Shown in pieces: positions 1 through 64,000 of a DNA stretch of 64,000 nucleotides. Source of the stretch: an uncultured delta proteobacterium (GTDB taxonomy: Bacteria; Desulfobacterota; Desulfobacteria; Desulfobacterales; JAFDCJ01). A program made the position numbers and the translations under genes. How positions within the stretch are numbered: position 1 is the first letter of the stretch; the number at the start of each line of letters is the position of its first letter. The notes under the pieces are model-generated. The model saw nothing but the letters and a program-made list of their open reading frames with translations. It was not told the origin of the DNA and searched no databases. Where the stretch lies: NCBI GenBank assembly GCA_963769935.1, contig CAVYNY010000001.1:102471-166470 (forward strand), written 5' to 3'.

Positions 1-92
1 AAAGGACCCGATCCCAGGGAGGCCGAATCTGATTTCACGCCGTCAGGGTGGCGGTTGCTTTCAGAGTTCACATGGAATGGAGGAATTCATCC

Positions 93-719
93 ATGCCAAA
101 TACAGAAACCGAAAACGTCATCAAATTGCCCGCGCCGCAGCACCGCGGTCTGGTATCGGTTGAACGTGCCCTGGCGGCCAGACGGTCAATCCGCAGTTAT
201 AATAACACGCCGTTGGAGCTGGAAGAAACCTCCCAGCTTTTGTGGTCCGCGCAAGGCATCTCCGATTCCCGCGGCTATCGGACGGCGCCGTCGGCCGGCG
301 CATTGTACCCGTTGGAGATATATGCCGCGATCGGCAATGTAAAAGATCTGGCAGCCGGAATTTACAAATATAACATCGGCGAGCATGCGCTGGTGGAAAA
401 GGCGGCGGGTGACCTCCGCGAGGATATCTGTCGTGCGGCCCTGCATCAGAGTTATATTGCTGCAGCGCCGGTTGTGCTGCTGCTTTGCACGATAAATGCG
501 CGGGCAATGAATAAATACGGCGAGCGGGCAATGAGATATGTTTTTATGGAAGTCGGCCATGCCGCCCAGAATGTTTGTCTGCAGGCGGTGGCCCTCGGAT
601 TGGGAACGGTGGTCATCGGCGCCTTTCGCGACAGTGACGTCAGAGCAGTAGTGCATATGGCAGAAAACGAACAACCGGCCTGCATTATGCCCGTCGGGCG
701 ATATAATGTTCAGATATAG
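93..719 (+). CDS. SagB/ThcOx-family nitroreductase (FMN-dependent dehydrogenase)
   Basis: RRSIRSY, RTAPSAGALYPLE, EVGHAAQN and GLGTVVIGAF motifs; GGAGGA RBS before ATG 93. Confidence 0.9.
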   Translation: MPNTETENVIKLPAPQHRGLVSVERALAARRSIRSYNNTPLELEETSQLLWSAQGISDSRGYRTAPSAGALYPLEIYAAIGNVKDLAAGIYKYNIGEHALVEKAAGDLREDICRAALHQSYIAAAPVVLLLCTINARAMNKYGERAMRYVFMEVGHAAQNVCLQAVALGLGTVVIGAFRDSDVRAVVHMAENEQPACIMPVGRYNVQI

Positions 720-758
720 ACGCCTAACGGAGGTCAGAAGACAGAGGACAGAGGTCAG

Positions 759-815
759 CGGCGCCGTAAGCGGCCAGTTGGATCGAAAAAGAAACTAAAT
801 GCAGTTTCATACGAG
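759..815 (+). mobile_element. Family A GTCAG-targeted element, minimal copy
   Basis: Follows GTCAG; contains GATCGAAAAAGAAAC and ends AGTTTCATACGAG like the copies at 31636 and 56841; sits in CAGAGGA/CAGAGGT heptamers. Confidence 0.65.
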
Positions 816-847
816 CAGAGGTCAGAAATAAAAAGGGAGAACGCTTC

Positions 848-2186
848 TTGGATGCCGGCAAAAAAGCAGTATGGGGATGGGCCATGTATGACTGGGCCAA
901 CTCAGTCTATGTCACCACTGTTATGGCCGGATTTTTTCCGGTATTTTTTAAACAGTACTGGAGCCATGGCGCCGACGTCAACCTGAGCACCGCCCAGCTC
1001 GGCTTCGGCAACTCGATTGCCAGCCTGATCGTTGCGCTCATGGCGCCGGTGCTGGGAGCCATCGCCGACAAGGGGTCCGCCAAGAAAAAATTTTTGATCC
1101 TGTTTGCCTATCTGGGCGTTTTGATGTCCATTGCCCTGTTTATGGTCCAGAAAGGCCACTGGGCCACGGCTATTTTTGTATATACCATGGGCATCATCGG
1201 TTTTTCAGGCGCCAACATTTTCTATGATGCCCTGCTGCCAAGTGTGGCCGCCGAAGATAAAATAGACTATGTTTCAAGTCTGGGTTATTCAATGGGATAT
1301 CTGGGCGGTGGATTGCTGTTTCTGGTCAATGTGTTGATGACCCTGATGCCCCAAAAATTCGGCCTGCCGGATGCGGCGGCGGCCGTCAGGGTTTCCTTTT
1401 TAACGGTGGCGGCGTGGTGGGGACTGTTTACCATATTTACCATTGCCTGGGTCAAAGAGCCTAAAACCGGCTCACCGGTCGGCGGCGATGAAGGTGTCGT
1501 CCGGGCCGGTATTCGACCAGCTGGCCGGAACCTTTAAAAAGATGCGGCACATGCGCGTCGTCTTATTGTTCCTGCTGGCCTACTGGTTTTATATCGACGG
1601 GGTGGACACCATTATCCGCATGGCTGTGGATTACGGGCTTTCCCTGGGATTTGAGTCCTCCGATTTAATTATAGCGCTTTTAATTGTTCAGTTCGTGGGC
1701 TTTCCGGCGGCCCTGGTGTTCGGCAAGCTGGGCCAGAACTGGGGCGTGCGCCAAGCCATTTATCTGGGTATCGCCATTTATATGGGGGTTACCATCTGGG
1801 GAACGCTGATGACCCGGAAAAACGAATTCTACATTCTGGCGATTGCAATCGGCCTGGCACAGGGCGGTATTCAGGCGCTCAGCCGCTCCTATTATTCCCG
1901 CCTGATTCCAAAAGACAAAGCGGCTGAATTTTACGGCTTTTACAACATGCTCGGCAAATTTGCCGCCATCCTGGGTCCGGTTTTGATGGGCGTCGTCGGG
2001 TTAATCGTGCGCCGCCTGATGATGCCGCCCTCCCCCACCGCAGCGCAGCTCGTCGCCGTCGGCCGATTGGCATCGCGCTGGAGTATCGGGTCTCTCTTAA
2101 TACTCTTCGTGGTGGGGGCGGTTCTCTTTTATTTTGTCGACGAAGACAAAGGGCGCGAGCAGGCGAAATACCTTGCCGCCGATTGA
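848..2186 (+). CDS. MFS transporter, UMF1/Atg22-like, frameshifted near 1510
   Basis: WAMYDWANS N-half (848-1537) and YWFYIDGVDTII...SRSYYSRLIP C-half (1443-2186) lie in different frames. Confidence 0.85.
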
Positions 2187-2293
2187 CCGGGCCGGCCTTG
2201 CGAAGTCAGATATACCCGTCGCTTCATTTCAAACAAATACTCCTCCGTGCAGACCACTCCGTCTGAATCCAATCTTTCCAGCATTCCAGTGTT

Positions 2294-2393
2294 CCCTGGC
2301 CCAGACCGTTTTTAACATAAATCTGATTCTATCTATTTTTTTAAACTGGGACAAACGTACTTTAAATTCTCAGTACCTCGCACCAGGGCGGGC
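2294..2393 (+). mobile_element. Family B 100-bp fixed-end element, copy 1
   Basis: CCCTGGCCCAGACCG...TCGCACCAGGGCGGGC; ends shared with 11701 and 57442. Confidence 0.75.
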
Positions 2394-2661
2394 CATCATT
2401 CCACGGCCGATGTTTACTTCTCCGACCTCGCCGCCAGGACCAGGTTTTCAATATTCGAAAGAAATTCTTGCATCAATTGCAGTTAACCTGACCGCAAATT
2501 GCCGTTCAGCAAAGGAGAAGATTTGCAGATCCAAAAAAGATTAATGAAATATTTATAATTACCGATAAAGAATATACCCGCTATTTTGAATTAACCACCC
2601 GGTTGGCAAAAGCGGAATCAATCGCGGAAACAAGATAAAATAAATACAGAAGGAAGGAATT

Positions 2662-3210
2662 ATGGATCAAAGTTCATTTTTAAGAGTATGCAAATTTTGT
2701 GGTGAAGACTTTGCCAAGTCCGTCAAAGAGTGTCCCCACTGCGGCAAAAAGGTGCAATCCGGCATGTTGTTGATGCTGATTATAGGAATCGGCTGTCTGG
2801 CACTAGCGGCGGCATTTGCGATTCCCATCAGCAAAAAGCAGCCGGACGATATGAAAATGATCGCAATTGCTCCGGTTGACCAGGTCGACACGGTCGAACT
2901 GGCAACCCTGTTTAACGACCGCAAGGTGCAAATAACGCCGCGGGCACAGAGAAAAGCCCGGGAAATCACCGGTAAGGTTGTTCAGTGGGAACTGGAGGTT
3001 TTTGTAGTCACAAAATCCGCCGATTGCTATCAGGTTCTGACGAAACCAACTAAAAGTGCTCCTGGAACCCTTTCGACGGTTTACCCCCGCAACAGTCAGC
3101 AACAAAGCTACCTGGACAGCATCAAGCCGGGAATGACCATCCCAATAAAGGGCAAAATCGCAGGCATCCGGCAGGGAAGGATTAAGATTAATCCGGCTTT
3201 TCTACTTTAA
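2662..3210 (+). CDS. Zinc-ribbon membrane protein with probable C-terminal OB-like domain
   Basis: CKFC-x9-CPHC followed by one TM helix. Confidence 0.65.
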   Translation: MDQSSFLRVCKFCGEDFAKSVKECPHCGKKVQSGMLLMLIIGIGCLALAAAFAIPISKKQPDDMKMIAIAPVDQVDTVELATLFNDRKVQITPRAQRKAREITGKVVQWELEVFVVTKSADCYQVLTKPTKSAPGTLSTVYPRNSQQQSYLDSIKPGMTIPIKGKIAGIRQGRIKINPAFLL

Positions 3211-3226
3211 CATGCGCAGCATACTG

Positions 3227-3323
3227 TAATTAATCCGCCGGAGCTTCGATCGAACGACTTTTGTCAGTTTTAAAAGAAAACTCCAAAATCATGAATGCAT
3301 TATTCTTGAGGGCGGATCAATCC
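3227..3323. mobile_element. Family D element with TAATTAATCCGCC terminal inverted repeats
   Basis: Left end GTAATTAATCCGCCGGA(G/C)CTTCG shared with 36647; right end GGCGGATCAAT. Confidence 0.6.
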
Positions 3324-4109
3324 GCTGACGATCGACTGGAGCTTACCGGCATCATTGGAGAATATCCATTCCACGCCGCGGTTGATTTCCCGGAACAGGC
3401 AGTTTTTCGATCCGGGATACCCGGTACCGACCTTTTGTCCCTGTGCCTGGTGCCTTGCCAACAGGGCATTGTTCAGCAAGAAATAGTGCCCGGCCACTCC
3501 CCTCATTTTTTTTTCCAGGGCCAGGTTGCTGAGCCGATATAAGTTCCACTGGGCAATCGGGATAAACGTCGATGCCGGCACGAAAGTGATCAGGTCGAAC
3601 ATTTGGCGGGTAAGAGACATCAGATGATAGTCGATCTGCGGCTCGACAGCAGAAAAACAGTGCTTTAAAATCTGATTTTGCTGCGCAGGATCAGGATAGT
3701 CTTCGGCTTTTATCTCGACCATCAAATGCAATTTTTTGCCGAACCTCTGAATCACCTCCGACAGTGTAGGAACCTCAGGGCACTCGGACTTCAACGTCTC
3801 CAGTTTGACGTCCGCCACGGTGAGATTCAGGCCGAAGACTCTTTGCAGATTCGCATCATGGATCACGACCGGCCGCAGGTCTTTTGTCCAGCGAATATCG
3901 AACTCGATTCCCCAAACCCCTGCAGCGCCGGCTCGGTCAAAGGCCGGCAGGGTGTTTTCGAATACGCTGCGGTTGTCGTATTCACCGCGATGAGAAACGA
4001 TTTTACAATTCGCTAACTGCTCTAATCCTGGAAACGGCTGCGGCCATAACGCATAGAAACCGTCGAGCACCCTTTCCAATCCATTTTGAATATAAGAAAA
4101 GAATTTCAT
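3300..4109 (-). CDS. Glycerophosphodiester phosphodiesterase family protein
   Basis: SHRG...ENTL, IEFDIRWTKD, VIHD and VEIK motifs. Confidence 0.9.
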   Translation of the reverse strand: MKFFSYIQNGLERVLDGFYALWPQPFPGLEQLANCKIVSHRGEYDNRSVFENTLPAFDRAGAAGVWGIEFDIRWTKDLRPVVIHDANLQRVFGLNLTVADVKLETLKSECPEVPTLSEVIQRFGKKLHLMVEIKAEDYPDPAQQNQILKHCFSAVEPQIDYHLMSLTRQMFDLITFVPASTFIPIAQWNLYRLSNLALEKKMRGVAGHYFLLNNALLARHQAQGQKVGTGYPGSKNCLFREINRGVEWIFSNDAGKLQSIVSGLIRPQE

Positions 4110-4295
4110 TTTAATCCCAAATCGATTATGAACAGAGCTTACGGAATTGGTGATTAAACCATCTTTTCCGGTTTCCGCAGACACGGGATTTCAGCAGCGC
4201 TCCAACCGGCTGGAATCTATTATACACGCAAAGCCCACGAAGGCAATCACGAAAATCTCACTCCTGCCGACAGCACAGGTGTTGCAAGGGTCGAA

Positions 4296-5156
4296 ATGAA
4301 AAAATCGGAAAATTCCAGCCGGGAAAATCGGGGCACCATCCCCGGCAATGTTATTGAAATAAAAAAAGCAGCGGCTATTATTCAAAAAGTCCAGGTTAAT
4401 ATACCGTTTACCATGTTGTATGATACCTATCTGGATGCATTCATAACCAACGGTCTAAATCCGGAAATCGGTCTGGATGCCGCTGCCTTAGACCGATTTA
4501 CTTATGAGGATTTCAGTTGCATTGCCGGGGAATTTCGTAAACACTCCAGGACCGTCACGCTTCACGGACCCTTTATCGATTTAAACCCCGGTTCCATGGA
4601 TTCTGCAGTGCGGCGGGTGACCGAACAGCGCTTCGAACAGCTGATCGAGCTGGTTCCGCTTTTTGAACCCAAATCGGTAGTCTGCCACGCCGGCTACGAT
4701 GCCAAACGATATGATTATTTCAAAGACACCTGGTTGGAAAAATGCCTGGAACTCTGGTCCCGGCTGGCAAGCCGTCTGGCCGAAAACGGTTCCCGGCTGA
4801 TGCTGGAAAATGTATATGAAGATGGCCCGGAAGATATCCAGGTCATCTTTGAAAGGCTTAAAGACCCTGCGGTCGGATTTTGCCTGGACAGCGGCCATGT
4901 ATCCGCTTTCAGCCAATCCGATCTTGAAATGTGGCTGGAAGTTCTGGGACCGTATCTCGGACAGCTTCATCTCCACGACAACTTCGGCAACTCGGATGCG
5001 CACCTGGCTCTTGGCAGGGGCGACATCGATTTTAGCAAAATATTCAATTACTTGAAAAATACCGCCGCTAAAAGACCCATTATTACCATAGAGCCCCACC
5101 GGGAAACCGAACTCTGGCCGAGTTTGGAGTATCTCGCCCAGGCGTGGCCGTGGTAA
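4296..5156 (+). CDS. Sugar-phosphate isomerase/epimerase (AP endonuclease 2 TIM barrel)
   Basis: LHGPF, LENV, CLDSGH and LHLHDN...DAHL motifs. Confidence 0.85.
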   Translation: MKKSENSSRENRGTIPGNVIEIKKAAAIIQKVQVNIPFTMLYDTYLDAFITNGLNPEIGLDAAALDRFTYEDFSCIAGEFRKHSRTVTLHGPFIDLNPGSMDSAVRRVTEQRFEQLIELVPLFEPKSVVCHAGYDAKRYDYFKDTWLEKCLELWSRLASRLAENGSRLMLENVYEDGPEDIQVIFERLKDPAVGFCLDSGHVSAFSQSDLEMWLEVLGPYLGQLHLHDNFGNSDAHLALGRGDIDFSKIFNYLKNTAAKRPIITIEPHRETELWPSLEYLAQAWPW

Positions 5157-5284
5157 GCCTGCCCGCCATTTCTGAAATAGATCGACCCCCAGGCGCAAAT
5201 TCTTATTAAAGCCTGATCAAAAACGGCCGATATACACCTTGTATCGGTTGAAAAATCATTTAATCTCCCATCAGCAGGAAGGCC

Positions 5285-6763
5285 ATGACAGTGATCAACC
5301 AGGACGGAAATGACACCGGCAATAAAGCTGCGCCGGTGCCTATAGAAGCCAAGACAATGGTCCTCAGCCGGCCCAAAGAAAAAGTCATAGGGCCGCGGCT
5401 GGTTTGCACTACTGCGTCCGGTGAAAGCAAGATCTTTCCTCTCAACAAGTCGCAAATTGTGATCGGGCGGTCCGTGGAAGCCGATCTCAATCTTCTCGAT
5501 CCACTGGTATCCCGCAAACACTGCGTCATTGAAGAGCGCAACAACACGTATGTCGTCCGGAATGTCAGCACTACCAATCCCCTGTTGCTAAACGACCAGG
5601 CGATCGTCGAAAAGCGTCTTTATGCCGGAGACCAACTGAAAATAGGCTCTGCCGCACTGGCATTCATTTCCGACCGTCCCGAGGATGTTAAAAGACTTGA
5701 CACGAAGATGATCAGACAAAAACAGCAGTGGGGAATTCGCTTCTGGATTGCTGTTTCCCTGCTGCTGGTTTTTACGGTTTATTATGGGTATTTTCAGGCC
5801 TACACGCCGCTCAAGATTAAGTGGGCTCTAAACTCAGTAGCCAAACAGATTCAGGCGGGAAAATTCATATCCGCTCAAAATACACTCAAACATATTTTGG
5901 ATCTGGACTTGCCTCTGGAGCAGAGCCATCAGGCAATGGAGCTGCTTGCGCAAACGGCGCTTGCAATCACGGAAGAAAAATACCAGCATGAAGATCTGGA
6001 TTCGGCAATGGAATATCTGAAGTCGTATCTGGCTGAATACGGTGCCGGTAAACAAGCGGAAATTCTCTGGGATCGGCTGGATTATTATCGTTTGAGTCTG
6101 GCGCAGCGTCTGGAAGGCGAAAAAAAATTTCAACCGGCCTTGAGGGAGTACGCCGCTATAAAGGAAGACAGCATTTATTTCGAAGAAGCACACAAGGCCA
6201 TCCGCCGGTTATGGTTGATACACCAGCAGCAAACCCGCCAGGACCAGACGCTGGCTCAATTGTTGAAGGAGGCTGAAGTCCATTTCCAGGCACAGCAGTA
6301 TCTTAAACCGGTCAATCAAAATGCCTATGTCCTGTATCAGGCCGTTCTCACCCTGGAACCCCGGAATGCGCTGGCCCTCCAACGCATTGACCAAATGAAG
6401 GCATTTTACCGCGAAAACGGTGAAAATTATTTTGCCAAAAAAAATTGGCCCAAAGCCCTATCCTATTTTGAACGCTACTATCTCATCGATACCGACACCA
6501 AGGAAGTAAATAATAAAATGAAATTCTGCCGCGAGAAATTGGCCGACGCCAGAGCCCGGGACCGCGACGCCATTTATGCTGAAGCTTCTTCAAAGAAAAA
6601 GTCACAAAAATCACAGCCAAACCATCAAACGCAGGCTGAAAAGAAAGAACAGATCAAACGCATGTTGGAAGAATCGGGTACCGAAAGCTCCTGGATTATG
6701 AAATATCTTTTCGAAGACCAAAAGAATGAAAAGAATGATAAAGATAACGATAAACCCTGGTAG
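5285..6763 (+). CDS. FHA-domain membrane protein with TPR-like helical region
   Basis: IGRS...VSRKH...STTN FHA motif, one TM helix, helical repeats. Confidence 0.8.
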   Translation: MTVINQDGNDTGNKAAPVPIEAKTMVLSRPKEKVIGPRLVCTTASGESKIFPLNKSQIVIGRSVEADLNLLDPLVSRKHCVIEERNNTYVVRNVSTTNPLLLNDQAIVEKRLYAGDQLKIGSAALAFISDRPEDVKRLDTKMIRQKQQWGIRFWIAVSLLLVFTVYYGYFQAYTPLKIKWALNSVAKQIQAGKFISAQNTLKHILDLDLPLEQSHQAMELLAQTALAITEEKYQHEDLDSAMEYLKSYLAEYGAGKQAEILWDRLDYYRLSLAQRLEGEKKFQPALREYAAIKEDSIYFEEAHKAIRRLWLIHQQQTRQDQTLAQLLKEAEVHFQAQQYLKPVNQNAYVLYQAVLTLEPRNALALQRIDQMKAFYRENGENYFAKKNWPKALSYFERYYLIDTDTKEVNNKMKFCREKLADARARDRDAIYAEASSKKKSQKSQPNHQTQAEKKEQIKRMLEESGTESSWIMKYLFEDQKNEKNDKDNDKPW

Positions 6764-6789
6764 GTCTATGGCAGGCAGAGAGCAAACCG

Positions 6790-8451
6790 ATGGCTAAAGG
6801 CTATCCACCAAAATCGCGGCATTTCGTGACAGGGCTTTTGTTCATTATTTTGATCGCCGGCGGCGGAAGTTCCTGTGCACTTCGGATCCTTCAGCCGACT
6901 CCGGCGCCGTCCATTCTCGAAGAGGCTAAACTTCCATCCCGAGTCGCTATTTTGCCGTTCGTAAACAAAACATCGACGCCCGAGGCCGGCACGCTGGTTC
7001 GCAGGATGTTTTATAATTTTTTCGGCTCGTTGAACTACCAGGATATCGAACCGTTTGTCATCGACGACAATTTAAGAATAAATGAATTGTACGCGGATGT
7101 GATTGCCGGCAAAAACGTGTCGCCGCAAAAACTGGGGCAGCTGCTCGGCGTGGACGCCGTTATATACGGCGAAGTAACCAGTCTGGGAAAAATATTTGCG
7201 CTGGTATATGCCGATAATCAGGCCGGGCTCAAAGCACGGATGGTGCGCTGCGATTCCGGTCAGACCGTCTGGGAGCTTGAACAGACCATCCATATAGAGG
7301 AAGGCGAAGTGCCGATGAGCCCCATCGGATTGGCCACGGCGATATTTAAGACCGCCCTCAGTCACACCCGGGCCACTCACATGAAAGCCGCCGCCGAATT
7401 GTGCATGCAAATGGTCGCAACCATTCCGAACCCGCCCGGGGTTAGTCAACCGCCGCCCAAGATTCAGGCCCTGGTGCACAATGGTGCCGGCCAATTGCTG
7501 GTACCCGGTGATTATTTAAAAGTTGCCATGATTGCTGAAAAAAACCGGCTCGCCAGCTGGAGCCTACCGCCGCTGATTGATAATCTTCCGATGAAAGAAA
7601 AGGAACCGGGTGTTTACATCGGCGCCTACCGGATCAAGGCCAAGGATCGGTTGCCCCACGGGAGGCTGGTGGGGTATCTGCGCGGCAAATCCGGTCTTGG
7701 CAGTCAGTGGGTGGATACGTTGGGACCGATCAAGATCGGCCAACCAACCGTGCTGCCACCCGTAATTGCCAAGGATTATGTCTTAAGCATTGAAAAGAGT
7801 CCCTATCTGGTAAACGATGCGCTGCTGGTCAAGCCCGGCGCCAAGCTAACGATGAATCCCGGAACCGTGATCTGGTTTCGCAGCCTGGGCCTGATCGTCA
7901 AAGGGGAACTTCACATTTTAGGGACCGAAAGTGATCCGGTGCGGTTGTCAAGTCTGGGAGCAGCCGGCTGGAAAGGTATTTTCCTGGACCACAGCCGCAC
8001 CGAAAATGAAATTCGCTATTGTACAATCTCGGATGCCGAATTCGGTTTCAGAGCCAGCAAATCAAAGGTATCAATCCAGAACAGCCAGTTTCAGTACAAT
8101 GTCTGGGGCATAGTAATGGAAGAAAGCAGCGCCGAAATTTCCGCCAGCCTCATTCGAACATCGGAAAAATCAGGCATCGCTGCCCGCAAGGCCAGCATTC
8201 TGGTCAAGGATTCCGTCATCACTGAAAACAGCGCCGGCGGATTTTTGCTGGAAGGCAGCCGGGCCGAAATCGAACACAATAATATTATAAATAACGGCGG
8301 CTGGGAGGTTAAAGTGCTGGATGATAAAGGCCAGGTTAAAGCCGCCCAAAACTGGTGGGGTACCGAGGATCCGATCAAAAACGAGATTGTCGGTCCCGTC
8401 GCCGTCACGCCGATTCTGAAATCACCGATTGCGTTCACGGTTTTGGAATAA
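6790..8451 (+). CDS. Lipoprotein: DUF799/GNA1162-like N-domain plus right-handed beta-helix domain
   Basis: Lipobox-like GSSC; VAILPF...LGVDAVIYGEV; SPYLV...NWWG beta-helix repeats. Confidence 0.7.
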   Translation: MAKGYPPKSRHFVTGLLFIILIAGGGSSCALRILQPTPAPSILEEAKLPSRVAILPFVNKTSTPEAGTLVRRMFYNFFGSLNYQDIEPFVIDDNLRINELYADVIAGKNVSPQKLGQLLGVDAVIYGEVTSLGKIFALVYADNQAGLKARMVRCDSGQTVWELEQTIHIEEGEVPMSPIGLATAIFKTALSHTRATHMKAAAELCMQMVATIPNPPGVSQPPPKIQALVHNGAGQLLVPGDYLKVAMIAEKNRLASWSLPPLIDNLPMKEKEPGVYIGAYRIKAKDRLPHGRLVGYLRGKSGLGSQWVDTLGPIKIGQPTVLPPVIAKDYVLSIEKSPYLVNDALLVKPGAKLTMNPGTVIWFRSLGLIVKGELHILGTESDPVRLSSLGAAGWKGIFLDHSRTENEIRYCTISDAEFGFRASKSKVSIQNSQFQYNVWGIVMEESSAEISASLIRTSEKSGIAARKASILVKDSVITENSAGGFLLEGSRAEIEHNNIINNGGWEVKVLDDKGQVKAAQNWWGTEDPIKNEIVGPVAVTPILKSPIAFTVLE

Positions 8452-8457
8452 GCCCTA

Positions 8458-8578
8458 GGAATGTCGAATGTCGAAGGAATAATGTCGAACGAAGGAATTT
8501 TATCTATTCCATTTCTTTAAAGGCCGGAGCTAAGCGACATCCACAATTTGTCATTCGTCAATCGACATTCGACATTCC
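8458..8578 (+). repeat. Family C palindromic element with AATGTCG/CGACATT arms
   Basis: Inverted heptamer arms around GAAGGAATTTTATC...GGAGCTAAGCGACATCC. Confidence 0.8.
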
Positions 8579-9091
8579 CTATAGTCTTTCCACTATCCAA
8601 TCCTCCAAATCTTTTAGCACCTGCTCTCTTTGCGCCGGCGGTTCATTATAAATTTCATGTTACAATCCCTTATAAACGTGCAGCGTTTTGTCCGGCACTG
8701 CCAGCTTTTCAAAAAATTGCCCGGCAGCCCGCGCACTTACCAGATGATCGTCGCCGGCGACCTGCATCAGCATTGGAATTCGGATGGATGAGACCTGCTG
8801 ATTGACAGTTTCCATGGCCGCCATTAATTCGGTAAAGAAACGGGGGCTGATTCGATCATGAACCAGCGGATCGTTTATATAGGTACGGACGACATTTGGG
8901 TCGTGACTGATTTTGGCGGCATCCAGCTCGTTGCCCAGGGTGAGGCACGGCCAAATGTAAGACATGATGGATCCCAATATCTTTTTCCCGGCGGGTACTT
9001 CGATAACCATCCCCAGGGCCGGCGATGAAGCCAGTACCCCATCAATCATTTTCGGAAATCGCTGGACATAATGAAGTGCGATCAAGCCGCC
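8579..9091 (-). pseudogene. Alpha/beta hydrolase (lysophospholipase-like), 5'-truncated with internal stop
   Basis: Begins at GGLIAL just after the missing GHSM nucleophile motif; TAA at 8660-8662 replaces Tyr in GLYHE; the frame continues HEIYNEP...VERL*. Confidence 0.8.
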
Positions 9092-9247
9092 GTACCTTAA
9101 TTAACTAAACCTCACCAGTTGTCAGGGAGCAAATTACAGCCTTGAATGGACGGTTTATCAGGGCGGATTAATTTGACATTTGACTGGCTTTCTGTCAAGA
9201 GATCGGATGCCATAAAGCAGAAAGGAATGATTCTCTCAGTTAGCGCT

Positions 9248-10849
9248 ATGCATATTAAAGCCGTTTTATTCCATCTTGAAAGTTCGCTGGTTCTGCCGGA
9301 CAGTCTGGCCTTGGCAAATATCAAAGCGTCAATCGGCTGCCCGGTTGATACCGACCCCCTTGATTTTATCCGGAGTCTGAACAACGCCGAGGATAGAAGA
9401 CAAGCCCGGTCCAAACTGGCGCCTCTCGAGCTTGAAGCAGCCGCGAGCTCAAGGCCGTCGCCCGACGCCCGGGAAATTTTGCAATACCTTAATTTGAAGA
9501 ATCTGCGCCTGGGCATAGCCACCGGCGGCAGCCCGGCTCTCGTTGACAACCTGCTGCAAAAGCTGTCCCCTGTCACCGCAGCGGATTTCGATGTGGTCAT
9601 CGACCGCGGTGAACTCCCGGCCTATACCGCGGATACCAATGCCGTTCAGCTTGCGGCCGCAAAAATGAACGTCGCTCCCGACCAGCTTCTCGTCGTGGCG
9701 TCGGACGCGTCGGTTCTGCGGGAGGCCCGGAAATCAGGAGCGGTATCGGTCTATTTTAACCGATCGACAGCGTCCGGGACAATACGTTCCGAAAGTGCCT
9801 ATCAGATATCACAGTTAAGGGAACTCAAACAGATCGTGCGCCTGGGCATCCCCCTGCCCGCCGGCAAACTGCCGAATGATCTATTACGCGAGTTCTTGAA
9901 CCAGTTTGAATTCGATGATCCTTCGATTCTCATCAATCCGGGAATTGGTGAAGATACAGCCGCGGTGGACGTCGGACCCGAGGAGGTACTGGTGCTCAAA
10001 TCGGACCCCATTACCTTTGCTACGGATTCCATCGGCCAATATGCCGTGCTGATCAATGCCAATGATATTGCGACCTCAGGCGCCCGACCCCGCTGGCTGC
10101 TCACCACGCTGTTGTTTCCCTTCGGAGTCACCCCTTCTGAGATCAAGCGGGTGATCGACGAGCTCAAAGAATTTTGCCGGCGCTGGGATATCACCCTGTG
10201 CGGGGGGCACACCGAAATTACGGATGCCGTTACCCGGCCGGTGGTTGCCGGAATGATGGCAGGGACGGTCGCCAGAAAGAATCTGATCGACAAACGCAAT
10301 GTGGCGCCCGGCGACAGGGTGCTGCTCACCAAGGGCGTGGCCGTCGAAGGCACGGCAATTATTGCCCGGGAGTTCGGGAGCCGTTTGGGAAAATTCGGTC
10401 TGACTGAATCGGAGATTGAAAGGTGCCGGCAGTTTTTAACCCATATCAGCATTCTTGCGGAAGCCAGGATCGCCGCAAAATCGAAGGCGACCAGCGCCAT
10501 GCATGACGTCACCGAAGGCGGGCTGGCCACGGCTCTTGAAGAATTGAGCATCGCCTCAGAAAGCCGGATCAAGATTAATACGGATACAATTCCCGTCTTT
10601 GCCGAGACCCGCAAAATCTGTCGGCTGCTGAATATTCAGCCGCTGGGTCTTATCGGCTCCGGCAGCCTTTTGATATGCTGCCGGCCAACCGGTTGTGATT
10701 CCCTGATGAAATCCCTCCGCGAGGGCGGGATCGAAGTCACCTGTATCGGTGAAGTCCTGGAAAAAGGCCAGGGTATTGCCGCTTTTGAAGACGGCCGCCA
10801 AGCGGCCTGGCCTCAATTCGAGGTCGATGAGATAACGCGGCTGTTTTAA
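9248..10849 (+). CDS. HAD-like domain fused to AIR synthase-related (PurM/HypE/ThiL fold) domain
   Basis: N-terminal HAD-like fold; GKLP, PGIGEDTA, NANDIA, GGHTE and MHDVTEGG motifs. Confidence 0.8.
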   Translation: MHIKAVLFHLESSLVLPDSLALANIKASIGCPVDTDPLDFIRSLNNAEDRRQARSKLAPLELEAAASSRPSPDAREILQYLNLKNLRLGIATGGSPALVDNLLQKLSPVTAADFDVVIDRGELPAYTADTNAVQLAAAKMNVAPDQLLVVASDASVLREARKSGAVSVYFNRSTASGTIRSESAYQISQLRELKQIVRLGIPLPAGKLPNDLLREFLNQFEFDDPSILINPGIGEDTAAVDVGPEEVLVLKSDPITFATDSIGQYAVLINANDIATSGARPRWLLTTLLFPFGVTPSEIKRVIDELKEFCRRWDITLCGGHTEITDAVTRPVVAGMMAGTVARKNLIDKRNVAPGDRVLLTKGVAVEGTAIIAREFGSRLGKFGLTESEIERCRQFLTHISILAEARIAAKSKATSAMHDVTEGGLATALEELSIASESRIKINTDTIPVFAETRKICRLLNIQPLGLIGSGSLLICCRPTGCDSLMKSLREGGIEVTCIGEVLEKGQGIAAFEDGRQAAWPQFEVDEITRLF

Positions 10850-11478
10850 TTTGCGCGGATGCCGCGTCCGAATATTTCGAAGGCAAGTTCGAGCGTTTGC
10901 TTGAGGTAGTCCTTTTCCTCGTTAATCAGCCGTTTGCTTGTCAACCAGAGCACCACGCCGGAAAACAGCGCCCAGAAAGTATCGGCCATGGCAACCGGGT
11001 GGCGATCCAGGAAAAGCCCCTGTTCGACGCCGGTTTGAAAAATCAGGGCGATGGATCCCAGCGACTTGCGCGATAAATCCTTAATCTCGTTCATAAGCTG
11101 AGGGGATAGGTTTTTCAATGTTTCACTGGACTGCAAGTGAAACATATTGATGATGATCAGCGGGTCGAACTCATAGACGTCGTACATGGCGTCCATCAAG
11201 GCCTTTAATTTTTCCTGAGGACCAGTGCCTTTTTCATCATTGACATGTTCGACACGGATGAGAAGATATTGGAGGATTCTCAGAGAAAGAGAGGCATAGA
11301 GCTCTTCTTTGTTTTTAAAATACAGGTACAGGGTTCCGGGGCTGAGTTCAGCTTCCTGGGCGATATCTTCCATGGTTGCCTTAGTGAAGCCCTTGTCGGA
11401 AAAAACCCTTTTGGCGGCAACCATTATTTGCTGTCGCCGCCGCTCCTTTTCTCTTTCTTTCCGTTCTTGGATTCCCAT
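10846..11478 (-). CDS. TetR/AcrR transcriptional regulator
   Basis: GFTKATMEDIAQEAELSPGTLYLYFKNKEEL HTH. Confidence 0.95.
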   Translation of the reverse strand: MGIQERKEREKERRRQQIMVAAKRVFSDKGFTKATMEDIAQEAELSPGTLYLYFKNKEELYASLSLRILQYLLIRVEHVNDEKGTGPQEKLKALMDAMYDVYEFDPLIIINMFHLQSSETLKNLSPQLMNEIKDLSRKSLGSIALIFQTGVEQGLFLDRHPVAMADTFWALFSGVVLWLTSKRLINEEKDYLKQTLELAFEIFGRGIRAN

Positions 11479-11700
11479 TGCTCTGAAGCTCCCTGAATAA
11501 GATTTATTTTTAATATGGATTAATATTTTATCCCATTAATTTTTACAAGAGAAATATTCAGTTTCTGATTTAAACTATAATGGCATCGAAGTTTTGTACC
11601 GGAACGGTAGAGTTTGAGGGAGCAGGATGCACGGTTGGGGGAACATGGATCAGTATTCCGGGCGGGCGCTGATCAAAATCACAAATTCCAAATAACAAAT

Positions 11701-11801
11701 CCCCGGCCCAGACCGATTTAATGTCTTAGGTAATTTAGACATCCATGCCCAAGCCAGATCAAGATAAAAGTATAAACTCAGCAAGTCGCGCCAGGGCGGG
11801 C
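11701..11801 (+). mobile_element. Family B 101-bp fixed-end element, copy 2
   Basis: CCCCGGCCCAGACCG...TCGCGCCAGGGCGGGC; interrupts a CAAAT-rich tandem repeat. Confidence 0.75.
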
Positions 11802-11883
11802 TCAAACAAATTGCAATGACCAAAATACAAAATTCCAAACGGGGACTTCATTTGTTTGGGATATCGCTTCAGATAATATGAAT

Positions 11884-11986
11884 CTGGAAGATAAGACATT
11901 ATTGGAATCTCGTGCAGCTAACAGAAACAATTCCTCATAGCGCACTCTCCAAGGCGTAGGCTACGAGCCGAAGGCCAGGGCGGGCT
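11884..11986 (+). mobile_element. Family B2 103-bp dispersed repeat, copy 1
   Basis: 97/103 identical to 35738-35840 by eye; ends GCCAGGGCGGGC like family B. Confidence 0.85.
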
Positions 11987-12061
11987 GAAACCTGACACCT
12001 GAAACCTCTAATCTTCCCACTGTCATCTGTCCTCTGACCTCCGTCATCCGTCCTCTGGATG

Positions 12062-14056
12062 CTACCCGATGGCAACCTGCAGTAAATCCTTTCTGGCACT
12101 CACATGCTGAATGGTTACCTGAATGAGGTCCTCGGGTTTAAGCTCAAGACCGCTGGACAGGGGCAAGTCGCATTCAATCATGAACTCGGTGAGCAGAATC
12201 TGGTAGTTGTATCTGCGTTTATTCAGGACAATGGCCTCCTCTTTGCGGCCGATATTCTGCTCAAGGTATTTCAGGAGCCAGTAGCGGTGCCGGCTAAATT
12301 GAATCTTGGCGACATTGCCCATCGGCACTTGCAGCATCTGGATCAGTTGGTCAATTTCTTCCGCCGTGTAAGGCTGCTCTAAATCGAGCAGCGCCCTTAG
12401 CTGTCGCTGGGTAATCAGATCAAAATATTTCCGGATGGGAGAAGTTGCCGTCACGTAGGCTTCCAGCCCGAGTCCCGAATGCTTGCCCGGCCGGTGGTCC
12501 AGGACAAAACGATTTAAGTGTCTGCGCTGCATCCAATTCTGATACAGGGTTCCATCATCACCCTTGTAAAGACGCTCGCGGGGGTCCGGCTGCGATCGGA
12601 AAATTGCCGGCATACCGCTTTCAGCGAGATATTTTGCCATCAGCCAGTTGGCCAGAATCATGAGTTCTGCAACCAGCATTCGACCGGGGCTCTCCCGGTT
12701 GATTCTATTCACGGTGATGGATCGATCTTCTGCCAGCCAGACATTGATTTCAGGTACCGTAATTTGGACGGCACCGGATTCCAATCGCTGACGACGGAAT
12801 TTTTCCGCAATTTCGCGCAGAATGAGTACGTCATGGTTTTGATCAGCTGTCAGATTGACGTCATAATAGGTGAGCTGGTTTTTGACGCTGATCATACTGG
12901 GCAGGATCTCATAATCAATTATCCCCATTGAAGGGCTCAGGTTTACCATTGTACTGATGGCCGGACGCAGCTCACCGGCCTTCAGGCTGCACAATCCCTC
13001 GGCCAGGAGGGCCGGCAGCATGGATATTTTTTGGTCCGGCATATAGATGGAACTGCCGCGGGAGAGTGCTTCCCGGTCGATGCAGTCCCCTTTGTGAACA
13101 AAACGACCGACATCAATGATGTGAATGCCGAGTCGATATTGCTCGCCCACCTTCTCGATGCTGAGGGCATCATCGAAATCCAGCGTAGATTGCCCGTCGA
13201 TCGTCATCAGAGACAGTGAAGTCAGATCATGGCGCACCGCATCCCTATCGCAGGCGGAATGGGAAGCGGCAGTTTTTTGCACGCTGTTCTGGATCTCATC
13301 CGGAAAGTCGGTTGAAATCTCCAGTCGCAGCAGATCCAGATTCTCGTTGTCGTCAAAAACATTCAGTTTGACCAGCAGCGGAAACAGCCCGGTTGCCCGC
13401 TCTAATCCTGCCTTGCTGATCATCGCCTTGGCCAAGGCTTCGTGCGGGCTCTCATTTTCAAACAGATAAAAGGATCTGAGAGCCTCAACAAATATTTGAA
13501 TGTCTTGCTCGTTCACATCGGCCGGCGGGGCGGCCTCGGTGAGCAGACATTTCATCCATTCCGCTCCGCGTTCGATAATCTGGCTGCGGCGCGCTTCCTC
13601 CTCCCGCTGGGCATGCAGCCGCTCTACCTGTTGGACTGAATTGGGAAAAAAACGATCCAAGTTGAATTTAAAATACAGCCTGTCATCAAAAAACGCCCGT
13701 AAAACCGCCGACTCATGATCTGCGCCGGGATTATCGGGAAAACAAAACTCGGTCATGGTCTCCAGATCGATCCACACCTGCTCCGTATTCAAAACTTCCC
13801 ACAGGTCCTTTATATCGACCTCGTTGAGTAAAGCTTTGCGTTTGTTGGCAACCTCCTTGAGGGCATCGACAATTTTATCCCGGCCCATGGAGATATTCAG
13901 ACGTGCATCATCCTTGTGCAGGAGCCGCCCCGGCGAAAGTTTGACCTCGCGATTATTTTCGGTCAACAATCGCAATCGATGGTTCTTGACTTCCAAAACG
14001 ACTGCACACAGGATTCTCTGACGATCGATGTATTCAACTATACTTCCTGATTCCAT
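12062..14056 (-). CDS. RNB-domain exoribonuclease (RNase II/R family)
   Basis: TIDGQSTLDFDDALS, ELMILAN and TSPIRKYFDL motifs. Confidence 0.9.
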   Translation of the reverse strand: MESGSIVEYIDRQRILCAVVLEVKNHRLRLLTENNREVKLSPGRLLHKDDARLNISMGRDKIVDALKEVANKRKALLNEVDIKDLWEVLNTEQVWIDLETMTEFCFPDNPGADHESAVLRAFFDDRLYFKFNLDRFFPNSVQQVERLHAQREEEARRSQIIERGAEWMKCLLTEAAPPADVNEQDIQIFVEALRSFYLFENESPHEALAKAMISKAGLERATGLFPLLVKLNVFDDNENLDLLRLEISTDFPDEIQNSVQKTAASHSACDRDAVRHDLTSLSLMTIDGQSTLDFDDALSIEKVGEQYRLGIHIIDVGRFVHKGDCIDREALSRGSSIYMPDQKISMLPALLAEGLCSLKAGELRPAISTMVNLSPSMGIIDYEILPSMISVKNQLTYYDVNLTADQNHDVLILREIAEKFRRQRLESGAVQITVPEINVWLAEDRSITVNRINRESPGRMLVAELMILANWLMAKYLAESGMPAIFRSQPDPRERLYKGDDGTLYQNWMQRRHLNRFVLDHRPGKHSGLGLEAYVTATSPIRKYFDLITQRQLRALLDLEQPYTAEEIDQLIQMLQVPMGNVAKIQFSRHRYWLLKYLEQNIGRKEEAIVLNKRRYNYQILLTEFMIECDLPLSSGLELKPEDLIQVTIQHVSARKDLLQVAIG

Positions 14057-14279
14057 ATGGATTACAATAACAACCGGCCCGGATAAAGTCAATGATTCCA
14101 AATCGGTTGCCGGAATCCAGTTTTTGGATGCTGGATACTGGATGCTCGATGCTGGGCTGGGTAGTTGAAGAAGAAATACTCAAGGCGCAGCGCGTTCGAT
14201 TTGCCCCCTGCCCTTTGCCCTCTGCCTTGTCCCCAAAATAGCTTGCAGATATATTTTACTGCGCTTATATTAAATAATT

Positions 14280-16053
14280 ATGCCCGAATACCAGCAATCA
14301 GCAGTATCCCTCATAAAACCTTATTTTGTTGAAAACCGTTTGAAGATTCTCACCGGACTGCTCAGCCTGATCATCGTTGATGTGCTCCAGCTCATTATTC
14401 CCCGCATTATAAAATGGGCGGTCGACGATCTGACGGGCTTCAGGATCGATGTCTGGCGTCTGCTGTCTTATGCCCTTTACATGGTAGGGCTCGCCCTTTT
14501 TATCGGTGCCTTCCGCTATGTCTGGCGGCGCTGTCTCCTGGGAACTTCAAGAAGAATCGAAGAGGGGTTGCGCAACGCGCTTTTCGCCCATCTGCAGAAC
14601 TTGCCGGCATGCTATTTCGATGGCGTCCGAACCGGTGACCTGATGGCCCACGCCACCAATGATATCCAACAGATCCGGATGGCGGCCGGCATGGGAATGG
14701 TGGCTTTAAACGACGCCATCGTTCTGGGAACGGCTGCCATCGGCTTCATGGCTTATATCAATATCAAACTGACAGCCTTTGTCCTGATCCCCATGCCGCT
14801 GATCGTCGTCAGTACCCGTTTTTTCAGCAAAAAAATGCACCGCCGGTATCAGGCGGTTCAAGCCGCTTTTTCCGAACTCACCGAAGTAATCCGGGAGCGC
14901 TTTGCCGGTATCCGCATCATCAAAGCCCATCACCGTAAAAAAGAAGAAGCGATCCGGGTGGAATCCGTCTCCAAAGATTACATTAACGAAAATATCCGCC
15001 TGGTGAAAATTACCGGTATTTTTTTCCCGTTGACGGTGCTGTTTTCAAATTTAAGCCTGGCCATTGTGCTTTACCTCGGCGGCCGCCAAACCATTATGCA
15101 GATCATTACGCCGGGGGATTTTGTCGCGTTTATCAGCTATCTGGGGTTGCTGACCTGGCCCATGATGGCGCTGGGGTGGGTGACGAACCTCATTCAGCGG
15201 GGACGGGCGTCTTTGGACCGTATCGACAAAATTCTGCAAACTGTGCCCGCCGTCAGGGACCGCCAAGACGCCCTAGGCCTCGACCGCACGGACGGCCATA
15301 TCATTTTTGAAAATGTTTTCTTTAACTACGATACCGCACAGAATTCCGCCATGCCGCCGACCCTCAGGGCAATTGATTTGTCCATCGAACCGGGTAAGGT
15401 GCTGGGTATCGTCGGTCCACCCGGCAGCGGCAAATCGACGCTCATCAGCCTCATTCCGAGACTCTATGACGTCCAACGGGGCAGGATCCTGCTCGACGGA
15501 AATGATATTCGGGACCTGAAAATAAAGGATTTAAGATCGCAAATTGCCTATATTCCCCAGGAACCGTTTCTGTTTGCCGGAACCATCCGGGAGAACATTG
15601 CCTTCACCAACGGGCAGCCGGCCGATGAGCGGCTTGAACAGGTCTGTCCGCGCTGCGGCCCTGTATGATACAATCAATCAGTTCCCGGCCGGTTTTGATA
15701 CCGTCGTCGGAGAAAGAGGGATTGTTCTCTCCGGCGGCCAAAAACAGCGCATCGCCCTGGCGCGTTGTCTGCTGAAAGATGCCGGCATCCTGATACTGGA
15801 TGATCCCATCAGCCAGGTTGATCTGGAAACCGGAACCGCCATCATCCGGAACATCCGAAAAATGGCGGGACAAAAAACCATTATCATTGTCTCCCACCGG
15901 CTTTCCGCCGTCAGTTATGCCGACCGCATCATCTCTCTCGATCTGGGCCGCATCGTGGAATCAGGCACCCACCGGCAGTTAATGGCAGCGAACAATTATT
16001 ATGCCAAAACGTTCGACCTGCAGGAAATAGAAGAGGAATGGGATGCAGCCTGA
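14280..16053 (+). CDS. ABC exporter subunit A (TMD+NBD), frameshifted near 15645
   Basis: Walker A GPPGSGKS in one frame; LSGGQKQR and ILILDD in another. Confidence 0.85.
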
Positions 16054-18067
16054 CTACGGATACTTTGAGGAAACCAAGCTGGGGAAAACCTACGATCTAG
16101 GGCTGCTGAAACGGCTGCATCCCTTTATCCGGCCTTACCGGCTGCTGCTGACGGCCTCCATCGGTTTGGTGCTGATGATTACCTTCCTGGATCTCGCCCT
16201 GCCCTACGTCACCAAGATAGCCATTGACCGTTACATCATACCGCTGACGGCCTCGGCGACGAACAATAAAAAATCCGGCCGGGAATTGGCGAACAGGATG
16301 TTCCGGGTGGATTTAGCCGATCCGCAGCAGCAGGCACTGGTGGACAAGTACCGGAGCCTGTTCAAAATAGAAGGCCGGACGGCAACGATCGCTTACACCG
16401 CACTCTCCCGGATGCAAAAATCGGATCTGGCTTTGCTGCGCCGCCATGATTTAACCGGGCTCGGTATTCTTGCGACGGCTTTTTTGGCTCTGGTAGTCAT
16501 AAATTTCATTTTGAATTTCGTCCAGAGCATGATCATGGAATATACGGGCCATATGATCATGCATGATCTGCGCATGCGGCTGTATACCCATATTCAGGAT
16601 CTGGCCACCTCTTTTTTCACCCGCAACCCGGTGGGCCGGCTGGTCACCCGGATGACCAATGACGTCCAGAATATGCACGAGCTTTTTACTTCGGTGCTTT
16701 CCATGATCTTCAAAGATCTTTTTTTGCTTGGCGGCATCGCCGTCGTCTTGCTGGTTTTAAACTGGAACCTGGCGCTGGTATCCTTTACTGTTCTGCCGCT
16801 GGTTTTGTATGCCGCGTTGAATTTTTCCAGGCGTGCCCGAGATATTTTCCGTGATCTGCGCATCCAGGTGGCCGAAATCAACACCCGGTTTGCGGAAACC
16901 ATCGGCGGCATCCGGGTGATCCAATTATTTCTCCAGGAAATCGACAATTACCGCAAATTTGAAAATCTGAACCACACCAACTACCTGACCGGTATGAGGC
17001 AAATTCACGTGCTGGCTGTATTTATGCCGCTGATTGAGGTGCTGGCGGTGGTGGCGGTGGCTCTGGTAATATTTTACGGCGGCGGACGGGTAATCAGCGG
17101 CACGCTGAGCCTGGGAGGCCTCGTGGCGTTTTTATCCTATATCAGAATGTTTTTCAGACCCATCCGGGATATGGCGGAGAAGTACAACATTCTGCAAAAT
17201 GCCATGGCATCGGCGGAACGAATTTTTTTAATACTGGACAGCCGGGAGCGCCTTCCCCGCCCCTCTGGCCGCAAAGCTGAAGACTCCGCCAACCTGCCGC
17301 AAATTAAAGAAATACGCTTTGAAAATGTGTCCTTCAGCTACACCGGCGGAGAAAGAGTCCTGCGCGACATAACATTCAGTATCCGGGCCGGTGAAACCGT
17401 CGCCGTGGTTGGACCCACCGGCGGCGGTAAAACAACACTGATCAATCTGCTGCCCCGCTTTTATGATCCCACATCCGGCCGGGTGCTGATCAACAATCGG
17501 GATATCGGCAGCTTCGATCCTGCCGTTTTTCGATCTAAAATGGCGCTGGTCATGCAGGATCCTTTTTTATTTTCCGGTACCATTCGGGAGAACATATTTC
17601 AGGGCAACCATGCCCGCAGCCCGGAACAGGAGGAATCCGTCATTGAAGCCGCCAACTGCAAACCCCTGATAGACCGCTTACCGCAGGGCCTGGATACGGT
17701 TCTGACGGAAGGCGGTGCCTCCCTGTCAAGCGGTGAGCGTCAGCTCGTCTCCATTGCCAGAGCCTTTGCCAGAAATCCGCAGCTCATCCTTTTTGATGAG
17801 GCCACGTCTTATATCGATTCCCCGACCGAACTGCGCATCCAGCTGGCGTTGGAAAAACTGATGAAACACAGGACCTCTCTGGTAATTGCCCACCGCTTGT
17901 CGACCATACGCCATGCGGATCGCATTCTTGTGTTGAACCGCGGCCGGATCATCGAAACCGGCACCCATGAAGAGCTGATGAATCAAAAGGGTTTCTATTT
18001 CAAATTGTATCAACTGCAAAATGGAATTTGCTTGCCAAAAGCGGATCTAAATGATAGGAGCCTATAA
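16043..18067 (+). CDS. ABC exporter subunit B (TMD+NBD), heterodimer partner
   Basis: GPTGGGKT, LSSGERQ, FDEATS and IAHRLST motifs. Confidence 0.92.
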   Translation: MQPDYGYFEETKLGKTYDLGLLKRLHPFIRPYRLLLTASIGLVLMITFLDLALPYVTKIAIDRYIIPLTASATNNKKSGRELANRMFRVDLADPQQQALVDKYRSLFKIEGRTATIAYTALSRMQKSDLALLRRHDLTGLGILATAFLALVVINFILNFVQSMIMEYTGHMIMHDLRMRLYTHIQDLATSFFTRNPVGRLVTRMTNDVQNMHELFTSVLSMIFKDLFLLGGIAVVLLVLNWNLALVSFTVLPLVLYAALNFSRRARDIFRDLRIQVAEINTRFAETIGGIRVIQLFLQEIDNYRKFENLNHTNYLTGMRQIHVLAVFMPLIEVLAVVAVALVIFYGGGRVISGTLSLGGLVAFLSYIRMFFRPIRDMAEKYNILQNAMASAERIFLILDSRERLPRPSGRKAEDSANLPQIKEIRFENVSFSYTGGERVLRDITFSIRAGETVAVVGPTGGGKTTLINLLPRFYDPTSGRVLINNRDIGSFDPAVFRSKMALVMQDPFLFSGTIRENIFQGNHARSPEQEESVIEAANCKPLIDRLPQGLDTVLTEGGASLSSGERQLVSIARAFARNPQLILFDEATSYIDSPTELRIQLALEKLMKHRTSLVIAHRLSTIRHADRILVLNRGRIIETGTHEELMNQKGFYFKLYQLQNGICLPKADLNDRSL

Positions 18068-18197
18068 CTTGACATCCTGTCAGGCATTGATTTCACCGAT
18101 TTGGCCGGTCAGAATCACGTGGGCTCAACCAGCATTGGCTAACAGAACAACGCAATAATCTGACATTCACTAATCAATTTAAAAGGAGGATTCGACT

Positions 18198-19961
18198 ATG
18201 CCTTATGATGCAGTAAAGATGGCGGACTGGCAAATTTCCGAAGCCGCTGAGAAGAACATGCCGGCTCCCGACGAATGGCGCGATAAACTGGGATTGGAAA
18301 AAGATGAAATACTTCCCATGGGTCGTCTGGCCAAATTGGATTTCCTGAAGATCATCAACCGCCTGCAGGACAAACCCGACGGAAAATACATCGAGGTAAC
18401 CGCAATCACCCCGACCCCGCTGGGAGAAGGCAAAAGCACAACCTCCTGCGGATTAATGGAAGGTCTCGGCAAACGCGGTGTGAAAGTCGGCGGTGCCCTC
18501 CGGCAGCCGTCCGGCGGCCCTACGATGAATGTGAAGGGAACGGCGGCCGGCGGCGGCAATTCACTGCTGATTCCCATGACCGAATTCTCGCTGGGCTTAA
18601 CCGGCGATATAAATGATATCATGAACGCCCACAACCTGGCGATGGTGGCGTTGACCGCACGTATGCAGCACGAGCGCAACTACACCGATGAACAGCTGCA
18701 GCGGCTGACCGGCATGCGGCGCCTCGATATCGATCCGACCCGCGTTGAGCTGGGCTGGATTATGGATTTTTGCGCCCAGGCGCTGAGAAATATTGTCATC
18801 GGCCTCGGCGGCCGTATGGACGGGTATACCATGCAATCCAGGTTCGGTATTGCCGTGGGATCCGAATGTATGGCGATTCTGGCGGTTATCCGGGACCTGG
18901 CTGATCTCAAAGAGCGGCTCAACAACATCACCGTGGCTTTCGACAAAAGCGGCAAACCCGTCACCACGGGCGATCTGGAAGTCGGCAACGCCATGACCGC
19001 CTTTATGCGCAATACCATCAACCCCACCATGATGTGTACGGCGGAATACAACCCCTGCATGGTGCACGCCGGTCCGTTTGCCAACATCGCCGTGGGGCAG
19101 TCTTCCATCATCGCCGACCGCGTCGGCCTGAAGCTGTTCGACTACCATGTCACCGAATCCGGTTTTGCCGCCGACATCGGTTTTGAAAAATTCTGGAATG
19201 TCAAATGCCGTTTCAGCGGCCTCAAACCCCACGTATCGGTGCTGACCTCTACGGTGCGCGCCCTCAAGATGCATGGCGGCGGTCCCAAAGTCGTGGCCGG
19301 CATCGCTCTGCCCGACGCCTACACCAAGGAAAACCTGAAACTGGTGGAAAAGGGCTGCGAAAACATGGTTCACATGATCGGCGTGATCCGCAAGGCGGGC
19401 ATTAACCCGGTGGTTTGCATCAACCGCTTCTATACCGATACGGATGCCGAAGTGGCGCTCGTGAAGAAAGCGGCTGAAGCGGCCGGCGCCCGCTGTGCCG
19501 AGTCCAACCACTGGCTCAAGGGCGGTGATGGGGCTCTGGAATTTGCCGATGCCGTCATTGATGCCTGCAACGAGAAAAACGACTTCAAATTCCTCTACCC
19601 CTTGGAAATGAAGCTGCGCGACCGCGTGGCCCTGATCGCCAGGGAAGTCTACGGCGCCGACGGCGTGTCCTGGACTCCCGAGGCGGAAGCCAAGGCCAAA
19701 ATGCTTGAGAGCGATCCCAAGTATGCCGACTTTGCCACCATGATGGTTAAAACGCATCTGAGTCTGACCCATGATCCGACCCTCAAGGGTGTGCCCAAGG
19801 ACTGGACCCTGCCGATTCGCGACGTGCTGATTTACTCCGGCGCCAAGTTCCTGTGCCCCTGCGCCGGTGCCATCAGCCTGATGCCCGGCACCGGATCCAA
19901 CCCGGCCTTCAGGCGGGTGGATGTGGATGTGGAAACCGGGAAAGTTTCCGGGTTATTTTAA
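18198..19961 (+). CDS. fhs: Formate--tetrahydrofolate ligase
   Basis: [23 protein letters not shown] and [14 protein letters not shown] motifs; AGGAGG RBS. Confidence 0.96.
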
Positions 19962-19984
19962 TAATTACAGGCGTTAAAAAAGAA

Positions 19985-20020
19985 GGGGGCCGGATGATTT
20001 GACCGGTCCCCATTTTTATT
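19985..20020 (+). terminator. Intrinsic terminator after fhs
   Basis: GGGGCCGG/CCGGTCCC stem followed by a T-rich tract. Confidence 0.7.
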
Positions 20021-20027
20021 ATTAATT

Positions 20028-20244
20028 CACAAATTCCAAGCACCAAATTACAAATAAATTCCAAATTCAAATAAACAATGACCAAAACAGCTCCGGTTTT
20101 TTAGTAGAATGTAGTTCATGCAAGAAGGCTCAGCGATTAATCTAAATTGGAGAACGCTTATTTTAAGATTTTAGGCCTGTTTGGAATTTTGAATTTCGGT
20201 CATTGGATTTTATTTGTGATTTGGTGCTTGTGATTTGGAATTTG
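20028..20244. repeat. Palindromic element with CAAATTC/GAATTTG-type heptamer arms and unique core
   Basis: CAAATTCCAAGCACCAAATTAC... mirrored by ...GTGATTTGGTGCTTGTGATTTGGAATTTG. Confidence 0.8.
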
Positions 20245-20278
20245 AAGCTCTGTGGTTCGGTGTAAATTATACGATATT

Positions 20279-21868
20279 ATGCGTGTTCTCCTGATAAATC
20301 CCTTCTATCCCATTTCCGAAACCCCTTCCCCTCCCCTGGGCCTGGCCTATCTGGCGGCGGCGTTGTCTGAAGCGGGCATTGAGGTTAAGGTTCTGGACCT
20401 GGTTGTATTTCCATACAGCCAATCCCTGCTGCAAAATGTGTTGGAGCAATTCCAACCCCGGATTGCCGGTCTGACCGCGGTCAGTATGACCTTTAATTTT
20501 GCCATTGACGTCATCAGGGACATCAAACATCTTTGTCCGGATATTCTAACGGTTATGGGTGGGCCGCATGTATCATTTTGCGCGCAGGAAACCATGCTGC
20601 AATTTCCCGATCTGGATTTTGTTGTGCTGGGCGAAGGGGAGCAAACCGTAGTCGAATTGGCCCGGGCCATCGACAACGGCCGCCGCTGGGAAGGGGTAAA
20701 GGGAATTGCCTATCGAAGCGGCGCTGACATTCACTGCACCCCCGCGCGCGAGCTGATTGCCGATCTGGACACGCTGCCGGTCCCGGCTCGTAATCTGCTG
20801 CCGCTGGGACGTTATCGAGCGCTTGGAATGCCCGTCAGCCTGACCACCAGCCGCGGCTGCCCGTTTAAATGCATATTTTGCATCGGACGCAAAATGGTGG
20901 GCTCCCGGGTTCGCTACCGCAGCCCCGGCAAGGTCGTTGATGAAATGGAATATCTGAGCGGACTGCATTTCCATCAGATCAATATCGCCGACGATCTGTT
21001 TACCGCCAATAAAAGCCACTGTCTGGGTGTGTGCGATGAAATTATCAAACGGCGCCTGAAGCTCACCTGGACATCTTTTGCGCGGGTCGATACCGTATCG
21101 GAAGAAATTTTGACGCGCATGCAAGCGGCCGGGTGCAGCGCGGTCAGCTTCGGGGTCGAGTCGGGCAATCCGCAAATTCTTAAAACCATAAAAAAAGGCA
21201 TTACGCGCGAGCAGGTTGTGGCTGCGGTAAACATGTGCCGCCGCGCCGGCATTACACCGTTTGCTTCCTTTATCCTTGGCCTGCCGGGTGAAACGCCCCA
21301 AACCATTCAAGAAACCCTGGACTTCGGCGAACAGCTGAAAAATCTGGGGTTGTCATTCGGGTTTCACCTGCTGGCCCCCTTCCCCGGGACGGAGATTCGT
21401 ACCGACCGCCATCGATATGGTATTAAAATCCTAACCGATGACTGGTCGCAATACCACGCCAACCGGGCCATTGTAGAAACAGCGTCGGTCGATCGCCAAA
21501 TGCTGGATCAAATTGTGATCACCTGGGAAAATGAATTCAATCAACTGCTGGCGGATATCAAGCAGCGCATGCAAAAAGCCGAAGCCTCGGCCGAGGAAGC
21601 ACATCAGTTGATCAATCTGGAGCGCATCGTCCTGGTCTACGACCTGATGATGAAAAACGCTATTGAACAAAAAGGCGATTGGCCCAATGACGGCCGTCCG
21701 ATGAAACCCGAAGACAACCTCAGAACTCTCTGTGACAGAATCGGCTCCATGGTCCCTGCGGACCCGCAATCGCTGCAGGACACCCTGGAGCATGCCCTGC
21801 AGAAAGGCAATTTAAAATGTTCCGAGGTAAATGGAAAGATTCGGTGGCAGTGGGTGGACTATATTTGA
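20279..21868 (+). CDS. B12-binding radical SAM protein
   Basis: PPLGLAYLAA, GGPH, SRGCPFKCIFC and GVESG motifs. Confidence 0.92.
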   Translation: MRVLLINPFYPISETPSPPLGLAYLAAALSEAGIEVKVLDLVVFPYSQSLLQNVLEQFQPRIAGLTAVSMTFNFAIDVIRDIKHLCPDILTVMGGPHVSFCAQETMLQFPDLDFVVLGEGEQTVVELARAIDNGRRWEGVKGIAYRSGADIHCTPARELIADLDTLPVPARNLLPLGRYRALGMPVSLTTSRGCPFKCIFCIGRKMVGSRVRYRSPGKVVDEMEYLSGLHFHQINIADDLFTANKSHCLGVCDEIIKRRLKLTWTSFARVDTVSEEILTRMQAAGCSAVSFGVESGNPQILKTIKKGITREQVVAAVNMCRRAGITPFASFILGLPGETPQTIQETLDFGEQLKNLGLSFGFHLLAPFPGTEIRTDRHRYGIKILTDDWSQYHANRAIVETASVDRQMLDQIVITWENEFNQLLADIKQRMQKAEASAEEAHQLINLERIVLVYDLMMKNAIEQKGDWPNDGRPMKPEDNLRTLCDRIGSMVPADPQSLQDTLEHALQKGNLKCSEVNGKIRWQWVDYI

Positions 21869-22035
21869 ATGAATATTGAAGATTGAAAATTGAATAATTA
21901 AGCCGCTGATATTCTTATTTTGCAAGGTGGAGTAGCTGAGGAATTCTGTCTTTTATAGTTTTGTATTTACCTTTTCCCATTTAGGTGGAAAATATAAAAC
22001 AGATAGGATGCCACAAATATTCAAGCTTCAATTCA
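21867..22035 (+). repeat. Family C palindromic element with ATTGAAG/TTCAAT arms
   Basis: Core GGAATTCTGTC...ATGCCACAAATATTCAA, shared with 37346 in reverse. Confidence 0.75.
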
Positions 22036-22873
22036 AAGTGTCGACCAGTTTGGTGACGCCCAGCTGAGTCTCTTCCGCCAGAATTTCAAGATCAGAAGGG
22101 TTGAATCCTAAACGTTCGGCTACCGGATTCGAGACGATTTCGCCAGTGCCGTTGTGGTCATTGCCGTAACCGGACATCAGGCCCAGAATATTGGCGACAT
22201 GCACGATATCGCTGAAAGTGCAGTGATTTTCGCATTTTTCCGGGTCATGATGCCAGCTGACCGCATTGACAAGATCCGAGGGAAAGGACCATTGTTCCAG
22301 AATATGGGCGCCTATTTGGGCATGGTCGATCCCAAGAACAATAAATTCGGCCACCTCAAAGGCGATGCCTTTAGCGACCATTTCCTCGATTTGGCGCAAA
22401 TCCTCCTGCACAAAGCCGCCCAGAATCAGTTTGCCGATATCATGCAAAAGGGCCGCGGTGAACACTTCATCTGCGCCGGGTATTTTCAAAGCATTCACCA
22501 CCAGCTCGGCGGCTACGGATACCGCCACCGAGTGCCGCCAGAGCTCTCCGTGCGGTAAATCATAACCGGGCAAGGGCTTTTTCATGACGGTACTCATACA
22601 CATGGTCATCACCAGCTGAAGCAGGCGTTTCCACCCCAGCAGGATGAGGGCCTGCTTTACCGAGCTCACCTTGGAAGGGATTCCGAAATAAGCCGAATTC
22701 GTCAGTTTGAGTATATTGGCGGTCAGCCCCGGATCATATTTTAAAATTTCTTCAATTTGAGCGGCTGATGATTCCGAGTTCTTCAGCATTTTGAGCAGTT
22801 TTGCCGACGTGGCCGGCATTCCCGGAAATGCCTTGACCTGAGCCATAATACGCTTAAGTTTTTCCTGTTTCAC
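22028..22873 (-). CDS. HDOD-domain protein
   Basis: DPGLTANILKLTNSAYFG, WRHS, ALLHDIGK and WHHDP motifs. Confidence 0.92.
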   Translation of the reverse strand: MKQEKLKRIMAQVKAFPGMPATSAKLLKMLKNSESSAAQIEEILKYDPGLTANILKLTNSAYFGIPSKVSSVKQALILLGWKRLLQLVMTMCMSTVMKKPLPGYDLPHGELWRHSVAVSVAAELVVNALKIPGADEVFTAALLHDIGKLILGGFVQEDLRQIEEMVAKGIAFEVAEFIVLGIDHAQIGAHILEQWSFPSDLVNAVSWHHDPEKCENHCTFSDIVHVANILGLMSGYGNDHNGTGEIVSNPVAERLGFNPSDLEILAEETQLGVTKLVDTLN

Positions 22874-23038
22874 GTTTGCCGTTTCTCCTGTTCGGGGCGC
22901 ACGTTTTCAGTTTCCAAACCGTCGCCTGCTTAAAGTTTCCAGGGCGGTCAATGATGAGACCGATATTAAACTATATCGGACGGACGGTTTAAAAACTTAA
23001 GCGACAATCATCATGGGGCTTTATTGGGAAAAGCAGAA

Positions 23039-23066
23039 AAGGCAGAGCACAAACCGGCTCTGCCTT
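23039..23066 (-). terminator. Intrinsic terminator downstream of the DUF4136 gene
   Basis: AAGGCAGAGC/GCTCTGCCTT stem with a T-run on the minus strand. Confidence 0.6.
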
Positions 23067-23098
23067 CGGCTGATGACAGGATTTGGTGCCTCAGGATT

Positions 23099-23596
23099 TT
23101 AAGGTCGGGGAGGATAATAGCTGAGAATATCCTGGACGGCGGTGGTGATGACGTTTTCTTTTTGTGCCGGACTCAATTCATGAAACAAATCGGCTCTTGT
23201 CTCCGCCCACCATATCTCCTGGTGGGATTGGGCATCATACATAGCCAGTTTTAGTCGGCCGACGTTATAAACCTCATAGTCCATCATTACGCTCATATCC
23301 ACGGCAGTATAGTTGCCACCGTACATGACGATATACACATCCGGATTTTTGACATCGACTTTTAAACCTCTGGCTTCCAGGTTTTTGTTGACGGCATCTT
23401 TTATCCGTATTTGATTGAATTCATCGATACGCAGCGTTGCCGGCAGCTTAACCCAGTTATACGAATTAACCCGGCTGAAGTCGACATTTACGTCATAGTC
23501 ATAGGCGACTTGATGATAGACGGTTTTCTCCGGAGCGGCGCAGCCGACGGTTAAAACGACAAAGCAGACGACAATGCAGGCATTTAAAAATTTCAT
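23099..23596 (-). CDS. DUF4136-family lipoprotein
   Basis: Lipobox TVGC; DYD..VDFS..SYNW; ends YPP. Confidence 0.75.
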   Translation of the reverse strand: MKFLNACIVVCFVVLTVGCAAPEKTVYHQVAYDYDVNVDFSRVNSYNWVKLPATLRIDEFNQIRIKDAVNKNLEARGLKVDVKNPDVYIVMYGGNYTAVDMSVMMDYEVYNVGRLKLAMYDAQSHQEIWWAETRADLFHELSPAQKENVITTAVQDILSYYPPRP

Positions 23597-23698
23597 GTAA
23601 TACCCTTCTGGAAAATATTTTTGAGTTGCAAGTTATTCCAAGGTGTTACCTATATTATGCCTGTAAAACACGGCAGATGTCAAATCATTTTCCGGTTT

Positions 23699-24865
23699 TT
23701 AATGTCGATACCGCTCCGGCAGCACCGCGGCCCTATCCCAATCCTTAGGCCAGTTCTGGCCGGGGGCCTCGCCTAATTTCCCTTTTAGCTTTTCCAGACC
23801 CGGTCTGGCAAATTCGGGATGGCCTTCTTTGAGGGTTCGACCGTTAATCGCGGCTTCGCTGCGCAATCTTTTTCCCGCGGTTCGTTCCATCTGACGTCCC
23901 AGCCACAGCACCCGATCAACATCATAACCGTGCTCGATGCCCATTTCATCGATCTGAACCAGCAGGTCTTCCAGGCAAATCAGACCGACAAATCTCGGAT
24001 CGTCATAGTAATATTCACCGGTTCCCGGCACCGGGCAATCGTCCAGGAAGTTGGCCGGCTGGCCGCCCATTCCGCCGAGGGTCGCCTCGAAATGCGTGAT
24101 GCCGGCCTGCAGTGCCGCCAGAACCGAGGCCGAAGCCACTCGTTTGGTTTCGTGAAAATGGGCGATATGCAGGGAAGTAACCGGTATTTCATCCAATATC
24201 ATCGAGAAATATCGGTATACATCCGGCGCCGAAGCACTGCCGTCGTGGTCCGCGTGCTCAATGTCGGAGGCGCCGATCTCCAGCCAGCGTTTGGTGAACT
24301 CAACGGCATCCTTTAATTCCGTGGCGCCGGCAATCGGACTGCCCCATATGGTGCTCACCGTGCCGCACATCTTAATGCCGGCATCCGTGCATTTTTTAAT
24401 GCAGCGTTCGGCTTCCGCCCAGTATACGGGTAAAGAAGTGCCGGAATTGGCGAAATGGTGCTCTTCTTCGGTGGATACCATCATCAGGCAGCGGTCGGGA
24501 CCGATGCCCTTTTCCCTGAGTTGGATCGCCCGATCGACGGATTTTTCACGAATCGTCACTGCCGTAACGCAGATGTCATCATAGTTGATCCCCCTTTTGG
24601 CGCAGCGTTTTTTGAAACCATCACTGCGCAGACTCGCCAACACCTCTTCGGCATCGCTGAATTGCGGCATTAAATAGGGGTTCCCGAGGTTGGTGACCTC
24701 GATGTGGCGGCAACCTGCAAAAATCAGCTCTTCCGCATAGAAAATTTTGGCCCGGGTGGAGATGGACTTCTCAAGATGCTGAAATCCATCGCGGACGGTG
24801 ATATCACCGATGGTTGCTTTTTTAGGCATGCGCGGAAATATTTTCCAGTAATCGTATTCAGACAT
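23699..24865 (-). CDS. DRE-TIM metallolyase, HMG-CoA lyase-like (pyruvate carboxyltransferase family)
   Basis: DITVRDGFQ, HFH and GGMGG motifs; paired with an enoyl-CoA hydratase. Confidence 0.85.
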   Translation of the reverse strand: MSEYDYWKIFPRMPKKATIGDITVRDGFQHLEKSISTRAKIFYAEELIFAGCRHIEVTNLGNPYLMPQFSDAEEVLASLRSDGFKKRCAKRGINYDDICVTAVTIREKSVDRAIQLREKGIGPDRCLMMVSTEEEHHFANSGTSLPVYWAEAERCIKKCTDAGIKMCGTVSTIWGSPIAGATELKDAVEFTKRWLEIGASDIEHADHDGSASAPDVYRYFSMILDEIPVTSLHIAHFHETKRVASASVLAALQAGITHFEATLGGMGGQPANFLDDCPVPGTGEYYYDDPRFVGLICLEDLLVQIDEMGIEHGYDVDRVLWLGRQMERTAGKRLRSEAAINGRTLKEGHPEFARPGLEKLKGKLGEAPGQNWPKDWDRAAVLPERYRH

Positions 24866-24896
24866 GATACCAAAAGCCTCCTTTCAGATATAATTG

Positions 24897-24979
24897 TTTT
24901 CCGGTTGGCCGGTTGGCCCGTTTGCCGGTTCGCTTCAACTCTACCAGGCCAACGGGTCAACGGGCCAACGGCCAACCGA
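24897..24979. repeat. Palindrome with CCGGTTGG/CCAACGGG octamer arms
   Basis: Same arm type as 30298-30401. Confidence 0.75.
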
Positions 24980-24980
24980 A

Positions 24981-25763
24981 TTATTTGCCTTTATACACCG
25001 GTTTCCTTTTTTCTTTGAAGGCAGCCAGGCCCTCTTCGCGGTCCTTGGTCGGTATGCAAACCCAGTAGGCATTCGACTCGATGGCCAGTCCCGTCTGAAT
25101 GTCGGTTTCCAGGCCATAATTAATGGCATATTTCGCCTGTTCAATTGCAATCGGACCTGTTTCGCAGATCATTGCAGCCATATTTTTGCATTCATCCAGC
25201 AATGCAGTTTGTTCACAGACATTGTTGACCAAACCGATGCTCAGGGCCTCCGCCGCATCAATGCGCCGGCCGGTAAAAATAAGCTCTTTGGCTTTGCCTT
25301 TGCCCACCAGGCGCGGCAACCGCTGGGTACCGCCCGCGCCCGGAATGATTGCCAGACGGGTTTCGGTCAGTCCCATGGTGGCGTTTGAAGAGGCTAGCCT
25401 GATATCACAGGCCAGTGCCAGCTCTGTGCCGCCGCCCAGGGCGATCCCGTTGACTGCCGCAATAACGGCTTTGTTTAATTGTTCGATGGTTGTGAACAGA
25501 TTGCGAATTGTAAAAATATACTCTTTGACCTTGTCGGGGCTGAGGGTGGCCCGCTCCTTGAGATCGGCACCGGCACAAAACGCTTTGGCACCCGCGCCCG
25601 TAATGATGACCACCCGAATATCTGTTCTGAATCGAAACGACTCGATCTGCTCCCGCAGGGCATACAGCAGTGGGAAATTCAGAGAATTCATTACCTCCGG
25701 CCGGTTCAGTCTCAAGGTCACAATCCCGGCATCTTCTTCTACCAATAATAAATCGTCACCCAT
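24981..25763 (-). CDS. Enoyl-CoA hydratase (probable methylglutaconyl-CoA hydratase)
   Basis: FCAGADLKER, GGGTELALACD and PGAGGTQRL motifs. Confidence 0.9.
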   Translation of the reverse strand: MGDDLLLVEEDAGIVTLRLNRPEVMNSLNFPLLYALREQIESFRFRTDIRVVIITGAGAKAFCAGADLKERATLSPDKVKEYIFTIRNLFTTIEQLNKAVIAAVNGIALGGGTELALACDIRLASSNATMGLTETRLAIIPGAGGTQRLPRLVGKGKAKELIFTGRRIDAAEALSIGLVNNVCEQTALLDECKNMAAMICETGPIAIEQAKYAINYGLETDIQTGLAIESNAYWVCIPTKDREEGLAAFKEKRKPVYKGK

Positions 25764-25846
25764 GCTTCCCTCCCCAAAATTATCTGTAAGGCATTGAAAT
25801 TTAATATTTTTATTAACCGGAGACCTGGAATCGATATCCCGCGAAT

Positions 25847-25864
25847 TGAGCGAGCGCTCGGTCA
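25847..25864 (-). promoter_or_regulatory. 18-bp TetR-type operator TGACCGAGCGCTCGCTCA
   Basis: Palindrome just downstream of a minus-strand TTGACA; matches 26039-26056. Confidence 0.7.
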
Positions 25865-26038
25865 TATCACAATTTTCTACTTGAACCTTTTTTATTTGTC
25901 AATACCTTATTAATGAGTCGGGCACCATGGTGGAAATATTATTGCCAAAGGAAAAACACATAATTTTAGTTGGTTATATAAAATCATCCTAACCGGCAGA
26001 ATATCTTGACAAGAAAAAAAGAAGCATGCTATGCAAGT

Positions 26039-26056
26039 TGAATGAGCGCTCGCTCA
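26039..26056 (+). promoter_or_regulatory. 18-bp TetR-type operator TGAATGAGCGCTCGCTCA
   Basis: Palindrome downstream of TTGACA at 26006, upstream of tetR-icmF. Confidence 0.7.
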
Positions 26057-26147
26057 TCATGGGGCGCCGGACTTCAGCCGCGAACGGATTATTATTTGGA
26101 TATTATTAATTGGATAAAAGTTCAGCGATGAAGACACGAAGGTTGAC

Positions 26148-26780
26148 ATGCAGGAACTGATCAGAACAAAGGACATCCCCACCCAGGTGAAAGACCCTGA
26201 TCTGGTTAAACGCCGGCGCCGCCAAATTGCTGCGGCGGCGGTTCAGCTGTTCATAGAAAAAGGCTTTCATAAAACCACCACCCGGCAAATTGCGCGCACA
26301 TCCGGCTTTTCCATCGGCTCTTTGTATGAATACTTCGCCTCCAAAGAAGATATTCTTTATATGGTGTGTGAATCAATTCATGCCGAAGTAGAACTCGGTG
26401 TCACGGAAGCAATGTCACGCACCACAGGCGGCCGGGCAACCCTGGCAGGGGTTATTCGGGAATATTTCATGGTTTGCCACCGCATGAGTGATTTTATTTT
26501 GCTGATTTACCAGGAGAGTCAGTCTCTGCCTCCCCAATGGCAAAAAAGAGTACTTGAAAACGAGCTTCGAATTACCGGCCTGTTCGTGGAAGTGCTGGCC
26601 CGCCTCGCGGCATCAGGTGAATTGCCGGGCCTCAAGGAAGAGTATCTGGAACTGACAGCTCACAATATCGTGGTTTTAGGGCACATGTGGACCTTCAGGC
26701 GCTGGTACCTGTCCCGGCACTATAGTTTGGAAGACTATATCAGACTTCAAACCAATTTTATCTTGAAAAAGATCCTGTAG
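26148..26780 (+). CDS. TetR-family regulator of the acyl-CoA cluster
   Basis: KGFHKTTTRQIA..SGFSIGSLYEYF.SKEDIL HTH; precedes icmF. Confidence 0.92.
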   Translation: MQELIRTKDIPTQVKDPDLVKRRRRQIAAAAVQLFIEKGFHKTTTRQIARTSGFSIGSLYEYFASKEDILYMVCESIHAEVELGVTEAMSRTTGGRATLAGVIREYFMVCHRMSDFILLIYQESQSLPPQWQKRVLENELRITGLFVEVLARLAASGELPGLKEEYLELTAHNIVVLGHMWTFRRWYLSRHYSLEDYIRLQTNFILKKIL

Positions 26781-26850
26781 ATCCTCTTTTCAAAAGAAGC
26801 GAACGAACTTAACGCACTTTTTATTGCATCAAGGAAAACTGTAAGGAAGA

Positions 26851-27007
26851 AAATGACAAAGGACGAATGACGATCGGCGACCGATGGAAGTCGCTCCTCC
26901 TTTTTCTATTATTACCCTCAATAGAATAAGGACAAAATAATCTCATTATTCGATCGTAATACCTTAGTAGACATTCATCATTCGACAATCGCCATTCGTC
27001 ATTCCCA
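26851..27007 (-). repeat. Family C palindromic element with AATGACG/CGTCATT arms
   Basis: Minus-strand GGAGCGACTTCC core with inverted heptamer arms. Confidence 0.7.
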
Positions 27008-27016
27008 GGAGGTCCC

Positions 27017-30000
27017 ATGAGCTCTGAAATTGAAGTTTACAAACCCGCGAACCACATTCGGGTGGTGACTGCAACATCTCTTTTTGATGGTCATGATGCC
27101 GCCATAAATATCATGCGTCGGATTCTGCAGGATACGGGGGTTGAAGTTATCCACCTGGGACATAACCGGTCCGTTCAGGAAATTGTCGATGCTGCAATCG
27201 AAGAAGATGTACAGGGCGTTGCGGTGTCAAGTTATCAGGGCGGTCATATTGAATACTTTAAATATCTGGTTGATCTTTTAAAAGAAAGAGGCGCTTCTCA
27301 CATCAAGATTTTCGGCGGGGGCGGCGGTGTGATCGTGCCGGAAGAAATTAGAGAACTTGAGGACTATGGCGTCACCAAGATTTATTCTCCCGAAGACGGT
27401 GCGAAGATGGGACTCCAGGGTATGATCAACCACATGGTCCAAAACCTGGATTTTTCCACCGTCAAGGAAGATTCCCTTAAACTGGACGAGTTGTCGCCGC
27501 AGAGCAAATTGCTGGTGGCCCATTTGATTACGGCCGCCGAGCAGGCCAATGTCCGGGGAAACGGCAATCTGGCCGCCCTGCGAGCCGAACTGGCCGGGAA
27601 AATCGCCGGTCGCAAAGTGCCGGTAGTTGGGATTACCGGCACGGGCGGCGCGGGCAAATCATCTCTGACCGATGAAATCATCTTACGCATCCTGCATGAT
27701 CTCAAGGACATTCACGTCGCCATTATCAGCTGTGATCCATCCCGGCGCAAAACCGGCGGTGCACTGCTGGGAGACCGCATCCGCATGAATGCCATCGGAA
27801 ATCCGAAGGTGTATCTGCGGTCCTTGGCTACCCGTCAAGCCCAAACTGAAATCCCGGCCGTACTGGCCGATGCCATTGCAGCCGTGAAAGCGGCCGGCTT
27901 TGATCTTATAATTACCGAAACAGCCGGAATCGGACAGGGAGATTCAAGTATAGTTGATCTGGTTGATATTGCCGTCTATGTGATGACCAGTGAATTTGGC
28001 GCTGCCTCCCAGCTTGAAAAAATCGATATGCTTGATTTTGCCGACCTGGTGGTGGTCAACAAATTTGAAAAGCGCGGCGGTGAAGATGCCGTGCGGGATG
28101 TTCGCAAGCAGGTACAGCGCAACCGCAAGGCCTTTGATCGTGATCCGGCGGAAATGCCCGTCTTCGGCACCATCGCCTCTAAATTCAATGACGATGGGGT
28201 AACCGCACTTTACCATGCCATTCTGGATGCGATTCAGGCCAAAACCGGTATCAAATTCGAACCCCATCTTCCCAGACCGGACACAAAAACCTCCTCGTCC
28301 AAGACCATCATCATACCGCCCGAACGAATCCGCTATTTGAGCGAGATTGCCGAAGCCATCCGGGAATATCACTTAAAAACAAATGCTCAATCCCAGGCAG
28401 TCCGCAGTTTCTGGCATCTGCAGGAGGCCGTTCAGCGGATCGGCAGCGACGCTTCTCAGGAAGAACCCGCCGGGATTCCGTCACGCTTGAAGGAAGAGGT
28501 ACAGAAAGCCGAGGCTGCTTTGGATCCGGATACCCATCGCTGCCTCGCCGAATGGAAGGAAATCAAGGCGGCCTACTCCCAGGATGAACTGGTCTACCAG
28601 GTTCGCAATCGGGAGATCCGGGTTCCGCTGTACGTAGAATCGTTGTCGCACTCCCGTATTCCAAAAATTGTTTTACCCAGCTTCCAGGACCCGGGGGAAC
28701 TATACCGCTGGATGCGGGAAGAAAATGTACCCGGTCGATTTCCTTATACGGCGGGTGTATTTCCGCTGAAACGGGAGGATGAGGATCCGACGCGCATGTT
28801 TGCCGGTGAAGGTGATCCGGCCCGCACCAACCGCCGGTTTAAGATGCTGTCGGCCAATTACGAAGCCAAGCGGCTTTCTACCGCCTTTGATTCGGTGACG
28901 CTATACGGATATGACCCGGATATTCGGCCGGATATATACGGCAAGGTGGGGACTTCGGGGGTCAGCATCTGCACCCTGGATGATGTAAAAGTGCTCTACG
29001 GCGGTTTTGAGCTGTGTGCGCCCAACACCTCGGTTTCCATGACCATCAACGGCCCGGCGCCGATAATACTGGCCATGTTTCTGAATACGGCCGTTGATCA
29101 GCAGATCGATAAATTCAAGGCCCAAAACGGCCGGCCGCCCACGCAGGCGCAATCTGAGCAAATCCGGGCCGAGGTTCTGTCCAATGTGCGCGGAACCGTC
29201 CAGGCCGACATCCTCAAAGAGGATCAGGGGCAAAATACCTGCATCTTTTCCATTGATTTCGCGCTTAAGATGATGGGCGACATTCAGCAGTACTTTATCG
29301 ACAAAAATGTCCGCAACTTTTATTCGGTTTCCATCTCCGGGTATCACATCGCCGAGGCCGGGGCGAATCCCATCACCCAACTGGCCCTCACCCTCGCCAA
29401 CGGGTTTACCTATGTCGAATACTATCTGTCCCGCGGCATGCCCATCGACAGTTTTGCCCCGAATCTGTCTTTCTTCTTTTCAAACGGACTGGATCCCGAA
29501 TACAACGTCATCGGACGGGTAGCCCGGCGCATCTGGTCCATTGCCATGAAGTATAAATATGCCGCGGCCGACCGCTCCCGGATGCTCAAATATCATATCC
29601 AGACCTCCGGCCGGTCACTTCACAGTCAGGATATTCAATTCAACGATGTCCGCACCACCCTGCAGGCCTTATGCGCAATTTATGATAACTGCAACAGCCT
29701 GCACACCAATGCTTTCGATGAGGCCATTACCACCCCCTCGACCGAGTCGGTCAGGCGGGCCCTTGCCATCCAGCTGATCATCAATCGCGAATGGGGGTTG
29801 ACCGCCAATCAAAATATGAACCAGGGCAGTTTTATCATCGAACAATTAACGGAGCTGGTTGAGGAAGCCGTCCTAATGGAATTCGATCGCATTACCGAGC
29901 GCGGCGGTGTCCTGGGGGCCATGGAAACCGGCTACCAGCGGGGCAAGATCCAGGAAGAATCCATGTATTATGAAATGTTGAAACACACCGGCCGGCTTCC

Positions 30001-30295
30001 CATCATCGGCGTCAACACTTTCCGGGACCCGGATGCCGGCGCTGAACTGCTCAATGACAGCATTGAACTGTCCCGCGCCACCGAAGAAGAGAAGCAGTCC
30101 CAGCTTAACCGGCTGGCGGAATTTAAAAAGCGCCACGCGCCGCAGGCGCCGGACGCGCTGCAGCGCCTGCAAAACGTGGCGCTTTCCGGTGACAACATCT
30201 TTGCTGAATTGATGAACACCGTGCGGGTGTGCAGCCTGGGGCAGATAACCCAGGCGTTGTATGATGTGGGGGGAAAATACAGAAGGAATATGTAA
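27017..30295 (+). CDS. icmF: Fused isobutyryl-CoA mutase/MeaB-like GTPase
   Basis: B12-binding FDGHD, GTGGAGKSS GTPase, RMFAGEG and QADILKE mutase motifs; 1092 aa. Confidence 0.96.
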   Translation: MSSEIEVYKPANHIRVVTATSLFDGHDAAINIMRRILQDTGVEVIHLGHNRSVQEIVDAAIEEDVQGVAVSSYQGGHIEYFKYLVDLLKERGASHIKIFGGGGGVIVPEEIRELEDYGVTKIYSPEDGAKMGLQGMINHMVQNLDFSTVKEDSLKLDELSPQSKLLVAHLITAAEQANVRGNGNLAALRAELAGKIAGRKVPVVGITGTGGAGKSSLTDEIILRILHDLKDIHVAIISCDPSRRKTGGALLGDRIRMNAIGNPKVYLRSLATRQAQTEIPAVLADAIAAVKAAGFDLIITETAGIGQGDSSIVDLVDIAVYVMTSEFGAASQLEKIDMLDFADLVVVNKFEKRGGEDAVRDVRKQVQRNRKAFDRDPAEMPVFGTIASKFNDDGVTALYHAILDAIQAKTGIKFEPHLPRPDTKTSSSKTIIIPPERIRYLSEIAEAIREYHLKTNAQSQAVRSFWHLQEAVQRIGSDASQEEPAGIPSRLKEEVQKAEAALDPDTHRCLAEWKEIKAAYSQDELVYQVRNREIRVPLYVESLSHSRIPKIVLPSFQDPGELYRWMREENVPGRFPYTAGVFPLKREDEDPTRMFAGEGDPARTNRRFKMLSANYEAKRLSTAFDSVTLYGYDPDIRPDIYGKVGTSGVSICTLDDVKVLYGGFELCAPNTSVSMTINGPAPIILAMFLNTAVDQQIDKFKAQNGRPPTQAQSEQIRAEVLSNVRGTVQADILKEDQGQNTCIFSIDFALKMMGDIQQYFIDKNVRNFYSVSISGYHIAEAGANPITQLALTLANGFTYVEYYLSRGMPIDSFAPNLSFFFSNGLDPEYNVIGRVARRIWSIAMKYKYAAADRSRMLKYHIQTSGRSLHSQDIQFNDVRTTLQALCAIYDNCNSLHTNAFDEAITTPSTESVRRALAIQLIINREWGLTANQNMNQGSFIIEQLTELVEEAVLMEFDRITERGGVLGAMETGYQRGKIQEESMYYEMLKHTGRLPIIGVNTFRDPDAGAELLNDSIELSRATEEEKQSQLNRLAEFKKRHAPQAPDALQRLQNVALSGDNIFAELMNTVRVCSLGQITQALYDVGGKYRRNM

Positions 30296-30297
30296 AC

Positions 30298-30401
30298 AAG
30301 GTTGGCCGGTTGGCCCGTGTGCCTGTGTGCCTGTGTACCGGTTGGCCGTAACGGCTCAAGGAGCTCGACGGGCTAACCGGCCAACGGGCTAACGGGCTAA
30401 C
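30298..30401. repeat. Palindrome with octamer arms (GGTTGGCC / CTAACGGG)
   Basis: Inverted degenerate octamer arrays. Confidence 0.75.
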
Positions 30402-30425
30402 ATATTTATAGGGAGGATAATTCAC

Positions 30426-31601
30426 ATGCACGAGGCAGTAATAGTCAGCGCGGTTAGGACGCCCCTGGGCAATTTCAACGGTTCACTAGGCAGCATTGGC
30501 GCCACCCGCCTGGGAGCGGTTGTTATTGAGGAGGCTGTTAAAAGAGCCGGCATTGAAAAGGAAGCCGTCGATGAAGTCATAATGGGGCTGGTGCTGCCAT
30601 GCGGTTATGGTCAAAATCCTGCCAAGCAGGCGGCCGTTAAGGCCCAGTTGCCCTGGGAAGTGGAATGTTTCACCATCAATAAAGTCTGCGGATCCGCCTT
30701 GAAGTCGGTTATGCTCGCCGCCCAGGCGATCCAGCTCGGGGATGCCGAGGTGATTGTTGCCGGGGGTATGGAGAATATGACCAGGGCCCCCTTTTACCTG
30801 GAAAAGGCCCGCTTCGGATTCCGCATGGGAAACGGCACCCTGTATGATCACATGGTCCATGACGGTCTGTGGGATATTGTCAATGATTTTCACATGGGCA
30901 TATCCAACGACCTGTGTTCGGAAAAATACGGCGTCAGCCGGGAAGATCAGGATCAATATGCCGCTGAATCCTACCGCCGCACGATGGCATCGATCCGTAC
31001 CGGCCGATTTAAAGATGAAATCGTGCCGATCCCGATCGCCCAGCGCAAGGGGGAGCCGGCGATTTTCAGCCAGGATGAGTGCCCGCGGGATACCGATTAT
31101 GACACCCTGGCCAAAATGAAACCGGCTTTTCAGAAGGATGGATTTGCAACCGCAGGCAACTCATCCATCATCAGCGACGGTGCGGCGGCGGTTGTGGTGA
31201 TGTCCCGCGAAAAAGCCGCAGAGTTGGGATGTACGGTAATGGCGACCGTCGGCGCCCAGGCCTCGGCCGGTCTGGACATGAAATATGTTCTGGTGGCGCC
31301 GATTCTGGCGATTCCAAAATGCCTGAAGAAAGAAGGTATTTCAACGGACGACGTTGACCTGTACGAGATTAACGAAGCTTTCAGCGGTTCAACCGTGGCG
31401 GTTTTAAGAGAACTCAACCTGAATCCGGCCAAGGTCAATGTCAACGGCGGCAGTGTCGCGTTGGGCCATCCCATCGGCGCCAGCGGCTGCCGCGTTCTGG
31501 TCACCCTGCTGCATGAGATGATCAAACAGGATAAAAAAACCGGTCTGGCCTCGCTGTGTTTGGGAGGCGGGGAGGCCGTGGCAATGGTGGTGAAGAGATA
31601 A
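30426..31601 (+). CDS. Acetyl-CoA C-acetyltransferase (thiolase)
   Basis: NKVCGS, NEAF, GHPIGASG and CLGGG motifs. Confidence 0.95.
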   Translation: MHEAVIVSAVRTPLGNFNGSLGSIGATRLGAVVIEEAVKRAGIEKEAVDEVIMGLVLPCGYGQNPAKQAAVKAQLPWEVECFTINKVCGSALKSVMLAAQAIQLGDAEVIVAGGMENMTRAPFYLEKARFGFRMGNGTLYDHMVHDGLWDIVNDFHMGISNDLCSEKYGVSREDQDQYAAESYRRTMASIRTGRFKDEIVPIPIAQRKGEPAIFSQDECPRDTDYDTLAKMKPAFQKDGFATAGNSSIISDGAAAVVVMSREKAAELGCTVMATVGAQASAGLDMKYVLVAPILAIPKCLKKEGISTDDVDLYEINEAFSGSTVAVLRELNLNPAKVNVNGGSVALGHPIGASGCRVLVTLLHEMIKQDKKTGLASLCLGGGEAVAMVVKR

Positions 31602-31635
31602 ACTCTGAGTCGGGTTTAGGGGTTTCAGGTGTCAG

Positions 31636-31803
31636 CCCAGCCGCCGGCCAAAACAACGGCCGGTCTGACCGAAAAAGAAACATAATAGTTCACCGCAGAG
31701 CCCGCCGAGAACGCCGAGAAAGAAAAGTTAAATTAATCTCTGCGCTCTCAGCGGTGAGACACTTCGTAAAAATGGCATCGAATTTAAGGAAGTTTCATAT
31801 GAG
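31636..31803 (+). mobile_element. Family A GTCAG-targeted element with about 110-nt cargo
   Basis: Left 33 nt identical to 56841; right end AGTTTCATATGAG; lies within GGT(G/T)TCA heptamers. Confidence 0.8.
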
Positions 31804-32050
31804 GTGTCAGCCAAGTCTCTGGCTGCCCGAGGAGTCTGCTTTAATCGAAGCACTAATTCTTAAGGCTCCACAAGAATTTCAAAGAAGGTAACTCAGGCAA
31901 TTTTGATTGTGAGAGCGGTTTTTAACCGTGAAAAACCCGGATTTACATATACCGATAATCATGGCTGCAAGCCGCGCAACCAGAAACCTGAAACCTGAAA
32001 CCTGGAACCTGAAACCTGAAACCTAATAATCATAAAAACAGGAGGAACTA

Positions 32051-32902
32051 ATGGGAGTAAAAACCTTCGGTGTCATCGGCGCCGGCCAAATGGGCAATGG
32101 AATCGCGCAGGTGGCCGCCATGAGCGGTCTGCCGGTGATCATGCATGATATCAAAACAGAGTTCGTCGAGCGCGGTGTGGCAAACATAACCAAAATTCTA
32201 GCGCGCAATGTCGACAAAGGCAAAATGACGGCAGACGAAAAAGGTGCGGTCTTGGGCAGAATCAAAACCAGCGTCAGTTTGCAGGACATGGCGGCGGCTG
32301 ATTTCGTAGTTGAAGCGGCCACCGAAAATGAGGTCGTTAAATTTCAAATTTTTAAGGATCTGGACAAGATTTGTGAACCCGCCGTTATCCTGTCTTCCAA
32401 CACTTCGTCCATACCGATCGGCCGCATTGCAGCTCAGACCCGGCGCCCTGAGAAAGTGATCGGCATGCATTTCATGAACCCGGTGCCGGTGATGAAGCTG
32501 GTTGAAGTCATACCGGGCCTTGCCACCTCGCAGGAGACGTTTAAAACCACCTGGGAGCTGGCCGAAAAATTTGGCAAAACACCGGCCAAAGCGAACGATT
32601 ATCCGGGTTTTATTGCCAATCGGATCTTGATGCCGATGATTAATGAAGCCGTCTACTGCCTCTATCACGGGGTGGGAACCCGGGAGGATATCGACACGGT
32701 TATGAAACTCGGCATGAATCATCCGATGGGCCCCCTGACGCTGGCGGATTTAATCGGCCTGGATACCTGCCTGGCCATTATGGAAACGCTTTATGACGGT
32801 TTCAAAGATTCCAAGTACCGTCCCTGTCCCCTGCTGCGCAAATACGTTGAAGCAGGCTGGCTGGGCCGCAAGACGGGAAGAGGGTTCTACGATTATAAAT
32901 AA
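32051..32902 (+). CDS. hbd: 3-hydroxybutyryl-CoA dehydrogenase
   Basis: [20 protein letters not shown] and MNHPMGPL motifs. Confidence 0.95.
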
Positions 32903-33106
32903 AAATGTAAAATGCCTAAAATGAGCTAAAATGCCTAAAATTATGGTGTCGTTGCGCTCCGTCTTCTTTTAATAGGGCGATATCTGTCGCCTGGAAAATC
33001 GCAAATCATTAAAAAAACACTTTAACGGATCTCGTGTTTTTACTTAATTAAAAAGACGGAATTCCTTAACTTTAGGCATCTTAGGCATTTTTATTTTTAG
33101 GCAATT
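32903..33106 (-). repeat. Family C palindromic element with AAAATGCCT/AGGCATTTT arms
   Basis: Minus-strand core AAGGAATTCCGTC...GACGGAGCGCAACGACACC. Confidence 0.8.
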
Positions 33107-33123
33107 CTTTATCTGGAGGACTC

Positions 33124-33675
33124 ATGCCTACAAAGAAAAAAACCCCCCGGCCGCCCATCGGCAAAAAGATAAAAAAGGCCCGCACGGATAAAAAGTTTAC
33201 TCTGGATCGGGTCGCCAACGAAACCGGATTTTCCATAGAGTATTTACAGCAGGTTGAGTCAGGCAAAGCCATACCGCCGGTCGGAGCGCTGCTGCAAATT
33301 GCCCGCGCCCTGGAAATAGACTCCGGCTCTCTGCTCAAAGAGCCGGAATCCAAGCTGCAAACCCGGATTAAAGCGCATACCAAGCGCACGGACAATTATG
33401 CCTACACCACCCTGACGCCGGGTGCGGAAAATAAACATCTGAAGGCTTTCCGCGTAACAATTGAAGCCCGGCAGGATCACAAAGGGGTAGACTATCACCA
33501 CGAGGGCGAGGAATTCGTATATGTGCTGGCGGGCAGGATTGAAGTGGCAGTCGGTGAGCACATAAACGTATTGGAGCAGGGAGAATCGCTTCATTTCAAC
33601 TCGGGCATCCGGCACCAGCTAAAAAGCGTAAGTGATGAAAAGGCAGATTTGATCGTTGTTATTTATACACCATAA
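33124..33675 (+). CDS. XRE-family HTH regulator with cupin domain
   Basis: N-terminal HTH; HHEGEEFVYVL..G and FNS..RH cupin motifs. Confidence 0.9.
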   Translation: MPTKKKTPRPPIGKKIKKARTDKKFTLDRVANETGFSIEYLQQVESGKAIPPVGALLQIARALEIDSGSLLKEPESKLQTRIKAHTKRTDNYAYTTLTPGAENKHLKAFRVTIEARQDHKGVDYHHEGEEFVYVLAGRIEVAVGEHINVLEQGESLHFNSGIRHQLKSVSDEKADLIVVIYTP

Positions 33676-33678
33676 ATG

Positions 33679-33936
33679 AATGCCTAAATTGTCTAAAATG
33701 CCTAAAATTTCGGGCTCATGGCCGTCTGAAAACCCATGGAGTGATGGAGCGATGGAGGAATGGAATATGGGGCATCAAAAGCGGATGATGGTCTATTTTT
33801 ATTTTCCGCCTTGTACCATTCATATAAAAACAGATCTAATTCCACCAATCACAATACTCCGACACTCCATTACTCCAATACTCCATCCCGCTGCGGAAAA
33901 TTTCAGTCGATTTAGTCATTTAAAATTTTAGGCATT
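33679..33936. repeat. Nested palindromic repeat element
   Basis: Outer TGCCTAAAA/TTTTAGGCA arms; inner TGGAGNRA/TACTCCA arms at 33736-33886. Confidence 0.8.
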
Positions 33937-33953
33937 TCGCGAGGGAGCGCCTT

Positions 33954-35108
33954 ATGTCATTCAAACTTACCGAAGAACAACTCATGATCCAGTCTATGGT
34001 GCGCGACCTGGCGCGAACGGAATTTGCGCCCGGGGCCAATAAACGGGATCAAAACAAAGAATTCCCCCTGGACAACCTGAAAAAACTTGGGGAGCTGGGT
34101 CTTCTGGGGATGATGGTCCCTCCTCAATACGGCGGCTCAGGGGCCGACACGGTCAGCTATACGCTGGCCCTGGCGGAAGTGGCCTATGCTTGCGCCGCCA
34201 CAGCGGTGGTAATGTCCGTTCACAATTCGATTGTTTGTGAAAGCATCCTGCACTATGGAACCGAGGATCAGAAAAAAAGATATCTCAATCGATTGGCCGC
34301 CGGCGAGCTTCTCGGTGCGTTTGCCTTGACGGAACCCAATGCCGGTTCGGATCCGGTCGGACAAACCACCAAAGCGGTTCGCGACGGCGACGGCTATATA
34401 CTCAACGGCACGAAACGATTTATTACCACGGCCAAAAATGCGGGGTTGATTATTGTGACGGCGAAAACGGATGTAGAAGCTCGCCACAAGGGCATCAGCG
34501 CCTTTATCGTCAAAGGGGGCACAGCGGGATTAAAGGTGGGACCTTTAGAAGACAAAATGGGATTGTGTGCTTCGGATACCGCCGATCTTATTCTGGCAGA
34601 TTGCCGGGTCCCGGCTGAAGATCGCCTGGGAAATGAAGGCGACGGCTTTTTGATTGCCATGAAGGGTCTGGACGGGGGACGTATCGGAATTGCGGCCCAG
34701 TCCGTCGGCGTGGCCAAGGCGGCCTTTGATGCTGCCGTCCAGTATGCCCAGGAAAGGGAGCAGTTCGGCCAGACCATATCCAAGTTTCAGGGATTGCGCT
34801 GGATGATTGCCGACATGGCCACCGAGATCGAGGCGGCCCGGCTGATGATGCTGTCCGCGGCGGAGATGAAGGACAACGGCGAAAACTACACCCTGCAAGC
34901 CTCGATGGCCAAGCTCTTTGCCTCGGAAATGGTCAACCGCATCACGGCCCAAGCGGTACAGATCCACGGCGGCTATGGCTTTACCAAGGAGTATGCGGTC
35001 GAACGCTACTACCGTGATGCCCGCGTCTTCACCATTTACGAAGGCACATCGGAAATTCAGCGCGTGGTCATCTCCAATCACATCCTCAAGGACAAGCGCA
35101 AGCTGTGA
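33954..35108 (+). CDS. Short/branched-chain acyl-CoA dehydrogenase
   Basis: ALTEPNAGSD, KMG, GGRIGIAAQ, HGGYG and IYEGTSEIQ motifs. Confidence 0.95.
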   Translation: MSFKLTEEQLMIQSMVRDLARTEFAPGANKRDQNKEFPLDNLKKLGELGLLGMMVPPQYGGSGADTVSYTLALAEVAYACAATAVVMSVHNSIVCESILHYGTEDQKKRYLNRLAAGELLGAFALTEPNAGSDPVGQTTKAVRDGDGYILNGTKRFITTAKNAGLIIVTAKTDVEARHKGISAFIVKGGTAGLKVGPLEDKMGLCASDTADLILADCRVPAEDRLGNEGDGFLIAMKGLDGGRIGIAAQSVGVAKAAFDAAVQYAQEREQFGQTISKFQGLRWMIADMATEIEAARLMMLSAAEMKDNGENYTLQASMAKLFASEMVNRITAQAVQIHGGYGFTKEYAVERYYRDARVFTIYEGTSEIQRVVISNHILKDKRKL

Positions 35109-35296
35109 ACCGGCGGGCAGAAGACAGAAGGTGAGAAGGTGAGAGGGAGGGAAGGTGGGAAGTGGATTGAAGTTATAAGTTATTGGTTATCGGTTTCAGT
35201 GGATGGACATGAATTTACAATATTTCAAAATTATGATTTAGTTGACTCAATATTCATTGATTAGAGACAGCCGCGGCATAGGGAAGGAATAAAAAA

Positions 35297-35662
35297 ATGA
35301 GAGAATTTAGCGTAATAATAGAAAAAGATGAAGATGGTTTCTTTGTTGCGTCTGTCCCGGCACTGCGAGGTTGTCATACTCAAGCAAAATCTCTTGATAC
35401 ATTGATGAAGAGAATTAAGGGCTCACTCAAAAATAACTTCACATTTTATACGCCGCTGCATCCCGTCTGGCTGCGTTGCGAAAGCTCGGAATATCCAGAT
35501 ATTCCTGCGTTTTCGCGCCTTGCCAGCCGGGCGCCGCAACGCCTAAAATTGTGAACTAATTTTTTCGTGAACCCTAAGGAGGCTATTGAACTCTGCCTTG
35601 AGGTCGAAAAACCGATCTCCAACGAATTTATCGGGGTACAGAAAGTGGCGGTCAACTCATGA
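35297..35662 (+). pseudogene. hicB: HicB-like antitoxin interrupted by a MITE
   Basis: Removing the element and one TAA gives ...VPALRGCHTQA...MKRIKEAIELCLEVE...VNS*. Confidence 0.85.
35419..35574. mobile_element. 156-bp MITE with about 33-bp imperfect TIRs and TAA target duplication
   Basis: GGGCTCACTCAAAAATAACTTCACA versus revcomp GGGTTCACGAAAAAATTAGTTCACA; TAA at 35416-18 and 35575-77. Confidence 0.88.
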
Positions 35663-35748
35663 CCACATTTCCATCAATAACCGGTAGTCACCTTATTCGC
35701 GCCTGGCGAAAGTTGGGTTTTGAAGTAATTCGGATAACTGGAAGATAA
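35659..35748 (+). pseudogene. hicA: HicA-like toxin, truncated after 29 codons
   Basis: MTTFPSITGSHLIRAWRKLGFEVIRITG; ATGA overlap with the hicB stop; cut at a family B2 element before the catalytic GSH. Confidence 0.75.
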
Positions 35749-35840
35749 GACATTATTAGAATCTCGTCCAGCTAACAGAAACAATTCCTCATATCGCACT
35801 CTCCAAGGCGTAGGCTACGAGCAGGAGGCCAGGGAGGGCT
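35738..35840 (+). mobile_element. Family B2 103-bp dispersed repeat, copy 2
   Basis: 97/103 identical to 11884-11986. Confidence 0.85.
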
Positions 35841-35890
35841 GACACCTGAAACCTCTATTCTGCCCTCTGTCATCTGACCTCTGTCTCCGG

Positions 35891-36373
35891 TTATCCCTTG
35901 AATATCTTCGCCGCCAGGTCGATATCTTCCGGGCAGAATACAAACAGGCATTTGGAGTCGGGTGAGTGCACCGAGCCGTAAACATAATTGATGTTGATGC
36001 CTTCCTCGCCGAACTTGGTTGTAATTTTCGCCAGCTCACCGGGCCTGTTCTCCAGTTCCAGGGCGATCACCGGCATGACATCAAAAACGTAGTCGTTCTG
36101 TGACAGCAGGTCGACGGCCTTGTCCGTGTCGCCCACCAGCAGCCGGATCAGCGCATACTCGGCCGAATCTTTGCGCATGGAATTATAACTGGCAGCGGAG
36201 GCGATTCGCTTCAGCGACTTGCCCCGGGCCTTAAACAACTCCTGCACGTAGGATGATGCATCCTGGATGGTGAGGGCATCGATATTCACCCCCTCCTCCC
36301 CAAAGAGCACTGCCAGTTTGCCAAGCTCGCCGGGTACATTTTTCATAAAAAGGGAAATTTCTGTCCGGACCAT
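35891..36373 (-). CDS. ACT-domain protein
   Basis: NVPGELG...GVNI and NRPGELA...GININYVY tandem ACT motifs. Confidence 0.85.
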   Translation of the reverse strand: MVRTEISLFMKNVPGELGKLAVLFGEEGVNIDALTIQDASSYVQELFKARGKSLKRIASAASYNSMRKDSAEYALIRLLVGDTDKAVDLLSQNDYVFDVMPVIALELENRPGELAKITTKFGEEGININYVYGSVHSPDSKCLFVFCPEDIDLAAKIFKG

Positions 36374-36388
36374 TTTCGTCTCCCGATA

Positions 36389-36427
36389 AAATTGCTGTAG
36401 AATCGCTACGCGATTTTACAGCAATTT
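36389..36427. repeat. Near-perfect 39-nt hairpin
   Basis: AAATTGCTGTAGAATCGC-TAC-GCGATTTTACAGCAATTT. Confidence 0.7.
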
Positions 36428-36647
36428 TATGTTAAAAAATTGAAAAAATTTTTCTAAATTAATTTCTGCCGAATATAGGCGAACAGGAAAGGTAAGTCAA
36501 CCATATGATATTTTCAACGAGCACCCGCACCGTCCACCGTCTTCGGGTAGTCACTCGCACTCCCCCGCATAAGTCTTCTCCAATATTTTAAATAGTCTGA
36601 TTAATCGCCGCCTGCATCATAGCATAAAAAAATGCGAAACAAAAAAG

Positions 36648-36743
36648 TAATTAATCCGCCGGACCTTCGGAATATTACCTTTATTCAATTTTCAAACGCA
36701 ATCGGCAACTCAGCCTACCCGGCTTTTATGGGTGGATTAATTA
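36648..36743. mobile_element. Family D element with TAATTAATCCGCC terminal inverted repeats
   Basis: TAATTAATCCGCC...GGTGGATTAATTA; supplies the stop codon of the adjacent gene. Confidence 0.65.
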
Positions 36744-37339
36744 GGGTAATGACCAGCAAATGGTACCGCCCGGATTACACCATCCGCCCTGAAAACCGCC
36801 GAGCCTTCGATCACCCGGATCCGATAGGCAAAATCCGGCGCACCGGTCCACCACTTTTCCAGGGCGTCCCAGGCGGAGATGTTTTTTTTCCTGAGGTTCA
36901 TCGCTTCGGGCAATATCAGGGCCAACAATGTCTGACGCGTATCAAACATGGCCGGCGCTCTGAGCAGATTGGTCTTGCCGGCGGGAATCCACATGGCGTC
37001 CGGTAAGATGACATGGTTGACTTTAAAACCCTCAAACATAATGCCGAACGAAAACCCATCCAGCATCACCGGATACAGGTTGGGATTATAGATTTTATAA
37101 ATGAACGCCATCAGCAAAGGTGCGCCGTAATCATCGGCCTTGCCCCGGGTCGGCTGCACCTCTTTGCTGAAATAGTAAAAACCGGTATAGTAAGAGATTT
37201 CAACATGATCCAGGCCGATTAGCGGATCCTTAAAATTGCTCTCATCAGGCCTCGGCACACTCACGCAGGCTGAAACGAACACAATTATCGCTGTCAAACT
37301 TAGAACCGGAATTATGATTTTTATCTTTGGCATAGGCAA
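36737..37339 (-). CDS. Lipoprotein, LEA_2-like domain
   Basis: Lipobox VSAC; YNPNLYPVML motif. Confidence 0.6.
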   Translation of the reverse strand: MPMPKIKIIIPVLSLTAIIVFVSACVSVPRPDESNFKDPLIGLDHVEISYYTGFYYFSKEVQPTRGKADDYGAPLLMAFIYKIYNPNLYPVMLDGFSFGIMFEGFKVNHVILPDAMWIPAGKTNLLRAPAMFDTRQTLLALILPEAMNLRKKNISAWDALEKWWTGAPDFAYRIRVIEGSAVFRADGVIRAVPFAGHYPN

Positions 37340-37345
37340 CCCTGC

Positions 37346-37488
37346 GATTGAAGATTGTAAATTGAAGATTGAATATTTGTGGCATGCTGTCTATTTTATT
37401 TTCGCCACCGATATTAAAAAGCAATATCATAAATTAAAACGACAGAATTCCTTTATTATTCAATTTTCAATCTTCAATATTCATTCCC
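37346..37488 (-). repeat. Family C palindromic element with ATTGAAG arms
   Basis: Minus-strand AAGGAATTCTGTC...ATGCCACAAATATTCAA. Confidence 0.8.
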
Positions 37489-37494
37489 AAACCC

Positions 37495-38727
37495 CTACCA
37501 GCCGAACCACGCATGGTCCCATTTATCCGGCCAGCGCTCTTTCAAGTCGACAAGCTCGACGAGTTGAAATTCCCGATTTTTTACTTCATAGACCGGCACC
37601 CGGCCGGAGCTGCGGTGATCTCTGGCAGTGTAGGTCAGCGGCGGTACGTTCAGCCCGATATCGAAATCTCTGAAAGTTTCAAAACCATTTTTGAGTATAT
37701 CCTCACCGGACAAACCGCCGGCCCGGTCGGCCCTGTTTAATGCTTCGCGCAGGGCCAGCACATTGGCCCAGGCTTGAACGGTGCGAACCAGACGTCTGCT
37801 GGTGGGCACACCGGGATTGTATTTTTTGCTGTATTCTTTAACCTTGTCCATCAGGGGCGCAGTTTCGCCGTAAAAAGCGCATACGGCAGCCCCCATCACA
37901 CCTTCCGCCGCTTCACCGGCCAGCCTGGGAAGATTTTCATCAAAGGCCCAGTTGTTGACAATGTGATCCGCCCCCAAATCCAGCGCCGAAGCGGCCCTGA
38001 GGGCAGCGGCTACCGACAAAATGGTGTTGCCGTGCCAGACCAGGTCCGGCTGGAAAGCTTTCATAGCGCGCACCTGCGGGTGGGCGTCGACGGCAAATAA
38101 TGAGATGTCCTGATCCGGTCCGATATTAAATCCGAAAAGCTCAGCTTGATCTTTAACCGCCTTGATGGAGGCGCGGGCATAAGAGGAGGCAAACATGAAG
38201 GCACATTGCAAGCGGGGTCGGCGTTTGCCATAATCTCGGTGGGTCGGCCATTTTTCATCAAACCATGCGGTGAGCGCCGCCCTGGCATTGGACGAATAGT
38301 CGGTTGCCGCAAACAGATTAAACGGCGCTTTGGCCGGATCCGTCAGGTAGGCTGAATAGAATGCGGATATATAGGGCATTTTATCTTTTGCAACAATCGG
38401 AGATAAGGCCTCCGTGTCAACGATATGCCATCCTAAAACGGCGCTGACATTAAGCCGCTTGAAAAATTTATATTTCGCAAGTACTTCCGGGACCCGGTAG
38501 CCGTAGTCATATTGATAAAGCTCGATCTTCCTGCCGTTAATTCCCCCTTCGTCATTGATATAGCGAATGGCCTCGGCGATTCCCCGGGCGTAATCCTTAC
38601 CCACATCGGAGGTTGCCCCGCTCATATCGTTAAACGCGCCGATTCTGATATTTTCAGCTCCTGCTGCTGCAGGAAAATCAACGATAATGAACGTTATCAG
38701 AAAAAAAAGGATTAGATTCGATTTCAT
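37495..38727 (-). CDS. ABC substrate-binding protein, LivJ/LivK-like
   Basis: Signal peptide; IG...DMSG.T..VG and IN..GGINGRKI motifs. Confidence 0.88.
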   Translation of the reverse strand: MKSNLILFFLITFIIVDFPAAAGAENIRIGAFNDMSGATSDVGKDYARGIAEAIRYINDEGGINGRKIELYQYDYGYRVPEVLAKYKFFKRLNVSAVLGWHIVDTEALSPIVAKDKMPYISAFYSAYLTDPAKAPFNLFAATDYSSNARAALTAWFDEKWPTHRDYGKRRPRLQCAFMFASSYARASIKAVKDQAELFGFNIGPDQDISLFAVDAHPQVRAMKAFQPDLVWHGNTILSVAAALRAASALDLGADHIVNNWAFDENLPRLAGEAAEGVMGAAVCAFYGETAPLMDKVKEYSKKYNPGVPTSRRLVRTVQAWANVLALREALNRADRAGGLSGEDILKNGFETFRDFDIGLNVPPLTYTARDHRSSGRVPVYEVKNREFQLVELVDLKERWPDKWDHAWFGW

Positions 38728-38896
38728 TCGTACCTGATAAAGAGGAAGGCTCGGTTTAATTTTGATGGGAAAAGAATCTTTTCTTCTTAACTAGTGGTGG
38801 AACGAAAACCCGTCCACCCCAGGTGTTGGGTTTCGCCTTCGGGCATCCATATCTGCGTAAAAGCTTGATTTTCGTACCCCGCAACTCGCAACCCGC

Positions 38897-40423
38897 TCAC
38901 GTCTGCTCCCCTCCATACCGCTTCTTAACCTCAGCCCTATCCGGCTCGCCATTTGCCGACAGGGGAAGCTCGGGTACAAATTGCACATACTGCGGTTTCT
39001 TGTAGGATGCGATGCGTTGGCCGACAAATTTAATCAATTCCTGCGCGGCAAGCGTGTGACCTGACCTCAGCTGACAGACCGCCTTGATGCCTTCTTTCCA
39101 CTTGGGATCCGGTACACCGAAAACCACGGTCTTTCCAACAGCGGGATGTTCGAGAATTGCTTTTTCAACCTCAGCCGGATAGACATTTTCCCCGCCGGGC
39201 TTGATCAGCTCTTTTTCGGCCTTGCGGCCCGCATACCACAAAAAGCCGTCCTCATCAAAACGTCCCAGATCACCGGTGTGATGCCATCCGCCGCGGAAGG
39301 CCCGGGCGGTTTCTTCCGGCAGATTCCAGTAGCCATTGAAAACCATGGGGCCTTTGACGGCAATTTCCCCGATCTCACCGGTGGAGACCGGATTATCCCG
39401 ATCATCCACGAGGCACACATCGGTGAGCTGAAGGGTTCTGCCGGCGGAGCCCGGCTTGTCGGAATAACGTCCTATAGTGGCAATGGCCGATGTTTCCGTC
39501 TGACCGTACAGGCAGTGGAAGGTGCCGCCGGTTAATTCTTGGTACTTCTCGATAACTTCAGGCGATTCCAGTCCGGGGACATGCTGCAGGGATTTGATGC
39601 TCCGGCCGGATTTTTCGCTTTCGGCGAGAATAGACGACAGTATCGGCGCAAAGTCGAAAATGACGGAAACTTTTTTATGCTCGATGAGTTCGGCCGCCCG
39701 GACGGCATCAAATTTGCTCATGTTGATGTTTAAGGCGCCGGCATGAAAGGCGGCCGTGGCCATGAAAAGACCGGCGACATGAAACAGGGGCAGAATGTTG
39801 AGATGAACGTCTTCGGTGGATAAATTCAAGTTAAGAGCGACATGCATGCCGGCACTGATGAAGTTGCGATGGGATAAAAGGGCGCCCCGCGGTCGTCCCG
39901 CCACCGCAGCCGTGTGGATGATGACCAGGCCGTCGCCGTTGGTCAATTCGGTGCGATGAAAATCACCGCGGTTGTTCATCAGAGCACTAAACCCGGTATA
40001 GCCTCCCAAGGGCGGCTTGAGGCTGAAAAAATTTTTTATCGAAGGCAGCCGGTCACGATGCGCCGCGATCAACTCCTGGTATTCTGCGTCGACAAACAAC
40101 GCAGCGGGTTCACCATCATTGAGGTTGAACAGGACTTCATCGATAGAAAGCCGCCAGTTGATGGCCAGAACAATGGCCCCCAGGGCGGCGGCCGCGCCGT
40201 ACAGGACAAAGTACTCAAGGCTGTTTTTACCGTAAACCCCGATGCGATCGCCTTTTGTGATTCCCGCATCTTGAAGTCCCTTGGCCAGTCGATCAACCAT
40301 ATACCGGTATTCGGCAAAAGTAAGTATGCGACCGTCATCGACTTCAAACCACGCCGGTCGGTTTTTGAAGCAGCCGGCGTTGCGTTTGACAAGATCATAA
40401 AACGTGAAATCACTGATTCCCAT
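38897..40423 (-). CDS. Acyl-CoA synthetase (AMP-binding)
   Basis: HTAAVAGRPRG, YGQTE, HTGDLG and GGENVYPAEVE motifs. Confidence 0.92.
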   Translation of the reverse strand: MGISDFTFYDLVKRNAGCFKNRPAWFEVDDGRILTFAEYRYMVDRLAKGLQDAGITKGDRIGVYGKNSLEYFVLYGAAAALGAIVLAINWRLSIDEVLFNLNDGEPAALFVDAEYQELIAAHRDRLPSIKNFFSLKPPLGGYTGFSALMNNRGDFHRTELTNGDGLVIIHTAAVAGRPRGALLSHRNFISAGMHVALNLNLSTEDVHLNILPLFHVAGLFMATAAFHAGALNINMSKFDAVRAAELIEHKKVSVIFDFAPILSSILAESEKSGRSIKSLQHVPGLESPEVIEKYQELTGGTFHCLYGQTETSAIATIGRYSDKPGSAGRTLQLTDVCLVDDRDNPVSTGEIGEIAVKGPMVFNGYWNLPEETARAFRGGWHHTGDLGRFDEDGFLWYAGRKAEKELIKPGGENVYPAEVEKAILEHPAVGKTVVFGVPDPKWKEGIKAVCQLRSGHTLAAQELIKFVGQRIASYKKPQYVQFVPELPLSANGEPDRAEVKKRYGGEQT

Positions 40424-40537
40424 TACGGAGTTCTCCCTCCCTTATTGTGCCCCACGTCGCCCTTGCTGATGCGTCCATTAGTATTCTCTTTTTTCTATCC
40501 CCATGCAGAGTCAAACAGGTTTATGCAATGTTAGCGG

Positions 40538-40930
40538 TCACTTTACCGTAATGACCGGACAATGCGCCTTTAGTATAACGAATTGGGCCGTGGAGCCGAG
40601 CAGCATTTTCTGGGTCTTGGACTTTTTTTCAATGCCGACGAACAGTTGATCGACCTCATTTTCTTTGGCAAATTCGACGATATCTTCGCCGGGCGCCAAT
40701 CCCCTGGCAAGCTGGTGGGTTTCACATTCAATCTTTTCTTCGGCCAGGAATTTTTCCGCGTATAACAGATCTTCTTCGGCCTTTTTGATTTCCTCCAATT
40801 TTTCGGCAGTCCCCCCGCCCATGGAAGTCATGACCAGGACCTTGGCATTAAAAATTTTAGCAAAATGCCTGGCCAGCGCCAGAGCGGATCTTGCTACTTT
40901 CGAACCGTTGTATGCGACTAAAAACTTCAT
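40538..40930 (-). CDS. Universal stress protein
   Basis: LVAYNGS...LLGSTAQFVILKAHCPV. Confidence 0.9.
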   Translation of the reverse strand: MKFLVAYNGSKVARSALALARHFAKIFNAKVLVMTSMGGGTAEKLEEIKKAEEDLLYAEKFLAEEKIECETHQLARGLAPGEDIVEFAKENEVDQLFVGIEKKSKTQKMLLGSTAQFVILKAHCPVITVK

Positions 40931-40964
40931 GGCCCAACTCCTTTCCCGGCGGCTTTGAAATTTG

Positions 40965-41786
40965 CTACATCCAGCGCTTGCGCCGTTTATAGGATTTAAC
41001 ATCTTTAAAGGATTTCCGGCGGCCGCCTTGCGTAACCCCCATGTAAAATTCTTTCACATCCGGATTGTTTTTCAACTCTCCGGAGGGGCCCTCCATCACA
41101 ATCTTGCCGGACTCCATGATGTAGGCGTAGTCTGAAATTTCCAGTGCCATTTTGGCGTTTTGCTCCACCACCAGGATGGTCGTATCCATTTCCTGATTGA
41201 TCCGCTGGACATTTTGAAAAATCTCCTTGACCAAAAGCGGAGCCAGACCGAGGGACGGTTCATCCAGCATCAGCATCTTCGGGGCCGCCATCAACGCCCG
41301 GGCGATGGCAATCATTTGTTGTTCACCGCCGGAGCAATACCCGGCCAGCCGGTGGGTGACCCTGGCCAGGCGCGGGAAATGTTTATACATCAGATTCTTG
41401 TCCTGACGGACGTTTTGCTGCCCATCCTGCCGGGTTATGGATCCCACCCGAATATTCTCATCCACCGTCAGATGCTTGAAAACATGGCGTCCCTCAGGCA
41501 CCATGACCGCACCTTTCTTTACCACCTCGGTTCCCAGCCGGTTGGTGACATCCTTGCCGCCAAACTTAATGTATCCGTCCTTGATGAATCCGTTTTCCGG
41601 TTTGAGCAAACCGCTGATGGCCCGCAAGGTGGTGGTTTTGCCGGCCCCGTTCGTGCCCAGCAACGCGACGATATTGCCTTCGGGCACACTCAGGCTGACG
41701 CCCCGCAGCACCTGGATGATATCGTTATAAACAACTTCGATGTTGTTTACTTCCAGTAAAAGGTGGTTTGATCCCTGGTCGGTCAT
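40965..41786 (-). CDS. ABC ATP-binding protein, LivF-like
   Basis: GTNGAGKTT, PEGR, SGGEQQM and DEPSLGLAP motifs. Confidence 0.92.
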   Translation of the reverse strand: MTDQGSNHLLLEVNNIEVVYNDIIQVLRGVSLSVPEGNIVALLGTNGAGKTTTLRAISGLLKPENGFIKDGYIKFGGKDVTNRLGTEVVKKGAVMVPEGRHVFKHLTVDENIRVGSITRQDGQQNVRQDKNLMYKHFPRLARVTHRLAGYCSGGEQQMIAIARALMAAPKMLMLDEPSLGLAPLLVKEIFQNVQRINQEMDTTILVVEQNAKMALEISDYAYIMESGKIVMEGPSGELKNNPDVKEFYMGVTQGGRRKSFKDVKSYKRRKRWM

Positions 41787-41869
41787 TGTGATTTGTTTTA
41801 TATTTGCAATTGGCGAATCTTTGTGTTGGTTTGAAGCCGGGCAGCGGCCATCCGCTGCCCGGCCGCGGT

Positions 41870-43096
41870 CTAATCTAGCTTTATGAACTTAGAGGTGAAG
41901 GGCGCCCCGACCGCACGGAAGACGCCATTTTCGACGCGATACAGCTGCAGAAGGTCCACCCCCTGATGGTCTGTCTTTGAATAGGTTACCGGTCCGACCG
42001 TTGTCAGCGGAAAGTAGGCATTGTAGCCGTTCATGTCCTGAAGCTCGTCGTAAAGGGTTGCCCGGCTGACTTTCTCGCCCTTGGCTTTTACCCGCCGCAT
42101 GGCTTCAACGGCAATTTCGGTCACCTGAATGCCGTTGGCATAGTTCTGGGAATTGGCGGTTTTATCATCCCGGCCGTATCTTTTGGCCAGCGCCAGCTGG
42201 GCGTCGGTCCATGGCCCGGGCTCGGATGTCAGCCGGTAGGAGGTCGTCCAGTAGAACCCTTCCGCGGCTGAGCCTGCCAGTTCGATCAAATCTGTACCGC
42301 CGGCATAGTGCGCACCCAGAAAGGTCAGCTTGCCGGGTTCGCCCTAGGTTGAGGCGATAACCCCCAGGCTCTGGGCGCTCTTGAGCAGCGTTGCCACCGG
42401 CGGCTGCACCGTGTGGCAAATCACGTACTGCACGCCTTTATTCAACAGGCGCTGCAGCACGGCGGTATTGTCAAGGTCCGCACCGTGTTCGACGACTTCG
42501 ACGATTTCCATCTTGAGACCGGCGGCAACCGCTTTTTTAGTGTCTTCCACCGGTCCGCGGCCGAAGGCGGAGGGATGAATGAACATGGCAACTTTGGGAA
42601 TGCCGGGGCCTTTATGATGGTTGACGATATATTCCGACAAGGCAATCACCTGGTTGGAGTAGGATACGATCGGCAGGAAGATGTAGTGGGAGCCCTCCAG
42701 GTTGCCGGCATGAAAGGAAGCGGGGATCACGGGGATCTTCTCTTCTTCGAAATCTTTTTTCAAGGCCAGGGTGCTGCCGGTCGAATAGTTTAAATACAGC
42801 ACGATGCCTTCATCCAAAAAATCCTCGAAATTGCGTTTGGTGACTTCGGTTTTATAGCCGTCGTCCCGGATATAGGTGACCAGCGTATCATCTCCCAGCA
42901 GCTTTTCATCGTTGACGTAGCGGGTGTAGTCCTCAACGCCCTTCGAATAGGGGCTGCCGGCATCAGATGTCGGACCGGTAATGGCCAGCGAACATCCCAT
43001 TTTATAGGTTTCCGCCGCCTGGCTCTGGGCTGCGAATGCAAAAGCAAAAATACATGCCAATGCGACAACAATAATACTGAATTTTTTGTCCATCAT
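41870..43096 (-). CDS. ABC substrate-binding protein with in-frame TAG at 42344-42346
   Basis: ORFs 42344-43222 and 41870-42289 share one frame: ...VIAST*GEPGKLTFLGAHY... Confidence 0.8.
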
Positions 43097-43148
43097 TTTA
43101 CCCTTCCTTTCCCTTTTGGTTTTCAGGTTAGCTATACACGAGGCCCAA

Positions 43149-44243
43149 TCAATAGCGAAACGGCCACAACTTGAAGTAGTTGCGCGTGATTCGCCACCAG
43201 TTGGCAATTCCCCGGGGTTCAAACATTAAAAACAGGACGATGACCAGCCCGAAAGAAAGCGGACGCAGCGCCGTCGCCAGGTCCAGGGCCGCCGGAAAGA
43301 CGGTTTTGATAAACTCGGAAAGGTTCTCGACCTGCAAGTCCAGCATCTGGATGGCCGTCGGCCCCAAAAATGAACCGACCAGCGTGCCCAGCCCTCCGAC
43401 AATCGCCATCGCCAGATAGGTGATGGAATGGTGCAGGGTGAACGATTCAAATCCCACACCCCGCCAGAGATACGCATGCAGCGCGCCGGCCACCCCGGCA
43501 AAAAACCCGCTCAACGCAAAGGCATACACTTTGGTAAACCCCGGGTGCATCCCCATGGCGTCGGCGGCCCGGTCGTTGTCGCGCACCGCCACCAGACAGC
43601 GACCGTAGCGGGTGCGCAGCAGGTTGCGCACGGCAAAACCGAAAATAACCACAATGATCAAAATAATGTAGTACCAGAACAGATAGTGCTCATCGCGGGC
43701 AACCTTGCCGGCAAACCAGTATACCCTTCCGATAGAAATCGTCTGGCCCTGGTTGTAAAACCTGGAAAAATTTATTACCCACTGGAAAATCATCTGAAAT
43801 GAAAGGGTGGCAATCACCAGATACAGGTGTTTCAACCGCAGCGCCGGCAAGCCCACGAACGCTCCGAACACGGCGCCCACAGCACCGGACAGCAGCAGCA
43901 TCAGCGGCCAGGCGTGGGTAATCAACACATGGGTGTCGCCCAGCACCCGCGCAAAAGTCGCTACGGTGTATGCCCCCACACCGACAAAGGCCGCATGGCC
44001 GATTGAAATCAAACCTGCAAAGCCGGTCAGAAGGTTTAGCCCGTAAATCGCTATGATGGCGACCAGAATGTTGTCGATGACCAGCATATACTTGTTGCCG
44101 ACCTCAAAAAAAAGCGGCCAGGCAAAGACCAGCGCCAGGAAGCAGACGAAGATCACCCGGTCCCAGTTCGTAAAGAATATGCGCTGTTCTTCTCGGTATG
44201 AGGTAAAAAAATTGCCGGTAGCCAGCCAACGGTTCTGCGACAT
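43149..44243 (-). CDS. ABC permease, LivM-like
   Basis: GLISIGHAAF, PALRLK..YL and AVRDND.AA motifs. Confidence 0.9.
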   Translation of the reverse strand: MSQNRWLATGNFFTSYREEQRIFFTNWDRVIFVCFLALVFAWPLFFEVGNKYMLVIDNILVAIIAIYGLNLLTGFAGLISIGHAAFVGVGAYTVATFARVLGDTHVLITHAWPLMLLLSGAVGAVFGAFVGLPALRLKHLYLVIATLSFQMIFQWVINFSRFYNQGQTISIGRVYWFAGKVARDEHYLFWYYIILIIVVIFGFAVRNLLRTRYGRCLVAVRDNDRAADAMGMHPGFTKVYAFALSGFFAGVAGALHAYLWRGVGFESFTLHHSITYLAMAIVGGLGTLVGSFLGPTAIQMLDLQVENLSEFIKTVFPAALDLATALRPLSFGLVIVLFLMFEPRGIANWWRITRNYFKLWPFRY

Positions 44244-44246
44244 AAC

Positions 44247-45140
44247 TTACACCCGCTCTATTTCATGGATCCCGAATAGGCCATGGGGCTTGAACAATAA
44301 GATAATCAACAGGATAATGTAGGGCAGAAGTTCTGCTGTGCCGTGCAGGCCCCAGTTGCCGTCCAGATAGCCGGCGGCAAACTGCTGGATCAACCCCATG
44401 ATAATCCCTGCCACCACCGCGCCGAAAACTGAATCCAACCCGCCGAGAATGACGACGGGGAACACGATGATTCCAAAGGAGTTCAGCACGTCAAAATTTA
44501 ACCCCGTAATATTGCCGATAATGCTTCCGGCGGCGGCGGCGCTGAATCCCGCGGTGGCCCAGGCCAGGCCGAAGACTCTGGGAATCGAAATGCCGATGGA
44601 CATGGAAGCCATTTGATCGTCGGACACGGCCCGCATCGAAATGCCCAGGGTGGATTTTTTAAAAAACCAGGAAAAACCCGCAATCAGGATGATCGTGGTA
44701 ATAACGCCCACCAGCTGGGTCCAGGAAATTGAAACTTCGCCGATGGTTACCGGTGTCTTGGGCAGGAATTCCGGAAAGGAGAAGTTATCCGAGCCGAAAG
44801 GGCTCAGATAAATAAGCCCGTCCAGGATCGACATCAGGCCGATGGTAACCATAATGACGGATATGATCGGCTCACCGATCAAGCGGCGCAGAAAAATACG
44901 CTCCACGCTCATGGCCAGCAGAAAAGTCAGTATCAGACTGATGAAGAAGGCAAAATAAATCGGTATTCCCACCCACGCTGTCAGCGTATAGGTTATAAAA
45001 GCCCCGCTGGCGATGAGCTGTCCGTGGGCAAGGTTCAACACCCGGCTGGATTTGTAGATGAGGACAAATCCAAGACCCGACAGCGCATAGATTGATCCAA
45101 CGACGATGCCGCTGACCACCAGTTGAAAAAAATAGCTCAT
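44247..45140 (-). CDS. ABC permease, LivH-like
   Basis: GSIYAL..LGFVLIYK...LNLAHG and VILGGLDS motifs. Confidence 0.9.
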   Translation of the reverse strand: MSYFFQLVVSGIVVGSIYALSGLGFVLIYKSSRVLNLAHGQLIASGAFITYTLTAWVGIPIYFAFFISLILTFLLAMSVERIFLRRLIGEPIISVIMVTIGLMSILDGLIYLSPFGSDNFSFPEFLPKTPVTIGEVSISWTQLVGVITTIILIAGFSWFFKKSTLGISMRAVSDDQMASMSIGISIPRVFGLAWATAGFSAAAAGSIIGNITGLNFDVLNSFGIIVFPVVILGGLDSVFGAVVAGIIMGLIQQFAAGYLDGNWGLHGTAELLPYIILLIILLFKPHGLFGIHEIERV

Positions 45141-47065
45141 GCCGCCTCTTCCATGGTATAAAACCGTAAAGTTGTTTCCACTCTGGCTGTTTGCCCGTCC
45201 TGGTATTGATAAAACGCCTGCACGCTTTTTTCACTGACACTTTCGTCGTAAAGCGCTTCATAAAGATCGGCATATTTTTCCAGGAGAAATTTGCGGCGTA
45301 TTTTGCCGGTTTTGGTCAACTCCCCGTCATCGACATCGAGCAGCTTGTACAAAATGGCAAAGCGTCGGATTCTGAAATGCTCCTTTTCGACGCTTTGATT
45401 GAATTTTGTGACCTGGCTTTTGATCAGCTCGGCCACCTTCTGTTGCTGGGAAAGATCCATAAATGTGGTAAACGAAATGCCGCGGTCTTCGGCCCATTTT
45501 CCGACCACAATCGGATCGATGTTGATCAGGGCGGCGACGAATTCGCGCTGGTTGCCGAATATCACGGCTTCTTTGATATAGGGGCTGAATTTCAACTTAT
45601 TTTCCAGAAACATGGGGCTGAACATATCCCCCTTGCTGGTATGCATCACGTCTGAAAGCCGATCGATCACCACCAGATGACCGTTTTCATCAATATAGCC
45701 GGCATCGCCCGAGTGCAGCCAGCCGTCGGCCAGCAGCTCCTCCGTCTCGGCGGGCAATTTATAGTAGCCCTGGGCTACCGATGGAGAGCGGGAAAGAATT
45801 TCGCCCGCTTCCGATATTTTGCATTCCGTCCCGGGCAGCGGAACGCCGACCGTATCCGGTCGGACGTCTCCGTCGCTGTGCATATAGGCAATGCCTGTAA
45901 TTTCCGTCTGGCCGTAAATCTGCTTCAGATTAACCCCCATGGCCTGATAAAAAGTGAACAGGTCCGGACCCAGGGCGGCACCCCCCGTGTAAGCCCGGCG
46001 CAGCCGCAGCATTCCGATCTGGTTAATCAAGGGCAAAAACACCAGGGTTTTGCCCAGCCAGGCCTTGGCACGAAGGGCAAAGGGCATTTTTTTGCCGGAC
46101 ATGCGATAAAGGGCCGCCTGTTCGCCGATTTTCGTAAAGTATTCATAGAGGCGCCGGTTCAGCCAGTATGACTCATCGATCTTGAGCCATATCTGGGATC
46201 GCAGGGTTTCATAAATGCGGGGCGCGCCGAACATGAAATGAGGTCCGATTTCCTGCAAATCATCCATGGCCGTCTCGACGGACTCCGGAAAATTGATGGT
46301 AATTCCCGTTGCCAGCGCAACCCCGAATGAATTCATCTGCTCCCCGATCCAGGCAAACGGCAGAAAGGAAACATATTCATCCGTTTCTTCCAGCGGATCG
46401 ACTTTGGTCAGCTGAACCCCCATGTTGATGTAGTTGCGGTGGGAGAGCGTCGCCCCTTTGGGCAGACCGGTGGTGCCCGAAGTCAGGCAAAAATGACAGA
46501 TCTGATCCGGATGACCCTGGTCGACCAGCTTTTCAAAGCGCTGCGGGTCCTCCTGATGGACCCGCTCACCGATTTCGTAAAGATCCTCAATGAGCATGAA
46601 CCAGTCGTCGGATTGGTAGCCGCGCATGCCGCGGGGATCTTCATACAATACTTTTTTGACTTTTGGAATTCGTTCTCTGACCTCGACCAGTTTATCGACC
46701 TGCTCCTGATCGTCGCAAAACACAATGCTCACATCCAGGTAGTTTAAGACAGCGGCAATCTCATCGGGCAGGCTGGTTTGGTACAGCCCGGCGGAAATGC
46801 CGCCGACCGCATGGGTTCCGATCGCCACAATCAGCATTTCCGGAATGTTATCGGTAATCAGCGCCAGTTTGTCGTCCGGTTGCAAACCTATTTTTTCGAG
46901 TCCCAGTGCGGTCTTGCGGACGTGATCATAATAATCCCGCCAGGTTAAGTTGTTCCAGCGGCCGAAATCTTTTTCGCGCAGCGCGACTTTATCGCCGGAG
47001 TGCTGCACGCGCCAGCGCAGCAGCTGGGGGATGGTAAATTCCAATAGACGATCTTTGTTTTCCAT
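45137..47065 (-). CDS. Long-chain acyl-CoA synthetase-like AMP-binding protein
   Basis: TSGTTGLPKG, YGQTE, HSGDAG and ELTKTGKIRR motifs. Confidence 0.92.
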   Translation of the reverse strand: MENKDRLLEFTIPQLLRWRVQHSGDKVALREKDFGRWNNLTWRDYYDHVRKTALGLEKIGLQPDDKLALITDNIPEMLIVAIGTHAVGGISAGLYQTSLPDEIAAVLNYLDVSIVFCDDQEQVDKLVEVRERIPKVKKVLYEDPRGMRGYQSDDWFMLIEDLYEIGERVHQEDPQRFEKLVDQGHPDQICHFCLTSGTTGLPKGATLSHRNYINMGVQLTKVDPLEETDEYVSFLPFAWIGEQMNSFGVALATGITINFPESVETAMDDLQEIGPHFMFGAPRIYETLRSQIWLKIDESYWLNRRLYEYFTKIGEQAALYRMSGKKMPFALRAKAWLGKTLVFLPLINQIGMLRLRRAYTGGAALGPDLFTFYQAMGVNLKQIYGQTEITGIAYMHSDGDVRPDTVGVPLPGTECKISEAGEILSRSPSVAQGYYKLPAETEELLADGWLHSGDAGYIDENGHLVVIDRLSDVMHTSKGDMFSPMFLENKLKFSPYIKEAVIFGNQREFVAALINIDPIVVGKWAEDRGISFTTFMDLSQQQKVAELIKSQVTKFNQSVEKEHFRIRRFAILYKLLDVDDGELTKTGKIRRKFLLEKYADLYEALYDESVSEKSVQAFYQYQDGQTARVETTLRFYTMEEAA

Positions 47066-47071
47066 GTCGGA

Positions 47072-47836
47072 TCAATCTTCTCCGATATAAGCCTCGATGA
47101 CTTTCGGATCTTGGGCCACGTCGGCGGGTTTTCCGCCTCCGATCAGCTCGCCGAAATCCAGCACGTAGACCCGGTCGGATATGTCCATGACCACCCCCAG
47201 ATCATGCTCAACCAGGACGACGGTAATATGGCGTTCCTGCTGAATGTCCATGACAAAACGCACCATATCCTCTTTTTCTTCAATATTCATCCCCGCCATG
47301 GGTTCGTCGAGCAGAAGAATTTGCGGCCCCAATGTAAGGGCCCGTGCCACTTCAACCCGCTTCTGAACGCCGTAGCTGAGATTGCCCACCAATTTTTTGC
47401 GATACGGTTCCAGTTCCATGAAGTCGATGACATCTTCCACATACTGGCGATTGTTGGCCTCCTGGCGGGAGGCCTGGCCGAAGTAGAAGACCGCCTGCAG
47501 CAGATTATATTTCAGGTTTTGGTGCCGGGCCAGCAACAGGTTGTCCAGGACCGTCATTCCGCCGAACAACTCAATATTCTGAAAAGCCCGCGCAATCCCC
47601 AGGCTGGATACCTGGTGGGGCGATGCCTTGTTGAGTTTATGGTCTCCGTAGTAAATATCGCCGGACGTCGGGTGATAAAATCCGGAAATACAATTCAACA
47701 TGCTCGTCTTGCCGGCGCCGTTGGGACCGATAATGGAGGTAATCAGGCCCGGCTGGATATCCAGACTGACACCGGACAGCGCATTCAATCCGCCGAATGA
47801 CAGGGTTATATTAGATATGGCTAGTTTGTTGTTCAT
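47072..47836 (-). CDS. ABC ATP-binding protein, LivG-like
   Basis: GPNGAGKT, LSYGVQKRVE and DEPMAGM motifs. Confidence 0.92.
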   Translation of the reverse strand: MNNKLAISNITLSFGGLNALSGVSLDIQPGLITSIIGPNGAGKTSMLNCISGFYHPTSGDIYYGDHKLNKASPHQVSSLGIARAFQNIELFGGMTVLDNLLLARHQNLKYNLLQAVFYFGQASRQEANNRQYVEDVIDFMELEPYRKKLVGNLSYGVQKRVEVARALTLGPQILLLDEPMAGMNIEEKEDMVRFVMDIQQERHITVVLVEHDLGVVMDISDRVYVLDFGELIGGGKPADVAQDPKVIEAYIGED

Positions 47837-48158
47837 CACAGCCGGAGATGCTAAAATACAAAAAAGGCCTGCAATAGTAGACCTTTTTAATCTAAGGTTT
47901 CTTGTTCGGTTTGGCTTCGGACTGAGGCATTAACACGCGTTTAGTCGCTTTTTTGGTCATAAATTTGTCGACCCCACCTCCCCACGCCGCTGCAGGATTC
48001 GAACGTCCATGCAAAACTTAAGGCCATATCCGATTTCAGCATAAATTATGAATTGCATTCATTTCATGGAACGCTACCTATCGGATATGAACTCCTTAGT
48101 CAAGTAAATAAAAAATGTCAAGTTGATAAGATAGTGGTAAAATAGTGGTTAATACCCA

Positions 48159-49755
48159 CTACGAATCATAAGATAAAAGGTGAGATCTGAGATTAATTTT
48201 TTTATTTTTCAACCCGAGTTTATGCCGGATATTGTAACGGTGAAACAATACAGTATTCTTGGAAATATAGAGTATCCCTGATATTTCCTTATTGGTTTTG
48301 CCCTCTTTAACAAGATTGGCAACCCGCACTTCCATGGGCGTCAGATTGAAATAGCGGGAGGAAAGCTTGCTGATAAACGGTGATATCATGTTGCTTAAAT
48401 TCGAATCGAGGATGTTGATCAGCGTTTTTTGATGGGTATTTAAGCGGCTGTTTTTCAGCCTGTCGAGGTACGGTGAGACCAATTCCCTTACATTGGACAA
48501 AACGTTGTCACCCAGCTCCTTTTTATCATCCTCTCTTTGTTTCAGCAGCACCTTGAGCGCGGTAATCACCTCCTCCAGATGGTGCGACTGGGCTTTCAGC
48601 TCGATTTCGCGTTTACGCAATTTTTTTTCGGCCCTTTTGCGCTCGTCGATTTCAAGTTCAAGCTGGGCATTGATCTTGGCCAGCTCGGCGGTGCGCTCTC
48701 CAACCAGTTCTTCGAGATGATCATGGTATTTTCGCAACTCGATCTCGGCTTTTTTCTGGGCGCTGATATCCCGCAGCGTAACGATGTTGCCGGCGGGCTC
48801 ACCGTTGCGGTTCGAATAAAGGGTGGAGCTTATTTGCACATCGAGCACACGCCCGTCTTTGGTTAAACGCCTGGTTTCAAAGAGGTGGATCTTCTTTCCC
48901 CGCAGCATAGTTTCGATGGCGGCATGGGTCTCCGGCCAGTTTTCCTGGGGTACGAAATCCAACTGTTTGCCGAGCAATTCGTCACTGGTATATCCAAAGG
49001 TCTGTTCAAACGCAGGGTTTACATAAGTCGCTTCACCCTGAATGTTGTAAAGAACAATGGGATCCGGCGAGGACGCCAACAGCAGGCGATAGCGCTGTTC
49101 GCTGTCTCTAAGGGTGGCCTCGGTTCGTTTTCTTTCCGCCAGCTCCCGCCGCACATCCGCATACAGCCTGGCTTTGTCCAGGGCCACCAGAGCCAGCTCG
49201 GCAAATCGGCCCAAAACAGCAATATCTTCTTCTTCAAACTGCCGCCCGGGTTTGACGGTCGCCAGTCCGATGACGCCGTGAACCCCGCTGCGATCTTTCA
49301 ATGGAATGCCCGCCACCGAATGAAGATCATCCAGTGAACTGTCGCTGAGACGCCCTTCCCATGACCGATAATCCATGACCAGCAGGGGCTGTTCCGCCTG
49401 CCACACTTTGCCGCCCATGCCCCTCGCCCTTTTTAACGCGCAATCCCAAATGGCGCTTAAAAAATCCCATACCAACCCGCATTTGCATTTCAACGTCACC
49501 GGGCTCAAGCAGATAAATGTAGCCGTGCTCGGTCCCGGTCAGCATGGCAGCCCGCTGCAATACGGCCTCCAGCAGTTCTTCCTTGTCCAGATGGTCGATC
49601 AGACCCAGGGAGGTTTCATGCAGGGCCGTCAGATATTCATTTTGCCGGCGCAGGGCTGCTTCAGCCTGTCTCGCTTCAGCAATTTCGCATTCAAGCGTCC
49701 CGGCTCTTTCCGCCATGGCCTCACCGGTCAATTTTTCGGCTTTTAAATCCAACAC
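48159..49755 (-). CDS. GAF-PAS-LuxR HTH regulator, frameshifted near 49420
   Basis: GAF split at the KKGEG G-run; PAS (VNPAFEQTFGY); LTPMEVRVANLVKEGKTNKEI LuxR HTH. Confidence 0.85.
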
Positions 49756-49765
49756 GGCTCCTTGT

Positions 49766-49885
49766 GGAATGACGAATGATCGAATCGAGCAAATAAATAA
49801 CGAAGGAATTCTATCATTTTATATTGAAATTTGATTGAAAAAGGTGGAGCGAAGCGACATCCATCGTTCGTCATTCGTCATTCCT
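49766..49885 (+). repeat. Family C palindromic element with AATGACG/CGTCATT arms
   Basis: Core GAAGGAATTCTATC...GGAGCGAAGCGACATCC. Confidence 0.8.
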
Positions 49886-49905
49886 AAGGCTTCCAGCCGG
49901 AAAGA

Positions 49906-50133
49906 TCAGATCGCTCAGGCTCTCCCGTTAAAGCCGATGGTCACATTTCCGCCTTCAACGATCACCGGGATCTTTCTGGCGCCCTTGGAGAGCTTCAACA
50001 TGCTGTCGCGATGACCGGCATCTTTTACGACATTAAAATATTCGAACGGCCGTCCGTCTCTGGCAAATGCTTCACGAGCTGCCCGGGTATAGGGTCAAGC
50101 GTCCTTGCCAAAAATCAGAATTTTATCAGCCAT
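49906..50133 (-). CDS. UXX-star-type glutaredoxin-like selenoprotein, 75 aa, two Sec
   Basis: MADKILIFGKDAUPYT...KIPVIVEGGNVTIGFNGRAUAI*; TGA at 50095-97 and 49915-17; GGAGGG RBS. Confidence 0.88.
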
Positions 50134-50295
50134 CGGTTCCCCTCCCGTTTTGGAAAAGCCGAAACCATCTTTCTGAGTCGATATGTGCCGATTTGGTTGC
50201 AAAAACCCTAACAGCCATTATCTTTCGTGTCAACATTTCTAAATTGACAAATCATTGAATTTAACAGATATTGTCTTTTTCTAAGGCGGTTACTT

Positions 50296-50577
50296 ATGAT
50301 GACGGACCGGCAGGAATTAAGCCGAACTACAACTATTAGCAATGAGCTCGGCCTGCATGCGCGGTCGGCCGCCCGAATTGTTGAAATTGCCGGAAATGCC
50401 GCCGCGAATATCTGGCTGGTGAAAGACGACCAGAAGGCCGACGCGTCCAGCATCGTGGATATCCTGACGCTGGCTTGTGAAAAGGGTACAAGAATCAGGT
50501 TTATCATCGAGAACCCGGCGGACACCGACATCTTAAATGCCCTGGTGGATCTCGTTGATAGCGGATTTGGGGAATAG
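50296..50577 (+). CDS. ptsH: HPr phosphocarrier
   Basis: NELGLHARSAA and ADASSI motifs. Confidence 0.93.
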   Translation: MMTDRQELSRTTTISNELGLHARSAARIVEIAGNAAANIWLVKDDQKADASSIVDILTLACEKGTRIRFIIENPADTDILNALVDLVDSGFGE

Positions 50578-50583
50578 ACCATA

Positions 50584-52344
50584 ATGTCGCAACCGGTTGC
50601 AGAAATAAAACTCAAGGGAATCAATGCTTCTCCCGGTATATGTATCGGTAGGGCCTACCTGGTCGATCGCGAAGGCGTCGAAATTGTCGAAAAGTATTCT
50701 ATCGACCGGAAAAATCAGTCAAAAGAGATTAAGCGTTTTAAGGCGGCCGTCAAAAAAGCAGCGGATGACATTCGCCAGGTCATCAAAAATAGTCCGGAAG
50801 AACTCCGGCGCGCCCAAATTCTTGAAACCCATCTCGCCCTGCTGACAGACAAGATGCTCTACGGCAAATCCATTGACATGATTGAAAAAGACGGGGTTAA
50901 TGCCGAATGGGCCCTCAAGCAGGTGGTGTCCAATCTCAAGGCGGTGTTTCTGGGTATGGCCGATGCATACTTGCGAGAGCGCGCTTCGGACATCGTGCAT
51001 GTATCGGACAGCATCATGCGCAACCTGGTCGGAGTTGAAATTGAAAATATCGCCGAGATCGACAAGCGCGTCATTCTGGTAGCCCGCGACCTGTCTCCGG
51101 CCGACACCAGCCAGATCAACCTCGGAAAAATTATGGGCTTTATCACGGACCACGGCGGCAAAGCCTCGCACACCGGGATCGTCGCCCAGGCCCTTGAGAT
51201 CCCGGCCGTGGTCGGACTTGAGCACGCTACCAGCCGGATCAAAAGTGAAGATCTCATCATTGTCGACGGCAATACCGGTATGGTAATCGTAAATCCAAGC
51301 GAAAATTCGCTGGTAGAATATGAAGAGCGCAAAATTCAATACGAAGCATTCAGAGCGGTCGTCACGCGGGATAGTCATTTAAAAGCGGAAACAACCGACG
51401 GCATTCAATTGAAAGTCATGGGCAATATTGAACTCCCGGAAGAGGTGGTTGCCGTAAAAAATTACGGCGGCGACGGCATCGGCCTTTACCGGACCGAATT
51501 TCAGTTTATGAATCGTCCGATTTTTCCGGGTGAAGAAGAATTGTTTGAAAAGTACAAGGATGTGGTTGAAGTCATGGCGCCCAAGCCCGTCACCATTCGT
51601 ACCCTGGATATCAACGGCGACAAGGCGCTTGCCGGTCAATCCGGTCATGACGAGGCCAACCCGGCCCTCGGTCTGCGCTCGATACGCTACTGCCTCAAAA
51701 AACCGGATGTGTTCCTTACCCAGCTGCGGGCCATATTGAGAGCGGCGGCCTTCGGCAATGTTCGCATCCTGTTTCCCATGATCTCAGCCTATTTTGAAAT
51801 ATGCGAAGCAAGAAAATTGCTGGACCAGGCAGCCGAATCTCTCGCCAGAGACGGCCTGCCGTACAACCGGGAGATTGATATCGGTATCATGATCGAAGTC
51901 CCTTCGGCGGTCATCATGGCCGATTTTCTGGCGGATAAAGTTGATTTCTTCAGCATCGGTACCAATGATCTCATCCAGTATGCCCTTGCCATTGACAGGG
52001 GCAACCAGCAAGTCGCTCATCTCTATCAGCCGCTGGATCCTGCCGTAATCCGGCTGATCAAGCATACGGCGGATGTGGCCAAAGACAAGGGGATAAAGGT
52101 ATACATGTGCGGTGAAATGGCGGGCACGGCCCATCACATCCCCCTGCTGTTGGGCCTCGGCATGGACGAGTTGAGTATGAATCCTCAATCAATTCCGCAT
52201 ATCAAACGGGTGATTCGATCCTTGAGCCTGGGCGATGCCAGATCATTCATCCAGGAGGCCCTTAAAAAGCGAACGGCCAGGGGGATCTTTGGCCTGGTGC
52301 GGGAAACCTACGGTGATATCCTGGCGGATCAGACCTATCGCTAA
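50584..52344 (+). CDS. ptsI: PEP-protein phosphotransferase, enzyme I
   Basis: GGKASHTGI, GIGLYRTEF, FFSIGTNDL and MCGEMAG motifs. Confidence 0.96.
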   Translation: MSQPVAEIKLKGINASPGICIGRAYLVDREGVEIVEKYSIDRKNQSKEIKRFKAAVKKAADDIRQVIKNSPEELRRAQILETHLALLTDKMLYGKSIDMIEKDGVNAEWALKQVVSNLKAVFLGMADAYLRERASDIVHVSDSIMRNLVGVEIENIAEIDKRVILVARDLSPADTSQINLGKIMGFITDHGGKASHTGIVAQALEIPAVVGLEHATSRIKSEDLIIVDGNTGMVIVNPSENSLVEYEERKIQYEAFRAVVTRDSHLKAETTDGIQLKVMGNIELPEEVVAVKNYGGDGIGLYRTEFQFMNRPIFPGEEELFEKYKDVVEVMAPKPVTIRTLDINGDKALAGQSGHDEANPALGLRSIRYCLKKPDVFLTQLRAILRAAAFGNVRILFPMISAYFEICEARKLLDQAAESLARDGLPYNREIDIGIMIEVPSAVIMADFLADKVDFFSIGTNDLIQYALAIDRGNQQVAHLYQPLDPAVIRLIKHTADVAKDKGIKVYMCGEMAGTAHHIPLLLGLGMDELSMNPQSIPHIKRVIRSLSLGDARSFIQEALKKRTARGIFGLVRETYGDILADQTYR

Positions 52345-52350
52345 TTAATT

Positions 52351-52812
52351 ATGGAAAAAAACCACATCAAAATAATTGCTGTGAACCGCAAAGCCCGGCA
52401 CGACTTTTTTATCGATGATGAGTATGAGGCCGGAGTGGTCCTGCAGGGGACCGAGGTAAAATCCCTTAGACTCGGCAAGGTCAATTTAAAGGATTCCTAT
52501 GCCAGGATTAAAGACGGCGAGGTGTTCGTTTACCAGTTGCATATCGGCCCCTACCCTTTTGCCTACTATGGAAATCACGATCCGTTGCGAGCCCGCAAGC
52601 TTCTCCTGCACAAACAGGAAATTAAACGCATATATGCCAAGGTGAACGAAAAGGGCCACACCCTGGTGCCTCTCAAACTCTATTTTAAGGGCGGCAAGGT
52701 TAAAATTTCCCTGGCACTGGCCAAAGGCAAGCGTCAATACGACAAGCGCGAGTCCATCAAGCGCCGCGATGAGAAAAGAGACCTTGATCGCGCCCGCAAG
52801 CAATATATGTAA
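52351..52812 (+). CDS. smpB: SsrA-binding protein
   Basis: NRKARHD, EAG..LQGTEVKS, RKLLLHK and GKRQYDKR motifs. Confidence 0.97.
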   Translation: MEKNHIKIIAVNRKARHDFFIDDEYEAGVVLQGTEVKSLRLGKVNLKDSYARIKDGEVFVYQLHIGPYPFAYYGNHDPLRARKLLLHKQEIKRIYAKVNEKGHTLVPLKLYFKGGKVKISLALAKGKRQYDKRESIKRRDEKRDLDRARKQYM

Positions 52813-52862
52813 TTGTGGAAGCAACCGCGGAATCCATTCTGCTTCCAGGCCTGCCAGCTTCT

Positions 52863-53261
52863 TTACTTGGTCGTCGTCACCACCGCACAGGGGGCGTTCA
52901 GGATAACGTATTGGGCCGTCGAGCCGAACAGCAGCTTGCCGACTTTAGAGCGCCGTCTGATTCCCAGGCAGATTTCTCTGCTGTTTTTCACCGTCAGATG
53001 GCGTACGATCTCTTCGCCGGCCGTGCTGGAACTTACCAGAAGAGTGGTTTTAAACGGGATTTTCTCGCCGTTCATAAGGGTTTTAATTTCCTCATCCAAT
53101 TTTTGTTCCAGCCGGTCGATGTCGGCATAATCCAGATCGGCGCCATGCTCCTCGGCTCGCACCACCTCGATCTCATCTTCAAACGCCTGCGCATGGGCCT
53201 TGGCCAGCGACAGCGCCTCCTTGGCCGCTTCGGACCCGTCATATGCAACCATGATACTCAT
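52863..53261 (-). CDS. Universal stress protein
   Basis: MVAYDGS...LLFGSTAQYVILNAPC. Confidence 0.9.
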   Translation of the reverse strand: MSIMVAYDGSEAAKEALSLAKAHAQAFEDEIEVVRAEEHGADLDYADIDRLEQKLDEEIKTLMNGEKIPFKTTLLVSSSTAGEEIVRHLTVKNSREICLGIRRRSKVGKLLFGSTAQYVILNAPCAVVTTTK

Positions 53262-53450
53262 TTTGATCTCCTGCTAATATAAAATTTGAAGAATCCCGGC
53301 CCCGAGGGCCAGGCATTGACTTCATCCCAGCTTCCGGCTCGTAGAGCCTACGTTCCATTATTCCATTAAGATTCCACCCCGAAGCAAGCCCCAAAGTTTA
53401 ATTATGAATCGGTTCTTGTCAACAGCTGATTTTGCATCTATAAAGTATAG

Positions 53451-53957
53451 ATGACGCCTTTATACGACGGCATCGTCCGTTTATTTTACAGATTGGCCTA
53501 CAGGACCCTGTTGTCACTATGGTTTTTTACCAGACCGACCGTTTACGGCGTCTATATTGCCGTATGGCACCAGGAAGAGCTGTTGATTATTAAAAACTCC
53601 TATAAAGAGCGATTTACCATACCATGCGGGCGAATAAAACGTGGGGAAGATTCAGCTGAAGCCGCTGTCCGGGAGCTAAAAGAAGAAGTCGGCATTGAAG
53701 TCGAGAAAAGCCGACTAAAACCCATCGGCGAATACACCGCCAAACACAAATATGCACGCGATGTAGGCAAATTCTTTGAAATCGAGATGACCGAACTGCC
53801 GCTCATACGTGTGGACAACCGGGAGGTTGTCCTGGCACGGTTCATGCCTCTTGAGCGCGCCCGCAAGTTGGACCTGAATCCAACAGTAGAAGCCTGGTTG
53901 GGAAACCGGCAGCAACTCAACAAACTCAATCAACTCAATAAACCCAAAAACTCATAA
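53451..53957 (+). CDS. NUDIX hydrolase
   Basis: GRIKRGEDSAEAAVRELKEEVG Nudix box. Confidence 0.9.
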   Translation: MTPLYDGIVRLFYRLAYRTLLSLWFFTRPTVYGVYIAVWHQEELLIIKNSYKERFTIPCGRIKRGEDSAEAAVRELKEEVGIEVEKSRLKPIGEYTAKHKYARDVGKFFEIEMTELPLIRVDNREVVLARFMPLERARKLDLNPTVEAWLGNRQQLNKLNQLNKPKNS

Positions 53958-54419
53958 CAGCGCATTTTTCAACAGCGTCATGGCTGCCTGGCCGCCTTCC
54001 GATTGCGCATAATCCAGAATGACACTGGTGAATTTGCTGACCATGTCCGGCGATAATCCGAGTTTGCCGAAGCTGTCCGCCAGAGCGGATACCCCTTGAG
54101 CCGATCCGGATGAGCTACCGAACAAGGAAGTCGCCTTGGATGCCAAACCACCGACTCCACCGGCTTCAGGGGCGGCTTTGACCAGCGAATCGATACCGGG
54201 CAATGCGCTTAGCAGCTGGGAGTAATCGCCGGCACTCATGTTGCTCTGCGCTTGTTTAAAAATCGCGCCGGCCCCGCCCTCGGCCTGTGACTGGCTCACA
54301 CCGAGCTGATCAACCAATTGTCCGATCAGTGTGCTGGTATCGGCCGAAACAGACCCGGCCACCCCGAACATTAATATTGAGAATAAAACCGAGGCCTTGA
54401 TCAATAGCTTTGTTTTCAT
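53952..54419 (-). CDS. DUF2780-family secreted protein
   Basis: Signal peptide; QLGVSQSQAEGGAGA and F.KLGLSPDMV motifs. Confidence 0.8.
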   Translation of the reverse strand: MKTKLLIKASVLFSILMFGVAGSVSADTSTLIGQLVDQLGVSQSQAEGGAGAIFKQAQSNMSAGDYSQLLSALPGIDSLVKAAPEAGGVGGLASKATSLFGSSSGSAQGVSALADSFGKLGLSPDMVSKFTSVILDYAQSEGGQAAMTLLKNALL

Positions 54420-54678
54420 TTCCCCCTCCTTCAATTTAGCGGCCCGATATGCCCCATAACTTGCTATAATTGCGTTAAATACTGACCCTCTTGAACAATA
54501 GCTGAAAAGCAACAAACGAATAATAAGCATACCGGTTAAAGTATGCAATGGAGATGGTTCGTGAAATAAAAACGTCAGACCAAAACGAACCGCTAATGTG
54601 ATTTGGGCCTCGTTTTTATCTTCTCCTCGACGATTTGGTTAATCGCCTGCCGGTTCTGCATCCGCAGATCGTTCGTTC

Positions 54679-54829
54679 AAGGCCGAAGGCGCCATAGAGC
54701 CCCGCAAGCAGGTCGGCGATGGGCAGCGACAGCCGAATCGGACCGCTCTCCCGGCTCCCGTTGACGCTCATCAATCCGCTCATGGTCTGAGCGATGAAGT
54801 CAAAGGCCGGTCGACCGGCTGATGGGCCG
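54679..54829 (-). pseudogene. Fragment of a class III (CaiB/BaiF) CoA-transferase
   Basis: RPAFDFIAQTMSGLMSVNG...PIADLLAGLYGAFG, no start codon. Confidence 0.7.
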
Positions 54830-54835
54830 CCGGGC

Positions 54836-55768
54836 TCAAGCTGCCGTTTGGTTTTGAGGCGGATATTGTCTCAGTCGAAGACCAGCCTTCATTACCTGAC
54901 CCGGCAACGTGCGTCCGATCACCTGTTCGACCAGCCTGGCGCATTCAATTAGTTTTGGAAGGTCCACGCCGCAATCAAGCTCCAATTCCCGGATCAGATA
55001 GACCAGGTCTTCCGTTGCCACATTGCCCGTTGCACCGGGAGCAAAAGGACAACCGCCCAAACCGCCGATCGAGGATTCAAATCGTTGATATCCCAATTGA
55101 AGTGCTTCATACACATTCACCAGCCCGATGCCGCGGGTATTGTGGAAGTGAAGCGCGAGCTCGATTTCCGGGAATCGGTCTTTGAGGTACCGCGTGGTTT
55201 GACGTACCTCCGGCGGCGTCGCCATGCCGGTGGTATCTCCTAAAGTGACCGTGGCTATTCCCAAAGCCCGCATGCGCTCAACAATGCTGCCGACCTGTTG
55301 CGGGGCGACGTTGCCTTCGAAGGGGCAGCCAAACGCTACCGCCACCGCACCGCGCAAGGGTATTCCGGCTTTGGCCCCGATCCGGGCGACGCTTTCGAAG
55401 CCTTTCAGAGATTCAGCGATTTTTTGATTGACGTTGCTCTTATTGTGGCTCTCGGTAGCCGAAACGAAAACCACCATTTCATCTATTCCGGCTTGGGCGG
55501 CATTTTCAGCGCCCTTCGGATTTGGAACCAGCGCCGCCAGGCGCAACCCCGGCACCCGGTTGACGCCGGCCACGACTTCAGCGGCATCGCGCAATTGCGG
55601 GATGGCCTTGGGCGATACAAAAGAGGTCACTTCGAAGTTGCGCAATCCGGATTGGATAAGCTGATTGACAATCTCGATTTTTGTTGCAGTTGGAATAAAT
55701 TCGCGCTCCATCTGGAAGCCGTCGCGGGATCCAACTTCAACAATGGTAATTTTCGATGAAAGCGTCAT
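54836..55768 (-). CDS. Hydroxymethylglutaryl-CoA lyase
   Basis: EVGSRDGFQ, AFGCPFEG, HFHNTRG and GLGGCPFAPGATGN motifs. Confidence 0.93.
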   Translation of the reverse strand: MTLSSKITIVEVGSRDGFQMEREFIPTATKIEIVNQLIQSGLRNFEVTSFVSPKAIPQLRDAAEVVAGVNRVPGLRLAALVPNPKGAENAAQAGIDEMVVFVSATESHNKSNVNQKIAESLKGFESVARIGAKAGIPLRGAVAVAFGCPFEGNVAPQQVGSIVERMRALGIATVTLGDTTGMATPPEVRQTTRYLKDRFPEIELALHFHNTRGIGLVNVYEALQLGYQRFESSIGGLGGCPFAPGATGNVATEDLVYLIRELELDCGVDLPKLIECARLVEQVIGRTLPGQVMKAGLRLRQYPPQNQTAA

Positions 55769-55784
55769 ATCGTGGTCTCCTGTC

Positions 55785-55895
55785 AAGCGTTTCGGCCGGA
55801 TCAGAAATATGCAAGGTAGAACCGGGTTTGAAATAATAGCGGAAGATGCCGTTCCTGATTTTTTGATAGGCTTGATCGGCCAAAGATAGTCGATT
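55785..55895 (-). pseudogene. GntR-family HTH N-terminal remnant
   Basis: SLADQAYQKIRNGIFRYYFKPGSTLHISDPAETL, running directly into the lyase RBS. Confidence 0.6.
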
Positions 55896-56276
55896 CGGTT
55901 TCGTTGAACCGGCTGCCGGCTTTAGAGCACCTGCCTTCAGAGCTGAACCGCGTTGAAGCAGATAATCAAACTATTGCGCTGCCGGATCGCTATCTGACAC
56001 TGCATTATAAAAAAATCTGTAAAAAATACAAGTTGGATATAAAGAAAGCCCAAGTAGCTTCCCTCCCCAGGGGCGGGATTGAAGGAGGAGGGGTAAAATA
56101 GACAGCATTCCTTTTACTTGCTCTTTCTATAAATCCGGATTTACTAATTCTTGACAAAACTCATGATTCAGCTTACTTTAGTGGCACACTCGTTCTTTCA
56201 CATACCCCTTTATTACCCACCATAACAACTTTCAGCTTTGAGCTAACAGCTGGGAGCTGCAAACGAAGTTTGTGCT

Positions 56277-56632
56277 GGGGGCGAAACGGATTCGACGGGG
56301 ACAAAGAAGCTTTGGCTGCATACCGAGCTTTCCTGTCTGCTCGTTAAACGACGGGAACTTAAACATAATCGCAGATGATTATGCATATGCTCTGGCCGCA
56401 TAAATAGGCCAGCGCCCTGTCAGGTTAATCCTGCGGACCTGATAAGGACGTCGACTAGCGGGATAGCCATCCCGGCTGCCTGTGACGGGAAGGGCGAAAC
56501 TTAAGCGGGCTGGCCGTTTAAAAATCCTGCCTGAAGGAGTTTTAAACGGTAAGATTCAAATTTCAGGCTAAGTATGTAGATGCCCGAGTGGAATGTTTGC
56601 GGACGCGGGTTCAACTCCCGCCGCCTCCACCA
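56277..56632 (+). ncRNA. ssrA: tmRNA
   Basis: 5' GGGGGCGAAACGGATTCGAC; 3' GCGGGTTCAACTCCCGCCGCCTCCACCA; tag ORF ADDYAYALAA* at 56371-56403. Confidence 0.97.
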
Positions 56633-56795
56633 GTCTTCGTTCGAAACGCAGTGCAGAACGAAGACTGTCACGGCGTAGCCTTCAGGCGAAGCCGGACTCA
56701 CTATCAATACCTATCCGTTTGCGTTTCGAACTACGCCTTGGCAAGCCGATATAAACACAGTCTTCGTTCGAAACGCAGTGCAGAACGAAGACTGT
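56631..56795 (+). repeat. Two identical 38-nt hairpins with a structured spacer
   Basis: CAGTCTTCGTTC-GAAACGCAGTGCA-GAACGAAGACTG-T at 56631-56668 and 56758-56795. Confidence 0.9.
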
Positions 56796-56805
56796 AAGTG
56801 ACAAT

Positions 56806-57257
56806 ATGAAAGGCTTCCACTATGTTTACATCCTTGTCAGCCCAGCCGCCGGCCAAAACAACGGCCGGTCTGATCATAAAAGAAACTTTTGGAAATCGGA
56901 CACAGTTGGATTTAATATCACGCCCACTTCGTTAGAGCTCACAGAGACCGCAGAGAACATTTTTCTTTCGCCGCAGGCGCCTGTAAACCCAGACCTCTGT
57001 GATCTCCGAGCGCTCTGTGTGAGATGTAGTTTCATATGAGTGAACAGGATGAAACGCGTCACTATACCGGTCTCACCGAAAATTTGCAAGATCGCCTTAA
57101 AGCCCACAACGCCGGTCAAGTATCCCATACATCCAAATTCCGACCGTGGCGAATCGAAACGGCAATCGCCTTTCGGTCCAAGGAAAAAGCTTCCGAATTC
57201 GAAAGATACCTAAAGTCTCACGCCGGCAGAGCTTTTGCGAACAAAAGGCTCTGGTGA
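56806..57257 (+). pseudogene. Small GIY-YIG nuclease (UPF0213/YhbQ-like) split by a 200-bp insertion
   Basis: Removing 56841-57040 gives 83 aa: MKGFHYVYILVSEQDETRHYTGLTENLQDRLKAHN...FERYLKS... Confidence 0.88.
56841..57040 (+). mobile_element. Family A GTCAG-targeted element with about 140-nt cargo
   Basis: Same ends as 31636-31803; precise removal restores the host ORF. Confidence 0.88.
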
Positions 57258-57441
57258 ATTCAGTCACCTTTGAGTTGCATGCGAAGTGTTCAAACCGAAC
57301 TCGACCTTAAAGTCAGTTGCCTTTACCACCGGCTTAACCGTTCGCTCCTGCTTAAGTGAAGCTCCGCCCGCAGAGCGGGAGGCCTCAGGAAGCCCCCTGC
57401 AAGGGGGCTGGATTAAGCGCTTATCAATTTAATTCCGAAAC

Positions 57442-57542
57442 CCCTGGCCCAGACCGTTTGGGCATAGGTTTTTGTTTAAAATATCGGATGATCAAACGCC
57501 CCGGCCGTGCATCTGAACCTAATAAGTCGCGCCAGGGCGGGC
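57442..57542 (+). mobile_element. Family B 101-bp fixed-end element, copy 3
   Basis: CCCTGGCCCAGACCG...TCGCGCCAGGGCGGGC inside a CGAAA-type heptamer array. Confidence 0.75.
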
Positions 57543-57549
57543 CGAAGCA

Positions 57550-57827
57550 CGAAATACGAAACAAATTCAAATGTCTAAAAATCCCGCTGGCAGAAAACCA
57601 AACTCAAAATGTGTTAAAAAAATTATGGGACGCGGATCTTCACAGATTTTCACAGATAAAATATTTCAGGTCCGCCTGGCGGCGGAAGCTGCAGTGCAGC
57701 ATCGTCTGCGGGAAGAAATTAGACTTTTTTTCTCGCCCAAGGCGATGGGGTTCATTGGTTTTTGAATCTGTGTGCATCTGTGAAAATCTGCGTCCAACAT
57801 TTCGTATTTGTTTCGAATTTGGAATTT
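57550..57827. repeat. Nested palindromic repeat element
   Basis: Outer CGAAA-type arms; inner GGACGCGGAT..CACAGAT (57628-57657) mirrored by ATCTGTG..ATCTGCGTCC (57766-57795). Confidence 0.8.
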
Positions 57828-57943
57828 TTAAATGGCCGTCTGTCTCTCACCGGATCGGGTCGGGATAGAAATAAGGACAAATCCGATAATCCGAGGAACG
57901 TTAGTACCCTCTTTTGGCGCAACCCCGTCCACCGGCATCCCAT

Positions 57944-58048
57944 TTATTGGAGCGTATCAAAGCGAGTTTGTTTCTTCACATGGGTAACGGAAAACCATTT
58001 GATGACATCACGATGATTGCGCTGCGCCGGACACCCACAACGAATTAG
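57944..58048 (+). pseudogene. C-terminal fragment of a SpoIIE/PP2C-type phosphatase
   Basis: LLERIKASL...PFDDITMIALRR. Confidence 0.55.
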
Positions 58049-58376
58049 TCACGCCGTGCCATGGGCGCTTTTGCTCGATCCGGATTCAGCGCTCACCAAT
58101 GAACGGCGTTGATCATTCGTGGCTTGACACAAAACACTCTTCCTGCCATAGTGTCCGATGAAAAAAGCCGCATTCGGCCATTCTGAACAACGCTGACACA
58201 ATCGCTACGCTCGAATAAAAATATTTCAAGAAATCGTGACCAGAATCCGATTTCATTGAGTCGCTGCGAAGGGGACGTTGCCAAAGGGGGGAGGTACCAT
58301 ATCACATTGTTTCCTGTGACGAACCTGCTCCATTCAGCGGAATGACCATTAAAGACTTAGTGGCAGGCGACCAAAA

Positions 58377-59372
58377 TTGAGTGCCGGTATGAACGAACAG
58401 TGCTCTAATAATGAGAATTTCGCCGGTTGGTGCTTGGAAGAATACAGCGAAAAAGACCAAGTCCTGCGCCAGCTCCATATGACGCCATTGCCATTTAGAA
58501 TCGGCCGCCATCCGAAACTTTCTCTATGCCTCGACAGCCGGGAGATTTCCAGATTGCATGCGGAGATCTACGCAATGCAATCAAGCCTTTGTATTCGAGA
58601 CCTTGGGAGCACCAATGGTACCTTTGTCAACTACAAACGCTTGCAGGAGCCGATTAGACTCTACGATGGCGATATCATCCACTTTGCGCAGCGCGAGTTT
58701 AGGATTGTTCGCGAATCGCTGGATTTAGCCAGTTTCGGCTTGGAAACGGATATCTATCCCGGAGAATTGCCCCAAAACTGACCTCACGGCGCCCAGGCTC
58801 TGCAAAAGCTGATTCACGAAAAGGCCGTTACCACCTATTTCCAGCCCCTGGTAAATCTGTTGGACAGCCAAATATTCGGCTACGAGATTCTGGGTCGTGG
58901 GAACCTGCCGGGGTTCGTAAGATATCCCATGAAGCTGTTCCAAATCGCCTCGACGATCAACATGTCTGCCCAGTTAAGCCGTCTCTTTCGACAAACCGGT
59001 GTTTCGATTGGATCGACCTTGCCCGGCCGTCCGGTTCTGTTTATTAACACGCATCCGTCCGAGGTGAGGGACTGGAAGAGGCTGGTCAGAAACTTTCAAC
59101 GCCTGCGATCCAGGTTCCCCCGCCTGCAGTTTGCGGTCGAGATCCATGAGGGTGCGGTCACCGATCTGTATCAAATGAGATCGCTGCGATCCTTGTTAAA
59201 GGAACTCGACATCATGCTGGCCTACGACGATTTCGGCTCCGGTCAGGCTCGCCTGCTGGAGTTGGTCGAGGTGCCGCCTGATTATCTGAAGGTTGATCGC
59301 AGATTGATCCGAGATATTCATCTGGCATCAACCGCACAGGCAAGTTCTGCTACACTGATCATCGAAACGTAA
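58377..59372 (+). pseudogene. FHA-EAL (c-di-GMP phosphodiesterase-like) protein with internal TGA and C-terminal truncation
   Basis: FHA (IGR, SRLH, STNGT) and EAL (YFQP, YEIL.R, DDFGSG, LKVDR) in the same frame across TGA 58779-81. Confidence 0.8.
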
Positions 59373-59476
59373 ATTTCAGATTTATCTGCAGTTAGAAGGG
59401 CTCTAGCTTCTTTTGAAATAGTTGAGGGTTCGGATATAGCATAGATAATGCAACAAGTATCCAGCAGCAGTTTCAT
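59318..59476 (-). pseudogene. VapC/PIN toxin, 3'-truncated
   Basis: MKLLLDT...YVSMISVAELA; collides with the truncated EAL gene near 59330. Confidence 0.75.
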
Positions 59477-59716
59477 CTCCGCAGCATGTCCCAGCTGTCT
59501 TCCGGGATCAGAGGCTGCGTCAGATCGCCTTTTATCCGGACGGTTCCCAAGCCGCAGCCAAGCTGTGTTCGGTTTGGGGTGCTCCTGGAACGGTGGGGAA
59601 CCAGCAAGGCAATGGGGGATATTGCGCTTGCATATTTCAACCACTTCACCCTGTTCCACAAAGTTGATGAATTTGCTGAGATTATCTTTAAGGTCGCCTA
59701 TGTTAGTCGTTTTCAT
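59473..59716 (-). pseudogene. Phd/YefM-family antitoxin, frameshifted at a C5 run (minus strand)
   Basis: NIGDLKDNLSKFI..VEQGE.VEICKRNIP / IALLVP...GDLTQP. Confidence 0.75.
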
Positions 59717-60132
59717 GGCTAAAATATGGGCTAAAAATTTGGCCAGGTCAAGCAACAAAATCGAAATCAAAAAAACCGAAGATGTGCGTCTTTGATCCAC
59801 ACCCCGGCCTCCTGCGAATAGATGCTCAACCGACATTTTTCAATTAAAAAAGTTTGCGCCTGCACTGTTGAATATCGCTATGTGACTCCACCTTAAGGGG
59901 GATTCAACCGGGCTATGTCGGCTTAGCTCTGCAGTTAGTTGTTGGTGAAATCTTCCAGCTTCCAAGCCTCCTGGCTTCCCGGCCTTCCAGCTCTTTTCTC
60001 CTTTATTCTTTGACCTTTAACCTTAGCCTTTAGTCTTAAAGCTATCCGAGTTTCTCGTAATTATCTTGACTGCTTACATATTTTTGATTATTATTCAGCA
60101 AAGTTAGCAATTTAATCCATTGGAAAAATGAG

Positions 60133-60447
60133 ATGATACAGAAAGATCTTTTGAAGCAAGTAAAAATTGCAGTTCAAGAAATTGAACCTGAAGCCGAAAT
60201 TTTGCTTTACGGTTCAAGAGCCAGAGGAGATTCCACCGATCAATCTGATTGGGATTTTCTAATTCTGGTTGACGGCAAGGTGGACGACAATAGAACTGAC
60301 CGTATTCGCCACCGACTCTATGAAGTTGAATGGGAAACTGGTGAAGTTATTTCATCAATTATAAGAAACAAAAAAGAGTGGAAAAGCAGTGCTTACAGAT
60401 CAATGCCAATTTATAGAGTCATAGAGCGAGAAGGAATTGCATTGTGA
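60133..60447 (+). CDS. Minimal nucleotidyltransferase (MNT) antitoxin
   Basis: LYGSRARGD....SDWD motif. Confidence 0.9.
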   Translation: MIQKDLLKQVKIAVQEIEPEAEILLYGSRARGDSTDQSDWDFLILVDGKVDDNRTDRIRHRLYEVEWETGEVISSIIRNKKEWKSSAYRSMPIYRVIEREGIAL

Positions 60448-60845
60448 CCGATTGGAACAGCGATCTGATTCAGTACCGACTAGAACGAGCATTTGAAACG
60501 CTAGAAGATGCTAAAATTCTTCAGAAATCACGAAGATGGAAGGCCTGTGTTAATCGACTTTACTACGCCTGCTACTACGCTGTTTCTGGGCTCCTCTTGC
60601 AAAAAGGCTTGTTTTCTTCGAAACACACAGGGGTTAGGAGTTTGTTCAATCTTCATTATGTGAAATCAGGTAAAGTACCCAAAGATTATGCAAAAACCTT
60701 TAACGATCTTTTTGAACGCAGGCAAGAAAGCGACTATGTTGATTTCGTACAATTTACTGAGTCACAGGTTCGTCCCTGGATTGAAAAGACTGAAAAATTT
60801 GTTGCATTTATTGATGACCTAATCCAACGAGACCGGGAAAAATAA
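60444..60845 (+). CDS. HEPN-domain protein (UPF0332-like), partner of the MNT
   Basis: NRLYYACY, SKHTGV..LF and RQESDY motifs; 4-nt overlap with the MNT gene. Confidence 0.9.
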   Translation: MTDWNSDLIQYRLERAFETLEDAKILQKSRRWKACVNRLYYACYYAVSGLLLQKGLFSSKHTGVRSLFNLHYVKSGKVPKDYAKTFNDLFERRQESDYVDFVQFTESQVRPWIEKTEKFVAFIDDLIQRDREK

Positions 60846-61166
60846 TAATTCCGAGATCCGCTGATGTCGAAGTTTTAATGGAATCCCTCCCTCAGCATTC
60901 ATTGCGCAGTTCTCTCTCACCCCTTCCCTGCTTCTCTCCGTCTCCGATTCCCAGCATCCCCGCTTCCCAGCTTCCGTGCCTTTAACAACTATTCTCATTT
61001 TTCCCAATAATTTTAAAAAGTTACCAATTATCCGCTATCATACAGGAAAGCTTATAAAAACTCACCCAAGGCATTCAAAAATATTCCAAAAATGTACAAT
61101 TTGACGCTGCATCGAAACTTCAAAACCGAAGGGCGTCCCGCAGCCGCAGATTAAGGTGATAAAATG

Positions 61167-61472
61167 TTACTTTAAAAATTTCTTTCTACGGACAATAGCG
61201 AGGCCACCAATACCGAGACCAAATAGAAGAAGGGTTGCGGGTTCTGGGACCGCAATTGGCTGGACAGTCTCTCTGTCAGACATGGTATAACCATTTCCAG
61301 CCCTTTGGATAGCCGCTTTTGGCGCGGGATGATTACTTCCAGCACCACCGCCTCCTGATAAAGCATAGGCATTTCCAGTCGGAGTAAAGTCAAGTGCAAA
61401 GGGTGCCAATAAAAAGGTGAGGCTTAGCGCCAGACAAAATAGAATTTTTAACTTAGAACCTTTCATCTTCAA
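61167..61472 (-). CDS. Small PEP-CTERM protein
   Basis: Signal peptide; VPEPATLLLFGLGIGGLAIVRRKK. Confidence 0.9.
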   Translation of the reverse strand: MKMKGSKLKILFCLALSLTFLLAPFALDFTPTGNAYALSGGGGAGSNHPAPKAAIQRAGNGYTMSDRETVQPIAVPEPATLLLFGLGIGGLAIVRRKKFLK

Positions 61473-61796
61473 CCTCCTTTTAAATTTGTAGTAAGCTATA
61501 ATTAGTTATACTCAGCAATTTTAGGCTTCTGATATCCTCTCCAGAAACCTTTTCCCAATCATTTTCAATAAAGTTTTTAATTTCAACCTGTGGCAATTTG
61601 AATATCATTTCTCCCGATCTCACACCAACCGCCGTTTAAAAATCTCATGGTTTAAAAAAGGTTTCCCCAAAAGAGGCATCAATGGGAAGTAAGGTCGGAC
61701 ATTATAAAACACCTTACTCGGCGCCCAATATTCTCAAAAAACAGCAGAAAAAGACTTGCTTACAAAACAGAAGTTCGGAAATCTCATATGGTTAAA

Positions 61797-62120
61797 TCAT
61801 AACTCTCCCAATAATCTCACACCACACCCCTCATCGCTGCTCCAGGCGACTTCCCCCATAAATTTTTCATAAGCATCATTTGCCTGAGGTATGGCAATAT
61901 TTATTATGTCACCCTTGAGGAAGAATTCTCTTGCCCGTATAAAAAATCCGGTCGGGCTGAGGTTTTTAAGATTAGCCCTTATAAGGAGGTTTTTATATTC
62001 ATAGAAAATGGATCCCGAAGTTTCTTGTCTTGTTTGCTCCCTTCTGTCACCAAACGGCATGGTACCGGATGAATTCAAGATCGTTCTCCTTTCATTTGAT
62101 TTTTTGGTTCGGTTAATCAA
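61797..62120 (-). CDS. PilZ-domain protein
   Basis: RREQTR (RxxxR) and NLSPTG motifs; GEVAW....GCGV. Confidence 0.75.
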   Translation of the reverse strand: MINRTKKSNERRTILNSSGTMPFGDRREQTRQETSGSIFYEYKNLLIRANLKNLSPTGFFIRAREFFLKGDIINIAIPQANDAYEKFMGEVAWSSDEGCGVRLLGEL

Positions 62121-62392
62121 TTTCTTTCACCCTTCTACAGACTTTCTATCGACTCTAAGCGCAATAGCCATGCAATATAGGTTCAATTAATCTTGTTTTT
62201 TGATTCGCTCATTCGTGACAATCCAGACTGGATCAATTCTGATTTTCTCTTTCCTTTACACCTCTTCAGTTTACCTTGATTTTACCTCCATTTCACGAAA
62301 CGTGCTCTCCGCTTGCTGCTTCGTGCCGCTTTTCATGGTGTCCTGTCGGAACTTGGTTTGACTGGGTAATCGTGATCATGGAAATGGTTAAT

Positions 62393-62408
62393 TGCAAATA
62401 TTCTGCCA
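62393..62408 (-). promoter_or_regulatory. Putative sigma-54 -24/-12 promoter
   Basis: TGGCAGAATATTTGCA on the minus strand; IHF-like site and palindromic sites upstream. Confidence 0.55.
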
Positions 62409-62724
62409 ACAACACGGGAAAAGCATAAAGTCGCAATTAACATTTAATAACAATGGATTACATTAACAGGAGAGAGGTGCAGGTAAGGTTGGAACGATTG
62501 GTTCGCCCTCAAGATTTGGTGGGACCTCAATAAACTGAGGGCAATCTTGAGGGTAGCCGGACGGGTTAGTCAGACTACTTGGTCTCCGGCCACTGTACGT
62601 AATAAAATATTGATTGACTAACAGCATGTTTAAGGTCATCATCTGCCTGTTTTTTCTACAAAAACAAGAAAGGAGCCTTTAAAGGAAAATAGGAGACAGG
62701 TACTTTATGCTTTTGCAGAAGGAT

Positions 62725-62875
62725 AGGCCACCGCAGCCAGGCTCGATGTGAGCGCTGTGCTGGATATAGTCAGACGACCGGAGGCGTTCAGCGGCTGCAT
62801 CGTCACGCTTGTTGAACAGCGTGTCGAATGCCTCCGGAACCAAAGCTTTATTTTTCGATTCGGTCCTCTGACTCA
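62725..62875 (-). pseudogene. SnoaL-like/NTF2 family N-terminal fragment
   Basis: NKALVPEAFDTLFNKRDDAAAERLRSSDYIQHSAHIEPG; GGAGG RBS but CTG in place of ATG. Confidence 0.6.
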
Positions 62876-62929
62876 GCTTGTTCCTCCAATTCGCTTGAGG
62901 ACTTCAGGCCCCGAAGCCTCCGCCGGGAT

Positions 62930-63140
62930 GGCGGAATTCCCGAAATTGAAACTCATTGATAAACTCATCGAGGATAAAACATTCAAGCTGGTTGCTTTGT
63001 CATTGTCGCAGCGCAAAGATTTCCGGGAGCTGATCGGGCACCTGTGAAAAGGTGAAGCATCCTGCATCGCATTTGCAAAGGAACAAAGGGCAGCCGTTGT
63101 GACGGACAACCGCGCTGATAGAAAACAATGCTCTTTGAGA
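62930..63140 (+). pseudogene. PIN-like (DUF3368-type) fragment
   Basis: L*KGEASCIAFA....VVTDNRADR resembles LGxGEAxxIxLA...TDDxxAR. Confidence 0.5.
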
Positions 63141-63216
63141 AAGCTTAACGAATGCGATAGCCTTAAAGGATTGAACAACCGGGATCATTGGGTGCGGAAG
63201 ATTGCAGTCATTCAAC

Positions 63217-63792
63217 TCAGTCAGCAATATCCCCAATTTTTCGCTCAAGCGCTTTTCCCCATATTTCCAACAACGGTCCGTTCTTCCCGAAGATTGGATC
63301 TATTTTTGGCAGCGATACAGACCGGATTTTTTGATCTGCATGTGGCCGTTCGCCGGATTTGCCGTATTGCATATCTGGTGACTGCCCCGCAGGATAGGCA
63401 CCGACACAACGAAAATCCGGAGATTGATCGAGGTTCTTGTGGGATACACCTGCTGGGATGACTATCACATCTCCGGCTTTGGCGTCTGCTACTTGTCCGT
63501 CTGGTCCACCGAACTGGGCTTTCACCCTGCCTGCATACAGGCCCAGGACTTCATGCGCGGTGCTGTGATAGTGATGAAAATCATATATACCATTGCGCCA
63601 GGACCTTTCCCATGCATTTGCATGGAATGTTTTTTCAATGGTTTGTACCAAATTCTTTGTTTTTGGGTCGAAGACCTGCCGCATAAGGATCAGCGGCAAC
63701 GCATCATTATTGGGGAACTTGCCGTCGTCCGGGATTAAGAAAGTTTGTATATTTGGTTTGGTCATGGTATCAGCCTTCAGCAATTTTTTCAT
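63217..63792 (-). CDS. Cupin-domain protein (YjlB-like)
   Basis: FPNN..LP, HHYHSTAHEVL, GDVIVIPAGVSH and VGAYP motifs. Confidence 0.88.
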   Translation of the reverse strand: MKKLLKADTMTKPNIQTFLIPDDGKFPNNDALPLILMRQVFDPKTKNLVQTIEKTFHANAWERSWRNGIYDFHHYHSTAHEVLGLYAGRVKAQFGGPDGQVADAKAGDVIVIPAGVSHKNLDQSPDFRCVGAYPAGQSPDMQYGKSGERPHADQKIRSVSLPKIDPIFGKNGPLLEIWGKALERKIGDIAD

Positions 63793-64000
63793 TTTTGACT
63801 TTCTTTTTAAAAAATAAGATTCTCTTTTATTTTGGTTTAATGCTGCATTTAAAAATAAAAGGGAGTGACGCTAAAGTCAAATGAATTAGTGAACCCCTTT
63901 TTCCTGGCCGCTTTCATATCAGGTACCCCCCCGCTGCCCCGGGCTGGTATTGTGTGCCGGCAAAAAAAAAGAAACTGTGGAATTTCCGGAATAGGCCGGA

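Follow-up and report, generated by a model that had tools for sequence, protein, structure and literature searches.

The three repeats that we analyzed in a 64,000-nucleotide stretch of DNA (the window) are, with a probability of about 0.8, copies without a gene of the two ends of an IS110-family element, likely moved in trans by that family's recombinase, with a bridge-type RNA that is predicted to select a 7-nt target that ends in AG and to grip the ends as a folded-back single strand. The repeat family is thereby explained as a set of IS110 passengers, a kind described once, in Pseudomonas. Its minimal copies reveal the bases that a donor needs, and the bases kept in them point to a donor geometry unlike that of the solved bridge recombinases.

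Repeat copies and their insertion sites

An initial annotation of the window had located three copies of 57, 168 and 200 nt, and we recovered all three at the same coordinates, each directly 3′ of GTCAG and each ending in AGTTTCATA(C/T)GAG. The two long copies share a 33-nt left end, as it had reported, and the cargo between GAAAC and AGTTTC spans 7, 109 and 141 nt (the 7 becomes 6 if the T is assigned to the repeat). The copies and their features are as follows.

731..758, plus strand: four-unit heptamer array ending in AGGTCAG; the final AG is the core preceding copy 1
759..815, plus strand: copy 1, a near-minimal element (left end 759-795, degenerate; 7-nt spacer; right end 803-815)
31622..31635, plus strand: heptamer pair GTTTCAG-GTGTCAG, the commonest target context genome-wide
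31636..31803, plus strand: copy 2 (left end 31636-31681; 109-nt ATAATAG-type cargo; right end 31791-31803)
31804..31860, plus strand: extra GTGTCAG heptamer, then an apparent decayed older left end, both seen in the sequence
56806..56840, plus strand: 5′ piece of the GIY-YIG gene, holding the first tyrosine strand
56841..57040, plus strand: copy 3 (left end 56841-56886; 141-nt TTTTGGAAATC-type cargo; right end 57028-57040)
56849..56868, plus strand: left-end hairpin of copy 3, which begins 9 nt past the AG core and runs right up to the 7-mer
56869..56875, plus strand: internal 7-mer TCTGATC of copy 3, a predicted RNA-binding site on the minus strand
56882..56887, plus strand: left sub-terminal inverted repeat GAAACT of copy 3, partner AGTTTC at 57028-57033
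57034..57040, plus strand: right-end 7-mer ATATGAG of copy 3, 5 nt plus the AG core
57041..57257, plus strand: 3′ piece of the GIY-YIG gene, which alone matches GIY-YIG (PF01541) from profile position 10 onward

The family and its copies are real, and the left end of copy 1 is shortened as well as degenerate; the inverted pair GAAAC/AGTTTC, noted earlier as an internal feature, is present and is the sub-terminal repeat of the element ends. Copy 1 sits within a heptamer array in the intergenic stretch that separates a nitroreductase gene from an ATG22/MFS transporter gene. Copy 2, with its hairpin at 31644-31663, 7-mer at 31664-31670 and GAAAC at 31677-31681, is flanked by genes for a thiolase and a 3-hydroxyacyl-CoA dehydrogenase, and copy 3 follows TTGTCAG within the GIY-YIG gene. 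An Rfam search of the window returned a tmRNA only. A heptamer followed by a decayed-looking left end, as at 31804..31860, recurs behind many copies.

Excising 56841-57040 restores an 83-aa open frame from the ATG at 56806, as had been claimed. The nearest natural homologue (P0001, 93% identical) reads YVYILVSEQDETRHY without a gap; because it is ungapped across the junction, a single AG was kept and nothing longer was duplicated, which bears out the AG core first proposed. A second clean gene insertion, at the 5′ end of an aldehyde oxidoreductase gene on contig C37, was identified by read-through. The P0001 alignment, the oxidoreductase read-through and the heptamer variants agree on a 2-nt core without target duplication, as is characteristic of IS110. 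A second heptamer follows 21 of 28 copies, compared to 52 of 181 unoccupied sites (p = 6e-6). Duplication of a 7-bp target is nonetheless ruled out, because the left and right heptamer variants differ and the GIY-YIG site has no second heptamer.

A genome-wide family with variable cargo

Searching the genome with end motifs gave 181 left-end and 164 right-end matches, compared to 3 and 18 in the reversed genome, and GTCAG followed by a left end (up to 2 mismatches) was found 54 times, compared to 0 in the control. The elements consist of a left end of ~46 nt, a filler of 6-211 nt that is composed partly of other nested repeats, and a right end of 13-18 nt. Exactly GTGTCAG precedes 49 left-end calls, but GTCAG, the target that the initial annotation had proposed, is not the sole one: among 94 complete short copies, 47 follow [G/T]TCAG and 30 follow the right end of another copy. 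Such right end-left end junctions are present in the genome as tandem stacks. We found no clear strand bias against GC skew (25/47), and no empty site or circle for the GIY-YIG insertion in four contig sets, which cover other strains only.

How the family spread bears on its interpretation. One cargo of 176 nt is present in 13 copies with a median difference of 2 nt, yet these carry five left-end tips and four right-end variants; the ends assort independently of a near-identical cargo, which plain whole-element copying does not explain. Much of the family could then have spread by exchange of cargo between resident shells of left and right ends, through gene conversion or a swapping of ends within tandem stacks, rather than by fresh insertion. 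We consider this unlikely as an account of much of the family, as the clean insertions into the GIY-YIG and aldehyde oxidoreductase genes require true insertion, and the count of 54 copies here suggests a burst, given that the 22 same-genus genomes (fragmented assemblies) have 0-2 apiece.

An IS110 recombinase between the same ends

The initial annotation had suggested searching for a transposase or recombinase between the ends. Out of 181 left-end matches, one, on contig C37, is followed by a long insert that finishes at a true right end; this insert encodes PF01548 plus PF02371, both over cut-off. The C37 element thus carries the DEDD RuvC-like domain and the Transposase_20 domain with catalytic serine that mark IS110; residues D28, E76, D113, D116 and S348 are invariant in 14 of 14 homologues. 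The best sequence and fold matches of the recombinase are IS621 and ISCro4 (PDB 8wt6 and 9t56; Z 18.6-18.7, rmsd 4.4, ~300 aligned positions); the fold search did not identify its helical insert, and plasmid annotations yielded no named IS. In many other genomes, too, a DEDD recombinase gene and a structured RNA lie between these ends. The RNA lies upstream of the gene, the right end follows the stop codon and the repeats are 5-6 bp long, whereas in the IS1111 group the RNA is described in a long right end and the sub-terminal repeats measure 7-17 bp (PMC11208160). The genome has three further IS110 copies, ~30% identical to the C37 protein, and the family ends were not seen in the stretches of their flanks that we examined.

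Because this long copy on C37 has the family's ends around an IS110 recombinase and a two-loop RNA, the family derives from IS110, as a non-autonomous form, and not from an HUH element. Like MITEPpu9, the short copies combine both ends of a cognate IS110 with the lack of a recombinase gene, occur several times, and are also found in tandem with the partner, one mini copy abutting the C37 element. A partner IS110 between the same ends supports the proposal of a target-specific carrier with a 2-nt core, moved in trans; of the two element types first put forward, IS110 stands and HUH falls.

The HUH reading held that an IS200/IS605-type or REP-associated transposase moves the copies, with the target being read by the DNA behind the hairpin. 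The one-sided target, the subterminal hairpin and the lack of duplication would all fit it, and the genome has 11 Y1 HUH matches. However, of the 10 such matches on copy-bearing contigs, none lies within 5.8 kb of a copy, and no HUH gene was found between or next to the ends, where an IS110 gene is found here and in other genomes. The suggested pairing of CTGA(C) with GTCAG also fails: a 4-nt target complement is present behind the hairpin in 0 of 43 full elements, and the region scores as shuffles do (2.23 versus 2.23), so that the DNA-guide model is rejected. Covariation instead links the stretch behind the hairpin to part of the element's RNA. We regard movement by an HUH enzyme as extremely improbable.

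A predicted bridge RNA and the choice of target

The RNA folds into two loops, with 97.5% of cells paired and 16 of 32 pairs changed on both sides (0/500 shuffles), in a structure derived from the same alignment as its covariation score. In the full elements, the target guide matches the left flank at 7/7 in 29 of 42 cases and at 6/7 in another 9 (6.55 versus 4.42; 0/1000), and the 3′ guide of the donor loop matches the right end at 7/7 in 35 of 36 (variable 4 nt, 3.92 versus 1.55; 0/5000); the motif pattern left 87 of 148 loci unparsed, and kin are not independent. By covariation, the predicted non-coding RNA has the target loop and donor loop of IS110, with guides matching target and donor. 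A single element with 32 copies illustrates the pattern: 30 of its left flanks end in GCCAG, 20 are identical to the guide, and its right flanks vary. The 5′ target segment has only a weak signal (2.35 versus 1.70 of 7), and a search for a right-flank guide over 60 combinations of offset and sense gave a best z of 3.7 and no clean diagonal. Since RNA 7-mers match both the left flank and the right end across full elements, the choice of GTCAG is likely RNA-guided.

Read on the minus strand, the core would very probably be CT, as in IS621. On this reading, and with the same high confidence, covariation suggests that loop 1 uses its 3′ guide to pair with the core and 5 nt of the target, and loop 2 its 3′ guide to pair with the core and 5 nt of the right end, while the other side of the target would be read weakly or not at all. 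In 41 of 43 elements, the base after the target guide in the RNA equals the first left-end base, which we read as a handshake of the IS621 type, a pairing known for IS621 (PMC11208158). A donor-loop handshake was not seen (A at +1 in 9/32).

Which element placed the GTCAG copies? The resident C37 element could itself have done so by half-match or off-target events: the assembly holds no other member of its clade, its donor guides are within 1-2 mismatches of the commonest ends, and half-match insertion is described for IS621 in a preprint (10.64898/2026.08.31.748434). Its target guide, however, matches each of the three window flanks, and GTGTCAG, at only 3/7, and siblings with GTCAG guides exist, which makes the resident element an improbable source. 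Sibling L039, with a recombinase 75% identical, has guide TTGTCAG and flank GTGTCAG, and siblings L040 and L049 likewise have GTCAG. The RNA model search of this assembly found C37 only, and no GTCAG-guided RNA; none was found in the 22 same-genus genomes, in viral contigs, or in four contig sets searched over the C37 RNA (other strains only). The 401 genomes of the order gave five pattern matches: one true TTGTCAG guide, two ATCCAG guides and two that are apparently spurious. Searching the cargos with the RNA model and with the C37 leader by blastn gave no match.

With good though slightly lesser confidence, we propose that a sibling whose guide reads NTGTCAG, lost or unassembled here, placed the GTCAG copies, and that the resident C37 element and its kin, whose guides spell right ends, would stack with passengers behind earlier copies. 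A resident guide that reads right ends explains the tandem stacks. The C37 element's own right end matches its donor guide at only 4/7.

The left-end hairpin and a possible folded donor

A third RNA 7-mer, which is the donor loop's 5′ guide segment, matches the internal left-end 7-mer at 6-7/7 in 35 of 44 elements (6.11 versus 3.87, and versus 4.77 when shuffled within end types; 0/2000). This site lies about 20-30 nt from the core, behind the hairpin, and on the wrong strand for the IS621 geometry; the opposite-strand guide layout of IS621 is thus not found in both loops, as the 5′ donor segment and the 3′ guide both match in one sense, the former at the distal 7-mer. The hairpin keeps its register across full elements while its length varies: positions +9 to +12 pair with the 4 nt before the 7-mer at 3.05/4, compared to 2.26, and other offsets reach at most 1.64. 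Considered alone, the hairpin is weak, with z below -2 in 11 of 43. In the junction fold of copy 3, the two sub-terminal repeats form an outer stem on both strands.

A 7-mer on the wrong strand behind a hairpin of fixed register fits a single-strand donor resembling attC. The donor might be the copied-out minus strand, with the sub-terminal repeats closing the outer stem, the left-end hairpin making a U-turn, and the internal 7-mer, presented in the bubble between them, serving the left donor guide in place of the bottom strand, which would restore the IS621 geometry on one strand; we see the odds of this arrangement as evenly split. A single-stranded circle is reported to be excised by IS621 (10.64898/2026.08.31.748434), and ISPpu10 has mobilized, in trans, a cassette made of left end, cargo and right end (10.64898/2026.03.19.712850). 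A literature search, over text only, found no paper on a folded donor.

The same IS110 passengers could instead use a donor that stays duplex, the third RNA segment opening a bubble of its own 20-30 bp into the left end, or binding antisense RNA, with the hairpin at most a helper or a cruciform arm. ISPpu9 circles still formed when the left-end inverted repeat was mutated, as its published description states (PMC12288879), and integration is said in a preprint to favor double-stranded donors (10.64898/2026.08.14.744561); the hairpin energy is modest, and covariation shows pairing, not strandedness. A rigid helix nevertheless fits poorly with a core-to-7-mer spacing that ranges over 20-30 nt while both stem distances are fixed, and no RNA segment was seen that matches the core-adjacent bases of the other strand. 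We consider a duplex donor doubtful, and return to the folded donor.

More broadly, and in our estimate with equal chances of being right or wrong, a large clade of long IS110 recombinases may use a rewired bridge RNA, in which an attC-like folded one-strand donor carries the sites of both donor guides and the target is a 7-nt half-site; the minimal ends of 57-70 nt would be natural cassette carriers, and siblings' guides that spell each other's right ends would build stacks resembling integron arrays. If true, a fold-back donor would answer the question, raised by ISPpu9, of what the left-end palindrome is for, and would agree with reports of single-stranded excision. It would also offer programmable insertion of folded single-stranded cargo at a one-sided 7-nt target, and the sibling stacks would be an RNA-guided parallel to integron arrays.

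Comparison with known systems

Integron attC sites and IS200/IS605 ends are folded single-strand substrates, and the IS200/IS605 target is one-sided. Both use tyrosine recombinase or HUH chemistry without an RNA guide, and their likeness to the proposed donor is an analogy only.

With IS621 and ISCro4 (PMC11208160, PMC11208158), the present elements share the DEDD plus Tnp-domain serine, an RNA upstream of the gene with target and donor loops, 3′ guides over the core plus 5 nt, a handshake base, and a 2-nt core without duplication. The recombinase here has 464 aa and a long helical insert, compared to ~330 aa in IS621/ISCro4. Unlike in those elements, the CT core here is on the other strand from the gene and RNA, little match is seen for the 5′ target guide, and both donor guides match the same strand, the 5′ one at a distance of 20-30 nt from the core. 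[quoted passage not shown]

The closest likeness in kind is to MITEPpu9 (the ssr9 module) and ISPpu9 of Pseudomonas putida KT2440. As its papers describe, the core is likewise AG (PMC12288879, PMC8450116), the gene-less module has its partner's two ends and occurs alone and in tandem behind the partner (PMC12288879), and ISPpu9, like the element here, has its own promoter upstream of the recombinase. The accounts of MITEPpu9 and ISPpu9 in these passages assign neither guides nor a role for the hairpin. MITEPpu9 is described with 8 copies and one sRNA, compared to 94 complete copies here, with many cargo types and near-empty minimal ones, and it targets REPs where the present family targets heptamer arrays and sibling right ends. 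The published A box (AG, 8 nt, hairpin, ~12 nt, CAAAC) and B box (GTTTG, 5 nt, AG) match the ends described here in layout, as read by eye.

Three gene-less copies and a split gene

Each of the three gene-less copies in the window lies where the initial annotation placed it, behind GTCAG and ending in AGTTTCATA(C/T)GAG. Between GAAAC and AGTTTC their cargo measures 7, 109 and 141 nt, close to the 6, about 110 and about 140 nt first estimated between GAAAC(T) and AGTTTC. The copies and their surroundings are as follows.

731-758, 11985-12040, 31622-31635, 31981-32022 and 35839-35887, intergenic arrays of CAG-ending heptamers
759-815 (+), copy 1
848-2186 (+), ATG22/MFS transporter 3′ of copy 1, in two overlapping frames (848-1537 and 1443-2186), perhaps a frameshift
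31636-31803 (+), copy 2
about 35740-35838 and 11880-11984 (-), a different repeat of ~100 nt in two near-identical copies, behind G[T/G]TCAG heptamers; its beginning resembles the left end, and it contains a nested palindrome and TATGAG
56277-56800 (+), tmRNA gene (tag ADDYAYALAA), then two 38-nt palindrome copies and more short palindromes, immediately upstream of the GIY-YIG gene
56841-57040 (+), copy 3, in the GIY-YIG gene

Excising copy 3 restores the 83-aa GIY-YIG frame, as had been claimed. The profile match of the piece 3′ of the insert begins only at profile position 10, and its best homologue, P0001 (93% identical), has the missing tyrosine strand fused directly to that piece. Because P0001 joins the two directly, the insertion is exact with a single shared AG, in agreement with the proposed AG core and its lack of a longer duplication. 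The alternative, that GIY-YIG homologues naturally start without the tyrosine strand, was examined in 11 homologues: the 6 best carry the strand or a variant of it, and the 5 shortest, deliberately chosen for shortness, start inside or after it.

A genome-wide family

Across the 8.0-Mb assembly (41 contigs; the window is C1:102471-166470), loose motifs yielded 181 left-end and 164 right-end matches, compared with 3 and 18 in a reversed-genome control. A fuller pattern gave 212 left-end calls, which include false ones because the control yields 30, and 94 complete copies shorter than 320 nt. GTCAG, the target first proposed, is not the only one: 47/94 copies lie behind [G/T]TCAG, 30/94 lie behind right-end-like sequence, and the remaining 17 are mostly one-base variants, mis-registered calls or copies with tips replaced by another palindrome. 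GTGTCAG stands directly 5′ of 49 left-end calls. GTCAG followed by a left end occurs 54 times in this genome versus 0-2 times per genome in 22 same-genus genomes, and the 176-nt cargo differs by a median of 2 nt among 13 copies; judged from these sequences, the family is therefore apparently a recent burst.

The cargo falls into a few types composed of other nested repeats, and its 176-nt and 141-nt forms differ by one nested 35-nt repeat. In the 176-nt-cargo copies, variation is concentrated in the first four left-end bases and in the 7-mer of the right end, both much more variable than the cargo between them. A second heptamer lies 3′ of 21/28 copies versus 52/181 free sites, and the heptamer variants to the left and right of a copy do not match. 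Both this excess and the variability of the ends lack an explanation in the present model.

The partner IS110 element

The proposed search for a recombinase between the ends led to one long copy on another contig (C37:825-2501), enclosing a 464-aa protein. A profile search finds both IS110 domains in it, D28/E76/D113/D116/S348 are invariant across 14 aligned homologues, and its best sequence and fold matches are IS621 and ISCro4. The gene-less copies have the very ends that enclose this recombinase, which upholds the reading of a non-autonomous carrier; that the mini-elements are real, non-autonomous and IS110-derived has a probability of roughly 95%. The C37 element and a mini copy in front of it, together C37:752-2501, split an aldehyde oxidoreductase-like gene near its start; the read-through sequence of that gene can be aligned with paralogues. 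The natural insertion site in that gene resembles a right end.

Target choice and the two-loop RNA

Genome and metagenome scans supplied 71 and 79 related loci. Aligned, 33 leader sequences from such loci give a two-loop RNA in which 16/32 pairs are changed on both sides; because the structure comes from that same alignment, the controls are biased in its favour. A motif pattern without guide letters parsed 61/148 loci into 49 distinct RNAs; the 87 unparsed loci comprise truncated ones, divergent ones and copies of a single Bryobacterales element.

The 3′ segment of loop 2, the donor loop, equals the element's right-end 7-mer in 35/36 cases (one mis-called end was dropped and 12 RNAs have no end). 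The sole exception is the C37 element, whose right end equals its own target guide and matches its donor guide at only 4/7, a fit that the present model does not explain. For the 3′ segment of loop 1, the target loop, a matching DNA 7-mer lies 25-50 nt upstream of the left sub-terminal repeat; the match is 7/7 in 29/42 and 6/7 in 9/42 (mean 6.55 versus 4.42 with swapped guides). In the Bryobacterales element, 30/32 left flanks end in GCCAG, like its guide, and right-flank positions never exceed 18/32. The guide of locus L039, TTGTCAG, is the left flank of the GIY-YIG insertion, and L040 and L049 also target GTCAG. Target choice is thus very probably RNA-guided. The loop 1 5′ segment matches right flanks weakly (at best 2.35 versus 1.70 of 7, one among 60 tests).

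According to PMC11208158, each right guide of IS621 spans the core together with 5 nt of top strand, and the RNA bases that come next pair with the partner once exchange has taken place. Both 3′ segments of this clade's RNA conform to the right-guide rule when read on the minus strand (core CT). In 41/43, the left end begins with the same base that follows the target guide in the RNA, in two groups that are also clades; the corresponding test on loop 2 was negative (9/32).

Several relatives have guides of other kinds. Target guides of the closest full elements (L006, L033, L034, L043, L104, L105) spell the right-end variants ATACGAG, ATATGAG, ACACGAG and ATATAAG, unlike their own donor guide; by their guide sequences, siblings seem to aim at one another's ends. 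For siblings with an AATCCAG guide (L044-L047, L050, L051, L053, L054, L108), the insertion point is the end of a GTCATTCCGG...CCGGAATCCAG palindrome, and relatives with TCAG-type guides (L049, L118, L119, L123) likewise sit in CAG-ending heptamer arrays. The more distant L183 (NZ_CP135477.1), L158 and L162 have an A-run target guide and lie behind the A-run of an apparent IS3-type gene end; matches to the L183 protein, at an identical 46.3%, occur on many enterobacterial plasmids.

An RNA model search finds a sole such RNA in this genome, at C37:919-1067. Its target guide, ATACGAG, reads as a right end and agrees with each of the three window flanks at 3/7, and its donor segments match the ends of the window copies at 4-6/7. 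The C37 element and its kin account for the stacked copies, not the GTCAG copies. A GTCAG-guided sibling RNA was not found in this genome, same-genus genomes, viral contigs or contigs of other strains, and there is a single instance among 401 genomes from the same order; we infer that the sibling was lost or is unassembled here.

The internal 7-mer and the form of the donor

The CTGA behind the left-end hairpin, initially read as complementary to the GTCAG target, does not covary with it (0/43). It is part of a 7-mer that tracks the loop 2 5′ segment with a sharp 7-nt edge (7/7 in 20/44, 6/7 in 15/44; mean 6.11 versus 3.87 when swapped, 4.77 when swapped within end types). This 7-mer and the 3′ donor guide share one sense; the two donor guides of IS621, by contrast, pair with opposite strands. 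The hairpin has a fixed register and variable length, starting 9 nt after the core and ending flush with the 7-mer (3.05 of 4 pairs versus 2.26; adjacent registers at most 1.64; 20-30 nt span). The left and right sub-terminal repeats covary (GAAAC/GTTTC in 22/32, GTGAC/GTCAC in 10/32), which would fit either pairing or a symmetric protein site.

The donor could be a single strand folded back on itself, a proposal to which we give even odds. The junction strand would fold back with the sub-terminal repeats closing an outer stem (predicted for copy 3), the hairpin would make the turn, and the 7-mer would come to occupy the bottom-strand place, restoring the IS621 geometry with one strand. Reports of single-stranded IS621 circles (10.64898/2026.08.31.748434) and of CazIS110 top-strand copy-out (10.1101/2025.10.25.684509) speak for such a donor. 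Against it, ISPpu9 circles still form with a mutated left-end palindrome (PMC12288879), double-stranded donors are reported to be favoured (10.64898/2026.08.14.744561), and the hairpin is weak by itself (z below -2 in 11/43).

Comparison with known systems

The comparison with attC sites and IS200/IS605 elements is an analogy. Among described systems the nearest is ISPpu9 with MITEPpu9, likened by box layout rather than recombinase homology; because its published boxes have the same layout, the mini-elements are a new member of an already described kind. The guide layout of the partner clade was not found in the IS110 and bridge RNA literature searched, including PMC11208160, PMC13626964, PMC8450116 and 10.64898/2026.03.19.712850; 10.64898/2026.10.21.760802 mentions, with a supplementary figure, models of bridge RNAs departing from that of IS621. 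The layout is a variant of the known bridge-RNA layout.

Follow-up and report, generated by a model that had tools for sequence, protein, structure and literature searches.

Why should a short stretch of DNA keep its two ends and its length while its middle can no longer be aligned? The question arises from three repeats in the analysed window, a 64,000-nucleotide stretch from an uncultured delta proteobacterium, which a sequence-only reading had described as a constant frame around a variable spacer: either a non-autonomous element with a spacing constraint or a cassette carrying captured or guide-like sequence. All three copies were confirmed, with the reported ends and with lengths of 100, 101 and 101 bp. 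Copy 1 (2294..2393, + strand; left end 2294-2307, right end 2378-2393) has a subfamily A interior (9 intact copies in the genome) and lies in a CATTCC-type host repeat. Copy 2 (11701..11801, +; left end 11701-11714, right end 11786-11801) belongs to subfamily B (6 intact copies) and lies in a CAAAT-type tandem repeat, the left part of which occupies 11676..11700 (+), with a TetR-family gene on one side and an RNase II/R-type gene on the other. Copy 3 (57442..57542, +; left end 57442-57455, right end 57527-57542) carries a subfamily E interior (2 intact copies) within a CGAAAT-type repeat. The best explanation is a gene-less mobile DNA with two kept ends, a freely drifting middle and two narrow lengths (∼64 or ∼102 bases), whose hosts are sulfate-reducer-type bacteria.

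The window also holds two decayed copies that were absent from the original list. Copy 4 (11877..11985, +, left boundary approximate) has no left end and a subfamily C interior; its right end is split where a 31-nt hairpin insert (11945..11975, +) occupies the right hot spot. This insert belongs to a 33-nt family and has the shared C as its first and last base. Copy 5 (35738..35839, +, left boundary likewise approximate) resembles copy 4, being 85% identical to it across 148 nt, flank included, and contains a nested 31-nt hairpin micro-insert (35799..35829, +). An Rfam scan of the window returned a tmRNA only.

In the window, exact matches number three for each end motif; a shuffle control that allowed 2-3 mismatches gave means of 1.05 and 1.44 matches. 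The genome-wide search for paired ends proposed by the sequence-only reading recovered 29 intact copies, all of 99-102 bp (5 of 99 bp, 3 of 100, 16 of 101 and 5 of 102). Together, these counts indicate that the element is not a product of chance. Some 10 further decayed remnants were found, and none of the 29 intact copies lies within an ORF of at least 150 aa. The ∼102-bp class is present in 22 of the 251 genomes of the order.

The ends are maintained and the interiors are not. Across four subfamilies of the host genome, 15 end mismatches were counted in 696 sites, whereas ∼73 are expected at the interior rate, which bears out the earlier suggestion that the ends are kept beyond neutral decay. 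The interiors do resist alignment by eye, as first reported, but they are distant homologues: a leave-one-out profile was positive in 43-55 of 57 interior clusters for every segment, and a similarity network linked 199 of 253 middles above the largest of 6000 shuffles. Interior substitutions are mostly transitions and show no A bias; no sign of adenine-directed mutagenesis was seen. No donor locus was found in the host genome, and searches with one interior against phages and another against plasmids gave no real match. A CRISPR-like captured-spacer cassette was rejected on this basis, the interiors forming a continuum of homology with no foreign or host donor (one interior each for phages and plasmids). 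Folding energies were unremarkable in both length classes (mean z -0.22 to +0.20) with no conserved fold, a conserved interior helix scored no better than column shuffles, and no complementarity between interior and target was detected. Pairs of box C-9 nt-box D numbered 3, 0, 11 and 6, against 3, 4, 11 and 6 in shuffles. The notion of captured or guide-like cargo, with TIGR-type boxes or without, thus found no support.

The length of the element is constrained more strictly than had been proposed, falling into two classes with an empty range between them. Among 369 collected copies, 90 measure 63-67 bp, 275 measure 98-108 bp and none 68-97 bp; the remaining 4 are longer, nested forms. A scan of the 251 order genomes gave 68 short matches (66 in genome G221, 1 in G022 and 1 chance-like) and 146 long ones, together with 11 of intermediate length, every one of which has a doubled left end. 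Short copies reach at least 81 in a single genome. A form of 28 nt without an interior was seen once (L443), and a third rung near 139 bp was not found in the 5 genomes searched. An origin of the long class from two units is apparent in some long lineages only, the second half fitting in 183 of 253 cases and the first in 135 of 253; neither lag-37 autocorrelation nor, taking all lineages together, a 9-nt or 37-nt period inside the element reached significance.

These lengths bear on the view that the element is an ordinary, old type II MITE whose parent, a DDE insertion sequence, has been lost, and that it is now mostly carried along by duplication of its host repeats, its narrow lengths reflecting two founders and few indels. 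Type II MITEs conserve only their ends (as described in PMC10969869), decayed copies exist, and in subfamily D flank identity correlates with interior identity (rho 0.69, p=0.027). This view is already weakened, and we regard it as very improbable. Flank identity does not follow interior identity in subfamilies A, B and C, and the ends stay intact in the very subfamilies that are tied to flanks. Short-class representatives share a mean interior identity of just 37% at exactly 64 bp, whereas wide variation in length was found in 3 of 5 control repeat families of the host genome and is described for the QMITE and Chunjie MITEs (PMC10969869). An indel-rate benchmark gave unreliable values, as unrelated pairs took on spurious gaps when aligned. 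Furthermore, the copies have a single orientation and neither a true terminal inverted repeat nor a multi-base duplication.

The junctions provide further evidence. It had been noted that removal of each copy restores the surrounding repeat; this holds if a single C remains, whereas exact removal of the reported interval does not restore it. The first and last C of the element are therefore one shared base, kept at every junction and mostly with a pyrimidine after it. Keeping one C gave the best repeat phase at 45 of 64 informative sites, with a tie at 7. The target consensus is A-[ATC]-C|pyrimidine, in heptamer-type repeats, and was found at 136 of 235 sites compared with 392 of 2347 neighbouring Cs, a preference that is real but degenerate. 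The second base of the element remains C regardless of the next base of the target (133 C..T, 129 C..C and 1 T..C among 313), and this constancy fits the exchange of a single strand at C|Y. The ends are mutually dissimilar, with no GTAG tag at either, and share an inverted repeat of 6-7 bp whose right arm is set 5 nt inward; the arms can also be matched in an alternative, imperfect register.

Alternatively, the element could be the non-autonomous partner of an enzyme that recombines double strands (IS110/IS1111-like, as for MITEPpu9, or a tyrosine recombinase) and excises it as a minicircle, with looping geometry fixing the length. A looping requirement would account for the forbidden lengths; repeats serve as targets of IS110 elements, which also have passengers without genes (as reported in PMC12288879), and the only head-to-tail junction found (L196) joins the ends into a 7-bp inverted repeat around two bases. 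We nevertheless consider this route unlikely, because the overlap is a single base, and the reciprocal outcome that a two-base core should give at the second base is nearly absent (1/313). The variety of targets is too great for one guide, and lengths of 63 and 100-102 bp are out of helical phase by simple arithmetic at 10.5 bp per turn. The host genome's own IS110 elements were rejected as a source, all four loci being without these ends.

The hairpin micro-insert speaks to the same choice. The 33-nt insert shares the junction rule (C...C followed by a pyrimidine in 42 of 44), the right hot spot and the host range of the element. It occurs in 12 of 22 element carriers and in 11 of 229 other genomes, a co-occurrence whose p-value is overstated because the carrier genomes are related. 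Inserts of 24-33 nt use the element's own hot spots and are too short for double-stranded circles, so the identical junction rule of the 33-nt insert was counted in favour of a single-strand route. Its strand bias (27 of 33) is confounded by a host MITE that is biased even when empty. For the element itself, no bias toward a replication strand was detected among 19 scored of 25 copies (8/19, p=0.65), with weak skew and few copies. An initial signal (5/21) was due to a loose pattern, which had admitted chance matches in coding sequence, and it disappeared once these were filtered out.

That the element moves as a unit is supported by four pairs of copies (L252/L091, L279/L074, L096/L107 and L083/L097) whose interiors are 89-92% identical although their targets are unrelated. 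At copy 2, none of 11 congeners with a readable gap holds the copy, and one congener carries an independent copy with a different interior in the matching gap. Contigs from public runs join position 11700 to 11801/11802, skipping copy 2, with short sides to the joint (24-31 bases). The host junction of copy 2 has 39 empty matches in the genome, and these joints may represent paralogous empty repeats, not empty alleles.

The element also inserts into itself. Among the 102 G221 copies that were parsed, 31 showed nesting, confined to two fixed spots in the element's own ends, and nested copies always share the orientation of the outer copy, with no opposite case in any locus examined. When nested events of one lineage in G221 were compared in pairs, 27 of 28 pairs shared their hot spot although the outer copies differed (p=0.0004), and subfamilies are associated with particular flank types. 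Lineages thus tend to return to sites of one kind, which keeps alive a weak form of the idea, already contained in the sequence-only reading, that the interior is a code directing each lineage to its target. One interior-target position pair was indeed significant over 51 events (family-wise p=0.013), but the signal was lost at one event per lineage (p=0.58). Longest-match and 9-mer tests were null in both classes (p 0.24-0.92 and p 0.38-0.75). Given also near-identical interiors at unrelated targets and the missing scaffold fold and box pairs, an interior code has only a slim chance of being correct.

A gene-bearing relative would identify the mobilising enzyme most directly. The longer, ORF-enclosing version that had been suggested was not found in the host genome among ends up to 3 kb apart with at most one mismatch per end. 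Among unpaired ends of four or five relatives (20 of 27 right-only and 20 of ∼47 left-only), none was gene-bearing; those fetched were decayed copies or copies with a micro-insert. Similarly, 126 right ends from sampled metagenome collections yielded no gene-bearing version. At L207, a left-like match lies 1077 bp upstream of a right end, in GC-rich coding-like DNA. The 57 neighbouring ORFs scanned, of 91, proved to be host genes of various kinds; one gave a PD-(D/E)XK (GxxExxY-type) match. The Y1 loci whose flanks were examined, 10 of the 11 in the host genome and the 3 in G221, all lack the element ends. No REPtron-like bracket was found in the host genome. The REP-flanked Y1 of G221, which the host genome does not have, was rejected as mobiliser since it occurs in 64 of 251 genomes, including 5 of 22 carriers and 59 of 229 others.

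Multi-copy reverse transcriptases of group II intron type, named by sequence inspection, are present in the host genome. This invites a retrotransposition model in which a short RNA copy is turned back into DNA by reverse transcription at a nick after C, a terminal G of the RNA pairing with the target C, while a ribonucleoprotein sets the length and read-through into the flanks leads to site reuse. Such a route would account for the shared C, for nested copies all having one orientation, for the doubled left ends and for the reuse of sites by lineages. It seems to us rather unlikely, as the ends are precise, a conserved RNA fold is absent, copies show no consistent orientation relative to neighbouring genes, and the adenine-biased mutation of diversity-generating retroelements is not seen.

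We favour, with about an even chance of being right, a non-autonomous element of two lengths that inserts at a single C and travels as a single strand, mobilised in trans by a putative HUH-like (Y1/REP-type) enzyme. The single-strand cleavage sites of TnpA-REP enzymes are C|T or C|A (as described in PMC8266576), and the junction sequence is compatible with such cleavage after C. The enzyme would recognise the paired ends, cut one strand after C and join it to the target C. Weighing against this reading are the Y1 loci without element ends, the missing GTAG tag, the lack of a replication-strand bias, the single head-to-tail junction and the absence of a third length rung in 5 genomes; in addition, a check for circular junctions showed no circle joint among the matches listed in four public runs. 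The single-strand route does not itself explain the length rule; a protein ruler may read the length of the element, and the long class could have arisen by addition of a second interior unit of ∼37 nt. Site reuse might reflect short homology between donor flanks and target, in a homing-like manner. A broader proposal, possible but doubtful, is that the element and the 33-nt and 24-nt inserts are all cargo of an undescribed Desulfobacterota system with one-strand joining at C|pyrimidine and steps of ∼37 nt (28, 64 and ∼102). Under that proposal the enzyme would send each lineage back to sites resembling its previous one, and target choice would thus be inherited without a base-pairing guide in the element.

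Several known systems resemble the element, among them REPINs and the RAYT/TnpA-REP enzymes of Pseudomonas fluorescens SBW25. As described in PMC3337134 and PMC8266576, REPINs are likewise gene-less, ∼100 bp long and intergenic, with conserved ends, a variable spacer and discrete length classes (PMC3337134), and their enzymes cut single strands after C (PMC8266576). Unlike in REPINs, however, the ends are not two inverted REPs, GTAG is missing, the spacer has no hairpin, the one RAYT candidate tested does not co-occur with the element, and the element nests in itself. With type II MITEs (QMITE and Chunjie; no ORF, 50-500 bp; PMC10969869) it shares conservation confined to the ends and many dispersed copies. 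It differs in that its inverted repeat spans only 6 bp, one arm being set 5 nt inward, and that a single base overlaps in place of a target duplication; further differences are its fixed orientation, its tight lengths and the lack of a partner IS in the host genome and the sampled relatives and metagenomes. Its size, non-coding nature and dispersal agree with those of a classical MITE, while terminal inverted repeats of ∼10-50 bp and a multi-base duplication are lacking. The element works like a REPIN or a MITE, yet belongs to neither family by their defining features.

Gene-less derivatives of IS200/IS605 are named PATEs. The element resembles these and their parents in strand-specific insertion 3' of a short AT-rich word with no multi-base duplication (PMC5027513, PMC8266576), but its target word is degenerate, lagging-strand bias was not seen, neither end has a clear hairpin of its own, and no TnpA with such ends was found. 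Like MITEPpu9/ssr9 of ISPpu9 (IS110) and the bridge-RNA IS110s, it is a gene-less passenger in host repeats with a very short shared core (as described in PMC12288879 and PMC11208160); unlike them, it shares one base in place of a dinucleotide and has no fixed target, no structured RNA or guide and, at the four loci of the host genome, no IS110 with its ends. TIGR arrays have a comparable ∼36-nt unit of variable sequence (bioRxiv 10.64898/2026.09.09.750476), whereas the element is dispersed, with box pairs at shuffle level and no Tas gene seen adjoining.

Non-autonomous elements can usually be traced through their ends to a known transposase; this one could not be. No family checked combines two lengths with an empty range across near-saturated divergence, a one-base junction, one-directional self-nesting and target reuse by lineage, and a search of the openly accessible literature found no publication describing the element. 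If its enzyme proves to be a known Y1 transposase, it would remain a new REPIN-like family. Mechanistically as well as practically, an enzyme able to insert arbitrary short cargo with an overlap of one base would be of interest, and the element offers a sharp way into two poorly explained features of these bacteria, their heptamer-repeat arrays and their micro-inserts. A natural experiment toward the enzyme is provided by G221, which carries ∼100 copies, and four congeners that had no match.

The sequence-only reading had described three copies of an element with conserved ends in the window (2294-2393, 11701-11801 and 57442-57542), and re-examination of the sequence bore out both their existence and their description. 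A tmRNA gene (56277-56632) lies ~800 bp upstream of the third, copy 3. The proposed dispersal held across the source genome G000 (8.0 Mb, 41 contigs, 96.7% complete), where a genome-wide search for paired ends returned 29 copies, of 99 bp (5), 100 bp (3), 101 bp (16) and 102 bp (5). Searching the interiors against this genome added 12 loci, 10 of them element remnants and 2 short chance-level matches; therefore, none of the interiors traces to a G000 donor outside the element family. Two remnants from this search lie in the window (~11877-11985 and ~35738-35839), each interrupted by a 31-nt hairpin insert.

Element length is quantised. A metagenome scan that used the right end alone, leaving length free, gave 126 matches, 74 of which paired within 112 bp, at 64 bp (4) or at 98-108 bp (70); the remaining 52 are accounted for by nested or decayed copies, by contig ends and by chance matches. 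In 251 genomes drawn evenly from the order, matches of 41-71 bp comprised 66 copies in genome G221, a single copy in G022 and a further match that looks like chance; those of 72-96 bp numbered just 11, all in G221 and all with a doubled left end. Among 102 parsed G221 copies, 81 measured 63-67 bp (64 exactly in 59) and 21 measured 98-106 bp. A pool of 369 distinct copies, which is enriched by length-specific searches and which the same genome may enter by more than one route, comprised 90 short, 0 intermediate and 275 long copies, plus four nested outliers. The two classes differ by approximately one interior unit. In 183 of 253 long copies, the interior matches the profile of the short class with its 3' half, some lineages matching in both halves, and the 5' half shows no general match (135/253); short-class representatives share 37% interior identity. 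A 28-nt form consisting of both ends only was seen once (L443), nested in a left end with other short right-end variants alongside. The 5 genomes searched for a form of about 139 bp contained none.

The interiors proved to be homologous. Those of G000 form seven subfamilies, with mean within-subfamily identities of 70-83% in the four largest and a between-cluster identity of 51%, versus 48% in shuffles. Clustering of the first 157 copies yielded 57 clusters; in a leave-one-out profile analysis, held-out clusters exceeded their own shuffles in all segments, the middle included (43-55 of 57). When 253 middles were compared, 199 were linked in one network by scores exceeding the maximum of 6000 shuffles, 39 fell into seven smaller groups and 15 were single. 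Within clusters, deviations from the majority base, chiefly transitions, affect 16.7% of interior sites and 1.5% of end sites. Conserved folding of the interior was not detected on either strand (z-scores ~0), and interior-target complementarity was null overall, a signal at one position pair disappearing once each lineage was counted once. A phage search with one interior gave zero matches, a plasmid search with another single interior gave partial chance-level matches only, and TIGR-type boxes occur in the element at shuffle frequency. Because of these results, the suggestion that the interior is captured or guide-like cargo is unsupported. The other alternative, a spacing-constrained non-autonomous element, is right, and we regard this identity, with an inert spacer and a length rule, as highly probable.

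The junctions provide evidence on transfer. The first base is C in 152 of 157 copies and the last in 155, and the phase of the host repeat is restored by keeping one C. Compared with neighbouring Cs, chosen sites more often have A two bases upstream (0.67 vs 0.31) and a pyrimidine next (0.88 vs 0.52), and rarely G directly upstream (0.02 vs 0.17); period 6-9 repeat structure occurs at 42% of 235 target sites versus 3% of shuffles. The second base of the element is C whatever base follows in the target, which favours exchange of a single strand at C then Y over a two-base core of the IS110 type. According to excerpts of PMC12288879 and PMC11208160, MITEPpu9 has an IS110 partner and uses an AG dinucleotide for recombination. 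The single shared base, the single orientation and the co-travelling 24-33 nt inserts point to a single-stranded intermediate, through which the element would move. The nearest known chemistry, as outlined in part of PMC8266576, is that of TnpA-REP-type HUH enzymes, which cut single strands at C/T or C/A (C then T or A) and rejoin them by strand transfer. Against this route, the element showed no replication-strand bias, lacks the GTAG tag and did not co-occur with a RAYT in the one case tested; overall, we consider an HUH-like route evenly balanced. The searches made recovered neither an autonomous form nor a mobilising enzyme. A REP-flanked Y1 transposase (L426, G221:C139), whose REP stem includes 8 bases identical to the element's right terminus, was rejected as mobiliser for lack of co-occurrence with the element.

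The same one-C junction is found in a micro-insert family of 31-40 nt branched hairpins, mostly exactly 33 nt, with 44 matches in G000, 100 in genome G243 and representation in 23 of 251 order genomes; its members in the window lie at 11945-11975 and 35799-35829. Length is exactly 33 nt in 42/44 inserts, and C at both ends followed by a pyrimidine is likewise seen in 42/44. The 33-nt insert sits at the element's right hot spot and occurs in 12 of 22 carrier genomes versus 11 of 229 others, a statistic inflated by kinship among genomes. At the left hot spot, a 24-nt hairpin insert shares the C (L028, L035, L092, L102, L262, L076). A dispersed MITE-like element (59 matches in G000), whose terminus includes 11 bases of the element's left end, hosts many 33-nt inserts and adjoins several subfamily A copies; it is strongly replication-strand biased (5/41 on the G-rich strand).

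Interiors 89-92% identical were found at unrelated targets. Of 14 congener loci, 11 could be read across the gap occupied by copy 2 (11701-11801); none of the 11 contains copy 2 and one contains an independent copy. This gap, between TetR and RNase II/R-type genes (11560-12060; L316-L329), is a fast-turnover landing zone, the repeat arrays in it being wholly different in nearly all congeners. Copy-in-copy insertion uses two spots, one within the left end, following position 13 or 14, and one within the right end. In G221 (2.9 Mb, ~100 copies, nesting two and three levels deep), 31 of 102 copies are nested, with no case of opposite-orientation nesting; four congeners of G221 gave no match to the paired element patterns. 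G221 is the most promising genome for finding the enzyme. One locus (L196) shows a head-to-tail junction (right end, single C, left end), beyond which a second copy continues for just 17 bases, as a rolling-circle overshoot would leave.

In G000, subfamilies A-D are each tied to a single type of host repeat, a pattern suggestive of passive co-duplication. Against this, mismatches at their ends number 15 in 696 sites versus ~73 expected, and 0.6 per copy versus the 2-2.6 left by the search filter alone; flank identity tracks interior identity in D and not in A, B or C. After merging of similar contexts, 24 nested events remained in G221, and in 27 of 28 within-lineage pairs both events, lying in different outer copies, used the same hot spot (p=0.0004). 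Flank type is shared by 80% of pairs with >=90% interior identity and by 1-4% of those below 70%. Lineages thus tend to revisit sites of a like kind. As no guide was detected, we infer the cause to be short stretches of homology shared by donor flank and target; the alternatives are bursts in time, or a hidden code in the interior.

Like REPINs, the element combines conserved ends with variable spacers of discrete length; in REPINs, however, the spacer folds and the two ends are inverted REPs (part of PMC3337134). It resembles type II MITEs in that conservation is confined to the ends, but the examples in the reviewed portion of PMC10969869 vary widely in size. It thus acts like a REPIN or a MITE, yet belongs with neither. 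Excerpts of PMC4679880 and PMC6006769 do not describe it. It is a real and apparently undescribed family; it is unlikely to signal a new insertion system.

The left motif is present in 17 of 18 congeners, at up to 38 matches per genome, some having a single chance-level match only. The GTDB scan gave at least 122 loci; among the matches listed, 77 of 80 titles were Desulfobacterota, Deltaproteobacteria or loosely labelled Pseudomonadota, and the remaining 3 were Bacteroidales or Dehalococcoidales bins, which may reflect misbinning. In the order survey, 146 long copies were spread over 22 of 251 genomes and 17 of 140 genera, a patchy distribution consistent with horizontal spread. Five of 8 IMG/VR matches were genuine copies, and phage-borne copies are a possible route for this spread. 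The phage contigs carrying copies are L188, L189, L191, L192 and L194; a Mu gp36 gene adjoins a copy on one IMG/VR contig, and one 6.5-kb phage contig carries two copies with differing interiors.

Follow-up and report, generated by a model that had tools for sequence, protein, structure and literature searches.

Background

The four-helix-bundle gene family TIGR02436/PF05635 (S23p) is known from intervening sequences (IVS) of 23S rRNA. In the Coxiella IVS, as far as the accessible text of PMC4990558 goes, a terminal stem carries the ORF in its loop, heptamer repeats accompany it, and the ORF decays by deletion. The same traits are found in a family of intergenic palindromes of a Desulfobacterales-type genome, here called family C, six copies of which lie in the window (the whole 64,000-nt stretch of DNA analysed). 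Unlike the IVS, family C lies between protein genes and not in an rRNA gene, exists in dozens of gene-less copies, and has a shared 12-bp core with unequal ends. Paired tandem 7-8-mers on opposite strands, intergenic and at variable distance, are also described in Geobacter metallireducens (PMC2700814) and, as TAACTGA repeats, in Beggiatoa (PMC4679880), but they are interpreted there as regulator sites, and the accessible parts of these two papers describe no link to a gene cassette.

The REPIN/RAYT system (PMC3116915) shares with family C inverted doublets that lie outside genes around a spacer of variable length, singlet remnants, asymmetric behaviour and a presumed single-stranded DNA (ssDNA) substrate; indeed, the 57 pairs of family C are doublets of this kind, none of them in a gene. 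Unlike REPINs, however, family C appears to have AT-rich tandem arms rather than short GC palindromes with a GTAG-type tag (no terminal tetranucleotide tag with such a palindrome was noticed by eye), and its full form has a protein cargo. No RAYT-like gene was found with family C arms around it at the 11 Y1 loci of this genome, and the RAYT link entertained in the initial annotation is not supported. The IS91 family (IS91, IS801, IS1294; PMC13181058) is approached by a sister element, described below, whose transposase is of the IS91 type, whose terIS-like GTTC end has a subterminal palindrome, and which carries a small gene at the orf121 position. The resemblance is partial, the ori flank of the sister element being of the TAAATT type and not GTTC/CTTG. 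Comparisons of empty and filled sites showed no target duplication for family C, the boundaries of which are blurred. Family C lacks a transposase as well as defined ori/ter ends. Miniature inverted-repeat elements (MITEs) of the DDE type differ from it as well, since the ends of family C are systematically unequal and no target duplication was seen.

Structure of the family C elements

A half-site census, in which counts and gene calls are heuristic, yielded 292 halves and 58 pairs, one of which was removed as a false long pair, leaving at least 57 paired elements in the genome. Exact matches to the core, W-GG-W-ATTC-Y-R-TC, number 91, where about 20 would be expected, and a periodic arm stands upstream of 64 of these 91 compared with 2.6% of random sites. 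Thus, the core does not occur independently of the arms at background frequency. All six palindromes reported initially, with their cores and arm units, were located at the positions given. They had been described as having an asymmetric core with two different sides; the fixed asymmetry is real, but both "different" cores belong to a single imperfect inverted repeat, ATGCCACAAATAT being the reverse complement of core A in decayed form and the GGAGCGAAGCGAC side being core A plus an inserted hairpin of ~10 nt. Among the 57 elements, an AA-GG end is paired with a GT-GG end in 31 pairs, and neither AA/AA nor GT/GT was found (0 each). A GNA mini-hairpin, present in 39/60 arm-linked motifs versus 17/209 unlinked ones, is conserved and often carried by the core. 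Three copies (8458, 37346 and 49766), folded on both strands, gave z-scores of -3.7 to -4.9, with 0/200 shuffles equally stable. A scan against Rfam gave no match to family C elements, the tmRNA being the sole Rfam find in the window.

The imperfect hairpin and its fixed, strand-specific mismatch are reminiscent of attC, and the palindromes had been proposed to be attC-like substrates. Recombination sites of an integron-type system are nevertheless extremely improbable: paired R boxes (RYYYAAC / GTTRRRY) are present in 0/57 elements, the integron integrase model TIGR02249 gave 18 matches but none over its cut-off (the assembly is 97% complete), and cassette arrays are absent.

The arms, listed in the initial annotation as different short tandem units, look on our reading of the sequences like 7-mer variants of one A(A/T)TG-containing unit. 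The accompanying suggestion, that structure and not arm sequence is conserved, did not hold: it is the core that is conserved in sequence, and arms of the commonest class (n=34) match their own partner no better than the arms of other copies. Locus-level co-evolution of the arms was not found. Both arms are of the same class in 43/46 classifiable pairs and mismatched in 3/46, and relatives show the same site and the same core with different arm types.

Intact cassettes and gene-less shells

We conclude, with a probability of about 0.9, that each of the six palindromes represents both ends of a cassette of the four-helix-bundle type (TIGR02436/PF05635) from which the gene has been deleted. The full form has the order arm, core, gene, core, arm. 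Contig C13 carries an intact TIGR02436 gene inside the same arms and cores; in the full forms at loci L007 and L022 a PF05635/TIGR02436 ORF lies within the terminal inverted repeats, the ORF being gone from the six window copies; and relatives have an intact gene inside the same arms and core at 2/6 of the window sites. Enclosed small ORFs, which the initial annotation had proposed to look for in longer versions, are therefore found, and they are of the four-helix-bundle type. Its suggestion that a core repeatedly inserts at the centre of existing palindromes becomes unnecessary, because full cassettes have arm and core on both sides of the gene. As to other cargo, the four further long inner segments that were inspected (240-375 nt) contained nested repeats and no recognisable gene; matches to GxxExxY were also obtained. 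The identity of the palindromes as gene-deleted cassettes did not figure in the initial annotation.

Orthologous spacers form a series of decay in place: some hold the full cassette, others a fragment of it, a shell or one arm, and some are empty. In 18 same-genus genomes the tetR-icmF spacer holds 5 full copies, 4 fragments (one ended by a contig edge), 5 shells and 2 residues, and is empty in 2. The full copies occur in three host clades alongside shells, and one of the empty sites falls within a group of filled ones. Comparing spacers for presence or absence, as had been suggested, thus revealed differences between relatives and a dispersed, non-static family, and not the same element at every orthologous site. 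In a quick gene tree (short, duplicate and five near-identical rows left out), the core flanks 24/46 genes of one branch and 2/47 of the other. One clade of four-helix genes occupies 5 different sites, and those at tetR-icmF do not form a single clade (AU p 0.025).

Differences reach the strain level. Comparison of contigs from sequencing runs, joints with short sides being ignored, showed that the whole ~500-nt cassette on C13 is missing in close strains: the X4 and X5 contigs (one study; 2 differences/219 nt and 8/583) join across it, a ~91% relative in X12 is likewise continuous, and X1 has the cassette. This site shows three arm types over 8 genomes.

Site histories in the window

The six shells have no strand assignment. 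Shell 1 (8456..8579) has AATGTCG arms, a core A at 8493-8504 (+) and a hairpin-type core B at 8527-8538, with convergent genes on either side; in 13 relatives with the same gene pair, the site holds a family C shell in 7, abutting genes in 2, and short residues or other palindromes in 4. Shell 2 (21866..22035), between convergent radical-SAM and HDOD genes, has ATTGAAG arms, a core A at 21939-21950 and a decayed reverse core at 22002-22013; about 37 additional bases separate its arm from the core, which corrects the initial description. Shell 3 (26851..27006), in the tetR/icmF spacer, has AATGACG arms, a decayed B half at 26885-26899 and a decayed core A at ~26952-26965 (-). Here, a 3' remnant of a four-helix-bundle gene (26771..26874, + strand) is joined to the end of tetR, the stop codon of which comes from the remnant; it matches the 3' end of the L148 four-helix gene with 76% identity over 110 columns (E 8e-17).

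Shell 4 (32903..33105), in the hbd/xre spacer, has AAAATGCCT arms, a core B at 32948-32959 (-) and a core A at 33055-33066 (-). Its middle is common to the orthologues at L053 and L056 and to a copy on contig C17 (z 6.4, biased by choice among top BLAST hits). That the copies break otherwise tight operons is borne out for tetR-icmF, which is tight in G014, but not for hbd-xre, where an inverted-repeat element of some kind is present in 16/16 same-genus orthologues. Shell 5 (37346..37487), 3' of a periplasmic-binding-protein gene, has ATTGAAG arms, a decayed core at 37380-37391 and a core A at 37441-37452 (-). Shell 6 (49765..49885) has AATGACG arms, a core A at 49804-49815 (+) and a core B at 49847-49858, which includes the GCGAAGC reported there earlier (49849-49855). 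The gene pair of this last site is shared by 11 relatives, 3 of which (G002, G009 and G004) have a four-helix gene there, followed by a matching shell.

Placement and possible modes of movement

None of the 57 elements lies inside a gene; 41 are between co-directional genes and one is between divergent genes, versus a background of 18% (p 1.6e-4). Half of the arm ends (62/124) fall within -12 to +8 nt of a stop codon, a statistic inflated because the arms themselves supply stop codons. This stop-codon and transcription bias fits selection or an RNA route equally well. The location 3' of genes could suggest static regulatory sites, either terminators or paired sites of a global regulator, as similar Geobacter paired repeats are interpreted in the accessible part of PMC2700814. 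Such a role is very improbable and largely refuted: orthologous spacers range from full to empty, close strains included, 41/57 elements being between co-directional genes also argues against it, and the gene cargo would be left unexplained. A terminator-like match was found in 1/4 copies of the scanned region, where total matches are at shuffle level (21 vs 22.9). Family C is neither attC nor a static terminator; a GC hairpin with a U tract conserved at the site, as in intrinsic terminators, was not found.

Short shells of ~110 nt are 88-89% alike at at least 6 loci. Dispersed copies at ≥95% identity are absent, except for one segmental duplication, and the systematic comparison of 27 middles gave 1 real match in 300 tests, which together argue against a recent burst. 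A recently amplified MITE was considered for the shells and, on the same test of middles, mostly rejected.

Given the same origin of the shells, a dedicated motor might be dispensable: slow spread by arm or core recombination and gene transfer, with palindrome-driven deletion, would leave shells that persist as neutral or mildly useful in mRNA processing or stability. The mostly unique middles, the absence of young dispersed copies, the mismatched arm classes in 3/46 pairs, a heptamer missing at 26993 in the close strain X2 and the reuse of the same sites all accord with this. We nevertheless find it quite unlikely, for recombination between repeats does not readily explain the new occupation of clean 2-8 nt junctions, the switching of class by both arms together (43/46), or the strict pairing of unlike ends.

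In diversity-generating retroelements, the protein Avd binds both RNA and the reverse transcriptase. By analogy, a cassette with the same shell origin could move via RNA: RNase III would excise the stem from the operon transcript, the excised RNA would be bound by the four-helix pentamer together with a reverse transcriptase of the host, and the cDNA would integrate at gene junctions. Elements shun divergent spacers and hug stop codons, the three copies folded above also fold as RNA, the genome has 10 reverse-transcriptase matches, and RNase III cuts out the IVS of Coxiella, which has heptamers and a gene of the same family, according to the accessible text of PMC4990558. This route is unlikely all the same: GNA triloops, the hairpins of which are far more stable as DNA than as RNA (PMC13037366, accessible part), favour DNA, A and B show no preferred order along the transcript (12 vs 9), and the sole autonomous relative found has an HUH transposase.

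That relative is a sharp-ended IS91-family element (NF033538) with the order arm, four-helix gene, tnpA, arm, present in six copies in G007 and with both genes intact in 12 loci. The four-helix gene accompanies 43/47 metagenome IS91-family loci with at least 500 nt upstream (60/80 overall), versus 0/30 distant IS91 loci. A terIS-like GAAC/GTTC marks its left end, where the same GAGCGNAGCGA motif is also present, and its ori flank is AT-rich with consensus TAAATT (44 junctions). Its arms, GGAATAAT, are other than those of family C, and its four-helix gene belongs to the other branch of the quick gene tree than the core-bearing genes. Core A had been suspected to be a conserved part of this cassette and was rejected, scoring 10.6 in 6/20 left ends and ≤4.1 in the others. 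The family C elements neither contained a transposase nor had one next to them; family C arms were found at 0/11 Y1 loci (within ~1.5 kb) and 0/2 Y2 loci of this genome, and at none of the 41 Y1/Y2 loci checked, where there are scattered core-like matches. Sharp nucleotide ends, a conserved target tetranucleotide and defined terIS/oriIS ends could not be fixed for family C.

We infer, rather than observe, HUH mobilization of family C, because the arms of the sister element are different and the core of family C is missing from it. An HUH (IS91/IS200-like) transposase is a tentative candidate for the motor, and the joint statement, that shells are cassette ends after gene deletion and that the cassette likely moves as folded ssDNA via such an enzyme in trans, stands slightly below even odds. 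A rolling-circle transposase supplied in trans would cut the cassette out as one folded strand of DNA and paste it in directly after a stop codon, and the inequality of the ends, the GNA mini-hairpin and the fixed mismatch of 2 bases would serve as strand-specific recognition marks. The gene may be lost by deletion, either within the loop or between two left-arm copies in direct orientation. Where different arm types have used one junction repeatedly, renewed insertion or recombination through the common core could be the cause.

Implications

What is new here is the series of decay stages, the empty allele at strain level, the asymmetry of the ends and the IS91-family arm/four-helix/transposase/arm element; a literature search, with most subscription journals beyond its reach, listed no paper that connects these arms with IS91 or, outside rRNA, with four-helix cassettes. 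The analysis ties hundreds of repeats without a gene, all within one genus, to the life cycle of a cassette and provides an empty allele among close strains. For annotation, such paired repeats should be taken neither for regulator sites nor for small proteins. Naming a concrete candidate enzyme with intact copies makes the question of mobility directly testable. A wider proposal, which we regard as doubtful, is that heptamer-armed four-helix cassettes, their shells and rRNA intervening sequences form the non-autonomous class of a rolling-circle (HUH) transposon system, with an IS91 lineage that carries the four-helix gene as an autonomous member. In this proposal, the four-helix protein would assist ssDNA transposition as an accessory factor, and the recognition code would lie in the GNA mini-hairpins and unequal ends. 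The origin and movement of IVS-type four-helix cassettes and the abundance of intergenic 7-mer repeats are left as open questions in the accessible parts of PMC4990558 and PMC4679880. If true, the proposal would account for both the origin of the IVS and the excess of intergenic heptamer repeats.

Palindromes that are very probably emptied four-helix-bundle cassettes

All six palindromes reported in the initial annotation (8458, 21867, 26851, 32903, 37346 and 49766) were found in the window as described. With a probability of about nine in ten, they are emptied four-helix-bundle cassettes, that is, shells of paired arms and cores left without their gene. The genome holding the window (8 Mb, 41 contigs) contains seven PF05635 genes; by eye, each is bordered by short tandem repeats. 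Family C arms and cores lie on both sides of the gene on contig C13, which also matches TIGR02436; for the L022 relative, the closest structure is 2RLD. The tetR-icmF spacer of 18 same-genus genomes holds five full genes, four fragments (one ending at a contig end), five shells, two residues and two empty sites. The full copies occur in three host clades, with shells alongside, and one empty genome (G014) is nested among filled ones. Family C arms are absent from this position in five genomes of other genera having the gene pair.

The window itself retains the 3' end of a four-helix gene at 26771-26874. At 49766, three of 11 relatives having the same gene pair show a left arm, the gene and then a window-like shell; losing the stretch between the two direct arms would turn this arrangement into that of the window. 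Orthologues of 37346, read by eye, are shells only, and the gene was not found in relatives at 8458, 21867 or 32903. The middles of family C elements are mostly unique, as expected of fused leader and trailer leftovers. In the gene tree, one branch has the core beside 24 of its 46 genes, the other beside 2 of 47.

Distribution and anatomy

Across 23 genomes of the genus, the core occurs 6 to 215 times per genome (reversed control, 0 to 10). In the window genome, a periodic arm precedes 64 of 91 exact core matches, versus 2.6% of random sites. A heuristic scan of this genome recovered 292 half-sites; 58 pairs faced inward, their cores 33-532 nt apart, and removal of one false pair left 57. There was no sign of a recent burst of copies. 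The half-site pattern matched 31 GTDB loci, two in Gammaproteobacteria MAGs and 29 titled Desulfobacterales, Olavius Delta 1, Desulfobacteraceae, Desulfosarcina, Desulfovibrionaceae or delta proteobacterium.

In each element, an AT-rich middle is bounded on either side by a core and then an arm. The two cores, initially taken to be different, form one inverted repeat, core B being core A carrying an inserted short hairpin; the two ends are nevertheless unequal. Indeed, an AA-GG end is joined to a GT-GG end in 31 of the 57 pairs, AA/AA and GT/GT never occur, and 26 pairs have a decayed end. In A-A pairs, the base preceding GG is identical in 7%, compared to 43% after shuffling. This gives the stem a constant mismatch of two bases, different on each strand. 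Of 60 arm-linked motifs, 39 have a GNA hairpin loop, N being any of the four bases, versus 17 of 209 unlinked ones; so do 16 of 23 hairpins of a second type. GCGNAGC forms an exceptionally stable hairpin in DNA, while the RNA counterpart that PMC13037366 cites is far less stable. Both sides carry the same arm class in 43 of 46 classifiable pairs; in the commonest class, partner arms match each other no better than unrelated copies.

Mobility and placement

One clade of four-helix genes is found at five unrelated sites; the genes at tetR-icmF are not a single clade (AU p 0.025, a modest value). In eight relatives, the C13 site ranges from a complete cassette (one genome) through shells bearing GAATGAC or AAAATGCCT arms, a shell that has collapsed and a lone arm to two empty junctions; one contig is truncated. 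The whole cassette (~500 nt), present in sequencing run X1, is missing in contigs of X4, X5 and X12, where a stop codon and 2-4 bases precede the next start; X4 and X5 come from one study, with flanks about 99% identical. No target duplication was seen between filled and cassette-free contigs, whose boundaries are blurred, and this strain-level change may be a gain or a loss. In 16 of 16 relatives, the hbd-xre spacer carries an element with inverted tandem repeats, of about five unit types.

No family C element lies inside a gene (0/57), divergent spacers are avoided (1/57, p 1.6e-4) and 62 of 124 halves start at a stop codon. A route through RNA, with RNase III excision from the transcript, reverse transcription and cDNA integration at gene junctions, would draw on an analogy of the four-helix protein with Avd; we regard it as unlikely. 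Movement by recombination only, with no dedicated motor, is slightly less likely still. One full cassette (L137, genome G003) has mismatched arms, GAACATC type on the left and AAAATGCCT type on the right, which suggests recombination between subfamilies.

A candidate motor

A sharp-ended IS91-family element of about 2.2 kb (L116-L121 in genome G007; L300-L379) carries a four-helix gene upstream of tnpA, both within inverted GGAATAAT-type arms; one example is L304:1231-3406 (2,176 nt). The G007 unit, with a sharp left end, arm, four-helix gene and transposase, exists in six near-identical copies at different sites; four were traced through to a right arm and a sharp right end, and in these half of the transposase is missing. 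Of 80 metagenome loci of this transposase clade, 60 have the four-helix gene; among the 47 that extend at least 500 nt upstream, 43 do, versus 0 of 30 distant IS91 loci. Both genes are intact at 12 loci. Deleted derivatives occur in the window genome. The left end fits the terIS description (GTTC plus a subterminal palindrome) and the four-helix gene occupies the orf121 position of IS91 (PMC13181058). The ori flank is AT-rich, whereas known IS91 targets differ.

The element shares its layout and the GAGCGNAGCGA motif with family C, a motif also found in unrelated contexts, and at least two junctions lie in family C middles (L117, L312). Several points speak against a direct link: its arms differ, core A is not conserved, its gene belongs to the other branch and no transposase was found near family C elements. 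A small palindromic CCTCCGGC-CCTACG module at L116-L121, L197 and many places in genome G000 is inserted in arms, core B, the four-helix gene and the transposase gene, and deletion between two copies truncated the transposase.

Other features of the window

Between thiolase and hbd, 31603-32033 has GGTTTCA arms and nested repeats; it is missing in the near-identical strain X2 and in X5, and about 50 long matches to its interior occur in the genome. A 163-bp palindromic element (35416-35578), with many genome-wide copies at 87-99%, is a young MITE-like family; it interrupts a putative HicB-like gene. Other inverted tandem-repeat families occupy similar positions (20030-20237, 24900-24980, 30301-30400, 33680-33937, 57552-57820), with units AAATTCC, GGCCCGTT, AAAATGCCT enclosing GGAGTAAT, and CACAGAT. 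The tmRNA (56277-56632) is followed by a repeated palindrome (56631-56794), possibly an integration scar. A hydrolase ORF (8580-9085) ends early, at 141 aa versus about 290 in relatives, and an ABC transporter (14280-16053) is apparently split; both may be assembly errors.

Relation to known systems

Tests did not place family C within REP/RAYT, attC, MITE or rRNA IVS. Precedents are paired tandem 7-8-mers on opposite strands in Geobacter, described as regulator sites (PMC2700814, PMC2996986), heptamers in Coxiella IVS (PMC4990558), Beggiatoa repeats (PMC4679880) and REPINs (PMC3116915). Family C may move by an HUH/ssDNA mechanism, the likeliest of the three routes but short of even odds. In its workings it resembles a REPIN or a non-autonomous HUH element with an IVS-type gene as cargo.

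Follow-up and report, generated by a model that had tools for sequence, protein, structure and literature searches.

SsnA is a single-domain GIY-YIG nuclease that cuts single-stranded DNA (ssDNA) 5' of its own hairpin, and in the available part of Chenal et al. 2025 (PMC11893778) the NTS-ssnA-NTS arrangement is likened to an insertion sequence. The Ssn family (cd10448) with its NTS/SRM motif resembles the element described here in that a small single-domain GIY-YIG gene is tied to its own directional, genome-dispersed hairpin repeat with a non-palindromic 5' tag (PMC11893778, same part). REP/REPIN repeats and the RAYT enzymes (Y1 HUH) offer a second likeness: according to the accessible text of Di Nocera et al. 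2013 (PMC3733652), their short tagged palindromes occur as singlets, inverted dimers and nested clusters, as the hairpins of our element do. A third is phage T4 SegB, likewise a GIY-YIG gene beside tRNA genes with selfish spread and no integrase; SegB has a 27-bp cleavage site in double-stranded DNA (dsDNA) and spreads by homing among related phages (available sections of PMC2330249). The Slx1-like standalone GIY-YIG proteins (UPF0213) share the minimal domain, and include the closest solved relatives by sequence and fold (1zg2 and Slx1); they are predicted repair enzymes, and the part of their description at hand (PMC1564403) mentions no link to tRNA ends or hairpin repeats. We found no description of a tRNA-end GIY-YIG hairpin element in the literature searched, a search that had most subscription journals outside its scope.

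The locus studied here lies in the window, by which we mean the whole 64,000-nucleotide stretch analysed, from the 8-Mb genome (G000) of an uncultured delta proteobacterium. It is a dead copy of a widespread and likely selfish element, which consists of two inverted hairpin units and an 83-aa GIY-YIG gene and sits at tRNA and tmRNA 3' ends. Its parts, in window coordinates, are as follows.

56277..56632, plus strand: tmRNA gene, the host anchor, with its encoded CCA end at 56630-56632 (ARAGORN; Rfam RF00023, 196 bits).
56630..56745, minus strand: unit 1, the outer hairpin unit, a predicted minus-strand fold; it has a CTTG tag (56742-56745), core sequences at 56731-56735 and 56635-56639, an upper stem in which 56720-56730 pairs with 56640-56650, and a lower stem that the complement of the tmRNA CCA closes.
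56631..56667, plus strand: P1 hairpin with a 12-bp stem, first copy of a 38-nt repeat; an alternative fold that joins the head of unit 1 to the 5' flank of unit 2.
56664..56697, plus strand: unit 2, the inner, inverted hairpin unit, with an ACTG tag, a lower stem that contains a bulge, a CGTAG/CGAAG core that holds two G·A mismatches, and a short upper stem-loop.
56720..56731, plus strand: anti-arm; its sequence complements the arm and loop of P1, and it also makes up the 3' side of the unit 1 upper stem.
56758..56795, plus strand: second 38-nt copy, an incidental partial re-copy of P1 that ends 1 base past the unit 2 tag.
56806..56840, plus strand: 5' part of the GIY-YIG gene, 35 nt, with the YVY strand.
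56841..57040, no strand assigned: 200-bp dispersed genomic repeat (family A of the initial annotation), inserted at AG.
57041..57257, plus strand: 3' part of the GIY-YIG gene (PF01541, E 1.6e-11).

The initial annotation, made from the sequence of the window, had described a 38-nt hairpin on the tmRNA CCA that recurs just ahead of a broken nuclease gene, and these observations hold. The repeat is identical at 56631-56668 and 56758-56795, the copies are 127 nt apart and have a perfect 12-bp stem, and the second stops 10 nt short of the nuclease ATG (56806); the motifs placed in the spacer are found at 56671-56694 and 56720-56731. The repeat folds better than 200 of 200 shuffles (DNA z -4.1), and perfect 38-mers recurring within 200 nt number only 19 in the whole genome. 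Contigs from two other DNA runs, one of which could be the source sample, run into the second copy from the first one or from the tmRNA, so the duplication is not an assembly artefact. The two parts of the gene sum to 252 nt, that is, 83 codons and a stop, and the 200-bp repeat that splits them is flanked by AG on both sides; the empty site found in the congener G022 places the junction at the duplicated AG. The window copy of the protein, whose first strand is lost to the insertion, is very likely inactive. Elsewhere in the window, smpB (52351-52812) lies 3.5 kb upstream of the tmRNA gene on the same strand, more dispersed repeats (57354-57560) start about 100 nt past the nuclease stop codon, and a small ORF at 61167-61472 on the minus strand ends in what we take to be a PEP-CTERM-like tail.

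An intact 83-aa paralogue (G000:C22:129194-129442, minus strand) sits directly behind tRNA-Pro(TGG) on contig C22 of the same genome, with the same leader except that the hairpin is present once, and all protein analyses are based on this C22 protein. The nuclease is a lone 83-aa GIY-YIG domain that matches PF01541 above the cut-off. Y21, R31, H35 and E67, which we take to be the catalytic Tyr, Arg, His and Glu of GIY-YIG, are invariant in 49 proteins. The model of the C22 protein reaches a pLDDT of 94.9, and the top Foldseek rows are 1zg2 and Slx1 (E 0.002-0.012, none at E≤0.001), with UvrC and I-TevI at E of about 1; as modelled, the fold is closer to Slx1/UPF0213 than to UvrC/I-TevI. Among 50%-identity representatives the C22 protein has 4499 relatives at E≤0.001, and 1018 clusters match the query at E≤1e-10, some of which may lie outside the element's clade. 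None of the four proteins searched matched an NCBIfam family.

No SRM/NTS motif occurs within 500 bp of any of 80 loci, nor is there one in the window. Two NTS-flanked proteins from viral contigs, which stand in for SsnA in the clade comparison, share 35-38% identity with the element's protein over 37-66 residues (E 9e-6 and 6e-8), and a rough 81-column tree sets the element's clade apart both from these proxies and from a sister clade (99/95). Our element also differs from Ssn in its hairpin, which contains a G·A core, occurs as inverted doublets ahead of the gene and sits at tRNA ends; the word 'tRNA' is absent from the main text of the Ssn paper (PMC11893778).

The position behind a tRNA-like 3' end, from which the initial annotation had proposed an element that homes to such ends, recurs in most of the homologue loci examined. 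We scanned genomes (464 relatives, the best 80 analysed) and metagenomes (the best 80 of 553); the two sets of loci lean to close relatives, overlap in part and include kin. A tRNA-type 3' end followed by the core within 15 nt was present in 62 of the best 80 of 464 genome loci, four of them loose matches (L020, L054, L082 and L083), and a tRNA-type end directly precedes the core in 53 of the best 80 of 553 metagenome loci; control windows gave 0/70 and 1/60. The misses in the genome set comprise eight loci with less than 300 nt upstream, eight without a tRNA-type end and two with an end and no core, and those in the metagenome set twelve with a short upstream region and fifteen without a tRNA-type end. 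At least nine RNA types serve as anchors: tmRNA and the tRNAs for Ala, Pro, Val, Met, Cys, Lys, Leu and Ser. The core starts 5 nt past the discriminator, mostly as CCA plus 2 nt, in 45 genome and 41 metagenome loci, and 2 nt past it, with no encoded CCA tail, in 9 and 12; in most of the latter the CCA is formed by positions 71-73. In L337, where the tRNA-Ser end is CCG, the P1 arm is altered to match. A sister GIY-YIG clade (L126, L128, L132, L135, L136 and L139) lies 44-58 nt behind tRNA 3' ends with no hairpin leader, so tRNA adjacency does not need the hairpins; in genome G007 the sister-clade gene stands in tandem with repeated tRNA 3' parts.

Further copies in G000 and its congeners vary in completeness. 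Contig C20 carries a gene-less 28-nt unit behind tRNA-Glu: there, the end reads CCA, 28-nt unit, second CCA in G000 and G018, and both the unit and the second CCA are missing in G022. As this empty site comes from a species only about 74% identical, the junction is not exact. A tmRNA-type end is followed by such a leader in eight congener genomes, each leader being different, lacks it in four and has another palindrome array in one; in L087 of congener G008, the tmRNA CCA is followed by a different palindrome array with GIY-YIG fragments. In G022 the window's nuclease gene has a frameshifted counterpart with a single hairpin ahead of it. G000:C35:6390-6785 (L002) holds two tandem remnants of the nuclease clade, both decayed and without an upstream tRNA or leader. 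Just past a DnaK-like gene (G000:C10:397469-397496), the tmRNA 3' end recurs as an exact 28-nt copy, which forms a terminator-like hairpin and is possibly an att remnant. ARAGORN also called tRNA-Pyl and tRNA-SeC in G000, at C11:285724-285797 and C3:6328-6425.

The leader between the RNA gene and the nuclease gene consists of two inverted copies of one unit, nested or in series: unit 2 lies inside the loop of unit 1 in the window, and unit 1 precedes unit 2 in 11 other loci. Each unit is built from a CYTG-type tag, a lower stem in which one base is bulged, a CGWAG/CGAAG core containing two G·A mismatches, and an upper stem-loop that varies. The pairing of the hairpin with a distant antiloop, expected from the window to covary if real, does so. 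Across 28 distinct arm pairs from 45 loci (six loci without the core were dropped), 188 of 224 long-range arm pairs are Watson-Crick, against a fraction of 0.52 in 5000 shuffles, and in the second, metagenome set the count is 123/168 against 0.545. We aligned the window with 59 of 65 nested leaders (L026, L037, L082, L280, L338 and L347 were left out). P1 and unit 2 are 95.1% paired on these 60 leaders, with two-sided changes in 15 of 22 pairs, and unit 1 is 89.1% paired, with two-sided changes in 14 of 16, the leaders having been selected for both cores and kinship inflating the covariation counts; slid controls of the alignment are 25-46% paired. Hence both P1 and the alternative fold that the 12-nt motif at 56720-56731 makes with the hairpin arm, as suggested initially, covary, and since the 5' arm is common to both, P1 and unit 1 are alternatives. 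Two GNA mini-hairpins that had been read into the spacer fared worse: their outer pairs are kept in only 27/47 and 21/47 leaders, the enclosing stem covaries, and 56671-56694 folds as one hairpin with G·A mismatches. Mimicry of a T-loop by the P1 arm was also considered; a second T-arm-like match is limited to leaders with the Desulfobacterales-type arm, so it is no family trait.

Mismatches suggest the strand on which each unit folds. On the top strand, the unit 2 core has G·A in 50/60 and A·G in 59/60 leaders, and the unit 1 core has C·T and T·C in 60/60 each, equivalent to G·A on the bottom strand. At the unit 1 pair in which the A of CCA takes part, 34 leaders have A-T and 21 have A·C, equivalent to G·T on the bottom strand, and the upper stem of unit 1 has the same bias (A·C 8, G·T 2). 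With one unit on each strand, and one of the two antisense to the tRNA, the arrangement points to DNA; against this, unit 1 did not come out as the best fold when the minus strand was folded with standard DNA parameters.

The leader could instead act at the RNA level: co-transcribed with the tRNA or tmRNA, it would alternate between P1 and the long-range fold, thereby controlling 3' processing or translation of the nuclease, and would spread by an RNA or tRNA-primed step. The covariation of two mutually exclusive folds speaks for this, as does the constant sense orientation of the leader behind a stable-RNA gene. In P1, G·T (G·U in RNA) is favoured over A·C on the transcribed strand by 11 to 3, and RNA folding gives a z of -3.7 for the plus strand against -0.6 for the minus strand; both fit an RNA role. 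However, the G·A and G·T pattern of unit 1 fits the antisense strand only, and the 21 loci that join at the discriminator base without a CCA tail have a junction that mature-tRNA priming would not be expected to leave. SsnA, moreover, is inactive on RNA according to the part of PMC11893778 at hand, and no Rfam family except tmRNA reaches its gathering score. We regard an RNA-level element as quite improbable. In two RNA runs, depth drops past the tmRNA CCA, in contigs that cannot show ends and have the tmRNAs of other organisms mixed in. A terminator role of the leader hairpins was discarded, there being no terminator-like site at them.

The units are not confined to leaders. A search of G000 gave 140 hairpin candidates, 51 of them CTTG-tagged and 14 CCTG-tagged, and three shuffles of the genome contained 0, 0 and 0 CTTG-tagged hairpins. 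The unit pattern has 62 matches in G000 against one for the reversed pattern and is present in 25 of 41 genomes, which bears out the earlier suggestion that cognate hairpin repeats exist elsewhere in this genome. Of the 62 singlets, 23 lie within long copies of the repeat that also interrupts the window's gene; carried inside one repeat family, they are not independent insertions. This 200-bp repeat has 28 full-length copies among 124 BLAST matches in G000, and the window's version lacks a 35-nt hairpin singlet that is found in 23 other copies. The short copies, the window's included, provide the exact unfilled site of a 35-nt insertion that produced no target duplication, which recalls REP/REPIN. 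The 35-nt singlet is present or absent in both subtypes of the repeat, and the repeat itself ends at AG and is often embedded in 7-base tandem repeats. Other singlets begin at CTTG or CTCG within other leaders and within each other, often before AG. Nested singlets and short tandem clusters occur, for example, at G000:C11:467257, C16:6721-6866 and C32:173333.

Beyond G000, the singlets and the nuclease co-occur cleanly among 18 genomes of the same order outside the genus: the three with at least four singlet matches all have a close nuclease (3/3), and the remaining 15 have none at E<1e-20 (0/15). Co-occurrence is weak within the genus and across 150 genomes of the phylum: in three other phylum genomes with at least five singlet matches the nuclease is close in one, distant in one and absent in one, and two phylum genomes with a close nuclease have no singlet match. 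Genome G015, 87% complete, has 63 singlet matches and no nuclease match.

Genomes in which singlets are present and the nuclease goes undetected would be expected if a Y1/RAYT transposase acting in trans moved the hairpins as a REP family, or if integrative islands at tRNA ends carried them, with the nuclease gene as a hitchhiker. G000 has 11 Y1_Tnp matches, and the core contains GTAG, the tag of RAYT-linked REPs (accessible text of PMC3733652). The intact element on C22 also lies within a 2.3-kb islet (G000:C22:127259-129641; L001, L395) that runs from tRNA-Pro through the element and a gene for a 348-aa NTP_transf_8 nucleotidyltransferase to a 60-nt duplicate of the tRNA-Pro 3' part, and the element may be ferried by islands such as this one. 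Against a passenger role, the singlet nearest to any Y1 gene is 4.6 kb away, no Y1 gene is flanked by the repeats, and the leader precedes the nuclease in most loci. The position of GTAG is variable (T-A in 37/60). Unlike integrase-driven tRNA or tmRNA islands, neither the window's contig (C1), which ends 7.4 kb after the tmRNA, nor C22 has a match to the tyrosine integrase family PF00589, in agreement with the lack of a nearby integrase remarked on in the initial annotation. An exact duplicate of the tRNA 3' 12-mer downstream, within the fetched flanks, was found in 0/52 loci; tRNA 3' duplicates do occur at C22 (60 nt, 2.2 kb on) and, in inexact form, at L004 and L008. That the nuclease gene merely rides along is, in our judgement, very unlikely.

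Several further features set the hairpin apart from REP/RAYT: the linked gene encodes a GIY-YIG rather than an HUH enzyme, the CYTG tag is placed 6 nt outside the GTAG-like core, and the account of the GTAG/CGTC families, in its accessible part, holds no tRNA-end anchoring (PMC3733652). The core words are absent from four supplements of that paper. The singlet may be identical to one of the 24 GTAG consensus sequences, for instance GTAG-14, which according to the same partly available source occurs in Desulfatibacillum. Overall, the element works like Ssn/NTS and REP/RAYT, but it has no SRM, stands outside the clade of the two Ssn proxies and has no Y1 gene flanked by its repeats.

The element has a sharp 5' boundary and a ragged 3' boundary. 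Likeness of the window's gene to that of G022 ends near the stop codon, and the downstream flanks have no homology. Within 400 nt past the stop, 19 of 60 loci carry a partial re-copy of their own leader (15 of them within 25 nt), against 0/50 controls, and some of these re-copies are joined by short shared sequence. The duplicated hairpin, taken at first for a defining part of the element, is not one: the C22 paralogue and G022 have a single copy, and an extra P1 copy occurs in only 13 of 75 loci. The second 38-nt copy in the window is one of these incidental partial re-copies, and the 127-nt difference between G000 and G022 fits a gain in the former as well as a loss in the latter. A fixed break right after the unit 2 tag was likewise rejected; of 16 extra copies, 11 run into the inner hairpin and five stop 5-12 nt after the start of the tag, and such mixed end points mean that there is no sharp break site.

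A sharp 5' and a ragged 3' end are also what homing in the manner of SegB would leave, by a dsDNA cut at empty tRNA or tmRNA gene ends and copying of the cassette by one-sided recombination from the tRNA homology, the hairpins merely marking or protecting filled sites. The homing endonuclease SegB of T4, itself of the GIY-YIG type, recognises a motif in the tRNA T-loop (PMC2330249, available sections), and the patchy presence of the element, the differing leaders among congeners and the independent decay in G000 and G022 agree with homing. However, at least nine different RNA genes are used, the downstream flanks, that of G022 included, share no homology, and gene-less singlets lie far from tRNAs. 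Seg enzymes have a two-part layout, a catalytic domain and a separate DNA-binding region. The element's nuclease differs in being a lone domain, with no separate DNA-binding region in either the sequence or the model of the 83-aa protein, and also in its hairpin leader, which covaries, and in the gene-less units present at many targets. On balance, SegB-like homing seems unlikely.

We favour, with a probability of roughly 60%, a reading in which the substrate of the nuclease is the unit in its folded, single-stranded DNA form. The enzyme would nick it next to the tag, and singlets, doublets or the entire cassette would then be copied by host repair that switches templates. Each unit would fold on the DNA strand that carries the G·A core, giving one substrate per strand, and the complement of the terminal CCA would finish the lower stem of unit 1 and so set the junction. 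By analogy with SsnA, which cuts 5' of its own hairpin, the cut is predicted to fall beside the tag. A GIY-YIG nuclease hydrolyses and does not join, so the joining step would rest on host repair: repair synthesis with template switching could insert singlets, doublets or the whole cassette, and could also leave partial re-copies such as the 38-nt one. The nuclease gene would be expressed by read-through from the tRNA or tmRNA promoter, and in G000 the C22 copy could supply the enzyme in trans.

A bolder version of this reading, which we put forward tentatively and hold to be somewhat doubtful, is that the element represents a class of minimal mobile elements without transposase, integrase or reverse transcriptase. 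Its 83-aa nuclease would recognise an ssDNA hairpin with G·A mismatches, pairing with the CCA at the end of any tRNA or tmRNA gene would select the landing site, and all joining would be left to host repair; the element would be the autonomous driver of an uncatalogued REP-like family across many phyla.

The comparative sequence support for a real and widespread element is strong. If the nuclease does move the hairpins, it would be a second enzyme fold, besides RAYT, that generates REP-like repeats, and the origin and spread of short palindromic repeats would become directly testable. The system is small, with an intact 83-aa gene and a 30-35-nt candidate substrate in one genome, and the natural insertions predict the strand and the cut position for that substrate. 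If true, many small hypothetical GIY-YIG genes would also gain a function outside repair, and Ssn would be joined by a new specificity of site-specific ssDNA nuclease.
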